In this document: piece after piece, positions 1-64,000 of the stretch | How positions within the stretch are numbered: the stretch's first letter is position 1 | Layout: the number at the start of each line of letters is the position of its first letter | Assembly (NCBI GenBank): GCA_951406725.2 | Contig: OX597815.1 | Location: 178,994,001 to 179,058,000 of the forward strand | Length of the DNA: 64,000 nt | Source of the DNA: Octopus vulgaris | Lineage: Eukaryota | Direction: 5' to 3' | The notes under the pieces: model-generated | Seen by the model: only the letters and a program-made list of their open reading frames with translations | What the model was told of the DNA's origin: nothing | Database searches by the model: none | Program-made: the position numbers and the translations under genes

Positions 1-720
1 ACGCCCAGGAGAGTGTCACTTCCTTCCAGGATAACGCACTCTATAACCCACCAGATGTCTAGCACTGATGGCACACCAGATGTCTTTACCCTAGTTATTT
101 AGCTCCCTTGGTTTGTTGGAAAGAAGACAAATTCCTCACTTCTTCAAGGGACAACAAAATGTTTTACTGCGAAGGCTTGACTGAGAAATTGTACTTTGCC
201 GGCGCTGACTTTTCGGACCCTAGTTATGTAATCTACATTGGCCTATTTTTCACCCAAGTACTTTTCCATTTGGCGATGTATAGGCATTTACGTGTCGATT
301 TTTCAGTGAGACACATTTTAAAACTCTTGTTTGTCTGTAGTGGGCGGTCAGATTCGTAGTAGCGGTGGCGGTGTTAAAACTAGCAGCTATAGAAGCAGTA
401 GTGATTAGTGATAGTAATGTAGGTGCTTTCTTTGTTGTCATATACTGCTTCGCGGCAGTAAATGAGATGGTGTTGCATTTATTGTCGAGATTCTCTGCTT
501 TACATGCTGTTTCGTTCCTGTTGTTGCTGATGTCGGAATGGCGGTATTGTTGCTCTTACTGCTGCTGAGTCCTCTCGTGTTTTTTTTTTTAGGCTTTGTA
601 TTTGAAGAGGGGGAAGTCTTCGTCCATTGATTGACTGGAGAGTTTTGCTTGCCTTTCAGATTTACCACCTACTTTTCCTTCCAGCTGGTTGATCTTTAAA
701 GACGTCATGATCTTTAAGAT
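1..720 (-). pseudogene. Decayed ORF1 (gag-like) remnant of an L1/Tx1-like LINE, running off the window start
   Basis: Manual minus-strand translation of 1-270 (MEKYLGEK*ANVDYITRVRK...VVP*RSEEF...RVKTSGVPSVLDIWWVIECVILE) aligns by eye with ORF1 at 48.9-49.1 kb (IEKCLKPIWHLGKYVNRGRR...VDPLKTEEV...ISNILPEVNPEWLVAAVIMD); three in-frame stops. Confidence 0.55.
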
Positions 721-2244
721 TTGTGTTTTCCGAAAACTTCTGAATTTTGTCCAGGATTTTGTATTGAAAATTAAAAAATTAAATTTCAAACTTTTTGTTC
801 CGAATGGGCAAGAAAACAAAAGAGCCAACCAACTTATTGTGCCCTTGGCTAGCTTAACAAGTAAATAACAAAGATCAGCAAATAAAACTTGTTTAGATAT
901 GCGAATAGAGAAAATATATACAGAGCACAGTCGAGTACGTGTTGCTGATACATAAAACAACAACAATAAAACAGCAACAACTACGACAATAACAACAATA
1001 TATTTTCACTGATTCCCAAATGCTACCGAGTGCTTTGATTAATGTCAGCTCTGTGACTGACGTAAAGCGGATCTGCAGATCCGTTTAGTGCGAAGAATTC
1101 GTTTTAATGCATTAACTTTGGCTTCCTGCTTAACTTGAACTAATTCTTTGTAAATAAGATTACAGTTTTCTTAGATTTTCTTCTTTTTTTTTTTTACTTC
1201 AATATGAAAACCTGTGTTACATGTTATATCCGCGTCTTACTGCGCCCCCAATGAAACTAGTTTGATAAAGTTTTCGGTGTAACTGTTTCATTAAAATGGA
1301 TGCAAAAGCCAAGATATGCTGTGGGATAAATAAATTAAAAGATGATAAAGTAAAGAATGTACGAAAATAATTCCTAATTAATTGAAATCTTCCTTTTAGT
1401 TTGAGAGAGGAAAGACAAAAAACTTGGTCCTTGTTCGTGGCTCCCAAAACAAAAGGGGAGATAATTTCAAGGAATTAAGAATTAAATCCATCAATGCCAA
1501 TCTACGTGCCCGATGTTTCTTCATACAACGGGATATATCGATAGAGAAATCAATATTCATGAAGGATATAACAGCGGTTAAAAAACTAAAAATAATAACC
1601 AGGATGCATTTCTATTTTAGAATTGAAGTCTTCACAGTAATTTCATAAGATTAGCTACTACAGCTACTTAGAGTTTATATCAACGAATTACCGCAGATTA
1701 AGTGTAAGATAAATAAAAAGTTCAGGTTATTCATTGAGATCACTTTCTTATGACTAGATTGATATTAGGAATCTCTGAAATACGTTTTGCAGAACAGTTG
1801 TAAAAGAATTTTACAATTCAATGAATTGATTAATTGTAGAACGCATTCCAGATTCACATATGGAGTTATATACATTCTACTCATGATATTTTCTGCAACG
1901 AAAGCAGAATTGGAAGATCCGTGTTTTCTTAAAATGGAAAAGTATATAAAATAAAATACTAGAATTGGTAACACGTTTGTATTTATGTACATCACTGCTT
2001 CACGCTGTCACTCTGTATTTTATAAAATAAAATATCTGAATGAATAAAAATATTTTTTAGTATACCGTTATAGAATTATTTATTGCAAATTTGTTATGAT
2101 ACAGTCGAAAACATTGTTCCGTTGTTTGTGATTGAAGGAAGGACACGTATTCACTGCCATCAGCTAGTAAAATTCTCATCAAATTTACATGACAACCATT
2201 GATTATAGCGTCGTATTACTTTATCTATGAAATGAGTTCAAATT

Positions 2245-2590
2245 TTACTGAGTTCGACTTCTCATTTCATCTTTTCGTGGTCGATGAAATAAGCACCAGT
2301 GAATCACTGGAATCGATGTAATCGATTGGCCCCCCCCTCCTCCCAGATTCCAGGCATTGTGCATATAGTGCAAAGGATTATGTTGTCTGTGAATAGGGCG
2401 GCAAACTGCCATAATCGTTAGCAAGCCGGACAAAATGCTGCTTGCGTTCTGAGATCAAATTCTGCCGAGGTCAACTTTGCTTGTCATCCATTCGGAATCT
2501 AAAAATAAATACCAGTGGAGCACTGGGCCAATGTTATCGACTACCCACCTTCCCCTAATTTCAGGCCTTGTGCCTATAATAGAAACGGTT
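2245..2590 (+). mobile_element. Two degenerate copies of tRNA-derived SINE family M (tail B)
   Basis: GAGTTCAAATT B-box-like motif, core GTCRACTTTGC...TCATCC...ATAAATAAGTACCAG, tail CAGGCCTTGTGCCTATAATAGAAA. Confidence 0.7.
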
Positions 2591-2707
2591 ATTTTATTTA
2601 AGAATGAAATGAGACGAGAGGGCATTGTATTGCTTACACAACGAACACTATGCCAACGGTTAGTTGTCTGGTACCCTATCGAATCAGCTTTCACAGTTTA
2701 ACAGATA

Positions 2708-3128
2708 AAGGCGGCGAGCTGGCAGAATCGTTAGCATGCTGGGCGAAATGCTTAGCAGTATTTCGTCTGCCGTTACATTCTGAGTTCAAATTCCGCCGAG
2801 GTCGACTCTGCCTTTCATCCTTTCGGGGTCGATTAAATAAGTACCAGTTAGCACTGGGGTCGATGTAGTCGACAATCCGTTTGTCTGTCCTTGTTTGTCC
2901 TCTCTGTGTTTAGCCCCTTGTGGGTAGTAAAGAAATAGAAATAGGTATTTCGTCTGCTGCTATGTTCTGAGTTCAAATTCCGCCGAGGTCGACTCTGCCT
3001 TTCATCCTTTCGGGGTCGATTAAATAAGTACCAGTTACGCACTGGGGTCGATGTAATCGACTTAATCCGTTTGTCTGTCCTTGTTTGTCCCCTCTATGTT
3101 TAGCCCCTTGTGGGCAGTAAATAAATAA
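2708..3128 (+). mobile_element. SINE family M dimer (tail A + tail A)
   Basis: Head GGCGGCGAGCTGGCAGAATCGTTAGC (A box) ... GAGTTCAAATTCC (B box); core GTCGACTCTGCCTTTCATCCTTTCGGGGTCGA (resembles the Meta central domain, from memory); tail A; second unit restarts at GGTATTTCGTC (2944). Confidence 0.9.
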
Positions 3129-3512
3129 GATAATCAAAATGTATTCCGTTGAGAACAAGCAGTGGGATTATACATGCAATAAAGTTAGGTAGAAAAGCTG
3201 TTGGCTTTTGTGGACCCAGGGAGGAATTTGCTCACGTTTGTATATTGAATAGAACAATATTTATCTAACCAGGTCTGATTTTCCTTCGCTCTGGTTCTCT
3301 TTCGTTCAAATCATCTAATTTGAATATTACTGCCAGCCAAAGGAATATACTTAAAGACTCGGTTCCTGTATTTCTCCTTCAGCAAATTAATAACAAATGA
3401 CTGAAAAATGATGAGCTAGCCCCAGCTAGAATCTTTCTTAATAGCTTTCTCGTCGTAACTTAGAAAGTTTTTCGGGTTTGTTTACCAATATTATATATAT
3501 ATATATATATAC

Positions 3513-3866
3513 ACATCTTATAATTAAGGGCGGCTAAAGAAGGTTATTCTAAAGCCAATACACTGATTTATCCACTTATAATCAACTTGTTACAGGAATA
3601 TTGAACTGAAAGCGGGCAACTAACCTTTAGAAAATTTAAAACGAAATTTAAATTTCGTTTTAAATTTTCTAAAGGTTAGTTGCCCGCTTTCAGTTCAATT
3701 TTCCTGTAACAAGTGGATAAATCAGTGTATTGGCTATAGAATAACCTTCTTTAGCCCTTAATTATAAGATGTTTATACTTCAACCGTAAAGGTTTTTTTA
3801 ATATACTGCCACGCTTTTTGATGGAATCCTTTTCTGTAGAGAAAGGGACTTCATCCTATATTGTTA

Positions 3867-3868
<2 letters not shown>
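3513..3868. repeat. Spacerless fold-back palindrome (arms 3513-3649 / 3650-3772) plus ~95-bp tail, flanked by (TA)n; probable Penelope-like element end
   Basis: Direct reverse-complement match centred on ACGAAATTT|AAATTTCGT, with two small indels. Confidence 0.85.
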
Positions 3869-3901
<33 letters not shown>

Positions 3902-3983
3902 ATTCAAATAAACGAATAAAAGCGGACAGCATGAGTAGGTGCACAATGAATGAATTAGGTTGATGCTCGGTAAAAAAAAAGAG

Positions 3984-4020
3984 AGTTTGATGTTTCGAGC
4001 ATATCTCTTCGTCGGAAACT
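3984..4020 (-). ncRNA. Degenerate minimal type I hammerhead ribozyme motif
   Basis: AGTTT-CCGACGA-A-GAGA TAT GCTC-GAAA-CA-TC-AAACT; perfect 5-bp stem I, but core U4>C and one stem II mismatch. Confidence 0.5.
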
Positions 4021-4039
4021 ATATCTTTTGTCTTTTGTC

Positions 4040-4436
4040 TTTTATCTTTTACCTGTTTCTGTCATTTGACTGCGGTCATGCTGGGGCACCGTTTCGAAGA
4101 GTCTTAGTCGAATGACTCAACCCTGTATTTCTTTTCTTTTCTTTTTGTAAAGTCTGGTGCTTATTCTAAGGGTGTTTTTTTGTTGTTGCTGAACCGCTAA
4201 GTTACGGGGATGTAAACATGCCAACACTGGTTGGTAAGCGGTGTTGGGGGACCGAAACACAAACACACATACACACACACAACGGGCTTCTTACAGTTTC
4301 CCCTCTACCAAATCCACTCACAAGGCTTTGGTCGGCCCGAGGCTATAGTAGAACACACTTGCCCAATGTGCCACGTAGTGGGACTGAACCCGGAACCATG
4401 TGATTGCTAAGCAAACTTCTTACCTCTCAGCCACAC
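4040..4436 (-). mobile_element. tRNA-derived SINE family C (internal microsatellite)
   Basis: TGGCTGAGAGG A box, GGTTCAGTCCC B box, TTGGGCAAGTGT; 3' part CAGCATGACCGCAGTCAAATGACAGAAACAGGTAAAAAG; matches copies at 10.4, 21.2, 33.4 and 62.7 kb. Confidence 0.85.
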
Positions 4437-5504
4437 CGTGGATCAGTAAAGGAAATCGAATTCTCAGTAATTTTTGTAAAGGATCTTTAAAAACCATTAA
4501 AAATATATATTTGCTTTTATTACTTATCATTTTGCTTTAACACTTCTTTATATTCAACATTCCTTATGATACAGCCGGAATAATATCGTATTTCTATTGT
4601 GTTCAATGAATCAATAGGCAACACACATACACAAAATTATGTGAGAGAACGAATAACTCTTATAAGTAATATTTTACCGATTCTTTTTTTAAGTCAGTCT
4701 GTAAATATAGATAAAAATTATGTCGTTTGCGTCGTGTTTCAATTCTGGAAGATTTATGCTAGTCAGCGTTTATCGTGCTTTATCGCCTTGCTACATATTT
4801 CGTGTTATTTATCTTCTGCGATACTGTATCGAAGTTTTCTAAATACGATCATAGATTCATTCATTTATTATTACTATTCATTTCTGGTGACACAATTAAT
4901 AAATGGTTGAAGTCAGAATGTCGGCAGAGATGTTTATAAGAGAGGCATGTAGATTGAATGTCATTTTAGCGAAGTCTTTTATCATTGACTTTTGAGCATA
5001 TAAGAAGCATCACACACACACACACACACACACGTCCAATATTTGAATACCGTTATTTATAGCTTTATGTATATGCTTTGAGATTGGAAAAAAATATTTC
5101 ATATTCTTTCGAAAGTTTGTAAAATTCTTATGACGCCAGCAATGTATATATTTGTATATATAAACCATAAAAAAGTCAGGAGGTCTGAGAGGTGAATCTA
5201 TTTATTTAACCACGCCATTCTTAGGAGGAATATGGTCGTTTCACAGCCTTCATCATGTTATAATAGTTTTTGTGTATAATAAATTATTTTACGTGTTTGC
5301 ACTAATATGTATGCTTCGCATTATACAATAGAATTATACATAAACAAATCGATGCAGATAAAAAAAAGGCTATCTCATCTGGTCACCAGAATATCAAGTT
5401 ACACCAATGTTTCGACTCGGAGCATACATACGAAATTTTCTCTTTAGATAAACAACATATGCATGGAATTAGCTTGATTTGGTCATTAAAAATGAATATA
5501 AATT

Positions 5505-5625
5505 GTATATTTCTTTCTGGGGGTATGGCAAGGAGCCGAAACCGGCTACCACTCATATGGCCTTTCAGCAGCAACCCTCTCAAGCTAGGGTTTGACCACA
5601 GTCTCCAGCAGCTTCACATGGCCAT
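5505..5625 (-). mobile_element. Tc1/mariner-superfamily transposase fragment
   Basis: Minus translation VKLLETVVKP*LERVAAERPYEW*..SAPCHT resembles the 'WQQDSAPCH' catalytic region. Confidence 0.45.
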
Positions 5626-5774
5626 CTTCAAAGACGGGATAAACAGCACGTGTAGACGCAATCAGAAAGCCTCTTGTATTCCTTCCTGTTGGTCACGACT
5701 TCATGGTCTCTGTTGCAGCTGTCCATGTCACATCTTACAGCCTTAACAGTGACCACAGAACATCAGCAATCAGT

Positions 5775-6078
5775 GGAGTCGCATTGGCCCAGTGGTTAGG
5801 GCAGCGAACTCGCGGTCGGAGGGTCGCGGTTTCGATTCCCAGACCGGGCGTGTTTATTGAGCAAAAACACTTAAAGCTCCACGAGGCTCCGGCAGGGGGG
5901 TGGTAGCGACCCCTGTTGTACTCTTTCGCTACAACTTTCTCTCACTCTTTCTTCCTGTTTCTTGTCCCCGACTTCCTATGCAACCGCTGAGCCTGGATGC
6001 GCATTCATCCATCCGTCGATGCTCTCGGTGTTGGGGGTTGACCTGCTTTCTCTTCTGCGGGTCTTACGAATAGCAAAG
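5775..6078 (+). mobile_element. tRNA(Arg)-like SINE family D, tail variant 1
   Basis: TGGCCCAGTGG A box, CTCGCG anticodon-like loop, GTTTCGATTCC B box; body shared with 23185, 32110 and 40816 copies. Confidence 0.85.
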
Positions 6079-6872
6079 TCATGATGTCAGCATTTTTCTC
6101 AACTCCAACTTCAATTGTTATCCTCTCCAACGCCGCAGACTGTTAACCAATGCAGCAAGCTGTTACTGAAAAAGGAGATTAAAAAATCGCCAGATTTAAC
6201 CCGAACACCATCAATAATAAAGCAAATGATGTAGAAGTTCTTTGCAGTGGTTTTGTTCATCATTTTTTCTAAGCCAAAATTTTGATCAATAATATCAAAA
6301 TCTTTCTAATTAATTTAAAAGCATAGCATTTTTCGTAATTATGGAGATTAACAATGCCATGAAACACGGCATTCCCTGCAGTTTTGATTTCAGATATGGC
6401 CTATCTGTTTTATAAATGACATTAAAAATTTTTTGGACAAGTTGATAAGGTCTGGGCTACTATATGTTCACATCTTGCTCTCTCCCCTCCCTGTCTGTCT
6501 ATCTATCTAATTGTATTTCTGCAGATTTTCTGGAGAGTTCAGAATCAGTACTGAAAGTTACGACGTTTCGTATACGAACATATCTATGTAAACAATGCGA
6601 TTGCAGATAGAAAGCAATAGGTAATGGGTATATATGCATGTTTCAAGAGTTATTACATTTTCATCAGCGCTACATTCAACCTACCAACTATTCAAGAAGG
6701 CATTACTTAAATACCCACCAAGTTTAGCGGTGTATCACCATTGAGGAGGTATTTTCGTATCAAATACATTCCTGTCAACTTGTACGTAAATATTAATTGC
6801 TAAGAAGGAAACAGCATTTAGTTTTGCACTCTCTTTCTTTCTTTCTTTCTTTATATATATATATATATATAT

Positions 6873-7010
6873 AAAAACTTTTACAAGGAAAAAGTTGACA
6901 GTAACTTCTAAGTTTCTGTTTTCTTATTAGACTATCTGATGAAGCTAGCAAGCTGAAACTTCGAAATCGCTGTCAACTTCACCTTGAAAAAATTATCATA
7001 TATTCTACTA
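6873..7010 (+). mobile_element. Penelope-like end: imperfect inverted repeat around a hammerhead core (6936-6959), next to (TA)n
   Basis: CTGATGA-AGCT AGCA AGCT-GAAAC; 6873-6916 is an approximate reverse complement of 6955-6994; stems I and III not clear. Confidence 0.55.
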
Positions 7011-7256
7011 AAAAGTATTGAGCAAACATTCAGTGTAATGCTGAATAGTTACACACACACACACGCACACAATTTTTCAGGCAACTGATGGTCTGGCGCC
7101 TTTTTAAATCCGTACATAATTATGAGTGATCATAATCTACGATATTTGATCACTGAGTGACAATAGATGGTGTTGTGTATAATTTGGTCTTAATAGTCAG
7201 TTATTGTTGGTTACTACAGCAGTTTAAAAGGATTTGGAATAGTCTTACCTCACCCC

Positions 7257-7290
<34 letters not shown>

Positions 7291-7296
<6 letters not shown>

Positions 7297-8192
7297 ATCT
7301 CATAAACAATGCGGTTTTATAATCTTTTATTCAAAATTAAGATAATCAAAATTCTTTATTAATCTAAAATATACTCTCCTCCATTTTCTACAATGCTCTT
7401 CTACCTATCTGTTAGACTTGCAAGGTCCCTCATCCAATATTAACTTGTCCGTGACGAAAAATACTCCTCCAGTACTGTTCTGACCTCGTCTACAGAATTC
7501 ATATTTTTTCCGTCCAAATGATTTTGAATACTGCAGATTAAAGGATAATCAGATGAAGCAATGTCCGGCGAATATGGTGGGTGGGGCATTGTTTCCCATT
7601 CAAACTGCTCCAGACTTTGGAATGTCATCCTCCCAGTATGTGGTTGAGCATTATTCCGATGGAAGAATACTTTTTGTCTTGAAACCAAGGATGGTCGTTT
7701 TTCTTCTAGTGCTAGTGTCGATGAATGGTTGAATGGCCAAATCCAAACTTCTCTGCTAGTTCCGCAACAGTTACGATGGGATTTTGTTCCACCAGGATTT
7801 GTAGGACGTCCTCGTCGAGCTCTACAGATCTTTCAGGGTGTGGGTCATCTTCTAGGCTGTAGTTTCCGGCTCGGAATTTTTGGAACCACCGTTGAGACTG
7901 GTTTACGCTTATTGTCCGATCCCCATATACTGCATTAATATTCCTCGCACTTTCCCTTGCGATGTTGCCTTTATTGAACTCATAAAGCAAAATATGCCGA
8001 ATATGCTCCGTTGTCACTTCCATTATAGCTTTGAAGAACTAACTTAAAATTTAACTGCACTCTTCAAAACTTGCACTAAGAATAACGACAATGTAAAATT
8101 ACTACCTGCTTTAATAGCTAGTTGATGCAATTTGCAATTGAAACTTAGTTCATGCAATTGAAAAAAAAAACGTATTATTTATGGGATGACCA
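7291..8192 (-). mobile_element. Internally deleted mariner (DD34D) transposon
   Basis: TIRs TAGTCATCTCATAAACAATGCG / CGTATTATTTATGGGATGACCA; ORF 7712-8023 is the N-terminal HTH (HIRHILLYEFNKG...QRWFQKFRAG); ORF 7440-7688 is the C-terminus (NAQPH, HPPYSPDIASSDY); the WVPHEL and first-Asp region is missing. Confidence 0.9.
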
Positions 8193-8208
8193 CCACACAC
8201 ACACACAA

Positions 8209-8210
<2 letters not shown>

Positions 8211-8240
<30 letters not shown>

Positions 8241-8662
8241 TGTGTACAGTGCTCAGGTGCACTACAACTCATCTAAAGTGTATATATAATCAGGTGTAGT
8301 TTCGGCGGATTTCGGAAAGCATGAGGGCCTTAAAGGATGCAGTGTCATGGCAGTCAACAACTGACGCAGGCAGTTTATTCCATGCTTCAGCAACCCTGAG
8401 CGTGAAAAAATGTTTCCGAAAGTCATGGGAGCTGTGTTGTTTTCTGACTTTGTAGGCATGTCCACGTGTGTTAGACACATGGAGATCAAAAAGGTGTTCA
8501 GTGTTGTTGTTGGTGAGGTGGTTGATAACCTTGTGGGTGTTTACCAAGTCCGTCGCCAGACGCCGGAGCTTCAGTGAATCCATGCCCAGGGAAACAAGGC
8601 GCTCAGAATATGGTAGGTGTCTGATGGAGGGTATGCGTTTGGTTGCACGTCTCTGGACAAAT
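8211..8662 (-). mobile_element. 5'-truncated CR1-clade LINE 3' end with (ATT)n tail
   Basis: VQRRATKRIP...YSERL..LGMDSLKLRR...TRGHAYK...FFTLRVAEAWNKLP is a typical CR1/L2-group RT C-terminus; short 3' UTR then (ATT)n. Confidence 0.85.
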
Positions 8663-9432
8663 TCCAGAGTTTATCGCCACTTCAACATGGCTGTTCCGTA
8701 GGAACCGACGTTACTACAATTTTAACTCCAGGGATGCGCCTCCTCCAGCTGGTTATTCGATGCAATCTGCACTCGATATATATTGCAAGCAGGGGAGTGA
8801 ACTCCTACCGTCTTCCAGCCATGAGACCACCAGACCGTACGGTTTCGTGCTATTTGTCTTCATCCTAGGTGATGGATACGCAATATATAGAAAAATATAT
8901 GGTTGTGATGTCAGTTTATAAGCAATACTTCTCAGTATAGTTACTGCTTTCAACTCTTGTAGAGATTCTCTAACTAGCTACTTTGCTTACACACACACAC
9001 ATACACATATATATATATATATAGACAGGGAGGGGAGAGGGGGGGAGAGAGGGCGGGAGAAATTGCTTATAGTAGAAGAGTCGATGGGGGATATAAAAAT
9101 CAAATACAAGTCCCATATTGATGCACAAGACATTAGAGGTTGAACGAGAATTGGATTGTGGTGCTTCGGGTGAAAGCTGTATGAGACGTGTGACAATGGT
9201 TTGGTTCAACAGATGTGTATGGTATAGAAATACAGGAAAGTAGAAAATGTTGTGATCTTGACAGAAAATGATTCTTCGAAAAAAAAAAAAGAAAAAAAAA
9301 GAAAAGAAATTGTGGAAGTTTTAGAAGTCCTTAGGTTGACTGATGAGTGATTGAATTATTTTAACAAGACCAGAGTGATGTGCTAGACTTGTCCGATAGC
9401 ATATGACATGGATCAATAGTTTGTACGATAAG

Positions 9433-9520
9433 GCAGGGGCCTCCAACCGAGGGAGCCGCGGGCCAGTACCGAGTCGCAGAGAAAGAATATATTTAAAAAA
9501 TTTATTTCTGTTTTATTAAT
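9433..9520 (+). mobile_element. hAT/Charlie-like terminus fragment
   Basis: CAGGGGCCTCCAACC...GCCGCGGGCCAGTACCG resembles Charlie-type 5' ends; the other end was not found. Confidence 0.4.
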
Positions 9521-9529
9521 TATCAATGC

Positions 9530-9705
9530 ACTTGACAATCCGCATTGGTGTGTGTACGCCTCTGTAACTTAGCGGTTCGGCAAAATAATCCGATAAAGTA
9601 AGCACCAGGCTTAAAAAAGAGTAAGTACTGGGGTCGATTCGTTCAGCTGAAATTTTTCAAGATGGTGACCCAGCAGGGCTGCAGTCCAATGACTTAAGTA
9701 AAAGG
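9530..9705 (+). mobile_element. SINE family C, 3' half
   Basis: GTAACTTAGCGGTTCGGCAAAA...GGGGTCGATTCG...GCAGTCCAATGACT. Confidence 0.7.
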
Positions 9706-9819
9706 TAACATGTTGTTTTGCAAACAACTTGTACATGCAAATGCTACCAGTTCTGAAAAGAATCGATAAATTCGACATGTAAAAAGGTAAAGGGCATTGC
9801 TTATCGACAAAGTTTCTTA

Positions 9820-9851
9820 CATACCCGGGCAACACCGGGCTATGCTGCTAG
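9820..9851 (+). mobile_element. Helitron 3' terminus
   Basis: Hairpin CCCGGGCAACACCGGG followed by CTAG|T; same as the end of the 50711-51013 element. Confidence 0.65.
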
Positions 9852-10388
9852 TGTATATATATACTCAAGATGGAGGTGGAAATAGCATAGAAGTAAATCT
9901 AAGACTTTTCAATTTAAGAAGGAATTTAATAAAATGATTTGAAAATTATATAAAGAAAATGTTACCGGGTTCAATGATGAATCTCATCTTATCAAATATC
10001 AGAAAAAATTTATAAAAATTTCAAGTAGAAATAGTTTATCTTCGGTCTGGGGGGTCAAAAACATCTCTCTCTCTCCCTCTCTATATATGTATCTACCTAC
10101 CTACCTACGCACACATCCACACATATATTTACCTTCATATTTCAAGTCATAATTGAAGAAATGTCTTAACTGCATTTTCCAGTTTTGCATCAGTTTGATA
10201 AAACGCAAAATTTTGACATTTCTTTTGCACTGCTGAGCAGAGAACTTTTCATTCTAATAATAGTCTCATCATGTCAGAAGGTGTACACTAAATACTAATA
10301 AAATAACCTATCCCAACTAGCGAGGTTACGAAAGAGCAAATAAGTCATATCATGCTTGCTAACTGTAACCGATAAAGGAAAAAGATAA

Positions 10389-10551
10389 AGGCGTAGGAAT
10401 GGCTGTGTGGTAAGTAGCTTGCTTCCCAACCACATGGTTCTGGGTTCAGTCCCACTGCGTGGCACCTTGGGCAAGTGTCTTCTACTATAGCCTCGGACCG
10501 ACCAAAGCCTTGTGAGTGGATTTGGTAGACGGAAACTGAAAGAAGCCCGTC

Positions 10552-10623
<72 letters not shown>

Positions 10624-10843
10624 ATGTACGTGTGTGTATATGTTTGTGTGTCTGTGTCTCCCCAACATCGCTTGACAACCGATGCTGGTGTGTTTAAGTC
10701 CCCGTAACTTAGCGGTTCGGCAAAAAGAGACCGATAGAATAAGTACAAGGCTTACAAAGAATAAGTCCTGGGGTCGATGTGCTCGACTAAAAGGCGGTGC
10801 TCCAGCATGGCCACAGTCAAATGACTGAAACAAGTAAAAGAGT
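10389..10843 (+). mobile_element. Full-length SINE family C with internal (TA)n/(TG)n
   Basis: GGCGTAGGAATGGCTGTGTGG...GGTTCAGTCCC...GAAAGAAGCCCGTC-(TA)n(TG)n-...GAAACAAGTAAAAGAG. Confidence 0.9.
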
Positions 10844-11282
10844 ACCGTTTTACCATTGCTGTAAAAAAATTAAAGCAAGAATTGTAAAGTAAAGACGTTT
10901 TGAATGAGCAAATATGTCAGGAGAATATCAAATATTTTTCAAAGTAGACTTTACTTAGAAAGATTCTTCGGAGTATTTCATCCCGTGTATTTCTCATCTT
11001 ATAATATGTATCTAGGGAGCCTAGGTAACTATGCATACCTTACCAACACTCGATACCTTCATGGTTGTTTCACCTCACTGTGAACCCTATGCTATGTTAC
11101 CTAGCCAGTTCTGCCGTCCTACATGTTGATGTGCCAGGGGCTACTGAATCCTGTAACTAATCTCTCTCTCTTAATGTATATATATATCTATATATTCAAA
11201 TTCAACATTATGCAACCGTTAATCTAAATGTATTTTTTCTCTTCATTTTTTTCCTCTCTTCCCCCGTTTCCTGTCCCGATTC

Positions 11283-11318
11283 CTTTCTGTAGAAGGGCGT
11301 AGGCTCGAAACGTCGAAG
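11283..11318 (+). ncRNA. Degenerate minimal hammerhead motif in a Penelope-like end
   Basis: CTTT-CTGTAGA-A-GGGC GTAG GCTC-GAAA-CG-TC-GAAG; core A6>U. Confidence 0.5.
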
Positions 11319-11449
11319 ATTTTTTATTTTTTCCTGAGCGTCAAAAATCTTGTTTGTTGTTCCTTTACCTGTCTCTGTCTTGCTTTTTGCATAGTTTTGA
11401 ACAACACACACACATATTTATTTAGATAAGGATCAGTGATCTTTTCCCG

Positions 11450-11662
11450 TGTCACAGGCTTCCCGAATACTGTGGCGTATACATTTTCCCCAGGACAGGA
11501 CGCCAGTCTGTCGGAAGATTGCTCACTTTTGCCAGTTGAATGGATTGGAACAACGTGAAATGAAGTGCTTTGCTCTAGAACGCATCGCCCAGTCTAGGAA
11601 CGGAAACCACAATCTTAAGTTCATGAGCGGAACACACCCCACAAGTAAACCGCGCACTTTCA
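11450..11662 (-). mobile_element. Degenerate tRNA-derived SINE related to the heads at 22900 and 26870-27145
   Basis: AAAGCACTTCATTTCACGTTGTTCCAATCCATTCAACTGGCAAAAGTGAG on the minus strand, shared with 22975-23025. Confidence 0.55.
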
Positions 11663-11680
11663 CATATGTGTGTGTGTGAG

Positions 11681-11714
<34 letters not shown>

Positions 11715-12236
11715 CTTGCCTCCTCGAGTGTACAGGTTCATGGAGTCTGAGGTCATCCAAATTTTCAAGGCGTTTAGGCTGCAAGCTCACGGTTATTCCC
11801 TGAACGAAACGCTGGTCCGTTATACGGCTGACCCACTGATGTTACTGGTATGTCCTGACAACTAGACCACGCACCTTCACAAAAATGCATGTGTGCGTTT
11901 GCATTTATACGCACCCACACACATACATTCTTATGCATACATATATGTACACACTCATACATCTATAATTTAATATTAAAAAAGGCACGGTATAAATAAT
12001 TCAATTCACAGTATAAATAATTCAATTCAGTAAGCTTGGAGCATTAAACCAAAACTAAGTTTCCACGTATCACGATTACGTTTCATTAGTCAAGTATTAT
12101 GGGAGGACACGCGCATAATCCCTCCTAACCCGACACACATGTGAGCACACAGGTGTAAAATATGGTTAAGAAAAATAGTACTCAATAGTGCTAGAGGTAG
12201 AATAAAATTTTATTTTACTGAGGCTGAAAAGAACTC

Positions 12237-12285
12237 CACAAACCGTTACTCAGAGTTTCACGTAACCGTTCATCAGGCAGTTGTG
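12237..12285 (-). ncRNA. Type I hammerhead ribozyme motif (Penelope-like end; related fragment at 37610-37753)
   Basis: CACAACTGC-CTGATGA-ACG GTTA CGT-GAAA-CT CTG AG-TA^-ACGGTTTGTG; intact core, GUA site, stem I with a mismatch next to the core and one bulge. Confidence 0.7.
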
Positions 12286-12317
12286 AGAATTCAGAATAAC
12301 ACAGAAGCTTATAAAGT

Positions 12318-12853
12318 GCAAGGTGTTCAAAAAGTCTCTCAGCAATAAGTATTTTATTGCAAAATAAATATTTATAAGATGGTTATAAGACTACAAAAGA
12401 ATATATTAGACTTTACAAGACTTTTAAAATCTTTATAAGAGGTGTTGAAAGTGTCGTCCTTCATTTTTGATACATAAGTTGACTCTTCTCCACATATTTT
12501 GAAAGACATATTGGAGAGTCTGACGCGGTATGGACCTTGTGAAGGTTATGATTGCGCTTTTTAGGTCATTAATGGTTTTCGGGCGATTCTTGTACACTGA
12601 TCCTTTACTTGCTCCCCAGAAAAAAAAGTCTGGTGGTGTTAAATCAGGTAATCTTGGTGGTCAAAGTCCCTTCGAAACACCCGTTCAACTAAAAACGCAC
12701 GTTCTTCAATAGTTAGCATGTCGACACGCTGAAGGGTACACAATGACTGACGGACAATGGCTGACACCCGGCCGCCCACGCAGTGATGGTCAAGTTGCGC
12801 ATGCGCAGGATGAAAAAATTCACACTGTGGTGAGACGTTTTGAACACCCTGTA
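12318..12853 (-). mobile_element. Non-autonomous Tc1/mariner-superfamily element (rosa/DD41D-like)
   Basis: TIRs CAAGGTGTTCAAAAAGTCTC / GAGACGTTTTGAACACCCTG-TA; internal *PPRLPDLTPPDFFFWG...VYKNRPKTINDLKSAI matches the WPPRSPDLTPxDFFLWG motif. Confidence 0.8.
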
Positions 12854-13394
12854 TAAGTGTTTATGCTTACGAATTCATTGAATAAACATTTGAAGCTGAT
12901 TGGGCAAGAACTGTTCAAAATAAAGGAATACAGTTGAATAAAAAAAGGCAATTGATAGTAATTGAAAACAGCAGAAACAATACGTGAGTCGAATAAGTTT
13001 AGAATACACAGTAGGGACGGGTAAACAAATATATAGAATACGACAGACATTGTCTGAAATAAGAGACTGCAAGTGACTAAAATAGAATATGATTGAATTA
13101 AGCCAAAAATCAAAATAAGGGCGAATGAAAGCAACAGAAAAATTACTAATTATAAACTAAATGAAAAGAAGGACGAATTAAAATAACAAACCGCTGTGTG
13201 AGAGAAAGAAGAGGGAGAAAAGAAATATAATATTAGTCTCGAATTTTGGCACAAGGCCAGCAATTTCGGGAAAGGGTTTAAATCGATTGCTTAATGATTC
13301 TACCAGTTCGCCGCTATGGAAAGAAATATATTAAAGTGCAACTATTTATGGCGGGAATATCGTAAGGATAGCCGGCTCTCGTGCCAGCTCGCAG

Positions 13395-13610
13395 CGTCTG
13401 CCTTTCCGGTCTCGGTTGCTGAAGACGAGATAACCACTCCGAAATGTATGCATCTAACAGTCTAGATAGGGGGCGCTGTGAGCTGAGTCGGTGTATTTAC
13501 ACTTATTTATTTTACAGCAAGAAATTGCCCATGACAAAACACAATGAATGGCTTTCTTACGGGTTCGAATATGCCTCACGCATAGTTGAACCGGTAACAA
13601 GTTAATACTA
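13395..13610 (-). mobile_element. Fragment homologous to the 34243-34452 part of the mariner remnant
   Basis: TCTGCCTTTCCGGT..GTTGCTGAAGA...GGCGCTGTGAGCTGA...CCATGACAAAA occurs at both loci. Confidence 0.65.
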
Positions 13611-15226
13611 AAGTTATAAATTAGAAGAGAGAGGGAAGAAAGCAAGAAGCACAAGATGGCTGCATAACGTTGAAATTCAAGTATCATTTATAACCTGCAG
13701 CTAAGGGCTGGGGGAAGAGGTAGAGGTAATTTGATAACAAACAATGTTAGAATGATGATTTCAATAAACAAGGGCAAAACAAAACATTGAGTGGATATTA
13801 AATAAACCAAATTAGATAGTAATGAAAATGCAAGGCTCGAAGACACACACACACACACACACACACACACATTAAAAGACAATAAACCATATTCAGTTTG
13901 CGACAAAAATATGTAGAAAACCCGAAAAAAGCACAGAGAAAATATATTATCTATTTATATATTATTATATTATATTATAATGTATTATTAATGAAAATAC
14001 TAATCACACAGACATAAAAAAATTTCTTTGTCCGGAAAACAGTAAGAAAAGACAAATGACAAAAGCAGACGATAAACGTCAAAACAGGTTGGTTGCTCCA
14101 TATAAACTTTGCCAATCAAATATCGATCTTTTAAAATAATCCAGTCTTTGTCGGACACTTTACGTGTGTCTTTTCTCGATTGTCGATTTTTGTTCATACA
14201 ATTTTCACCACAGTATATTTTGCATTTTATGTGTTTTCCCGATCCATTACCCTTATCGTTGAAGGCATAAACCATACAAGCTTTATTCATCGTTATTTAA
14301 AATTTTCACCGTAATAATTATCTATATATATGTATACAATCATTAGCGCCCTCTGTATATACAAATGCGTGCATACAGGTACATGTATGTTAGGATGTAC
14401 GTGTTTATATTTGTGCATATATGGATATATACACATATGGGTTTGTAAATACGTGTGTTATGTACGTGCCCACGGTTGTATGTATATAGGGTAATTACTA
14501 TATTTGAAGCAGAAACATCCACACTGTTTTGTTTGGCTGTTCTTCTGCTTTTCGGACAAAGAAAATTATAATGCTTGTGTGATGAATACTTTGATTATTA
14601 ATATAATAATCCTTTCTACTACAAGCACAGGGCCTGAAATTTTGTGGGAGCGGCAAATAAAATAAAATATAATCCTCCAATTATAACGGGTATAACAAGA
14701 AAAATAATTATCATGAATGCATGGGCTGTGACGATAACATTATATAGTTGATCATCATTAAGAGGAGATCCTGGTTGTCCTAACTGTTTGAATTATTAGA
14801 CTTAAGGAAGTACCTATAAGTCCTGATCAAATTCCAAAAATGAAGTATAATGTGCCAAGATCTTTGTGATTTGTTGAGAATATTCATCGCATATAATAAT
14901 AATAAAGGAATAAAAATGATTGTTCCTAGTAAGTTAAAACACATGATTGATTTTATATTTGTTATTTTATTTTATTTGGGACGGTAAAGTCGACCTTGAC
15001 GGAAATTTGTTTTTGACTGATTGTTCGAATTCTTTGTAAAACTTTTTTGCGCTCAAAGATACCGTATTTGAGATGCGGCATTCCTGATTCTCTTGTATCT
15101 ACCCGCTCTTTTCTCAACTAGAAACCCTCACATTACTAAAGTAAAGTAACGGCTTGACTTGATGAGATTTTGTCAAGCGAGTGGATTAGACGAAGAGATT
15201 CAGTAGAATACTCTTTTGCAGAATCG

Positions 15227-15482
15227 CTAAGTTATGGGGATATAAACAAACAAACACCGGTAGTCAAGCGGTAGTAGAGGAAAACACAGACACAAAAACA
15301 CACAGATATACATACATATATACAATAGGCTTCTTTCAGTTTCCGTGTACCAAACCCCCTCACAAGTCTTTGGCTGGCCCGAGGCTGTAGTAGAAGACAC
15401 TTGCCATAAGTGCCACGCAGTGGGATTGAACTCAGATCCATGTGGCTGGGAAGTAAACTTCTTTATCACACAGCCAATGCCG
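15227..15482 (-). mobile_element. SINE family C, partial
   Basis: Same head and body as 10389-10843. Confidence 0.8.
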
Positions 15483-15529
15483 AGAAACACTCGTTGTTGC
15501 TTTTGATGGTAGTGGTAGTAGTAATATAT

Positions 15530-15762
15530 ATTTCTTTATTGCTCACAAGGGGCTAAACACAGAGGGGACAAACAAGGACAGACAAAGGGATTAAATCGAT
15601 TACATCGACCCCAGTGCGCAACTGGTACTTAATTTATCGACCCCGAAAGGATGAAAGGCAAAGTCGACCTCGGCGGAATTTGAACTCAGAACGTAACGGC
15701 AGACGAAATACGGCTACGCATTTTGTCCGGCGTGCTAACCTTTCTGCCAGCTCGCTCGCCTA
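15530..15762 (-). mobile_element. SINE family M monomer, tail A
   Basis: Full head, core and tail TCCCTTTGTCTGTCCTTGTTTGTCCCCTCTGTGTTTAGCCCC. Confidence 0.9.
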
Positions 15763-16557
15763 CTAGTGGTAGTAGTAATATATTTAGTAGTAGTGGTGGT
15801 GATAGTGATAATAGTGTCATTACGATGGCAGAATCGTTGATGGTGTAGGTAAGACTGATTGACGAATGTCTGGGGATTACAGAGGTGATGATTGTTGGTT
15901 TGATGGAAATTTCAACGAAAGTAATAACGATGGCAGCAGTGGACATGATGGCGGCGACGATGAGAGTGGTGAAATGATGAAGATGATAGCACCACTTTAG
16001 ATCATCAAAGTACTGCTTGGTATTTACTACAGGATGGCGGTGAAGGCGAGAACGAAAGCGAACAATTTGATAAGAATGAGGATTTGAAGTAATTTTCAAA
16101 CGAATTACAGTCGTGTGACATTATTGTTGTTGTAATATTGTTTTTGTTGATATTCACACCAACGTCGATGCCGCCGATGCTAGCCAACTATTATGGTTTC
16201 TGACATCTATTTTGATTCATATAATCGCTCTGATTAATATAATCGCCTTACACACGAAACAAATACATTGATGAGTTTAATCTTTTCATTTAATTCTACA
16301 TTGGTAAACTAATGGAAATATCTTCAAATACACTTCTTCTCTACATTAAGTAGATATTAAAATCAGAAATTGTCATTTAGGCCTACTAATTGTTTCAGAT
16401 TTTGGCACTGGGTCAGCAGCCTTTTTTTTAAGAGAAAGAGGGTTTCGTCTATTATATTGCCTCCTGTACGACTGGCACTTATGTCGGTTTTTTGCCTGAC
16501 GCCGTAAAGCTTCTTCAAGCTCTCCGCCTTCGCATTGGCTAATAATCCTTTCTACCT

Positions 16558-17200
16558 AAGGCAGAAAGCTGACAGAATCATTACCGCATCGGAGAATATG
16601 CTTAGCAGCGTTTATTCAGAATTTATGATCTGAGATCGAATGCCGCAGGGGTCGACTTCGCCTTTCATCCTTTCGGGGTCGAGAAATAAGTACCAGTTGA
16701 GAATTGGGATTGATGTAATTTACTCCTTCCCCCCGAAATAGCTGTCCTCGTGGCAAAATTTAGAACCAATAATCCTTTATACTATAGACACAAGGTCTGA
16801 AATTGTTGCGGAGAGGACGAGTCGATTACATCAACCCCAGTATTTTAGTGTTACTTAATTTATCGGCCCCAAAAGAATGAAAGGCAAAGTCGTCCTCGGC
16901 GAAATTTGAACTCAGAACGTAGCGGCAGACGAAATACCGCTAAGCATTTCGCTCGGCTTGCTAACATTTCTGCCAGCCTGTCGCCTTTCATCGTGGAGAT
17001 TAATAATCTTTTCTATTATAAGCACAAGGCCCGAAATTTGGGGGAGGAGGAATAGTCGATTAGATCGACTCCAGTCGATTCTGAAAGGATGAAAGGCAAA
17101 GTCGACAGGGGCGGAATTTGAACGCAGAATGTAGCGACGGACGTAGCTAAGCATTTCGTCCAGAGTGATAACGACTCGGCCAAGCTCGCCACCTTTCATC
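16558..17200. mobile_element. Cluster of three SINE-M copies (one +, two -), tail B
   Basis: Core motif found three times; a short flank CCTTTCATCGTGGAGATT is duplicated at 16984 and 17192. Confidence 0.8.
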
Positions 17201-17667
17201 GTGGAGATTGATAATGACACACAATGCCAGTTGTACGCATTGAAATGAAGTGGCAGAACATATAGCGAGTTAGTGTTGAATTCTGATTTTTTTCTGAGTT
17301 CGAATTCTATTGGTGGTCTTTTGTACTAATGAAAATCTTAAAATATAAACCATTAATACAGGAGTGGCAATTTAATCGACACCATTCCTTCCTCTACAAA
17401 TAATCTGTTCGGCGTTAATGTAAGAAATATAAATCCAGTTTAGGTCTTCTGTATACCATTTCAAATGTTATTAGTCAAATGTGGACGTCCATCTCTTCAG
17501 GATGAATTGCTGCTGCTACCGTTTTTGTTGTGTCAGCTTTGCTGGAACAATCACCAAAGGCATAGAACCAATTTAACGCAGGGGTACACTGGATAGTTGC
17601 CATGGGTAGAGTGCTGGGTCCAGGGGCTCAATGTTAGGCTACGTATGCTACACTTCACCCCAACCAC

Positions 17668-17908
17668 ATGGGGTCGATATAATCGACTTTATCCGTTTGT
17701 CTGTCCTTGTTTGTCCTCTCTGTGTTTAGCCCCTTGTGGGTAGTAAAGAAATAGGTATTTTTTCTGTCTTTACGTTCTGAGTTGAAATTCTGCCGAGGTC
17801 AACTTTGCGTTTCATCTTATTGAGGTCGATAAAATAAGTACCAGTTGAGAAATCGACTTAACTCTTCCCCGAAATTGCTGGCATTGTGCCACAATTTGAA
17901 GCCAATAT
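17668..17908 (+). mobile_element. SINE-M composite: 5'-truncated tail-A unit + second unit
   Basis: Junction AAAGAAATA|GGTATTT at 17753/17754. Confidence 0.85.
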
Positions 17909-19207
17909 TAATATATGGTCAGGGCGAAGAATTTCACTGCTCCTAATTTCGCTGCCTCTTCTCAGAGATTAAGTAGCTAAACAGTGCAGCGACTTCTGAC
18001 CTTTTTATCAATGGCATTCATTACAGAGAATCAATAATCCACCGAGAACCCTTTTCAAAGATTTAAATAATAAAACAATATTTCCCCTAAATTTTCTACT
18101 TTAACATTTGACATTTTCTGGAGAAATTTTTCCTGTTTTTGGTGTTGTATTAAGTTTGTGTCGTAACGGTTGCGACATACTGTATCAAATATTTCGTTCA
18201 GTTCCTTTCTAAAGCTTTGTGTTTTATATCAGAAATATATGTTCAAAATGGCGGAAGTTTGTAAAGAAGTTGTTGGAAGATTTGTTTCGAAAGAAAACAT
18301 TAAAAGAAATGAGAAAGATGTGAATTTAAACAAACATAATTTCTTCGAAAATGTGACGCATTGCATAACATACGTACGCACGCATACACAAACATGGAAA
18401 CACCCTCGCACATATAATTTACATATACAAATAAGTTTATAAAAAGAAATCTGTGTGTGTGTGTGTGTGTGTAATATGCGTACATATTGTCTCTCGTCCT
18501 CTCCTAATATCTCTTTGTTTTTACATTCGTGTAACACTGTTTTGTTATTGATCCTTTTTCTTTTCGCCTCCGTCTTGCTATGTTGTTGTGTGTTTCAATC
18601 ATTGTTAGATTTCCTATACATAAATCTAATTCTGCTTGATATATTTCCAAATTTTCTCCTCCTATTTTTCTTATTTCTTGCCTAGAAACACTAGCAAAAT
18701 ACATTTTCCTCCTGCGCTATTCTAATCCAGCTTAATCTGCTCCACTGTTCACAATATATACATTTCTCTTTTCCTTTCGTTCTCATGGATTTTGGAAATA
18801 TTTTGTTGAAACTCCAAATCTTAAATTTTTCTTCTGCTTAAACATTTTTATAATTATTTTAACAATATTCTGTTTAGTTTTCTTGTAAGAATGTGCGGTT
18901 GTCATTTCAATATTTCTACAGGCTCTTCTTGGATTTCTTTCGCTTTCCTTACTTATATCCTTTAACTCCTCCTTTCAATCTTGTCCATATAATTTGATAA
19001 TATAAAAGACAAGATCATGCACACAGACATTAGAATTTCGTTGTCTCATAATTTTCCTTTTATCGTTTGCCTTATATTTTACCTTATTTCAGTTACTGGA
19101 CAGCGGCTATGCTGGAGCAAAGCCTTGAAGGATTTAGTCGAACAAATCAACCCCAATACTTAGTTACAGGGACGTAAACATACCACCACCGGTTGTCAAG
19201 TAACAAT

Positions 19208-19474
19208 GAGGAATTCTTTGAGGTTTGAATAATTCGCTTCTGGAAACACATGTGTTTTGTTCATCATCCTTAGGTAACCCTTATTCAGGGAGGGACCTTT
19301 TGAGCGGGATGGGCTTCTCGGCCTGAGGAAAGATTCTAACTGGGCCCCACCTGCAATGTCATGCTCGATATATGTTGATAGGAGATCACCATGTCGCGCA
19401 GTCATGATGGGTATACTGGGCTTCGTATATTTATACCGCAGAGTCACTTCGATGGCATGGGTTGCTCTCTCACT
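19208..19474 (+). mobile_element. 3' half of the non-coding (AAT)n-associated element
   Basis: Matches 56240-56559 and ends CTCTCTCACTC(AAT)n. Confidence 0.8.
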
Positions 19475-19484
19475 CAATAATAAT

Positions 19485-19876
19485 AATCCTTTCTACTAAA
19501 GGTACAAAGCCTGAAATTTTGGGAGCGGGGACTAGTCGATTACATCGATCACAGTGCGTAACTGGTACTTAATTTATTGACCCCGAAAGGATGAAAGGCA
19601 AAGAAGACCTCGGCGGAATTTGAACTTAGAACGGCAGACGAAATACCGCCAAGCATTTCGTCCAGCGTGCTAACGATTCTGCCAGCTCGCCACCTTAATA
19701 ATAATAATAATAATCCTTTCTATTATAGGCACAGGGCCTGAAATTTGAGGGAAGGGATTAAGTCGATCCCAGTGTTTCACTGGTACTTAAGTTATCGACC
19801 CCGAAACGATGAAAGGCAAAAGTAGACCTCGGCGGAATTTGAACTCAGAACGTAGCGGCAGATGAAATACCGCTAA
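19485..19876 (-). mobile_element. Two tandem SINE-M copies (tail B) separated by (AAT)n
   Basis: Core motif and tail found twice. Confidence 0.85.
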
Positions 19877-20445
19877 AATTATGATAATAAAGCTTACGCC
19901 ATCTTTTTTTCACCACATAAGCAATTCTAATTACATATTCAATGCTAATTGCATTAAATACCATAAGTCTATATTTTCACACACACACATCATATATTTG
20001 TGTGTGCGGGGCTTCAGAAATCTTTACCAAATATAGACCATACTAATATCTTAATTTTACTTAACTTTTCATTTAGTTTGCCAGTTATCGTAATTAAATA
20101 TCGGACACTTCTAATCAAATGACTTATCTAAATGAGAAACCTTATTATGAGCATTTAATTTTACGAAAAAAAATCGAAATTCAAAATCGAAATTTTTTTA
20201 CAGTGATTGTCTGCGAAAGAAGGTCGACTTCGGGAATTTTCAAAAAGGAGTCATGTTTAATGCTTTCAATATTTTGTTATTTTGTTTCTATTTCGTTCTA
20301 CCAAAGAAAGAAACAGGTTTTCTTTCATCTTACAATGTCTAACTGCTCTTATGAAGAACCTCCCTCGGCGAGAATTGGTGCCACTTTTGGTCACACAGTT
20401 TTTGTTTGATTAATCTACCATATCTTAATTTTTTTGCCATAGAGA

Positions 20446-20790
20446 CATCATCATCATCATTTAACGTCTATTGTTCATTCTGGCATGGGTTGGACGGGGC
20501 TGGTAAGCTGGAAGGTTGCACCAGATTCCAGTCTCTGATTTGGCATGGTTTTCTTTGGCTGAATAACCTTCCTAACATCAATCACTCAGTGAGTGTGATG
20601 GGTACTTTTACGTGCCACCGGCAGGGGTGACATTGGCGTGACACCGGTATCTTCCACGACTGCGATTTTGCTCGACTTGACAGGCCTTCTTCTCAAGCAC
20701 GACATAATGCCAGAGTTCTGTCATTGTCTCCGTGAGGTCCAACACTCGAAAGGAACTCAGCTGCTTTGCCTCCGTGAGGCCCAGTTATGT
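20446..20790 (-). mobile_element. RTE-type 3' end (SINE or non-autonomous LINE) with (GAT)n tail
   Basis: Minus strand reads TTGATGTTAGGAAGGTTATTCAGCC...CCGTCCAACCCATGCCAG...CGTTAAATGATGATGATG. Confidence 0.55.
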
Positions 20791-21229
20791 ATCTAATATT
20801 ACATTACATGAGTATACTTATAAATAACTTCCTTATTTATGCGTAGTTTAGGTGTAGTCACATTTTACTAAAGGTTGCAGGGCTGGCTGAATCGTAAGCA
20901 GGCCTGGTAAAATACGTTTTTGTTCTGAGTTCAAATTCTGCGTATTAGACTTTGCCTTATCACTCGGGGTCGATAAAATAAGTATCAGTTGGACGCTTAG
21001 GTCAATGTAACTGACCAATCTTATCCCCCTACATTGCTAAAATTTGAACCCAGTATTACAATAACTTAGATAGGTTTCGGCCATATAGGCCCAGGCCGTG
21101 TCTAACTTAATAGCACCACCGGGTGAAGTCTTTTAGATCGTGATTCACACCTTAGTTACATACGGGGCACCATGGCCCACCTTAGCAAAGTGTTATTGTT
21201 GTTGGAGACATATCCGGGTGTAGGAGGTT

Positions 21230-21625
21230 CTTTTATTTGTTTCAGTCATTTGACTGCGGCCATGCTGGAACACTGCCTTTAGTCGAGCAAATCGACCTCA
21301 GGACATTATTTGTAAGCCTAGTGCTTATTCTATCCTTCTCTTTAACCGAACTGCTACGGGGACGTAAACACACTAACATTGGTTATCAAGCGATGTTGGG
21401 GGGACAAACACAGACACAAACATATACACATACACAAACATATACACATACACATATTTACATATATATATACGACGGGCTTCTTTCAGTTTCCGTCTAC
21501 CAAATCCACTCACAAGATTTTGGTCGGCCTGAGGATATAGTAGAAAACACTTGCCCAAGGTACCGTGCAGTGGGACTGAACACGGAACCATTTGGTTGGT
21601 AAGCAAGCTACTTACCACACAGCCC
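21230..21625 (-). mobile_element. SINE family C
   Basis: Near full-length match to 10389-10843. Confidence 0.9.
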
Positions 21626-22081
21626 CAACTCTTCCAGGATTTGTTTTGAGAAATTTGTCCAGAGAATTTTTGAATTTTATGGGATCCACTTTCGTTTTGA
21701 TGTATTTTTGTATAATATTAAAGAGAGCTGAACCGGTTGAGGTAAAGTAATTGTGACGTAATGTTGTTATGTATTTTGAGCTCAATTTTTGTAGTAGGCG
21801 GATAGCATGGGGCCAAGTCTTGGGTGGATTTTAAAATTGATGCCAACATCATTTGAGCAATATTGATGGAATATTTTCCACATCACACAAATGATGTAGC
21901 GCTCATGGTGGCGTTGAATATATTTTTAAATAACTTCTTTATTAATGAGTAATTATGGTGTAATTTAAAGGAAGCGTCGCTACTACAAAAGAACTGCCAT
22001 AAAGAAAGCAAGGCACTTGATCATGTGACTTGTTTATCCGCTAACTTTTGATCCTCAACATAAAGACTGAACATTATTTTT

Positions 22082-22472
22082 TACAGGGTACAGGGCCCGA
22101 AATTTTTGGGGAGGGGGGGCAATTGAATAGATCGACCCCAGTACGCAGCTGGTACTTAATTTATCGACCCCGAAAGGATGAAAGGCAAAGTCGACCTCAG
22201 CGGAATTTGAACTCAGAACGTAAAGACAAACGAAATACCTATTTCTTTACTACCGACAAGGGACTAAACACAGAAAGGACAAACAAGGACAGACAAACGG
22301 ATAAAGTCGATTACATCGACCCCAGTGCGTAACTGGTACTTATTTAATCGACCTCGAAAAGATGAAAGGCAAAGTCGACCTCGGCGGAATTTGAACTCAG
22401 AACGTAACGGCAGACGAAGTACCACAAAGCATTTCGCCCGGCGTGCTAACCTTTCTGCCAGCTCGCCGCCTT
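22082..22472 (-). mobile_element. SINE-M composite (tail A + tail B)
   Basis: Junction AAAGAAATA|GGTATTTCG at 22240/22239. Confidence 0.9.
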
Positions 22473-22899
22473 CAGAAATTAAAAAATTATGATTCTGTGT
22501 ATTTGTCAAAAAAGACTGGAAGGAGACTAGCTGTTTCCCGTTAAACACAACCTTATAGAATTATATTAGAGTCATTTAGGAACGTTTTATTTTTGATAAT
22601 AGTAACTAAAGCCACACTATATAGCCTTCTTAGATTGTAATTTGTAGAAAAGCTGTTTTCAAACTTTTTCCATCGTGATTCATTTTGTTAATATCTGAGA
22701 TTAATTTTAAAAAACAAATGTTTAAATAAAAGAACAATTATGCGAAAAACATAATATATCAATATGTGACAAGTTGGATGCAACACGTGGAGATGTAATA
22801 AGTGAGATGTAACAAGTTAATAATTTCTGGAGATGTTTTGGAATAACTGACAAAAGATAATCAATACTTATTCAATTGTTACTTAATTACACAACTGTA

Positions 22900-23533
22900 T
22901 GGAGGCACCTGGCTTAGTGGTTAGGGAATTCGGGTCGCGGGTTCAATTCCCGGCGACGCGTTGTGTCGTTGAGCAAGACACTTTATTTCACGTTGCTCCT
23001 GTCCATTCAGCTGGCAAAAATGAGTTGTCCCTGTATTTCAAAGGGGTCAGCCGTGTCACACTGAATCTCCCCGAGATTAAGGTACGCATTAAGGGTACAC
23101 GTGTCTGTGGAGTACTCAGCCACTTGCACGTTAATTTCACGAGCAAGCTGTTCCGTTAATCGTAACTGACGGAGTGCTCCTTTGTGGAGGTGCAATGACC
23201 CAGTGGTTAGGGCAGCGGACTCGCAGTCATAGGATCGCGGTTTCGATTCCCAGACCAGGCATTGTGAGTGTTTACTGAGCGAAAACACGAAGCTCCGGCA
23301 GGGGGTGGTGGCGATCCCTGCTGTACTCTCTCACCACAACTTTCACACTTTCTTCCTGTTTCTGTTGTGCCTGTATTTCAAAAGGCCAGCCTTGTCACAC
23401 TGAATCGCCGAGAACTACGTTAAGGCTACACTTGTCTGCGGAGTGCTCAGCCACTTGCACGCTAATTTCACGAGCAGGCTGTTCCGTTGACCTGATCAAC
23501 TGGAACCCTCGTCGTCGTAACCGACGGAGTGCT
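22900..23533 (+). mobile_element. Two tandem tRNA-derived SINEs with different heads and the same 3' tail
   Basis: 22900-23180 and 23185-23533 both end ...GCTGTTCCGTT...CGTAACYGACGGAGTGC. Confidence 0.85.
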
Positions 23534-24570
23534 GTAGTACACTAATGTGACAAGTTGGAAGAAAATACAAACGTTTATAAAGAGAATGAAGTCCGTTTTC
23601 ATTGAAAATCTCTTGTCCAGTGCTTATAGTAGTCCACCACTAAGTGTGTAGAAGGAGGAAGGCAAAGGGAGCAAAGCTTGCGAGAAAGAGGTTTGCTTGT
23701 GTGTGAGGTGTGAGTGTGTCTATGTATGTGTTTGTGAGTTGTATGTTTGTGTTCGTGTGTGAAAAACTCTCTTCGTAACTAAAAGGTAAAACTGTGTGAG
23801 AACGACCGAAGAGATTCGCCGTTTCTTTAATTTTTTTTTAACAGGTATCGCGAATACTTAGCCGTGTTAAAGCCGAATTAAGTCACCGAAATTAGAATTG
23901 TTTGGGATTATATAGATTCACATAAGATGGCGAATTTGGAAAAGAACATGAAGACCAAAGTTTTAATTCCTGGTCACAAAACCATTGCATACTTCCTTCT
24001 TGCTTTTCTTGGAAAAGTTTTCCTCATTTTGTGGCGTTGTTGAAGTAAACGCTGTCCTAATTCTTTACTCTATAACATATTTAATTTAGTACCTTTATCA
24101 ACTATAAACATTGTATATACATTAGCGGTATTTCGTCTGTCGTTACTTTCTGAGTTCAAATTCCGCCGAGGTCGACTTTGCCTTTCATCCGAAAGGATGA
24201 AAAGCAAAGTCAACCTCGGCAAATTTGGACATCTTTGAAGGATATTCCAATACCTTCTAGAAAAGAATATATTTTGAAACTTATTAATATTAAGAATTTT
24301 TAAAATTTTAACTTTTGAATTTTATATATTTTTTATTAATTAATTTTATTTCTATGTATTGGTTTATGATTTTCACTGTTTGAGTTGCCTAATAGTGGTT
24401 TTATCTCTAATTTATATAATATATATATTTATACTATAAAATTAGATTTAATCCTAAATCTAATTTTTCCCTGTAAGTTTGGATTTACTCCCTAATTTTA
24501 TTATATATATATATATATATATATATAAACACACACGCACACACACACACATGTATGTATGTATGTATGG

Positions 24571-24613
<43 letters not shown>

Positions 24614-24755
24614 ATATAGAGGGCATTATACATACATGCCAGAAGGCATTATATATACATGCCAAACGCTAAGAGGGACAATTAGTCATTTCTACCAAAA
24701 ATATTACTAATCCCACCGAATGCAATTTTTCAAAGTAAGACATTTAAAAAAATAT

Positions 24756-24803
24756 AGACCTGTATCACAGTGATTTCATACTTACGTACTCATCAGCAGG
24801 CCT
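24756..24803 (-). ncRNA. Complete type I hammerhead ribozyme
   Basis: AGGCCTG-CTGATGA-GTAC GTAA GTAT-GAAA-TCA CTG TGA-TA^-CAGGTCT: 7-bp stem I, 4-bp stem II with GNRA loop, 4-bp stem III, NUH site AUA. Confidence 0.85.
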
Positions 24804-25705
24804 GAATGCATTATAAATAAACAACGACCCTGCCCCGCTTAAGTCGATCAGCTAACTGTTCAACATCAACGAAGCACATGGGTGAGTTTACATATATTAC
24901 ATCCGGTCAAATGGCAAACTTTTACGAATTGCATTTCGGGAGAGGAAAAGTTTGCTAAATTGCTAAATTTATATATATATATATGTATATATACATGTAT
25001 TTATAAGCGCAGGCGTGACTGTATGGTAAGAAGTTTGCTTTTCAACCACATGATTCCAAGATCAGTTCCACTGCGTGGCAGCTTGGGTAAGATTCTTCTA
25101 CTATAGCCCCGGGCCAAGGCCTTATGTGGGGATATGATAAATGGAATGAAAGGGCCCCATCGTATTCACACACACACACATATATTATATAAAATCCGTT
25201 CTGTGTGTTTTTGTGTGTGTCTTCTAGGATCTCGGGCATCCTCCATCGGATTGCGCTCAAATTAGATATGTAGATACCGACGGTATCAGGGCGCGTATAA
25301 GTCTTGAAAAAATTACAAAAATCGATTCCAGGTGAGAATGCGATCGATAAAGCCGTGCGAACGTGCATTTGTACGCACAAGTACATCAGCTGTTGTGATC
25401 GATACTACGCGTACGCGAGGAAATGCACGCCGGGTGGCTTGAAATAATGCCAAAAATGCAGTATATTTAAGAGACCAAAAAATGTATGATGCAAAAGAGA
25501 TATTTTCTTCAAACTTGGCATGAAGGAAGGAAAGACTATTTGGTTTCTCAAAAAGTTTTTTTTTTGCCTTAACTTCGTTTAACAAAACCGAAAATTTTAT
25601 TGAAATAAAGGCATGCTTAATTATTTTTGATGAAAAGAAAACACTGATTGCTTTTTATTCAGCACCGTCCATTTGACTGTGGTGGGAGGGAGTTTTGCTC
25701 GTGTG

Positions 25706-25748
<43 letters not shown>

Positions 25749-25999
25749 GTAAATTTATACGTATATATGTATATATCTATGTGTGTGTCTATGTCTGGGC
25801 TTGTTCCCCACCAATGCTTAACAACCGCTGATGATGTGTTTACGTCCCCGTAACTTAGCGGTTCACTAAAGAGAAAGAATAGTACTAGGCTTTAAAAATA
25901 AATCCTGGAATCTATTTGTTCGTCTTAAACCCCTTCGGATAAAACTCATTCAAGGCGGTGCCCAAGCATGGCCATAGTCAAATGACTAGAATAATAAAA

Positions 26000-26420
26000 A
26001 TATATATGTGTGTGTGTGTGTGTGAGTGTGTGTGAGTGTGTGTGAGTGTGTGTGAGTATGTGTGTGCGAGTGTGTGCGCGAATGTGTGTGTGTGAGCGAG
26101 TGTGTGTGTGTGTGTGAGCGAGTATGTGTGAGCGTGACTGTGTGTGTGTGTGACTGTGTGTGTGTGTGACTGTGTGTGTGTGTGACTGTGTGTGTGTGTG
26201 ACTGTGTGTGTGTGTGTGACTGTGTGTGTGTGTGACTGTGTGTATGTGTGACTGTGTGTATGTGTGACTGTGTGTATGTGTGACTGTGTGTATGTGTGAG
26301 TGTGTGTATGTGTGAGTGTGTATGTGTGAGTGTGTATGTGTGAGTGTGTGAGTGTGAGTGTGTATGTGTGAGTATGTGTGAGTGTGTGTATGTGTGTGTA
26401 TGTGTGTGTATGTGTGTGTG
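26000..26420. repeat. (TG)n-derived compound microsatellite with higher-order TGTGAC/TGTGAG units
   Basis: Seen directly. Confidence 0.95.
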
Positions 26421-27148
26421 TCTCGTGTGCCGTTTTCAGGAAACCTAACCTAATCCGTTGTTCAAATTAATATAATTTCTCTTCCATTTTCATTGACTTT
26501 AGACATGAAGTGTGCCAAATTTTAAATTTTGTCATATTAATCTGTTTAAACAATTTTATTTTGTTTTGCAATCATTTTTAACTATCTTTCTTTAATTAGT
26601 TTTTTGATATAAACGTTTTAATTTTTTCATATCTTAATATCAGCTAATAGTTGTCTTCGAAATATTTCGATTTGTTTTCGTTGTTTGTGAATCTCAGCAA
26701 TGTCATTTCGTTCTTCTAACCCGTGACTTTTCTCTCCTTGTCTCCATGTTGCCCATGTATTTTGACGACCAGGGGAGGCATGCACATGCAGCACACATAC
26801 ATACAGGCAAACATACATACACACACACACCTATACGTACGGTCCCACCATATATACATATATATATATCACCTGACCGACCAGACTATCGGATGCTGTT
26901 ATTCATCGCTGGTCACAATGCGCTTGGTATTGTTTTAGCTTTCTAAGGATGCTATCATCCCCCCTATCTCGATCGGAAGGCTAGTCCGTGGAAAGGTCAC
27001 TCATTTGCAGCCAAGTGGATCGGAGCAACGTGAAGTGAAGTGTTTTGCCCCCCCCCAAAAAAAAACAACACACCGTTCGGTCCGGGAATCGAACACACGA
27101 CGCAGCAATTGCAAATGCAACACCTTAACCACTTGCTCGGGCACCTTC

Positions 27149-27179
<31 letters not shown>

Positions 27180-27211
27180 TGTGTGTGTGTGTATGTGTGT
27201 GTGTATATGTA

Positions 27212-27242
<31 letters not shown>

Positions 27243-27243
<1 letters not shown>

Positions 27244-27476
27244 GATTTCTTCATTGCCCACAAGGGGCTAAACATAGAGGGGACAAACAAGGACAGACAA
27301 AGGGATTAAGTCGATTATATCGACCCCAGTGCGAAACTGGTACTTTATTTATCGACCCCGAAAGGATGAAAGGCAAAGTCGACCTCGGCGGAATTTGAAC
27401 TCAGAACATAACAATAGACGAAATACCGCTAAGCATTTCACCCGGCGCGCTAACGTGTCTGCCAGCTCGCCGCCTT
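27243..27476 (-). mobile_element. SINE-M monomer, tail A, abutting (TA)n
   Basis: Full head, core and tail. Confidence 0.9.
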
Positions 27477-27729
27477 CCTGTCTGTATATATATTTCTGTA
27501 TGAGTTAGAGGTTAAGAAACCATGTGAGGGATATTCAATATCCAATATACTACTGGATGTGTACCTAATTATTTATAACCAAGTGCTTAGTATTGCATAG
27601 CAATATCGCAATTGAGTATTAGGTATGGGTGGGGGTAAATTGGAAATTTACCCAGGATTTATAAGGCAAATAAGAAAATGGAGAGGATAAACAATTGACA
27701 AACATGAATCAATACTTTGATCTTTTCTG

Positions 27730-27760
<31 letters not shown>

Positions 27761-27764
<4 letters not shown>

Positions 27765-27962
27765 ATCCAAACATGAAAACACAAAGAAAAAACACAACAA
27801 CGCGAGGACGTGGAACCAGTATAGTGTTATTGGACGCTCAGGAAAGGAAAGAAAGAAGGAGGAGGATTTAACGTTTCGAGCGGTGCTCTTCGTCAGAAAC
27901 ATAGAAAAAAGAAAGATCCAAGGAAGAGAGGACGGAGGGAAAAAATTGCCACACACGGTCAC
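27761..27962 (-). mobile_element. Penelope-like terminal fragment with minimal hammerhead (27866-27900), ending at (TA)n
   Basis: GTTT-CTGACGA-A-GAGC ACC GCTC-GAAA-CG-TT^-AAAT; near-identical to 36883-37090. Confidence 0.8.
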
Positions 27963-28382
27963 ACACACACACACATATATATAAATCCAAAAAAAAAGAA
28001 AAGCAAACAAAAAAGAAAAGAAACAACAACGCGAGTACGTTGTATATGTAAAGTATTAGCAGAGAATTATATCTACTTCAATTACTGTTTTCTTATTTGC
28101 CTGTCAGACGGTCAGACGGCCATTTAAAGATGTTTTTGTTAAATATTGTTATTGTTTTTGTTGAATAAAATTTGTTGGAAAAAAAATGAAAAAAGCCGCA
28201 ATAATTATACACCAACCCAATATATAGATAGGTAATGAAAAATTATAGAGGTGAATTCTTTTCAAGAAACAACAGCGTGGGGCTCAATTTATTGAGCGAT
28301 CAAAGTATTAATTTGAAAGAGACATATGTTAATAATACTCCTCATCAAAAGCCGCCGTATATCTAAAAGCAGAGGGCATATA

Positions 28383-28560
28383 TAAGGCGGCGAGCTGGCA
28401 GAAACGTTAACGCGACGGGCGAAATGCGTAGCCGTATTTATCGGGGTCGATAAATAAAGTACCAGTTTCGCACTGGGGTCGATATAATCGACTTAATCCT
28501 TTTGTCTGTCCTTGTTTGTCCCCTCTGTGTTTAACCCCTTGTGGGTAGTAAAGAAATATA
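28383..28560 (+). mobile_element. Internally deleted SINE-M, tail A
   Basis: Head joined directly to TCGGGGTCGATAAA...tail A. Confidence 0.8.
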
Positions 28561-28689
28561 TATATAAGCCATTATAAGCATGCGAGAACATAACATACAA
28601 AAACATATATATACATATAATAGTGTAATTCTGTGCTTACATCAAAGTCGGATAAGTAATTGCATAAATACATACAGATATAAGTCCAA

Positions 28690-29870
28690 GCTGATGAGAA
28701 TAATTCACAATAATCCAGAAGGGAAGTCCTCAATGAATCCAATAAAAAGAAAGAGTCTTACCGTTGTTTCCGTGAATGTGCGAAGTGTGTAGGTAAGGCC
28801 TTTGGAACTTCGGTAATCCACAGTTCCTTCATCAGAGACCATGTACGGATTTGGAATTTTTAAACAAAATCATAAAAGTATTCGTGGGATTGTAAAAAAT
28901 ATGTTTAAGAACATACAGCAATTATATACAAGTATAAACATTTCATGAATTCCGAGATTCCATGTCTGGTCGAATGTTCATAGTGTAGAATTACTGAGAA
29001 AAATTACCCACCTACAAAAAAAAATTAGGAAAAAAAAGCAAAACGACATTTATACGTTTAGCTAGTCCGTGAAATGTGTGCGAATGTAAGCTAAGACGAG
29101 TTCAAAATTTGGTGGGATATGATGATTAAAATGTATAGATTAAATAATTATTATCCTGAGAAAAAATTAAATGTAGAAAAGTACTTATGTCGATATGAGA
29201 TCAAACACTCTGAGATCTTGTTAATCAATAATTTTTTTTTATCCGTTTGAAGCGTGCTAATGGCTTCCTTGATGCATAATTTTCAAACTTTTGCATGAGT
29301 ATTATAGAGTGGATTCAAACATTATAGAGACCATTTAAAATTGTATTTGCTATTACTATTTTTTAATTTATTGATATAAATAACCAGGACCGTTGAATTT
29401 TTAGATCCTTTACTTATAAACGAGTTTAAATGCGCCCTGTACCTGACTTTGAAGTCAGCAGTACTCACTGTATGTATTTTCCTAGGATCCTTTATGGTGT
29501 TTACTTCACATTTATATACGACATTTCCACGTTGACACTGACCGTTTAAAGGACAGGCGTTTCAGGATCGGAAGTTGTATCTTTTATCCCCGGGACACTA
29601 ATTTTCCTTATTATACCCAGCTATACTAGCGTTATTATCAACATTATTTCGCAATTTAAATCTATTATTCGTTGCTATAATGGATCCCAAGTTTGGCGTC
29701 GTAGAATTGGATAATGTCAAAAATGATCTATTGAATATAGGATGGTACTTATGTTCTAAGGAGAAGTTCCTATCAATTAAACTAAAAAAAACCCCACTTT
29801 AGGAAGGTTCCCAATTTGAAGGGAAAATGGAGGGGTAAACCAGATTATATCCCGTTTTGGAGATGTTTTA
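28690..29870 (-). mobile_element. Decayed Penelope-like element, Naiad-type: linker + GIY-YIG endonuclease + 3' region with hammerhead
   Basis: Manual translation: KRDIIWFTPPFS...LIDRNF..HKYHPIFNR...PNLGSII...CPLNGQC..NVVYKCEV...FKVRYRAHLNSF...KNST.L..YI.KLK...FKWS...*KLCIKEA...LINKISECLISYRHK; contains stops and a frameshift. Confidence 0.85.
28754..28840 (-). ncRNA. Hammerhead motif with expanded stem II region
   Basis: GGTCT-CTGATGA-(~58 nt including a GGAAC/GTTCC hairpin)-GAAAC AACG GTA^-AGACT. Confidence 0.6.
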
Positions 29871-30062
29871 TTACTAGGTTGTCTGCTCAGACTTGGGTTC
29901 CCTGCAATCCTATAGTTCAAGTGGCTGCTATTTCTAGTATATCTATACTTGAGCCTGAATTAAGGAGGGTCTGTGTTTAGATATGTGTCAGCTTTGATGA
30001 GGAGTATTATTGACCTTGGAACTTGTCCCTTTCAAATTAATACTTTAATATATACATAGGTA

Positions 30063-30458
30063 TAAGGCGGCGAGCTGGCAGAAACGTTAGCATGCTGGGC
30101 GAAATGTTTAGCGGTATTTCGTCTGTCTTTACGTTCTGTGTTCAAATTCCGCCGAGATTGACTTTGCCTTTCATCCTTTCGGGGTCGATTAAATAAGTAC
30201 CAGTTGCGGACTGGGGTCGATATAATCGACTTAATTCGTTTGTCTGTCCTTGTTTGTCCTCTCTGTGTTTAGCCCCTTGTAGGTAGTAAAGAAATAGGTA
30301 TTTCGCCTGTCTTTACGTTTAAATTACGCCGAGGTTGACTTTACTTTTCATCTTTTCGGGGTCGATAAAATAAGTACCAGTTGCGTACTGGGGTGGATCT
30401 AATCGACTGGCCCCCACTCCCCAAAATTTCGGGCCTTTTGCCTAGAGTAGAAAAGAAT
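30063..30458 (+). mobile_element. SINE-M composite (tail A + tail B)
   Basis: Junction AAAGAAATA|GGTATTTCG at 30296/30297. Confidence 0.9.
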
Positions 30459-30501
30459 ATATACATAGGTGTATATGTATTCACATACACGCGCGCATAT
30501 G

Positions 30502-30556
<55 letters not shown>

Positions 30557-32144
30557 CACACACACACGCACACATTCACACACACACACAAAAACTAATT
30601 ATGTCAGATGTTGAACAGTTTTTTACGTGTCGGAATACAGCGAACTAATAAGAATCGATATTTCAGGAAATTATAATATGATAACTAAGATGAACGAAAC
30701 GATATGAAAAAAATTGTATTGCTCTCGCTGAAATATATTTTCTCAGCGTAGAAAAAGATATCAATTTTTAATTACCCTGATCTCACAAGAATGCCTATCA
30801 TAAAAAGCGACACCTACACACCATGCACCTATACTTACATAGCAGCATTTATTGACTTTGAGACTGAAATTTCATGATTTATGCAATACTGAGGTCTTTA
30901 AATAATTTCGTTATACCAAAAAAAATAAATAAAATTATTTGACTATTGAGATCAATATCTTTAGCATCGCTACACTTCCATTTTCAACGACATAAACTAT
31001 GATTTATTTGAAGGAATTATTTTTGGGCGAATCTCATAAAAAGTGACAAATTGACTAACGTCCATTGGACGAGCGCTATCGACTCTGCACGGATGAGACG
31101 AAAGTCTGCTGAAGATGATGACAATGTGATATTTTGTATTCAAGTTCGAGACAAAACAGCGAAGTCCTTTATTTAGAAACAATAAACCAGCTTCGACTAT
31201 TTGGAAGAATCTGTAATTTGGTAACACAATAGATTATTCACCTAGACATTCCCTTTCTACACACGCGATACATACATTTATGAAGCAAAGATTAAGACTA
31301 CAGCGATTCTAGAGAAAGTTTCGTGGAATTTGCCCCTCTTTAATGCTTTGAATCATAATTTTACTCGATCAGAATTCACGTATGTTATACAACAATAACC
31401 ACCGCATGTATTATCTTGTTTGAACTAAAGGGAATTAACTGCCAAGACCTATCAACGGCTCATATTTACAGTTCAACAGAAGGGACGTTAACAGTCCTTA
31501 CCGCAGACACAGCTTTGTATCGTTGATTCGATACCAAACAACGATTCTTCAGATGATACGCGACGGTACTCTTACATGTAGGTGATTAACATGTCCATCC
31601 ACACACAGATCATCCATCCATGTGTTCATATATACTGGTACCCATAAAAGCTACCGACAGAGCCCCCAAGTGGGTTCCCGACCGAGTCTCTGATATAAAA
31701 ATAGACTGGATAGTCTCTCCAAGAACACGCCGTTAGCATATGTATGTCATTATTCAGTTTATTTCAAGATTTCTTGCCAATAGAGAAAGAATCGGTTTCT
31801 AACCTAGATCCAAGGCAACGTCATTGGGATTTCAACAACAACAGGGTATTTTTGTATGTATGTAAGTATGTATGCATGTATGTGCAGATTTGTATGTTTC
31901 ATGTATGTATTCTCATTTGTTTGTTTGTTTGTATGTATGTATGTATGTATGTATGTATGTATGTATGTATGTATGTATGTATGTATGTATGTATGTATGT
32001 ATGCATGCATGCATGCATGTATGTACGTATGTGCATATTTGTATGTTTTATGTATGTACTCTCATGCATATAGTTACATGTCTAGACATATATTTAAATG
32101 ATAAACTTCTGGAAAGTTTTACAGATTTTTACAGTTTCAGTGAT

Positions 32145-32388
32145 GGATTGTTTTAGCCTTCGAGTGACGCCACCCTGCTGGCTAAGCGAGCAGGCCAACA
32201 GAAGAAAGAGTGTGAGAAAGTTGTGGCGAAATAGTACAGCCGTGATCGCCACCACCCCCTGCCGGAGCATCATGGAGCTTTAGGTGTTTTCGCTCGATAA
32301 ACACTCACAGCGCCCGGTCTGGGAATCGAAACCGCGATCCTACGACCGCGAATCCGCTGTCCTAACCACTGGGCCATTACGCCTCCAC
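32145..32388 (-). mobile_element. SINE family D head with tail variant 3
   Basis: Same tRNA head and body as 40816; diverges after CTCTTTCTTCTGTT into GGCCTGCTCGCTTAGCCAGC... Confidence 0.85.
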
Positions 32389-33397
32389 ATAAAGTATATA
32401 GGAGACAGTTTTATTTTTCATGTTGCTGGCGTCTGTGATTAATCTTTGAATATGTTAATTCTATCAGGCGTTCTCCTCTACAGTGTTAGATCTCTACTTA
32501 ATGATTCTCTCACCGCTACATCAATCGCTGCACTGAAGTCTATGCTTCGTTGAGGATGTTTAATGAGACTCTTGCATCTGTGAAGCTGTCTGCCGTAATT
32601 GCAGAAATAATTAATAATATGTTATTGGTCACTGAGCTAAAATCCATTTTTCCTCATCACTGCATTAAATATGGTAATATTAACTGAACATATATATGAT
32701 GTGTGTGTGTGTGTATTGTGTGATCTTACTCAAATATAGAGCACATCTGATCTATTTCTTTCAGCTTTATCGTAATTAAAAATCTAATGCTCCAAAGCAA
32801 AGTGTGTTATCTAGGAAAGAATACATTATCATTTGCACTTAATTTTATGAAGAATTGAAATTCTAAAACATTTTTCGATATCATTAATTCTCTCGCTGTG
32901 ATTCTTTCCGAGAGAAAGATAAATTCCTTGTGACGTTAACAGAACGGTTCTACGGAGGAACACGTGACATTGATTGCATCTTCAATGATTTGTATCTTTT
33001 CTCCCTCCAGCAAAAAGAACGGTTTTTAACATAATAAGGCTTAACTGTACTTAAATGATATCTGGAAATGTTAGCGTTGGTTACATTGTCGGTTGTTGTT
33101 TAGTTCGAGGTCGGCGTTGATTGATCAGATTAATGGTCAAAAGCTTTCTTGACAGAATCAACCTGTCCTGTCTTTCAAGACATCTTGTGTTTAATACTAC
33201 ATTATCCTCTATTATCTTAAATATCCTCCTTATTACATGTTTAAGTTTATATGCTTAGGGGATTTCACTGCTCTTTCTAACAAGCTGAACAACTACATAG
33301 TACAGCTGTTCCCAAATTTTTACCATCGCAAAAAAAAAAAAATCAATAAATCTCTATGACATATAAAATTTGAATTTCTAAAATATTGTGTTGAGTC

Positions 33398-33775
33398 TCT
33401 CTTTACTCTTTTACTTGTTTCAGTCATTTGACTGCGGCCATGCTGGAGCACTGTCTTTAATCGAGCAACTCGACCCTGGGACTTATTCTTTTGTAAGCCC
33501 AGTATTTATTCTATCGGTCTCTTTTGCCAAACCGCTAGGTAACGGAGACACAAACACACCAGCATCGGTTGTCAAGCAATGCTAGGGGGACAAACACAGA
33601 CACACAAACACACACACGCATATACATACATATATACGACAGGCTTCTTTCAGTTTCCGTCTACCAAATCCACTCACAAGGTTTTAGTATAAGACACTTG
33701 CCCAAGGTGCCATGCAGTGGGACTGAACCCGGAACCATGTGGTTGGTAAACAACCTACTTACCACATAGCCACTC
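33398..33775 (-). mobile_element. SINE family C
   Basis: Match to 62655-63068. Confidence 0.9.
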
Positions 33776-33859
33776 AGTCACCAGTTTTTGTAATATTTTG
33801 GTAACTTATTTGCTTTATTGGTCAAGTTACAACAAAAGCAGTCTAGCATTCAAAGAAGA

Positions 33860-34460
33860 GGTCATCATGTTGCATCGTCTGAAACCATCTTTCTGCCAGT
33901 TCTTTAATACTGATACCAGTTCTTGTCCTTCGAGGCGAAGAAATTCTTCACTAATGTTTCCACCCCTTCTTGGTTGATGAGGCGTCGCGAGCGCAGGAAG
34001 AGATCCATAGCTGGAAACATGTAATAATCCGAGGGAGGTAGGTCCGGACTATATGCTGGGTGCAGTATTAGTTCGATTTCCTCAAGTTCCTAGAGTTTAT
34101 TCCAGGTTGTTCAAGCGGTATGAGGTCTTGCATTCTCTCGTTGCAGAATAGTTTGATTTCTGTTAACCAAAGCCGGCTATTTTTGCAGCACAAAATATTT
34201 CTTGTTCCGATCCATGGCTTCCTTCCTGAACTCATGACGCCACATCTGCCTTTCCGGTTTCTGTTGCTGAAGAGGAGCTAATCACTCTGAAATACATGCA
34301 TCCAACAGTCTGAACAGGTGGCGCTGTGAGCTGATTTGGTGCATTTACATCCATTTGTCCAAAGCGAGAAATTTCCTCCATGACAAAATACAGTGAATAG
34401 CTTTCTAACGGGCTCGAATACACCTCAAGCATGTTTGAACTGTTAACAAGTTTGAACGTA
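33860..34460 (-). mobile_element. Degenerate mariner remnant
   Basis: LLQRENARPHTA and ELILHPAYSPDLPPSDYYMF on the minus strand. Confidence 0.8.
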
Positions 34461-35328
34461 TTATCATTAGTGTTTAATTTTAAGAACCGAAATTCTAAAA
34501 TACTTTCAGTACCGCTAATTCTTTGACTGATTCTGTCTGACAAAAAGATAAATTACTGCCACGCTAAAAGAATTGTTAACGAATTAAACGATAGGTGACA
34601 TTGTATTTTCAATATTTAAAGTAGATTTTGTTTTCTTCCGCTAGAAAAGAAATATGAACGTCTGTTTGTTTTTAACTCAATGAGGTACAACTATAGTCAA
34701 AAGGAGATCTGGAGGAACTTAACTGATGTTAATTCTGGCCGTAGTGCTAGTGTTGTCGTTATGTTATTTATTCGGAGTCGGTCCTGATTGACCAAACCTA
34801 TGATCAATGACAATCTGAACAGGACCAATCCATCTTTTTCCTCCAGACACCTTGTATCTAATACTATAGTTCGATATTATCTGTTATCTTATATTAGGTT
34901 GTCAAGAAAGTTCTTGTGGAATTTTAAATTTTGGTTTTAAATATGTATTTTCAAATTAATTTTCGTTAATTTTTGTTAAATTGCTTTGACTTTTTATATC
35001 ATTTTAAAGCCCGCTTTTAGCTCTGTCTAATCGTGTTACCCATTTTCTTTTTGAAATGACAGTCATGACTTTTCCCGATCTAAGTTGGCTGTTGGGAATT
35101 TCCAGCCCAGTCAGTACGGACGATACTTACTGCCATTGGAATGAGAGGAAAAGAGCGAAGCGACGCTGTACTCAGAGGATCGGAGAGGCAACATAAAGAG
35201 CTTCTTGTCGGTTATGGAGCAAGAAAGGAGTTAAGCTGGAAACCAGGAGAAGATGGTGAGCAGTGATTTGGCAGCCTCTGCTGGAGGGTGTTACGGTTTA
35301 GGAACAAAACACTCGATGATTATCGGAT

Positions 35329-36056
35329 ACTGGCAGAATCGTTAGCACGCCGGGCGAAATGCTTAGCGGTATTTCGTCTGCGTTACGTTGTGAGTTCAAA
35401 TTCCGCCGAGGTCGACTTTGCCTTTCATCTTTTCGGGGTCGATAAATTAAGTACCAGTTACAAACTGGGGTCGATGTAATCGACTTAATACCTATGTCTG
35501 TCCTTGTTTGTTCCCTCTGTGTTTAGCCCCTTGTGGGTAATAAAGAAATAGGTATTTCGTCTGCCTCTGCGTTCAGATTCGGCTGAGGTCGACTTTGCCT
35601 TTCATCCTTTCGGGATCGATAAATTAAGTACCAGTTGAGTACTGGGGTCGATGCAATCGACTTAACCCCTCCCAAATTCCAGGCCTTGTGTCTTTACGTT
35701 CTGTTTTCAAATTCCGCCGAGGTTGACTTTGCCTTTCATCCTTTCGAGGTCGATAAATTAAGTACCAGTTGCGTATTGGGATCGATGTAATCGACTTAAT
35801 CCCTTTGTCTGTCCTTGTTTGTCCCCTCTGTGTGTAGCCCCTTGTGAGCAGTAAAGAAATAAGGAACGTTAGCACGCCTGGCAAAATGCTTAGTAGTATT
35901 TCGTCTGTCTTTATGTTCTGAGTTGAAATTCCGCCGAGGCCGACTTTGCCTTTCATCCTTTCGGGGTCGATAAATTAAGTACCAGCTGAGTACTGGGGTC
36001 GATGCAATCGACTTAACCGCTCCCAAATTCCAGGCCTTGTGCCTATAGTAGAAACG
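35329..36056 (+). mobile_element. SINE-M tetramer (tails A, B-partial, A, B)
   Basis: Four consecutive cores; first junction AAAGAAATA|GGTATTTCG at 35550/35551. Confidence 0.9.
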
Positions 36057-36838
36057 ATTCACACAATGAACGCATATATTATTTCTATTTCATAGTTGAA
36101 AATCTTGTTTTCACATTTTTGAAACTCAGTTTCGCTCCTATTATTTCATTTCGTCTGCATCTCCATCTTTCTTGATTCAATCACCGATAGAATTCCAACG
36201 CACAATTCTGCTTCCAACGCTTTTCTCATTCTATTTTTACTCGTTCTCCAAGAAGCACTAGAAAAATCACATTGTTATCTCTTCTCATCGTAATCAGAAC
36301 TATTGCCTAAAATGTTCTCTCTCTTTTTTTTCCTTTTCATTCATTTTCGAGTAAATTTGGGCGAAGGATAATAGTTGTCCATTTTTCTGTATTTTTCTGT
36401 TAAAACAATTTTTTCAAACAATCTTTCTTGTAATTTTGTTACTAAAGCATCAGGTTTTATTATTGATATTCCTTCACGTTCTTGTGAGATTTCCGACAGC
36501 CCTTAGCTCGACGCTTTATGAAATCCGCCAGTTTGCCTGATTTGCGTAAGTCTTTTTTTTCGTTTAGTTCCGAGAACCCATAATAAGGATGTTGTTGTCC
36601 AAATATATTTTATCTTTTTTACTTTTACTTGTTTGAGGAATTAGCTTGCGGCCATGCTGGGGTACTTATTTATTTAAAGCCTGGTACTTACTCTATCGAT
36701 GTATATAGCCGAACCTCTAAGTTATTGGGACATAAACACACCAACACCAGTTGTCAAGTATTGGTGGGGACAAACATAGAAACAAAGACAAACATAGATA
36801 CATACATACATACATACATACATACATACATACATACA

Positions 36839-36874
<36 letters not shown>

Positions 36875-36882
36875 TTCAAAAT

Positions 36883-37085
36883 GTGACCGCGTGTGTATCG
36901 TTGGCGATTTTTTTCCTCCGTCTTCCCTTCCTTGGATCTTTCCTTTTCCTATGTTTCTGACGAAGAGCTCCGCTCGAAACGTTAAATCCTCCTTCTTTCT
37001 TTCCTTTCCTGAGCGTCCAATAACACTATACTTGTTCCACGTCCTCGCGTTGTTGTGTTTTCTCTTTGTGTTTTCATGTTTAGAT

Positions 37086-37090
<5 letters not shown>
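36883..37090 (+). mobile_element. Penelope-like terminal fragment with minimal hammerhead (36953-36987), ending at (TA)n
   Basis: GTTT-CTGACGA-A-GAGC TCC GCTC-GAAA-CG-TT^-AAAT. Confidence 0.8.
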
Positions 37091-37129
<39 letters not shown>

Positions 37130-37133
<4 letters not shown>

Positions 37134-37531
37134 AATATTAAGAGGAATGACCACTAATAGTGGACAGCCTGTATGCTAGATATAGACGTCAAACTCGTCA
37201 TTTACCACGAAGAATGTGTTCTCAAAAACAAAATTTAGCGAAAACCAAAGTTTAAAAATAAGACAAATGAAAATATACGAAAATAAAAAAAAACATTATT
37301 TTCATTTGTCTTATTTTTAAACTTTCGTTTTCGCTGAATTTTGTTTTTGAGAACACATTCTTCGTGGTAAATGACGAGTTTGACGTCTATATCTAGCATA
37401 CAGGCTGTCCACTATTAGTGGTCATTCCTCTTAATTTTTGTATGTATAAAATTTTTAATCTTCGGATTTTTTAAATAATATGCTAGGCCACTGGTTTTAA
37501 TTGATTAATATCAATTTCTACCCTTATTTAA

Positions 37532-37540
<9 letters not shown>
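37130..37540. repeat. Fold-back palindrome (arms 37130-37275 / 37297-37442, 21-nt spacer) plus ~95-bp tail between (TA)n tracts
   Basis: Near-perfect reverse-complement match of the two arms. Confidence 0.9.
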
Positions 37541-37587
<47 letters not shown>

Positions 37588-38137
37588 ATTAAAGTAAGCA
37601 CATGAATATGAAACAAGGTGGGAAGAAATAGTACTCGAATACCGGAGGTTGAGTTATATGGTTTACCATTAAAGCTGCAAAAACATCACAAAAAAATCTA
37701 TTACTCGGAGTTACGAACGGGAACGTGAAACTCTGAGTAACAGTTTTTTTGTGCACTTGCCCAAGGTGTCACGCAGGGGAACTGGACCCGGAACCATGTG
37801 GTTGGGAAACAAGCGACTTACCACACAGCCACTCCTGCGCCTATATATATATGTTTGTGTGTGTGTGTATGTCTGTGTCTGTGTTTACAACCCCACCATC
37901 ACTTGACAATATAGCGGTTCGGCAAAAGAAACCGATAAAATAAGTACTAGACTTACAAAGAAAAGTCCTGGGATCGATTTGTTCGACTAAAAGGTGGGGC
38001 TCCAGCATGGCCGCAGTCAAGTGATTGAAGCAAATAAAAGAATTAAGAACCTTGTTTTAGTTCCATATTGCACAAGCATGAGAAACGATAAAACCTTTTT
38101 ATGTGCAAGACAAGGGAATTACTCTCAAGAAATTATT

Positions 38138-38803
38138 TTCTAGTCTAGGCACAAGACCCGGAATTTAGCGGGAGGGTGCCAGTCGGTTAGATCGGCGCCA
38201 GTACGCAACTGGTACTTGATATATCGACCCCGAAAGGATGAAAGGCAAAGTCAACCTCAGCGGAATTTGAACTAAGAACGTAAAGACAGACGAAATACCT
38301 ATTTCTTTACTACCCACAAGGGGCTAAACACACAGAGGACAAACAAGGACAGACAAACGGATTAAGTCGATTATATCGACCCAAGTTCGTAACTGGTACT
38401 TATTTAATCGACCCCGAAAGGATGAAAGGCAAAGTCGACCTTGGCGGATTAAGTCAATTATATCGACCCCAGTGCGCAACTGGTACTTAATTTATCGAGC
38501 CTGAAAGGATGAAAGGCAAAGTCGATCTCGGTGGAATTTCAACTCAGAACGTGATGGCAGACGGAATACCTATTTCTTTACTACCCACAAGGGGCTAATC
38601 ACAGAGAGGACAAACAAGGACAGACAAACGGATTAAGTCGATTATATCGACCCAAGTTCGTAACTGGTACTTATTTAATCGACCCCGAAAGGATGAAAGG
38701 CAAAGTCGACCTTGGCGGAATTTGAACTCAGAACGTAGCGGCAGACGAAATACGGCAACGCATTTCGTCCGGTGTGCTAACGTTTCTGCCAGCTCGCCGC
38801 CTT
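38138..38803 (-). mobile_element. SINE-M multimer (four cores)
   Basis: Junctions AAAGAAATA|GGTATT at 38571/38570 and 38300/38299. Confidence 0.9.
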
Positions 38804-39322
38804 ATTACTCTCAAGAAATTGAAGGTGATCACTCGCATTCGAACAGAAATATGGGATCAGGAGTTTGGCACAAAAGTTAAACTAAAATAAAAAAACAAAA
38901 ACAATCGACTATATAAAATGGGATTGAATATTAAAATATTATCAAGAAGGAATTGGGGAGACGGATTGGTGGTAATGATGGTGGCGCCCTGGTATTGCTA
39001 CGAATTTTTTTTTGCGCTGGAAGATGTTAAAAATTATCTATATAAACTGCCGAACCTATGCAGGTGTTCAACCCAACAAGAGTGAGATATTTGATAAAAA
39101 AAGACACACACAGAGTTAGACAATGTCGTATCTCACAAAATGTGAATGTTTTTACGTTGGCGGGTATAAAAAAAAAATGAATGACTGAATAACGACAAAC
39201 AGAAGAAGCGAAAAATTGATTAGTTTTCCAGGTGGTAAAATGCAGCGCACTGAACTGAATTGATATCTCAGGAAATCATAATTTAACTCGTAAATAAATT
39301 AAGACAAGAAAAAAAATGTTTA

Positions 39323-39646
39323 ACTGCTGGTCGAAATAATCTCTCTGCGTGGGAAAACATAGTTACTATGATCACTGAAATATTTTGTTACGGAAAAACC
39401 GACACACAGAATCACTCATAAATTTTTGTTTGTTGAAATTGTTTTCTGCAGCATAATACAGTTCTATATTTAAGAGATGAGGAATTATGTACATTATTTA
39501 CATTATTTACATTTGACGAATATCTGTTCTCATTTTGTTCGTTGTTAACACAATGTTTCGGCTGATATATACTCCAGCATTCATCAGGTGTCTTGGGGAA
39601 TTTCGAAATTGCGTTCTCATTCCTAAGGTATTTTGTTGTTGTTGTT

Positions 39647-39678
<32 letters not shown>

Positions 39679-39715
39679 TGTTGTTGTTGTTGTTGTTGTT
39701 GTTGTTCTTCTTCTT

Positions 39716-39797
<82 letters not shown>

Positions 39798-40357
39798 GGG
39801 TCACTGCATAGAATCGAACTCAGCAGTGACCTGAATAATAATAATACTAATAATAATAATGATCAGTGGCTCTCGTGGCTTCTGATTTTAACTGATTAGA
39901 AGTGTTAACATGTACATTGTACATTGTTTTGTCTTGGTATAAAAGATGGGTTACAGCAAATATTCTGCTCGATACCACAGATTTGTTTGTCAATTGTTTG
40001 ACCATAACCAGTTGAGCTAGTCCCTTGGTGGCTGACGATATGTGCATCTTTGATCACGAGCAGAAGTAGTGGGGGAGCATCAAAGCCATGTGTTGAGAAG
40101 GATTCTTTGAGGTTTGAATAATTCACCTTTGGAAACATGGGTGTTTCGTTCAGCATCCTTAAACAACCGTTATTCAGGGACCTTTTGAGCGGGATGGGTT
40201 ACTCGACCAGAAGAAAATTCTAACTGGGCCCCACCTGCAAGGTCATGTGATGTTTATCGTGATATGAGATCATCATGTCGTGCACATATGGTTGTGATGC
40301 ATGTGCCTAGTGTACATTTTACCCCAGTGTCACTTTGATGGCATGCACTGCTCTCTC

Positions 40358-40389
<32 letters not shown>

Positions 40390-40757
40390 TAATAATGATA
40401 ACAATGATAATGATAATGATAATAATATCAACATCGAAAAATAACTTAGGAATGAGAACCCAGGTTCGAAATTTCCCCAAGACACCCGATGAAGGCTGGA
40501 GGGTATATCAGCCGAAACGTTGTGTTAACAACAAACAAAACTAGGACAGATATCCGTCAAATGTAAATAATGTAAATAATATGATAAATGTACATAATTC
40601 ATCATCTCTTAAATATAGAACTGAAGAATGTATTACTGCTGGTCGAAATCAGTCTCTTTGCGTGGGAAAACTTAGTTACTATGATCACGAAAATATTTTG
40701 TTACGGACAAACCGACACACAGAATCACTCATAAATTTTTGTTAGTAAAAATTGTTT
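39323..40757. repeat. ~122-bp direct repeats (39323-39444, 40635-40757) enclosing an inverted pair of hammerhead-bearing segments (39459-39634, 40437-40623)
   Basis: Direct comparison; hammerhead motifs at 39547-39592 (-) and 40481-40526 (+). Confidence 0.85.
39861..40357 (+). mobile_element. Non-coding (AAT)n-associated element
   Basis: Matches 55993-56559; (AAT)n on both sides. Confidence 0.85.
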
Positions 40758-40815
40758 GATGCAAGTTTGACTGTGAGTCATGACGTGGGTATACACGTCT
40801 GGTGTAAAATGGTAT

Positions 40816-41197
40816 TGGAAGCGCAATCGCCCAGTGGTTAGGGCAGCGAACTCGCGGCCGTAGGATCGCGGGTTCGATTCCCAGACCGGGCGTTGTGAGT
40901 GTTTATTGAACGAAAATACCTAAAGCTCCACGAGGCACCGGTAGGGGGTTGCAGCGAACCTTGCTGTACTCTTTCACCACAACATTCTCTTACTCTTTCT
41001 TCCTGTTTCTGTTGTACCTGTATTTCAAAGGGCCAGCCTTGTCATATTCTGTGTCATGCTGAATCTCCCCCGAGAACTACGTTAAGGGTACACGTGTCTG
41101 TGGAGTGCTCAGCCACTTGTACGTTAATTTCACGAGCAGGCTGTTCCGTAGATCAGATCAATTGGAACCCTCATCGTTGCAACCGACGGAGTGCCAC
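40816..41197 (+). mobile_element. Full-length SINE family D, tail variant 2
   Basis: A and B boxes; ends CGTTGCAACCGACGGAGTGCCA. Confidence 0.9.
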
Positions 41198-41454
41198 GAT
41201 AAAATGATATTATGCAAATAAATAGTTGATTGTGGTAATCTAACAATAACTTATTGCAGAAATACATGTTAACACAGAAACGCATTCCGTACTACTCGGA
41301 CGTAGGTTCGATACTTGGTATTCACTGTTGAACTACCGTCTATTAAACCAACACGCGTCGGACTTTTCTAAACTAAGCACAAGACAGACAAAATACCGCT
41401 AAACATTTCGCCCGGCTTGCTAACGTTTCTGCCAGCTCGCCACCATTTAAAGAA

Positions 41455-41825
41455 TCTTTTCTACTCTAGGCAAAAGGCCCGAAATTTTTGGGGAGGAGTC
41501 AATCTATTAGATGGACCCAAGTACGCAATTGGTACTTAATTAATCGACTCCGAAAGGATGAAAGGCAAAGTCGACCTTAGCGGAATTTGAACTCAGAACG
41601 TAACGGCAGACGAAATACCTATTTCTTTACTACCAAACAAGGATAGACAAACGGATTAAGTCGATTACATCGACCCCAGTGCGTAACTGGTGCTTATTTA
41701 ATCGACCCCGAAAGGATGAACGGCAAAGTCGACCTTGGCGTAATTTGAACTCAGAACGTAGCAGCAAACGAAATACGGGTACGCATTTCGCCCGGCGTGC
41801 TAACGTTTCTGCCACCTTGCCGCCA
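41455..41825 (-). mobile_element. SINE-M composite (shortened tail A + tail B)
   Basis: Junction AAAGAAATA|GGTATTTCG at 41620/41619. Confidence 0.9.
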
Positions 41826-44174
41826 TCTAAGATTTTCCTAACCCAAACAAACGAATGCTATGTGTAATGCTAAATTCCGTAGGGCATTTGAGTAACGGCA
41901 TTATTGCCCCAAATCCCAGTGGAGGGGGACTATGCATATTCTATTGTTAAAGTGAATTCCTTACTTGTTGAGGAAAGTGGTTCCTTTATTTCATTATAAC
42001 GTCAACTATTTATCGGGAGAAGTCTTTAATCCCCACTCTAATCTTATGTCGGATAATGACGCTATAAATAAGTCGTTTTGTGTTAAGTTTAATGCTATGG
42101 CCAGAGTAGTTGTCTTCATTAACTTCTCCTTCTTGTAAGTTTACTGTAGTGCAGGATAAGGATTGCCCAATTTGGGTTTCATTTAGATGTTTGCGCATTA
42201 ATTTATAGATCAAACTGCCCTCTGTGTCTGTGGTTGTGCTTTTATCATTGTTATACAGTGCAGCTAATTAATTATTAATGTTTATTATTGCAAATAATAC
42301 TTAGTGATTTTGTATGTTATCTTCTTTGAACGAGAAAGAGATAGCGCCAACATTAATGTTCGCTAACAACGGAACTTTCCAGTCACAGAAATTTGGTATT
42401 GTCGAAACGAAGTTAATTACTTGTAGTACAAATCTAAATTCCTTTATAAATGTCGAGGTTTAATTCCAGTGAATTAAGATAAAAGACTGATTGTTCTAAG
42501 TAATGTAGTCATCAATCAATAATGGCAAGATTTCGATTTCCAGGAAGGCGCATCCTATTATATAAGAAATCAATTGACTATAGATCATCTACTTGCAAGT
42601 TATTTCTTTATAATCTTCTATAAGAATCTTAAAATTGAAGCAACACCCATATAAAATCGGAATCTTACAATTTAGAGAATATCTGTAAAGAGATCAGAAC
42701 AATATTTGACGTGCTGCACCCAAACGCTGGCTTTGTAGGTGTCCACATTGGAAATTTAGTTTCAAAGTAGTGTTACGGATCAATGAGAAGTACGGAAAGA
42801 CCTTACAGCTGTTTCCGTTATGGCACACAAATTTCGGTCAGCCTAACCAATCTTGAATTCAGTGGCGTAAGGCAAGGGATAAGTACATGCGAACGAATCG
42901 CCGCTTTGAATCATTAACACAAAAGAGGGAGATCAATATAAAGCTGCGTTGTGTCTTTTTATCGTAAATCGATTATTGAGAATGAGTATACAAATCATTC
43001 TTATGTTTATAGATCTAACTTTCGTTTGGGGGTAGTTAGCTTGAAATATATCATCAACAATATTCACTTTCTTTAAAGGAAAATAAGGAAAATTAATAGA
43101 ATATAATCACTCTAAGAGATAATCGCCAGAATTCGAAAAGACTACATCAGCAAAAAATCAATAAAATGAAAAGAAAAGGGGGGAAAAAAAAACAAAGAAT
43201 TTTAACGTGTCGAGAAAAAATAAAACAAAACATTCATAAAGTTTAGAACCACTTATCGGAGAGTGACGGGTTTATTCGAAAAAGCACTCTGTGTCAAATG
43301 GTAAAATAATTCTTTCTCTCATTGTACATTAACATTCTTCGCGTTTTGCTTTTTACGAAAAGTGAAATGCATCTGAAAATATAAGATAAATGACTAAATG
43401 CGTAAACGCCGTATTTTCCAGAAGCTTTATCTTTTAATCCATTGCCATTACCAGAATGCTAGCGTTCCATAATTCGGTAGAGGAGTGTTTCTCAGTTTTG
43501 CAGTCGAAAGAAAGAGAGCTGTAAGTTTTTAGTTATGAGCTTGCACAGGCATAAAACATTGAAGAAGATGAAACGTGTACGGATCAAAGAACTAAGGACC
43601 GCCCCCACCACTAGCAATACCTACTACTACTACTACTACTACTACTGCCTTTATTTGCTATCAGAGGGTCAAAAACACGATGTGTGTTGGGAAGGGGGAA
43701 AAGATGTTATATGATAAATATAATATAATACAGGCGCAGAAATGACTTCGTGGTGAGAGATTTGCTTCCTAATCACATAGTTGGGGTTCAGTTACATTGC
43801 GTAGCATCTTGGGAAAGTGTCTTCTACTACATCCCCGGTCTACATACACACACACACATACACACACACACACACACTCTCTCTCTCCCCCACACACACT
43901 CACACACATACTCTCTCTCTCTCACTCACACACACACACACAAACACACACATATAAGGAATACAAGACAAGGTAGAAAATGCTAAAATAATTTTATCAC
44001 GAAATACATTTTGTGACGGTTGGTACCGGATTCTGTCTTTTTGACTTTTTCAACTAAGAGTAAAACAAAGGTGGATATTAATTAAGAAGAAAAACAATTA
44101 AATTTGAAGAAAGAATTAAATGAAATGGTTTGTAAATATTTCCATAGTCTTCAAATAAGTAGGACATTTCCCTT

Positions 44175-44232
<58 letters not shown>

Positions 44233-45440
44233 CACATCTAGCGCTCAAATGATTCGAACTAAGACTCCGATGTCTTTACGAGGGACCAATTCCACGGGTT
44301 AAAGAGTGGCTATACGACGAATCCAGGTGAGCAGATATGGAACCAATTATCCGGATTATCCGAATAATCGAGCTCTCAGTGACAGACATTCGGTTGCGTC
44401 ATAACAGCCAGCAATCTCCCATCAATGATGTGTAGATTATCGGCGTCCACTCAGGCACTGGTGCCGTTAATAGCCAATAGGCTATTGGTATTAATACTAC
44501 TTCGGTGGCTATTAATTTTTTAAAATAAACCCACTTGCTATTTGTGACGACATTTATATACATCGTTGACGGGAGGTTCGGCAGTTATGACGTGACCCGA
44601 TGTCTGTCACTGAAATGCCACAAAGAGGCCAAAATCACGTATTCTGGCAGTTCCGGCGGTCATCGTAGACGATTTTCGCCTACCAGTGATATAATTACGT
44701 GTGTTTCTATTCACCACGAGTCCGTATGAAAGATCCTATCAAAATAAATAACGTAGAAGTCTGTGTTAATGACACAACCTCCACTTTAAGTTGGAGATCA
44801 AGATTGCCCTTTCTAAACTGTACACAGTTTTTCTTTTGGATCCTTGTGAATTCAGAGCCTCTTCTATCCTCTTAAAGGCATTCCACTGGTGCTCACCTCC
44901 AGCAATGGTCTTTCCAGCCTTCATCTGCTTCTCGTTTGGGAGCGGCGATACTTTGACTGAAGGTGATGGCGTAACAGCGCCATATGAGGCCTGCTGTTGT
45001 TGTTGATGGATTTGCTGACGTTTCATTTGTTCGTTGTTGATATTTATTTTCAGCCAAAGTTAGCCCTGATCCAGCCGATCTATGGGCAATGACATTCCAG
45101 TCGTGACCATTTCATTTTTTAAAATTCAGACTGTTTTATTCAAAGTAATCTTCCTTTTAAAAGCGTGTGTGTTTTTAGGGAGATTTTGGTTGATATTTCT
45201 AGCAGCTAGTGTCCCTGCAAAGGAGGAGCACACTCTATAGTTTTAAAAAGGAATGGAAAGAAAAGTTCTGAGTTCGAATCAAATCCTCTTCTATGCCTAC
45301 TTTCGATGGCGACAGGAAATAAAACTAGCCAAAACGTAGAGTAAATGCAAATGTTAAAATAATTCCTAATTTGTAAAGAGGAGATTATGAACCCGAAAAC
45401 AAAATTATAATCATAATAAAAGTAACTCAATCATTTAGAT

Positions 45441-45781
45441 ACGTGGTTCTCAACTGAGGTCCACATGGCCCCTTAGGGGTCCATATCATTTTTTTTTGGG
45501 GTGGCTGCCCACATAAGCAAAATAGTAAATTGGGGACACACAGTGATATATTAAGGGCCAATGATAAAGTTTTGTTTTTGATGTATTTATTGCAAGAAAC
45601 AGAATTCTTTTTCTCACGTTTACATAGTTCAACCTCCACAAGTTAAAGTGTGAAAAATAGTTTTGAAAGAAATTATCTATAAAACTAGTTTTAAAACATC
45701 GAAAGGCTATGGGGATCCACCAGAATAGAATAGTAATTATAAGGAGTCCACAGGTAAAAAAGAAAAGGATGAGAACCTCTG
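45441..45781. mobile_element. hAT (Charlie-type) MITE
   Basis: Ends GTGGTTCTCAAC / GATGAGAACCTCTG; 8-bp TSD ATTTAGAT / ATTTAGAC. Confidence 0.7.
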
Positions 45782-47223
45782 ATTTAGACATACGCTAGTA
45801 ATAGTTTCTCATATCGATATAAGATCATACGTTTTGAGATTAGGCGAGGGTCAGTTTAATCGATACAAAACCGATTGGTATTATTTTGTCGCTCCTTGAA
45901 TAATGAAGCATAATTCAATCTGAGGCTAAAACAACAACAATAACAATTAAAAACCGTTGTTTTATAAAATTCCGATCGGAGGAAAGTGATGTTAATATAA
46001 ATCACAAGAATGTGTGAAAGTGAAAGTAAAAGTAGATGCCAGTTCTCATGAACAGATGTTATTACATAAAACTATCATGAAAAACAATTTCTTCTGGTAG
46101 GCATAGCAATCACAGCAGATAACATTATATCAGCGAAGAAAATTGGAGAAATTCTCCTCATCCAAAGGAGTGGAAAAAGAAATAGCCTGAATGTCGGCGT
46201 TGAAAGCAGAAACAATCTATATACAAAAATAGGTAGAATGTTTGATGAAATAAAATATGTAATCAAACACCCAACGTTTAGACATACATTTTGCATACAA
46301 AAAAACAAAACAGTATTATTGGAAACATTACATAAATAGCAATAAAAAAATATCACACATGTGTGCGCGCTCACACATACGCATACACAAATATAAACGC
46401 ACACACTCACACAAACATACACAAATACAAGCACATACATACACACACGGTAAAAGCACAGAATCGTATGAAGCAATGAGGAAAGGACGTAGGAAAGAAA
46501 AAAAGATTATTTCTAAACATACAAGACTGAAATTTGTTCGGAAAAGACAGCTAGAATAGACAGACTGACCCTAGTACTTGAATGTTATCTTAAATTATTA
46601 GTTTCAAAGTTTTCCACAAGGCCAGCAAGTTCGGGGGGCGGGGTGGGAGTCAGTCGATTACATCGACCACAGTAATCAGCTGGTACTTATTTTATTGACC
46701 CCAAAAAGATAAAAGGCAAAGTGGACATCGGGGTAATTTCAATTCAGAATGCAAAGACAGACACAACATGTCCGGCCTTCTGACAATTATTAATCCTGAA
46801 ATCATAAATGGTAAAATATAACTCAATGTAAAGAGCCATAACAAATACCACAAGGCATTTTGTTCGACGCACTCACGATTTTACCAAAAATAATAATTGC
46901 TTTTACTTTAGGCATAAAAACTAGTAAATTATTAGGGGAGTGGGAGGTTAGTCAATGACATTGGCCCCAATACTTAACTCGTACCTTATTTTATTGACCC
47001 TAAAAGAAAGGCAGGAAAAATTAGCGTTAATGAGGTTAGAACTTAGAAAGTAGACTAGGAGCAAATACCAATATGATTTTGTCCGATTCTCCAATGATTC
47101 TTCCAGTCCAAAGATTTCTAACATGGGTACCAGTTCACAGGATTTTAGGACACTGGATACTCCACTCCCCCCAGCAGTTACAATATTCTCTTTCTGTCTA
47201 TGAGGTGATTATATTTTGGTCTG

Positions 47224-49883
47224 TTATTACTTCCGCCTTCGCTAAGGCAGAGGCATTGTTTTCAGTCGTGTTTGTTTGTTGGTCCGTGGACTAGATATCT
47301 CAAGAACCGCGGGATGGATTCGAATGAAACTTTCAGAGATGTTTGGCCTCGTGATTGGCACGAACTGATTATATTTTGGGATCTGTTTTTTATATTACCT
47401 ATGCGGGCCAACATAGAGGGGACAACACAACATGATCGGGGTCACATACAAACGGATGATATAATAAAAGTTTACGTGCATAATGAAGTCGAATGAATTA
47501 CAACACAATATATTACAAACAGTAATTACAAAATGTAAGACCTAGAAGACCCGTCGCCATTTGACCATGTCCACAATGGAGCGTTCGGGAATTCTAGTAG
47601 GAATCTACTAGCTGAAAGTGACTTAGTAGATTCCGGAAGCCTATGTTCGGTTTTCAATTAGGATTCGAGCCAACACTATCCACGCGCGCATCAAGAATAG
47701 TGTTAAAGTCCCCTAACACAACTAGTGAACGTGACGTGCCGAGAAATTTCTCTAAATCTCAGTAATAATCAGTCTGACTTGAATTAGGTGCATAAACTGC
47801 AACCAGCTTGATTTCCTTACCACCACCGAACGTCAGATCTAAAACGACCAGCCTACCTTCTGCATCAGAAAAATATTCAACTTTTTCTCTGAAACTCGGT
47901 TTCTTTTAAGTAGGACCAACACCCCACCCTGTCACCCTGCGGGCCTGACGAAGTAAACCCCTCGTAGGCACACAGGAGCGGGAGCAGATCTCTTGGCCCT
48001 TTTAAACGAGTTTCAGTAGCAACAATGACATCTTAACCTCGTGCTCAGACGTAATTTAGGAAACGTCCTTGTTTCCAGCTCCACGCCAGACTACGTACAT
48101 TTATAAATCCTACGTGAAGAGCCAATAAAGCGACTTACCTCAGTCGGTGTCTGGAGAAGGAGGGTTATCCGTCTCTGTTTCTTTTTGTCGGGCTCGCGGT
48201 GCCGGAGTGACGAGGCCCTCATATAGATTATCGGTAATGTCCATTCTGAGAAGGCATACATCCTTGCGAAATTCGTTAGCCAACATTTTATAGCCTTTCT
48301 TATCAGTCTTGTAAATATCAAATCCGTTCGAACTTTCTGTGTTTTCTATTTTTTTGGCATGAATCACTGCCAGGCGGTTCGCTAGATCTCGATTCGAGCT
48401 GCAAACCGCTATGTAGCAATTTTCTTCTTCTCTCTTTCTTGGTTTTTTAAATTGTCTCGATTCAGATATTATTTTTTGTTTTTCCCTTTCCTTTTCAGGG
48501 GTGGGGGTGGATTCATTTTTCTCTTGTACTTTACCAGTTCCCACCCCTCCCCTGCTTTTTCCTCTGGTATCGGTATTTATTCCGCCGGTGTCGCTGCATT
48601 CTCTTCTACTTCCTTTGCTTTCTCGGATTCATTAGCCTTGCAGTCCGTCCTGAGGTGGCCCTTTTTACCACACTGGAAGCATCGAGGTTGGCGACCCTCT
48701 ATCACGACCACCAAATCGGGTCTCACCAACCTCGATAATCTCTGTTATTTCTTCCAGCGTGGTCTGCTCGGCTTGCATCACAATTCGAAGGCCTTGGCCA
48801 TGTAAGTTGCGTGGCTCCATCATGGCAGCTTCCAATACGGATATTTTGTCTTCTAGATCCATAATAACTGCTGCGACGAGCCACTCTGGGTTCACCTCAG
48901 GGAGAATGTTACTTATTGTAGCTCTTGACGTACCACCTCTTCGGTTTTTAAAGGGTCGACTGAATTTAGTCGGGCTGCCTCTTCTGACTCCATTCTTACT
49001 TCGACGGTTGCATACCGCCTACCTCTGTTTACGTATTTCCCCAGGTGCCATATAGGCTTTAGACACTTCTCAATTTCACTCCCCACAACATAGTCTATCT
49101 TCTTTTCCTTCACCTTGTATTTCTTATAAATGAGAGTTTTCTTCTCTAAATCTTGTTGAATATCTTTTGGAGGGGCTACTTTAACTTCATTCCCCTCCTT
49201 CGTTAATAATTCCTTGTGTTTTTCTATGTTGTTCAGGTTAAGCTTTTTAACTTTCGTGCCTGCCGCAGCAGCAAAATCCGTTTTTCTCGATTTATTTTCT
49301 CATTTTTTTTCTTTTGTACACAAACTTGCAACGTCAATATTTTTTTTGACGTCGATGGTCTAGGTGGGGTATTCTTAGTTTCTTCTTTTATTAATGTTTT
49401 TTCCACAATCCTTTCCAATTCCTCTTCACTCAATAACCGTTCTATATTTAGTTCATTCGAGCTTGCCATAATGCAAGCTTCCCCACACGAAAGAAAAAGT
49501 TTTCAAAAATAATCCAACAATGGTTTCAACAAGTAACCAAATGCTTTCAACAAATAACATTTTCAAAAGTTCAAAACAATAAAACGCCCACCTCCTCGTA
49601 AACTGCAAAGCAATCCCACAATAAATTCACGACATAACTTCGCACGCACTGATTAGATTTTCGGATCAATCTGGTACAGGATAAGGATTCTAGATTATTT
49701 TCCCTGCTTTTTTTCTTTTAACTTAATTTTTGAGAGCGGTCGGGTTCATTTTTAGTATTCTCGTTTGTGAGAGCAGTCGAGTTTATTTTAGATATTCTCA
49801 TCTTAAAAATCATCTCCAGCTAATCATTGAGAGAACACTGGTGTTGCCAGAGTGGAGGTTTGCGCATTCTGAGTGCTCTTGTT
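47224..49883 (+). mobile_element. Helentron-associated (HINE/DINE-like) short element split by a LINE insertion (parts 47224-47383 and 49642-49883)
   Basis: Start TTATTACTTCCGCCTT..AAGGCAGAGG, GTTT microsatellite, GGATTCGAATGAAACTT; end GGAGGTTTGCGCATTCTGAGTGCTCTTGTT hairpin. Confidence 0.65.
47385..49641 (-). mobile_element. Internally deleted L1/Tx1-like LINE: 5' UTR, decayed ORF1, APE endonuclease fragment, 3' end, A tail
   Basis: ORF1 from ~49469 with zinc knuckle CFQCGKKGHLRTDC (~48640-48682); endonuclease motifs INVRSL, DVIVATETR, EGRLVVLD, VAVYAPN, VVLGDFN (48110-47600); no RT; flanked by ~26-bp imperfect duplication at 47358-47383 / 49642-49667. Confidence 0.85.
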
Positions 49884-49896
49884 GTTGTTGTTGTTG

Positions 49897-50515
49897 TTAA
49901 GGCTGCAAGCTGGCAGAATCGTTAGCACGATGGACAAAATGCCCGTCGTTATGTTCTGAGTTCAAATTCCGCCGAGGTCGACTTTGCCTTTCATCCTTTC
50001 AGGGCCGATAAAATAAGTACCAGTGAAACACTGGGGTCGATGTAATCGTCTAGTCCCTCTCCCTCAAAACTGCTGCTCTGTGGCAAAATTTGAAACCATT
50101 ATCATTATTATTAAGGCGGCGAGCTGGCAGAGTCGTTAGCGTGTTGGGTGAAATGCTTAGCGGTATTTCGTCCGTCGCTACTTTCTGAGTTCAAATTCCA
50201 CCGATGTCGACTTCGCCTTTCGTCATTTCGGGGTCGATAAATTAAGTATCAGTGAAACACTGGGGTCGATGTAATCGAGTTAATCCCCTCCCCCAAGCTG
50301 CCTTTGTGGCAAAAATTTGAAATCATTGTTATTATTAAGGCGGCGAGCTGGCAGAATCGCTACCATGCCTGGCGAAATGCTTAGCCGGTGTCGACTTTGC
50401 CTTTCATCTCTTCGGGGTCGATAAATTAAGTACCAGTGAAACACTGGGATCGATCTAATAGACTAGCCCCTCCTCCAAATTTCAGGCCCTGTGCCTATAG
50501 GAGAAAAGATTATTA
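49897..50515 (+). mobile_element. Three head-to-tail SINE-M copies separated by (ATT)n
   Basis: Heads at 49898, 50113 and 50337, each preceded by a TTA/TTG repeat. Confidence 0.9.
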
Positions 50516-50710
50516 TTAATACTATTATTATTAGTTCGTCTATCACATGGGAGAAAAAGACGTGGCGCAGTGTGACCGGTTGGGTCCTATCAGTCTGATG
50601 CGGGCTCAGAAAGCTCTATCGCAGGTCGGGCACTGGTGGTGTAAGCATACGTTCAAGTAGTCTGGACCTCCAGACCGGATCAGTTTGAATTATACTTATT
50701 TTATCGAATA

Positions 50711-51013
50711 CTAGCAGTATTGCCCGGCGTTGCTCGGGTTTGTAAGGGAAATAACTATATAAGCATTTTTAGAGAGTTACTTCCCTTACATAATAGCAAA
50801 AGAATGCATTAAAAATGGGAAAAAATGATGGTAAATTTTTTTTAAAATCGTAGACTCATCGTAGATGTGCGCTAATACCCAGAAGGGCTCGATATGAATC
50901 ACGACTATAAGATACCCGGTTTTGGTTACACTGCACCGCAAAATGTGGGAGTAGTTAGGAATCTAAATCGTAGGAGACAGACACTCACACAACTTCACTT
51001 TTATATATAAAGA
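50711..51013 (-). mobile_element. Non-autonomous Helitron
   Basis: Minus strand A|TCTTTATATATAAAAG ... hairpin CCCGAGCAACGCCGGG ... CTAG|T, the canonical TC/CTAG ends in an A|T target. Confidence 0.85.
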
Positions 51014-51194
51014 TAATAGATCGGAGTTGGGATTTGAACTGAGACCGACCGACTAATTCTGCCCTCACTTCTTCGTAACTCTCACAATTCGCTTGGTCTA
51101 TTTAGCTAGTATAATAAAACTATACTGCAAAAAGAAAAAGAAAAAAAAAAGAGAGGTTAATCATTTATATTACATTGTGGTATTTGTGGCAGTC

Positions 51195-51275
51195 TGAATC
51201 TACTGACCAATCAGAACGGCTAATTAGCACGACAATCACGTGACAAGGTAGCGGATTTCTTCCGTTCGTTTCTCA
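51195..51275. promoter_or_regulatory. Candidate promoter: CCAAT box + palindromic E-box
   Basis: TGACCAATCAGA (~51204), TCACGTGAC (~51236) and TTCTTCCG ETS-like motif in unique, relatively CpG-rich sequence; motif evidence only. Confidence 0.35.
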
Positions 51276-51459
51276 TTAATTAATTCGAATTCATCAGCGT
51301 CTAACAACGGACCCAGAATCATTTTATGTATTCTTTCGAGATGTTTATTGCCTTCGTATCTTTATGACACCGAAGGGTGTTAATTTCTCGTTTTACTGTT
51401 TTCGCGGTAACAACCGTCTTCATAATGACGACGACGGCAAGGAAGACATCGACGAACAG

Positions 51460-51492
<33 letters not shown>

Positions 51493-51545
51493 TATCGTCG
51501 TCATCGTCGTCATCATCATCATCATCATCATCGTCATCATCATCA

Positions 51546-51576
<31 letters not shown>

Positions 51577-51695
51577 CGTCAGCCTCCTCCTCCTCATCGT
51601 CGTCGTCGTCATCATCATCATCGTCATCATCATCGTCGTCGTCATCATCGTCGTCATCATCATCATCGTCATCATCGTCGTCATCATCATCGTCG

Positions 51696-51759
<64 letters not shown>

Positions 51760-51984
51760 AATCATCATCATCATCTCGTCATCCCCCTCCTCCTCCTCAT
51801 CGTCGTCGTCGTCATCATCATCATCATCGTCATCATCATCGTCGTCATCATCATCGTCATCATCATCATCATCGTCATCATCGTCGTCATCATCATCATC
51901 ATCATCATCATCATCGTCGTCGTCGTCGTCGTCGTCGTCGTCATCATCATAATCATCATCATCATCATCATCATCGTCGTCATC

Positions 51985-52026
<42 letters not shown>
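51460..52026. repeat. (CAT)n/(CGT)n compound trinucleotide repeat with an internal duplication
   Basis: Seen directly; CTCCTCCTCCTCATCGTCGTCGTCGTCATC occurs at 51584 and 51788. Confidence 0.95.
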
Positions 52027-52027
<1 letters not shown>

Positions 52028-52482
52028 GATCAGATAAGAGGAGTGTGAAGTAAATATTGTTCTGCAGACCATGTTCCAGTGCGGAACGAGTCAATAATCC
52101 GGAAGCCATCTGTTTACAGAAGCAAGTATTTAGCTTAGCGACAGTATTTAAGGTTTTCATCAATCATTGTCAATTCTACTCTCTACAGAATCCGTAATTA
52201 ACCATCCAGATCATATGTTTGGAACTACCTCAGTACATATGCAAATGTACACACACACACACACACGCACGCGCGCACCGACATACGTATAGACAGCAGA
52301 CGACATCAAGCAAGCGAAAAATAAAATATATGAATTAAACTGGAAAAGCACGGAACAGCCGACTGTCCCGAGAACAGCGTTCGTCCGTCTATTTGTCAAA
52401 ACTCGGGTGGATAAATTGTTTGTTAACTCGGAATTTTTTCCTTCTAACTTCATGGAAAATGTCTCTTGTATACTGCCAAAAG

Positions 52483-52840
<358 letters not shown>

Positions 52841-52996
52841 AGAGGCGCGAGTTAAACTTGTTTGGTCAGACATCAGATCTGAGATCGTGTTACAGGACTA
52901 AAACGTTTGCCTGTCAGAGCGTGGTAGCCATCAAAGCGATATACATACATACACTGCTAAATCTACTCTTTATGTTATCATAGTTTTATAACACTG

Positions 52997-53033
<37 letters not shown>

Positions 53034-53044
53034 CACTACTACTA

Positions 53045-53099
<55 letters not shown>

Positions 53100-53101
<2 letters not shown>

Positions 53102-53305
53102 CTTTCTGCTATAGGCAGAAGGCTTGAAATTTTAGGGGAAGGGGCTAGTTGATTATAGTATTTGACCAGTATTTATTTTATCGACCCCGAAAGGATGAAT
53201 GACAAAATCGACCTCGGCAGAATTTGAACTTCAGACGGTAAGAACGGACGAAATACAGCTAAGCATTTTGTTCGGCGTGCTAACGATTCTGCCAGCTAGC
53301 CGCCT
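53100..53305 (-). mobile_element. SINE-M, tail B, between (ACT)n and (AAT)n
   Basis: Head, core and tail visible. Confidence 0.8.
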
Positions 53306-53307
53306 AA

Positions 53308-53351
<44 letters not shown>

Positions 53352-55945
53352 GATCAACCTAAGATTGAGGAAGTGGAGGAGTTCTAGAAGAAGGTATGGA
53401 GCAACGAAAAAGAGTTTAATGCTGAGGCTGACTGGATAGAACGTGAGAAAGAGAGACTGGATGAACTTGAAGAACAGAAATGGGAAGCAATAGGAATAGA
53501 GGAGCTAAGGTGTGTCCTTAGGAAGGCTCATAAATGGAAAACCCCAGGACTGGATCGGATCCCTAACTTCTGGCTGAATTGTTTGACAGAGGTACACGAA
53601 CATCTCGCTGCATCTCTGTCTGATGTCATTCAGAACCCAGAGCAAATACCTGCTTGGCTGACTGAAGGAACCACCTACCTATTACCTAAAACCGAAGACA
53701 CAAAAAGCCCAAAGAATTACCGGCCAATAACATGTCTCAACACCACCTACAAAATCCTCACATCCATAATAACGGAGAGAATGTACGCTTTCCTTGAACA
53801 AAATTCTATCCTTCCACAAGCTCAAAAAGGTTGTAAAAGAAACTGTTATGGGTGCAAAGACCAATTGCTCATAAACAGAATGATTGTAGAGAATTGCCGG
53901 AGCAAAAACAAAAACCTGAGTATGGCATGGATAGACTACAGGAAAGCGTATGACAGTGTCCCACATAAATGGATACTCAAGGCCCTTGAGATATATAAGA
54001 TCTCTCCTGTCGTCTCAAAATTCTTAGAGAATAGCATGACCATGTGGAACACACGTCTCTTTCTAAGCCATAGTAATGGGATGAGCCAGTCCAACAGCAT
54101 CAACATCAAATGAGGCATCTTTCAAGGTGACTCCCTCTCTCCATTACTTTTTTGCATGGCACTGATCCCACTCTCAAACGAATTGGATAGTACCAGATAT
54201 GGGTACAAAGTTTTTAGTAAGTTAATAAACCACCTTTTCTATATGGACGACCTAAAGCTGTTTGCCAGGAATGACCAAGAGCTAGAAGGGCTGCTAACAA
54301 CTGTTAAAGAGTTTAGCAATGATATCGGAATGGATTTTGGCCTTGATAAGTGTGCTAAAGCAACTTTTGTAAGAGGCAAGCTCAGGCAAACAGCTTCTGT
54401 TAAATTAGATATTGACATTACCATCAAGGAACTTGACCCACAGGAAAGTTACAAATACCTAGGAATCAACGAAGGAGATGGTATACATCATGCTACAATG
54501 AAGGAAAAAATAAGAAAGGAATACTATAGGAGAATAAGGCTTGTACTGAAGACTGAACTCAACTCCAAAAATTGCATTGAGGCCATTAACACCCTGGCAC
54601 TTCCAGTAGTCCAGTACAGTTTTAACATCATTAACTGGAACCTTACGGAACTCCAACGCTTGGACAGGAAGACAAGAAAGTTACTGACATCCAAGAGCAT
54701 GCACCACCCTAAGGCAGATGTAGACCGCTTGTACCTACCTAGAAGCAGCGGGGGGAGAGGAATGATGCAATTAGAGCTGTGCTATAAGACCTCTACAGTA
54801 GGAATGAACAGGTACCTATCTAGTACAAAGGACTGGATGCTGCGATTTGTGTGCGAACACGAAAGCAGCAAAAAGCTGCATTCTATTGTCAAGGAAGCTT
54901 ATAAGTTCGAAAGGGAACTAGACATTAACCTTGAATCAGATGAAGAGCCGGAAACCACTGCTACCAAGCAAGCAAAGCGAATCAAGCAGACTGCAAAAAA
55001 GAACGGGCAGAATCAAATTGAGAGGCGGTGGAGCCAGAAGCCCCTGCATGGACAATATATTCTCCGAAGCCAAAATGCTGATGTAGACCAAGCAACAACC
55101 CATCAGTGGCTGAAGAGCTCTGGATTGAAAGCAGAGACTGAAGGTTTCATAATGGCAGCACAAGATCAAAGCTTGTTTACCAGAAATTACCAGGCTAACG
55201 TTCTCCGAAACGGTACTGACCCTAAATGCAGATTCTGCGACACATTTGACGAAACGATAGACCATCTCGTTTCGGGATGTCCTGTGCTGACACCAAACGA
55301 ATACAAAAATCGCCACGATAGGGTAGGACAGTATATACATTGGAAGATATGTAAACACTACAAATCCGACACTCCTGCTAACTGGTATGAACACCATCCT
55401 CAGCCAGTTGTTGAAGGTAAAGATGTCACCATCCTCTGGGATTTTCCAGTCAACACTGACAGAATGATCAAGGCTAATCGACCAGACATAATTGTTAAAG
55501 ACAGGGAAGAAAATACCTGTAGACTAATAGAAGTAAGCGTCCCCACTGATAAAAATGTATCTGTCAAGGAATTTGACAAACTTAGTAAATATAAGGACCT
55601 GGAAATCGAAATACAAAGGATGTGGAATCTTAAAACAAAAACTGTTCCTGTTATTGTAGGTGCCCTAGGTATGATAAAAAAGGGATGTCAGAAACACCTA
55701 GACAATATCCCTGGAAAACCATGTCTCAAGGAAATCCAAAAGATTGTGCTAACAAGTACTGCCCATATCCTTAGAAAAACCCTATCAATGTAAATGTTTG
55801 TGTTTGCATTACATGGAGATATATCTCTACTTCCCTTCCTCAAGCTTTCAGCTATATTTCAACAACTCTTAACCTTCACTTGCCCTAGGGCGCTGGGTGT
55901 GCCCCGACAGGTGATTGCATCAAACATGCAGATTAAAAGTAAATG
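53352..55945 (+). mobile_element. 5'-truncated R4/Dong-clade non-LTR retrotransposon inserted in (AAT)n
   Basis: RT+RLE ORF; (AAT)n immediately 5' (53308-53351) and 3' (55948-55991); Dong elements are known to target (TAA)n. Confidence 0.9.
53353..55793 (+). pseudogene. Reverse transcriptase / CCHC / restriction-like endonuclease polyprotein, single frame with two stops
   Basis: WKTPGLD, NYRPITCL, WIDYRKAYDSVPH, GIFQGDSLSP, YMDD, CRFC..ETIDHLVSGC, RHD, RPDI..IEV, KYKDL; TAG at 53385 and TGA at 54111. Confidence 0.92.
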
Positions 55946-55992
55946 ACAATGATAATAATAATAATAATGATAATGATAATAATAATAATAAA

Positions 55993-56559
55993 TGCCCTGA
56001 TGCAGTACCAGACAGTGGCTCTCATGGCTTCTGATCTTAACTGATTGGAAGTGTTATCATGTACATTGTTTTGTCTTGGTATAAAAGATGGGCCACAGAA
56101 AATATTCTGCTCAATACCACAGATTTGCTTGTCAATTGTTTGACCTTAACCAGTTGAGCATATCCCTTAGTGGCTGACGATATGTGCATCTCTGATCACG
56201 AGCAGAAGTAGTTGGGGAGCATCATAGCCATGTGTTGAAAGGAATTCTTTGGGGTTTGGATAATTCACCTTTGGAAACATGGGTGTTTCGTTCAACATCC
56301 TTAAATAACCGTTATTCAGGGATCTTTTGAGCGGGATGGGTTACTCGACCAGAAGAAAATTCTAGCTGGGCCCCACCTGCAAGGTCATGTGATGTTTATC
56401 TTGATATGTGATCACCATGTCGCTCACATATGGTTGTGATACATGTGCCGAGTGTACCCTTATCAGACGGGTAGTCATGGTGGGTATACTGGACTTCGTA
56501 TATTTTACCACAGTGTCACTTTGGTGGCATGCACTACTCTCTCACTCACTCACTCACTC
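55993..56559 (+). mobile_element. Longest copy of the non-coding (AAT)n-associated element
   Basis: Three copies in the window, all ending CTCTCTCA..(AAT)n; no long ORF; no A/B box recognised. Confidence 0.85.
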
Positions 56560-56616
<57 letters not shown>

Positions 56617-56736
56617 AATAATCCTTTCTATTATAGGTACGAGGCCTGAAATTAAGGGGCTGAGATAAGTCGATTACAGCCGCCGCAGGATTCAACTGGT
56701 ACATTTTCACTGACTCATGGGCAAAAAATAGTGAAA

Positions 56737-56832
<96 letters not shown>

Positions 56833-57125
56833 ATCCAATTTACTGTATCACAGCATTCCTGTATGTATATATATATACACATACGACGGTCTTCTTTCAA
56901 TTTCCGTCTCCAAAGTCCACTCACAAGGTTTCAGTCGATCCAAGGCTATAGAAGAAGCTGAAGGTACCATGGAACTATGTGGTTGGGAAACAAGCTTCTT
57001 ACTTGAGAGTCCGTTCGTATAATATGGCATGTAGAAAAATTGCGGATGACTCTACGCGACTGTTTGATTTGATCAACGAGAAATAGTAATCACATAGCCC
57101 TCAGAAAAAAAAGAAAAACAAAGGT

Positions 57126-57358
57126 TACCTATTGCTTTACTACCCACAAGGGGCTAAACACAGAGAGGACAAACAAGGACAGACAAACGGATTAAGTCGA
57201 TTACATCGACCCCAGTGCCTAACTGGTACTTATTTAATCGACCCCGAAAGGATGAAAGGCAAAGTCGACCTCGGCGGAATTTGAACTCAGAACGTAACGG
57301 TAGACGAAATACTGCTAAGCATTTCGCCCGGCGTGCTAACGTTTCTGCCAGCTCGCCG
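57126..57358 (-). mobile_element. SINE-M, tail A, ending AAAGCAATA|GGTA
   Basis: Full head, core and tail. Confidence 0.9.
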
Positions 57359-58948
57359 CTGGTTACCGTCAGAAAGTATAGTCTTAGTTGCGAAAAAGGT
57401 TGTAGTTGTAAGTCTTCCTCATTTGGTCTGTTTTGGGTTAAGCCCCTTCACGACTGTCAAAGCCATCTTCACCAACGCCACAAGCAGCATGACCACCACG
57501 GCTACAACCACCAACCACCACCACCACCACCACCACCACAACCACCACTCTATTCCCACTACCACCACCCTCACTACCTCGACATCTCTAACACCATCAT
57601 CACTATCACCATCACCACCACCATCACCATTACCACTATCACTATCACCTGAAGAAGAAAAAATAATAGAAAAAGAATGAAAAGAAGAGAACAACAACAA
57701 CAGCAGCAGCAGCAGCAGCAACAACAACAACAACAACAACAACAACGACGACGACGACGACGGCAACTGGAACTGGAATTACCACTGTTTTATTGAAATC
57801 AATTTGGTGTTGAACTGTGCAATAAATGAGGAGATATGTCACAAAAGACTAAACTAGTTTTAATTATAACAATATGGCGTCGTCAAGGTTGAAACCGCCG
57901 TTTAGAACGGAAAGGGACAATTTATCAATGTCAGAATCATGTCTAATTTCCAAATATTGAAACTTATCAGAACCTGTTGTTGACCAGGCTCTTCAGGAGA
58001 AGAAGGTGAAAGGCACTTTGCCAAGCAAAATATTTGCAGAATCTAAAAAAACATTGTTGGTTTTGTAACATTTTAAAAAAGCCTGGGAATCAATATACAC
58101 TTACTGATGTTTTCTTTCTGACCATTGGCGATGAATAATAGTTCGCAGTGGAATATGTACGTACTGGCTGGAATGCTGGTTTACTATATGTTGTATATAT
58201 ATATGTGTGTGTTTATCATAGTGTTATGCAGTTAGATTTAAAAAAAAATAATTTCCAAGAATTCTACTTTTCTACTTTTCACTCCTTACATTCTGGTTAT
58301 CTCTATTTCCAGGTCATTCTATTTGAATAATTTCTCCATTCCTTTTAGATATACATTATAGTCTGTTGGGACTGATACTTCGATCAAGTAGTATTTCCTG
58401 GCCTTGACAAAAATATCCGCTCGATTATTCCCTTATCTCCTTCTCTATTTGGCTTGTCATATCCAAGAGTACGGTCGCTTTGTCATTTTTATGAAAACCT
58501 TTCATAATTCTGGCTTAATTTCCGGTGTATGAAAGGTTCTGCTATTTTATACCTGCAGCCATATAATCTTTCGGATAAGACTAGGTAAATAGATATAATG
58601 TGCTTGGCTAATTGCTTCTTCGTAATCTTTTTAAACTCTATAGTTGCTTTAATGTATTTTGTTGCGTTACGTGTTTCAGGTAATATTTGTGTTGAAGGCT
58701 TTTATCCCGTGATGCAATTAAAGATATTTTCGTCTTTGCTTTGGTTTCCTCCTTTCTCAACCTGTGCCGTCAATTTTCTTTGTCTGTTCCCAACTATTAA
58801 AGATTTTCGATCAACGGTCATGTAGGAAATTTTCTTACTATTGTTTAGCATAACTGCCTCTGGCTTCCATTTTTAGGATAATTTTCATTTTCTCAGAATG
58901 TTATTGCCTCTGTTTCCTCCCCGCACCTATCCTTTACTTGTTCAACCC

Positions 58949-59002
<54 letters not shown>

Positions 59003-59003
<1 letters not shown>

Positions 59004-61385
59004 CATTGACTTTGCACAACTTCTAACGCTGGAGATGTACTACAGTGTCAGATGTTCCCTACCTCTTATTTTTGAGCACCTTCCGGAGTATTCGAGCGGT
59101 TTCAAGCAGTGCTGTTTTCTGCAAGTGCTCCAACCTTATTGCAGCCCCTATTTGTTCCACGTACTTTTCAAGATTTTAGCTCACTGTTCTCAGGGCTACT
59201 TTTTTGATCGACCACACCTTTTTGATCGACCACAACTGTTTAACTTCCCAAGCTAACCTGTCATATCTCTCGACTTTTCTTTCTTCCTTATCGCATACCT
59301 TGTTGTCTGCTGGGCATGCTATATCTATGATCCAGCATAGTTTCTTTTCTTTCTCAATTAAGACTGTGTCCAGCTTCCTATTGTATGATGTCTGACCTAT
59401 TCGCATCTATCTTCCTGTCAGTTTGAACGGTGTAAGTTCCAAAGGAGTGAGATGTGGTCATTTTCAAGTAGTGGAGATGGTTTGTATTCCCATCAGTTTT
59501 TATCATGGGGCAGATCCAAGTTTTTGCAAATTACCCAGTGAATATATTGTGCTGCTCTATCGTGCCTATTTGAGATACTCTGTTGGCGCAAGAAGATTGC
59601 ACATGGAGACAACATGATCAATGGTTTCATTTTGTTTTTACATACACGACATAAGATACCGCTGTTCTTTAAGATGTTGACCTGGTAGTTCCTTGTAGGT
59701 AGACATTGATCATGGGCTGCTATGATAAACCCTTCTGTATCTGATTTTAGGACATAAGACACTAACCATTGGTTGGTAAGAGCTTTGTCAACGTCGGCAC
59801 TATTAGCTCTCTTTGGGTATTTGCCATTGAGAAGTATTTCTTGGCATTTATCATTAAGAATAGCTAAGGTGGCAGTTTTAGCACGGGTTTTCACACGCTT
59901 AGCTTTTTCTGTGCTTGTTTCCAGTACGTCTAATTCTGGGATTTGTTGCATTTGGAATTCCCTTTAGTATTCCTTTGCCTGTTTTGTTACTGAGCATGAT
60001 GCTTTCTTGTTTTCATACTGTAAGACAAGATTTAACATCTAGTCCTCAGAGTTTTTCAGGTAGGTGTCTAGGCTAATTGTGCCAATCTTTATTGTTAATT
60101 CCAGTTGTAAAAGTCCACGGCCTCCCTCATTTCTTCGCAGGTAAAGTCTTTCTGTATCTCCATAGGGTGGTGCATTCTATGCATTGTCGTCTATTTTCGT
60201 ATTTTTCTGTCAAGATTACATATTTCAGTAATTAACCAGTTAATGATACTGAAACTGTAAGTCACGACTGGTATGGCTAAAGCATTGATCGCTTCGATCT
60301 TGTTTCTTGCATTCGGCTCTATCTTGAATATTGCCCTTACCCTGCGATAACATTCTTTTCTGATCCTTTCCTTCATCATTGACTGTTTGATTTCATCACC
60401 TTCAAATACTCCTAGGTATTTGTAGTTCTCCACTGGTTCTAACTTCTTTATGACATTCTGTTGGTCAAGATTAACATAGGATGTTTCTATCATTTTGCCT
60501 TTGATAAAGGTAACTTTTGTACATTTATCGACGCCAAATTCCGTCCTGATGGAATTGTTTAACAATTGCTAGTAAGCCCTGTAGTTGTTGGTAATTTTTT
60601 GCAAAGAGCTTTAAATCATCCATGTAAAAGAGATGATTTATATTTTTATCAAATATTTTATAGCCATATTGTACATCATCAAGCAATTTCGAGAGAGGTA
60701 TTAAGGCTTGACAAAAGAGATAGAGAGTCACCCTGGAAAATGCCGCATGAAATTCTTATATCGCCAGCATTGAGAGATTTATTGTCACTGTTCGAAGTCG
60801 GTGCGTTTTTCCGTGATCTCATACTTAAGAAGTTTCGCAGAGTAGGTGCTATTTTATACATTTCCAGACATTTCTTAATCCAGCCATGTGGTAGACTATC
60901 AAAAGCATTTTTATAGTCTATCCAGGCTATTGACAAATTTTTGGGCTGTTTGTAACAATCTGCAAAGATCATCTTACTGATGAATAACTGATCTTTACAA
61001 CCATAAGACCCACGTTTACATCCTTTTGTGCTCATTAGGGAATATCCCACTTTCTATTAAAAACTATAGGTATATTCAGTCAAGACAGATACTAATATTT
61101 TATACATTGTTGTTAAGTAGGTTATGGGTCTATAATTTTTTGGTTCATTTGTTTCTTCATTTTTTGGAAGTAGGAATGTTACTCCATTAACTAGCCAAGA
61201 AGGAATCGTAGTAGGTTGTTGCAAAACATTGTAAAGTTTTATTAGTAGTTCATGGCTTTCTGGGAAGGCATTCAACCAGAAGTTAGGAATTTTATCCTTT
61301 CCTGGAGACTTCCATTTGTTTGATTTCCTCAGAGCAGATCTTACATCCTCTACCTTGATACCCTCCCACTTTTGCTCTTGTGGTG
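59003..61385 (-). mobile_element. Degenerate R4/Dong-clade LINE with (AAT)n tail (58949-59002)
   Basis: WKSPGKDKIPNFWL, NYRPIT, WIDYKNAFDS, GIFQGDSLS, YMDD, GFIIAAHDQ, RHD, IIDIACP, TARILRKVL across frameshifted ORFs. Confidence 0.9.
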
Positions 61386-61964
61386 GTTTTAAATATGAAT
61401 ACGAATATTTCACATTGTCTGTGTTAGTTCGCAAAATAAAAAAAAAATTTAATTTTTTTGCTTCGTTTGTGACACATGCTTTCATAAGCGTGTATGTGTG
61501 TCTTGTAAATTTCACGTAGTTGTGTAAACATTGGGATGTATGTGTAGTCCTAGGGGTATCAATATATATATATAATTGTATAGACATTCGGGAGTATGCG
61601 CAATTAATCAATTTCCGTATTTACTGTTTTGTTCCACTTATATTTTATAATTTGTAAACTTTCCGATGTTGATTTCGCATGTATCTTTCGCACATGTTCC
61701 AGTGAGACATCGTGCATGGGAGAAACTGTGCTTTGTATGGTAGTAAACTTTCGTTTTTGTAATTATTTTCGTTAAAAGGCCGCTTCCCTCAAGTCTTTCA
61801 CAGGTTCCTTTTTCCCACTCCACCGATGTTATTGGATTAGACTTGTTTTTGTATGGAGAGCCCGGTGTAGCACATCCATGTCGCTATTCAGTGTGGAGCT
61901 CGTCTCCTCCTCTCCCTCCTCCTTCTTCTTCTTTTTATTTCTGATTGAATTGCATTTTATTTAA

Positions 61965-62187
61965 CCCATTAAGTTCCACTGTCCTATAAACAGAACACTA
62001 AATGAGAACATTAAATAAGCTATATTACATTGTCTCAGTGTCCTATTTATAGGACACCGAGTATTCCCATTTCTACTTGAAGTAAAGGAGTTTTAATAAT
62101 AATTTTTTCCATTTTAACCTATTTTCAATCATTTGTAAACATTTAAAAGTAATATTCAGAAATTTAAGCACTCTGGGACTTAATAGG
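61965..62187. mobile_element. piggyBac-like MITE
   Basis: TTAA|CCCATTAAGTTCCA ... TGGGACTTAATAGG|TTAA; internal GTCCTAT..ATAGGAC repeats. Confidence 0.75.
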
Positions 62188-62651
62188 TTAATCTTCCGAC
62201 CGGGTCTCAACCAGAGACCTAAGGCACATGTATATTAGATGAAGAGAAACTTCCTGAGATTGTGAGCGGTTGATGTCAACTTACTTTTTTGAGTTTCTTA
62301 GGTCGTTGGTTTCTCAGGGCAATGGTTTCGTCCATTTGGCTCCCTCGAAGACAAAACAGCTTTTTGTTTTGTTTGTGTGTTTTGTATCAGCTTGTCATTA
62401 TTCTGTAGTCTTCCAGTGTCAATCCTATGACAACTAGTTGCAAACAGTCTCTTTTAGCAATTATTTGTGGTAAATTTAATCTTCCGGCATCAATTTGGGG
62501 GATTGAATTCTAAATGAAGCGAACATATTCCTTGTTTTTCTCCTTGTCTTGCTAAATGACTAATTGCGCCGTTGAGAGAATATTGCAGCCGTAATTTATT
62601 ACTGGAACAGCTAAAATATTGATGTTTGCTAATTTATTGTTTGTATTTAGC

Positions 62652-62869
62652 TCTACTCTTTTACTCTTTTACTTGTTTCAGTCATTTGACTGCGGCCATG
62701 CTGGAGCACTGCCTTCAATCGAGCAACTCGACCCCGGGACTTATTCTTTTGTAAGCCCAGTACTTATTCTATCGGTCTCTTTTGCCGAACCGCTAAGTAA
62801 CGGGGACATAAACACACTAGCATCCGTTGTCAAGCAATGCTAGGGGGACAAACACACACACACACACGC

Positions 62870-62902
<33 letters not shown>

Positions 62903-63068
62903 TACGGCGGGCTTCTTTCAGTTTCCATCTACCAAATCCATTCACAAGGCTTTGGTCAGCCCGAGGTTATAGTAGAAGACACTTGCCCAAAGAGCCACGC
63001 AGTGGGACTGAACCCGGAACCATGTGGTTGGTAAACGAGTTACTTACCACACAGCCACTCCTGCGCCT
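62652..63068 (-). mobile_element. Full-length SINE family C
   Basis: GGCGCAGGAGTGGCTGTGTGG head through GTAAAAGA tail repeats. Confidence 0.9.
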
Positions 63069-63096
63069 ATGTTTTTAGTATTAATATTGTAAGTCT

Positions 63097-63305
63097 TTAA
63101 GGCAGCAACCCGCCCAAATCGTTAGCATGCCGAGCAAAATACTTAGCGGCATTTCGTCCGTCTGAGTTCAAATTCCGCCGAGATCGAATTACATTCTTTC
63201 ATTCTTTCGGAATCACAAGAATAAGTAACCGCTGAGTAGAAGGATCGATGTAACCGACTTACCCAATTTCCCGAAATTGCTGGCTTTGTACCAATATTTA
63301 AAATC
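63097..63305 (+). mobile_element. Degenerate SINE-M, tail B
   Basis: Head and GAGTTCAAATTCCGCCGAG; tail GAAATTGCTGGCTTTGTACC. Confidence 0.7.
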
Positions 63306-64000
63306 AGTTTTGTAAGTCTATATTATTCGTTTGGCTCTGTAATACATTCTGTCAAGTTAATTTCTTTAAATACGAAAGACTGTGTTTTGTCTCTCTCTTT
63401 CATCTCTTTATTTATCTGACATATCATTTATGTTCTTATAGAATCTCTCTTCAAGACTGCCTGAAAACCACGTCTGGGGATAACAGTAGAATTCTTTTAA
63501 AAGTCATCTTATTTGAACGAGTGTTCGTCTGCATAAGGCATATCTTTGTCCCATTGAAGCTCGTCATTGACAAGTTAAGGTGGTAAAATCACAATGAGAT
63601 TTTGGATTGGAATGTATAGTGATGTCTCTATTTTCCGAAGTGGCTCAATTTTTGCCAGTAAACTCAACAGTGAGTTCTTGCAGGAAGTTGTACCTCCTGA
63701 TGCCAGGGTCTCGTGTGAAGTGAACCTCACATCCATGAAGAAACCCCTTTTCACCGACTTCAAGTGCTTATGTTTTATCACTTTTCTAGACTCGTAATTT
63801 TATGTCGTGGAGCAGATGGCTCGTCAAAAAATCCTAAAGTATTCTGAATTTTGAGTTGCTGTCTGTTATGGTAACACTTTGTTAGCAATAATAATTAGAA
63901 TCTAAAGCTGGCCATATGCAACCGCCTCTCAAAATATGTTGCTTTGGGTTTATATTAGAATTCAAAGTTCCCATTTTCAATTTGCCAACAAATTAATGAC

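Follow-up and report, generated by a model that had tools for sequence, protein, structure and literature searches.

The window analysed here, a stretch of 64,000 nt from Octopus vulgaris (contig OX597815.1), contains seven arrays of an abundant octopus tRNA-type SINE whose units meet repeatedly at one position inside the SINE head (Table 1). The element has no protein-coding capacity and carries motifs that, judged by eye, are A- and B-box-like; ARAGORN detected no tRNA gene. Ohshima and Okada (1994) reportedly described the octopus SINE families OK, OR1 and OR2, and the present element is probably among the families already annotated. Its body motifs are absent from the Meta/MESC supplement files searched, which were all but one file per paper. 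SINEs account for 11.6% of the O. vulgaris genome, and the annotation includes a tRNA-Deu SINE class (PMC13282606); in the available portions of its text and supplement no mention of dimers or of the junction was found. Likewise, no self-targeting SINE or GGTATT junction was found in the literature searched, a scope outside which lay most subscription papers, Repbase and Dfam.

Table 1. SINE units of the arrays, tail-A monomers outside them and an example of an unused target in the window
Feature	Position	Strand	Remarks
Upstream unit	2708..2943	+	Head, body and tail A1; GAAATA present twice at the tail end (2943/4)
Downstream unit	2944..3127	+	Head-less, A-type body, A2-like tail end; one rare body variant in common with its upstream unit, 10/181 differences between the two
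Tail-A2 monomer	15529..15761	-	Control without junction; 20-nt TSD
Tail-A1 piece, 85 nt	17669..17753	+	Head-less; 0 private substitutions
Downstream unit	17754..17905	+	Tail C; decayed and internally deleted, 14% from its nearest neighbour
Downstream unit	22087..22239	-	Subtype B', tail cut short; TSD looked for, none
Upstream unit	22240..22472	-	Head, body and tail A1
Tail-A2 monomer	27245..27476	-	Control without junction
Tail-A2 monomer	28383..28558	+	Control without junction; internally deleted
Upstream unit	30063..30296	+	Head, mosaic body (B'-type 5' part) and tail A1
Downstream unit	30297..30455	+	Subtype B'
Upstream unit	35330..35550	+	Head 5'-clipped; A2-like tail, the sole non-A1 tail with the junction
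Downstream unit	35551..35688	+	Subtype B''; tail broken by next unit at TGT microhomology
Tail-A2 unit	35689..35861	+	5'-truncated
Unit after atypical junction	35862..36057	+	Partial head, B'' body and tail
Terminal downstream unit	38135..38299	-	Subtype B'; 20/119 differences from unit at 38570
Second partial copy of A1 donor	38300..38448	-	2/149 differences from 38804-38571
Middle unit	38449..38570	-	Tail-less A-type body; nearest is monomer 15761; next unit joined at TCCG microhomology
Upstream unit	38571..38804	-	Head (G-C hairpin variant), body and tail A1
Downstream unit	41455..41619	-	B' tail, yet GCCGTT body mark
Upstream unit	41620..41826	-	Head (G-C variant), A1 body and internally deleted tail A
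Unused target (example)	50147..50172	+	11-bp stem and TAGC loop, head of intact tail-C monomer; junction position 50161/50162
Tail-A1 monomer	57130..57359	-	In non-SINE DNA, TSD GGTAACC; only A1 copy outside an array

The initial annotation listed eight junctions at which a tail-A end is followed by an internal SINE position, and all eight were confirmed (2943/4, 17753/4, 22240/39, 30296/7, 35550/1, 38300/299, 38571/0 and 41620/19). The next unit had been said to start at exactly GGTATTT; this holds for seven junctions, and 38571/0 reads GGTATTC. Of the 14 tail-A ends in the window, eight run into GGTATT(T/C) and one into GGTAACC; at 35861 a partial SINE head follows, and the remaining four lead into other DNA. 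Chance is excluded for the junction, because GGTATTT occurs at only 33 of 128,000 positions when both strands are counted; the eight junctions need not be independent events. In the head an 11-bp stem closes a TAGC loop, and the junction point lies at the 3' edge of this loop, with an uncertainty of 1 nt since the first G possibly comes from the terminal GAAATA repeat of the tail. The junction at 35861, rightly singled out as atypical, joins tail A2 to a partial head that starts at about head position 13. A supposed partial junction at 57130/29 is instead the right copy of a 7-nt TSD, GGTAACC, in non-SINE DNA (57367-57361 and 57129-57123).

The junction is tied to a single young subtype of the tail, A1 (7/7 A1 tails vs 1/6 others, p=0.005). 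All eight A1-type copies of this one window are followed by GGTA, seven of them inside a SINE; the same number sit in arrays, and none lies at a site without GGTA. The TSD of the lone A1 copy outside a SINE begins with GGTA, for which the background is 0.003 per site. Several intact monomer targets in the window carry no insertion.

The arrays have two to four units of different subtypes, as had been claimed, and the downstream tails include, besides the A and B tails named there, a third type, tail C, at 17754. None of the seven arrays has a doubled head, and whole-element tandems split by a TSD were not seen. Two arrays are bracketed as a whole by a TSD, that at 30063 by one of 15 nt (30047-30061 and 30456-30470) and that at 38804 by one of 17 nt (38820-38804 and 38134-38118). 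A 6-nt TSD at 2708 is doubtful and none was found at the other four arrays, including that at 17669, upstream of which there is also no head. Five paired comparisons of units from the same locus each gave 11-18 differences over about 119 body positions. In the 38804 array both junctions come from one donor, the two copies of which carry different downstream units; this pattern fits a read-through dimer RNA primed at the internal junction, with one jump at TCCG.

There are four types of downstream unit (four B', two A, one C and one B''), and a single type of second unit was not found. A mark at +14 to +18 varies among these types, and four of the eight downstream units depart from GGTATTTCGTCT within 11 nt past the junction, so that any crossover sits at the junction. 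B' accounts for 4/8 downstream units vs 0-1 of about 17 window monomers (p 0.006-0.02). Private substitutions are about four times as frequent in downstream as in upstream bodies (21/927 vs 4/731, p=0.004). The four A1-B' loci alone give 11/469 vs 2/476 (p=0.012; p 0.004-0.04 under other settings). The downstream unit is also farther than the upstream unit from its nearest neighbour in 6/6 loci (p=0.016). In contrast, distances from the own consensus at the four A1-B' loci show no clear difference (upstream 21/476 vs downstream 27/469). A comparison of head ages, in which heads (9/270) resemble downstream units (32/927) and are unlike upstream bodies (9/731, p=0.03), was rejected as confounded, because young monomers show an equal head excess (10/184 vs 10/471).

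If A1 copies were inserted into resident SINEs, the heads had been expected to group with the downstream units. They do not (Mantel r=-0.12, p=0.65, 6 loci), and the comparison of heads with upstream bodies gave r=0.18 (p=0.30, 6 loci); the monomer control of this Mantel test gave r=0.63 (p=0.005). At 38804 and 41824, head and upstream unit have the G-C hairpin variant and body marks in common. Because these heads are linked to the upstream unit, under self-insertion they would have been overwritten by cDNA.

Some further data come from related organisms. Contig depth, which is not copy number, was summed for organism E relative to organisms B, C and D and scaled by unique flank. The ratios from this crude measure are 0.12 for tail A, 0.34 for the A1 body bin and 0.52 for the B' bin, with 0.53 and 0.49 in two B bins and 0.54-0.71 in three bins of another SINE for comparison. 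By the same crude measure tail A is about fourfold more abundant in B, C and D than in E, without a matching rise of B' bodies; the pattern may also reflect amplifications of E's own. The top loose end at 22236 in E is a head, and headed B'-type monomers occur in O. bimaculoides records (P0002, P0004). At 17669, E keeps the tail-C side, including the tail end and right flank of 17754..17905, and the left contig leaves the window sequence at 17671 with 17 unlike letters; an empty orthologous monomer is only hinted at here. The whole array at 22472 may be absent in E, since the flank contig departs 11 nt before the head. Among the 15 contig joints listed of about 10,757, in which SINE-to-SINE matches dominate, no locus-specific skip was readable. 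A joint from 17753 to 21229, considered as a second target, was rejected: there tail A stands beside the 3' end of another SINE family. Junction and body motifs had no match in genome, viral and metagenome contig collections. Antisense SINE peptide searches (3, 3 and 1 hits; 16 in an exhaustive search) gave no unambiguous exact junction and too few hits for a linkage table.

Recurrent joining at one site, with downstream units that appear older, has support from the private substitutions, the four downstream types, the depth ratios, the two copies of one donor at 38804 and the TSD beginning with GGTA at 57359. The initial annotation proposed site-specific insertion into resident SINEs, a proposal favoured by the fixed joint and by the older, varied downstream units but not by the heads, which fail to group with those units. 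We put at about even the chance that the young A1 subfamily spreads largely by homology-assisted insertion into resident copies of its family at the 3' edge of the hairpin loop. Pol III would transcribe through an existing array, giving an A1 RNA that carries GGUAUU... beyond its tail. A LINE reverse transcriptase would then start at the end of tail A on a nick at GC/GG of a genomic SINE, where the read-through sequence of the A1 RNA pairs with the primer. The cDNA would finally anneal to the homologous upstream body or head, which would account for the seamless left junction and the single visible head. Since every insertion would recreate the junction, the process would feed itself. Shorter matches, for example GGTA at 57359, may be used occasionally, and some arrays may later also move as whole dimers. 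The nick could be made by a LINE endonuclease with sequence specificity, or it could arise structure-specifically at the tip of the hairpin. A Tx1 endonuclease had been suggested, and nothing in the analysis connects the SINE to one; within the window the sole matches to tail A are SINE tails, and the LINE at 53388-55950 does not match it in its 3' UTR.

The evidence for self-insertion of A1 includes the array at 17669, where a piece with 0/85 private changes appears to lie on a C unit that has decayed and of which E has the tail and flank. Since this array has no head, a deletion at the target would be needed as well. Several observations stand against self-insertion: the heads are not grouped with the downstream units, the G-C heads at 38804 and 41824 are linked to the upstream units, own-consensus distances are alike, B' is enriched downstream, several intact monomers are spared and the 22472 array may be missing as a whole in E. 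A broader reading, to which we give a little under an even chance, is that a SINE subfamily homes on members of its own family. The conserved head hairpin and read-through RNA would direct target-primed insertion to one site, and headed monomers would have been turned into arrays genome-wide after the lineage parted from that of a related octopus. A dedicated sequence-specific endonuclease would be unnecessary.

A possible but rather less likely explanation is that of an ordinary complex SINE. The junction would have arisen once or a few times, dimeric masters (mainly A1-B') would move as a unit, and template switching and gene conversion, both acting in the shared body, would later have swapped the downstream parts. 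The variety of units had been held to argue against one dimeric master; the four downstream types bear out the variety, but since the family is visibly mosaic, variety alone leaves dimeric masters possible. Dimeric SINEs are common (PMC3531059, PMC10702118). The tie of the junction to one subtype, the over-representation of B' downstream, the similar own-consensus divergence of both halves, the link of head and upstream body at 38804 and 41824, and the resemblance of the headless 17669 array to a 5'-truncated dimer are all in keeping with dimeric masters. So are the TSDs around the whole arrays at 30063 and 38804, although both models predict these. The excess of private changes in the downstream units is harder to reconcile with masters of this kind. 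Furthermore, non-B' units differ within 14 nt of the junction, so that crossovers would need to cluster there, and across organisms B' depth does not rise alongside tail A.

The units could also have been joined as RNA, which we regard as unlikely. A SINE RNA would be cleaved in the hairpin loop, which leaves a 5' end fixed at G. From this end the reverse transcriptase would jump to an A1 RNA at its 3' end, or ligation would join the two RNAs; the chimera would then insert elsewhere. The position of the junction precisely at the 3' edge of the loop agrees with such a cut, and the tail end is complementary to the 3' arm of the stem, so that the tail's GAAAUA could pair with UAUUUC two bases away as a tether. 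Joining of this kind predicts older and varied downstream units, heads linked to the upstream body and 5'-truncated chimeras, and a double jump could explain the middle unit at 38570, which has no tail. Jumps are, however, expected in a minority of insertions (an argument made in PMC4494074), yet 7/8 A1 copies are in arrays and none lies at a site without GGTA. Downstream bodies should also rise with A1, and the depth ratios show no such rise. Finally, there is no matching ribozyme family: Rfam gave no match at gathering score in the window and two chance-level matches in 30040-30480, and fitting an HDV-like or hammerhead core to the junction by eye failed. Stalling of the reverse transcriptase at the hairpin was also discarded, as the enzyme would halt at the stem base and not in the loop.

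Duplication of local DNA by unequal exchange or replication slippage, or an error of assembly, is suggested by the near-exact internal repeat in 38804 and the rare variant common to two units at 2708, but is very improbable. The within-locus differences largely refute it as a general cause. The unlike tails, the contigs of other organisms that contain the joins between flank and element at 17669 and 22472, and a common breakpoint that no direct repeat explains also speak against it.

If A1 multiplies by insertion at one site of its older relatives, a large set of harmless, promoter-bearing targets is open to it. Homology-guided insertion by a non-coding RNA, akin to that of engineered R2 systems, would then occur naturally and without a dedicated target gene. 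Octopus repeat libraries would then fuse units of different age into false dimers and distort age landscapes. If the dimeric-master reading holds, the element is an ordinary complex SINE.

Read-through pairing is a feature of R1/SART elements. R2 proteins make seamless 5' joins by cDNA annealing and use off-target sites complementary to the primer (PMC11371274). The proposed octopus process resembles R2 in carrying target sequence past the RNA 3' end, in its fixed 3' junction, in a seamless 5' junction made by homology and in rare off-target sites sharing only primer-complementary bases. Unlike R2, the octopus element is a non-coding SINE, and its target would be its own family and not rDNA.

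Crocodilian SINEU-3, with its Tx1-Mar LINEs, similarly has a strong site preference in another repeat and forms tandem copies (PMC4494074). However, the target of SINEU-3 is a DNA transposon, its tandems consist of whole copies split by TSD and its Tx1 partners have the same preference (PMC4494074), whereas the octopus SINE has one head per array, would target itself and has no partner found in the window. The fixed order, constant junction and TSD around the pair recall complex SINEs such as Alu and B1-dID (PMC3531059, PMC10702118), but in the octopus SINE the A-box half of the head is missing from the second unit, of which there are four types and which appears older than the unit before it. 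In the SINE arrays of the clam Scapharca broughtonii (PMC11481361) and in squamate sSat satellites (PMC10702118), a headed first unit is likewise followed by units cut at one head position. Those arrays repeat a single element, and their middle units lack part of the tail. Arrays of similar units like those of sSat were not found in the window, where a near-exact repeat occurs only in 38804; in contrast to both systems, octopus upstream units keep the full tail and are joined to partners of different subtypes.

The SINE in question lies in AT-rich animal DNA with abundant microsatellites. It is about 230 nt long. A tRNA-type head, in which A- and B-box-like motifs can be recognised by eye, precedes a shared body and one of three tails (A, B or C). 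The alignment comprises 38 units from the window; beyond these, profile searching yielded just a handful of old fragments. Antisense translations of the SINE match Octopus bimaculoides records, which marks the DNA as octopus-like, and headed monomers of the B′ type occur in that species (peptide records P0002 and P0004).

All eight junctions claimed in the initial annotation, in which a tail-A end is joined directly to GGTATT(T/C) of a headless downstream unit, were found at their positions, in seven arrays (named here by their start), and the junction is a real feature. The 14 tail-A ends in the window are followed by GGTATT(T/C) in 8 cases, GGTAACC in 1, a partial head in 1 and other DNA in 4. 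Because GGTATTT occurs at only 33 of 128,000 positions on the two strands of the window, chance is ruled out, but the junctions may have a common descent. The downstream units are of four types (B′, B″, A and C) and 4 of the 8 diverge already within 11 nt, so the partner sequence begins at the junction. The cut position is ambiguous by one base, since tail A finishes in a GAAATA repeat (doubled at 2943). The site at 57130/29, previously taken for a partial SINE junction, is actually a 7-nt target-site duplication (TSD) within non-SINE DNA. The O. bimaculoides peptide P0018 appears to represent the tail and a partial second GAAATA repeat, without the junction.

Tail A splits into two subtypes, A1 and A2-like. 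GGTA comes next after 7 of 7 full A1 tails, two of which derive from a common donor, vs 1 of 6 A2-like tails (p=0.005). The junction is also present in the copy at 41824, whose body is of the A1 type and whose tail is deleted. In the SINE head, the junction coincides exactly with the 3′ edge of a TAGC loop on an 11-bp stem, the 3′ arm of which is complementary to the tail end GAAATA. Of 12 heads, 6 close the loop with U-G, 3 with G-C and 2 with U-A, and in 1 the pair is broken; a single inherited change probably accounts for the G-C form. In some copies (2708-2800 and 38710-38804) the initial 88 nt can be folded into a single long rod (z=-2.5 and -5.0); other SINE copies score close to shuffles. 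At 35861/35862, tail A2 is joined to the head near position 13 (between GGC and AG), and peptide P0011, as read, appears to show tail A meeting the head at almost that position, possibly a second preferred site.

Only one A1 copy lies in non-SINE DNA, and its TSD begins with GGTA (background 0.003); hence A1 RNA is capable of priming on DNA. Such RNA would either carry GGUA beyond its tail or be delivered to GGTA sites. Since the window holds 368 GGTA sites, 4-7 bases are too few to account for the finding that 7 of the 8 hits lie in SINEs; extra specificity would be needed, from longer pairing with read-through RNA or from a nick at the hairpin tip. According to PMC11371274, R2 proteins perform both 3′-end primer pairing and seamless 5′ joining through cDNA annealing. 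We therefore prefer homology-assisted self-insertion of A1 over its rivals and give this reading about an even chance of being correct.

The main rival, dimeric masters with reshuffling, can coexist with self-insertion, and as the explanation of the arrays we consider it conceivable but rather doubtful. B′ accounts for 4/8 downstream units vs 0-1 of about 17 monomers, an excess in favour of either a dimeric master or preferential targeting of young copies. Entire arrays are enclosed by TSDs of 15 nt at 30063 and 17 nt at 38804, as both models predict. The expectation of the initial annotation that, under targeting, heads group with the downstream unit was not borne out by Mantel tests, which have little power at 6 loci (r=-0.12, p=0.65 for head vs downstream body; r=0.18, p=0.30 for head vs upstream body); in 12 control monomers, head vs own body gave r=0.63 (p=0.005). 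At 38804 and 41824, head and upstream unit agree in the G-C variant as well as in two body marks, unlike 30063, where a B′-type mark is common with the downstream unit. The 17669 array is headless.

The shared body is about twice as diverse in downstream units (0.132 vs 0.068 upstream, a set that includes the A1 monomer at 57359; permutation p=0.004), and the nearest neighbour is more distant for the downstream unit in 6/6 loci (p=0.016); both measures are sensitive to subfamily sampling. Private substitutions, those confined to a single unit, amount to 21/927 downstream vs 4/731 upstream (p=0.004), and 11/469 vs 2/476 in the four A1-B′ loci (p=0.012; 0.004-0.04 across four settings). Weighing against unequal age of the halves, no clear difference was seen in own-consensus distance at the same four loci (27/469 downstream vs 21/476 upstream) or in an earlier count of rare differences (12/378 vs 6/384).

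Four of 24 runs, consisting of contigs and representing organisms B, C, D and E with one run apiece, served for comparison with 17250-22800 at 85% likeness. At 17669 the headless join is present in B and C, and the D contig stops at 17667. The E contig matches up to 17671, followed by 17 unlike letters; E also contains the tail-C end and the right flank. No private change was seen over the 85 nt of the A1 piece, whereas 2-3 would be expected if it were older than the split from E (chance 0.04-0.14). The E contig and the unchanged A1 piece hint at a resident C monomer; an old dimer that later lost its head by deletion also fits. At 22472 the head is present in B, C and D, and E diverges 11 nt ahead of it, a pattern that does not discriminate between the models. 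Among loose ends at 22236, a head is one of the top six in E, and the top six of each other run include none. Summed contig depth per bin was scaled by a unique flank and expressed as E/(B,C,D). This ratio was 0.12 in the tail-A bin and 0.34 in the A1 body bin, compared with 0.52 in B′, 0.53 and 0.49 in B, 0.54-0.71 in another SINE and 1.1 in the C bin. Had A1 spread in the form of A1-B′ dimers, B′ depth should have risen alongside A1. These ratios carry moderate weight, because contig depth is not equal to copy number, bins are blurred by contigs that fit multiple copies, and an independent amplification of B′ may have taken place in E.

Joining of RNAs at a cut hairpin loop, at whose edge the junction lies, is an unlikely origin. 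No ribozyme family matched in the window at the Rfam gathering score, and 30040-30480 gave two matches at chance level.

The 38804 array runs head-A1, tail-less A-type body, partial A1 and B′. Its two A1 copies differ at 2/149 positions and the bodies after them at 20/119, with a TCCG microhomology at the middle join. We infer a single read-through event: most simply, an RNA comprising head-A1 and a read-through A-type body would have been primed on a B′ element at the RNA's own internal junction, and synthesis would have jumped back once along this RNA. The alternative here is local duplication followed by conversion of the whole body; for the junctions at large, local duplication is very improbable.

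The proposed involvement of Tx1 is not supported, and no LINE end in the window matches tail A. Recently active LINE families in O. vulgaris include L1-Tx1, Dong-R4, RTE and CR1 (PMC13282606, Table 1). The one long LINE in the window is near-intact, with R2 proteins as its best relatives of solved structure, and it has a C-terminal CCHC and a PD..D-like motif, with (TAA)n runs flanking both sides. We take these motifs and the (TAA)n target to fit the R4/Dong group. Other elements are listed in the table. A second kind of array is made of whole headed monomers, head to tail, linked via (ATT)n tails; in the one at 17195, an 18-nt TSD takes in the start of the next head. The composite SINE family combines a tRNA-type unit, a microsatellite and a module containing CTTAGCGG and resembling the 3′ body of the studied SINE. 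The fold-back fragment is possibly a snap-back product.

Other elements in the window
Element	Position (strand)	Remarks
Headed-monomer (ATT)n arrays	49898-50515 (+), 19877-19480 (-), 17195-16770 (-), 41619-41375 (-), 2233-2590 (+)	
Another abundant composite SINE family	21229-21624, 10381-10621, 62870-63076, about 33590	
SINE fragment folding back on itself	24122-24231	Inverted copy from 24190
Tail-B ends, upstream body scarcely or not recognisable	56616-56690 (-), 14604-14653 (-)	
Mariner (Mos1-like) transposase fragments	7440-8038 (-)	HTH_48 domain
Open frames resembling LINE ORF2 C-terminus and LINE ORF1 region	8290-8670 (-), 48140-49299 (-)	Pfam match absent in both frames tested
Long LINE	53388-55950 (+)	RT domain; LINE also delimited as 53388-55793
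Fragments similar to the long LINE	59493-61620 (-)	

A literature search found no SINE homing into its own head; Repbase, Dfam and the 1994 octopus paper may bear on novelty and on the family name. The junction does not appear in the available annotation passages and supplement for O. vulgaris (PMC13282606). Target-specific SINEs (SINEU-3, PMC4494074), dimeric SINEs (PMC10702118, PMC3531059) and, in clam, arrays with head-truncated units (PMC11481361) are already known. Beside these systems, the A1 arrays would probably represent a new form of homology-guided insertion.
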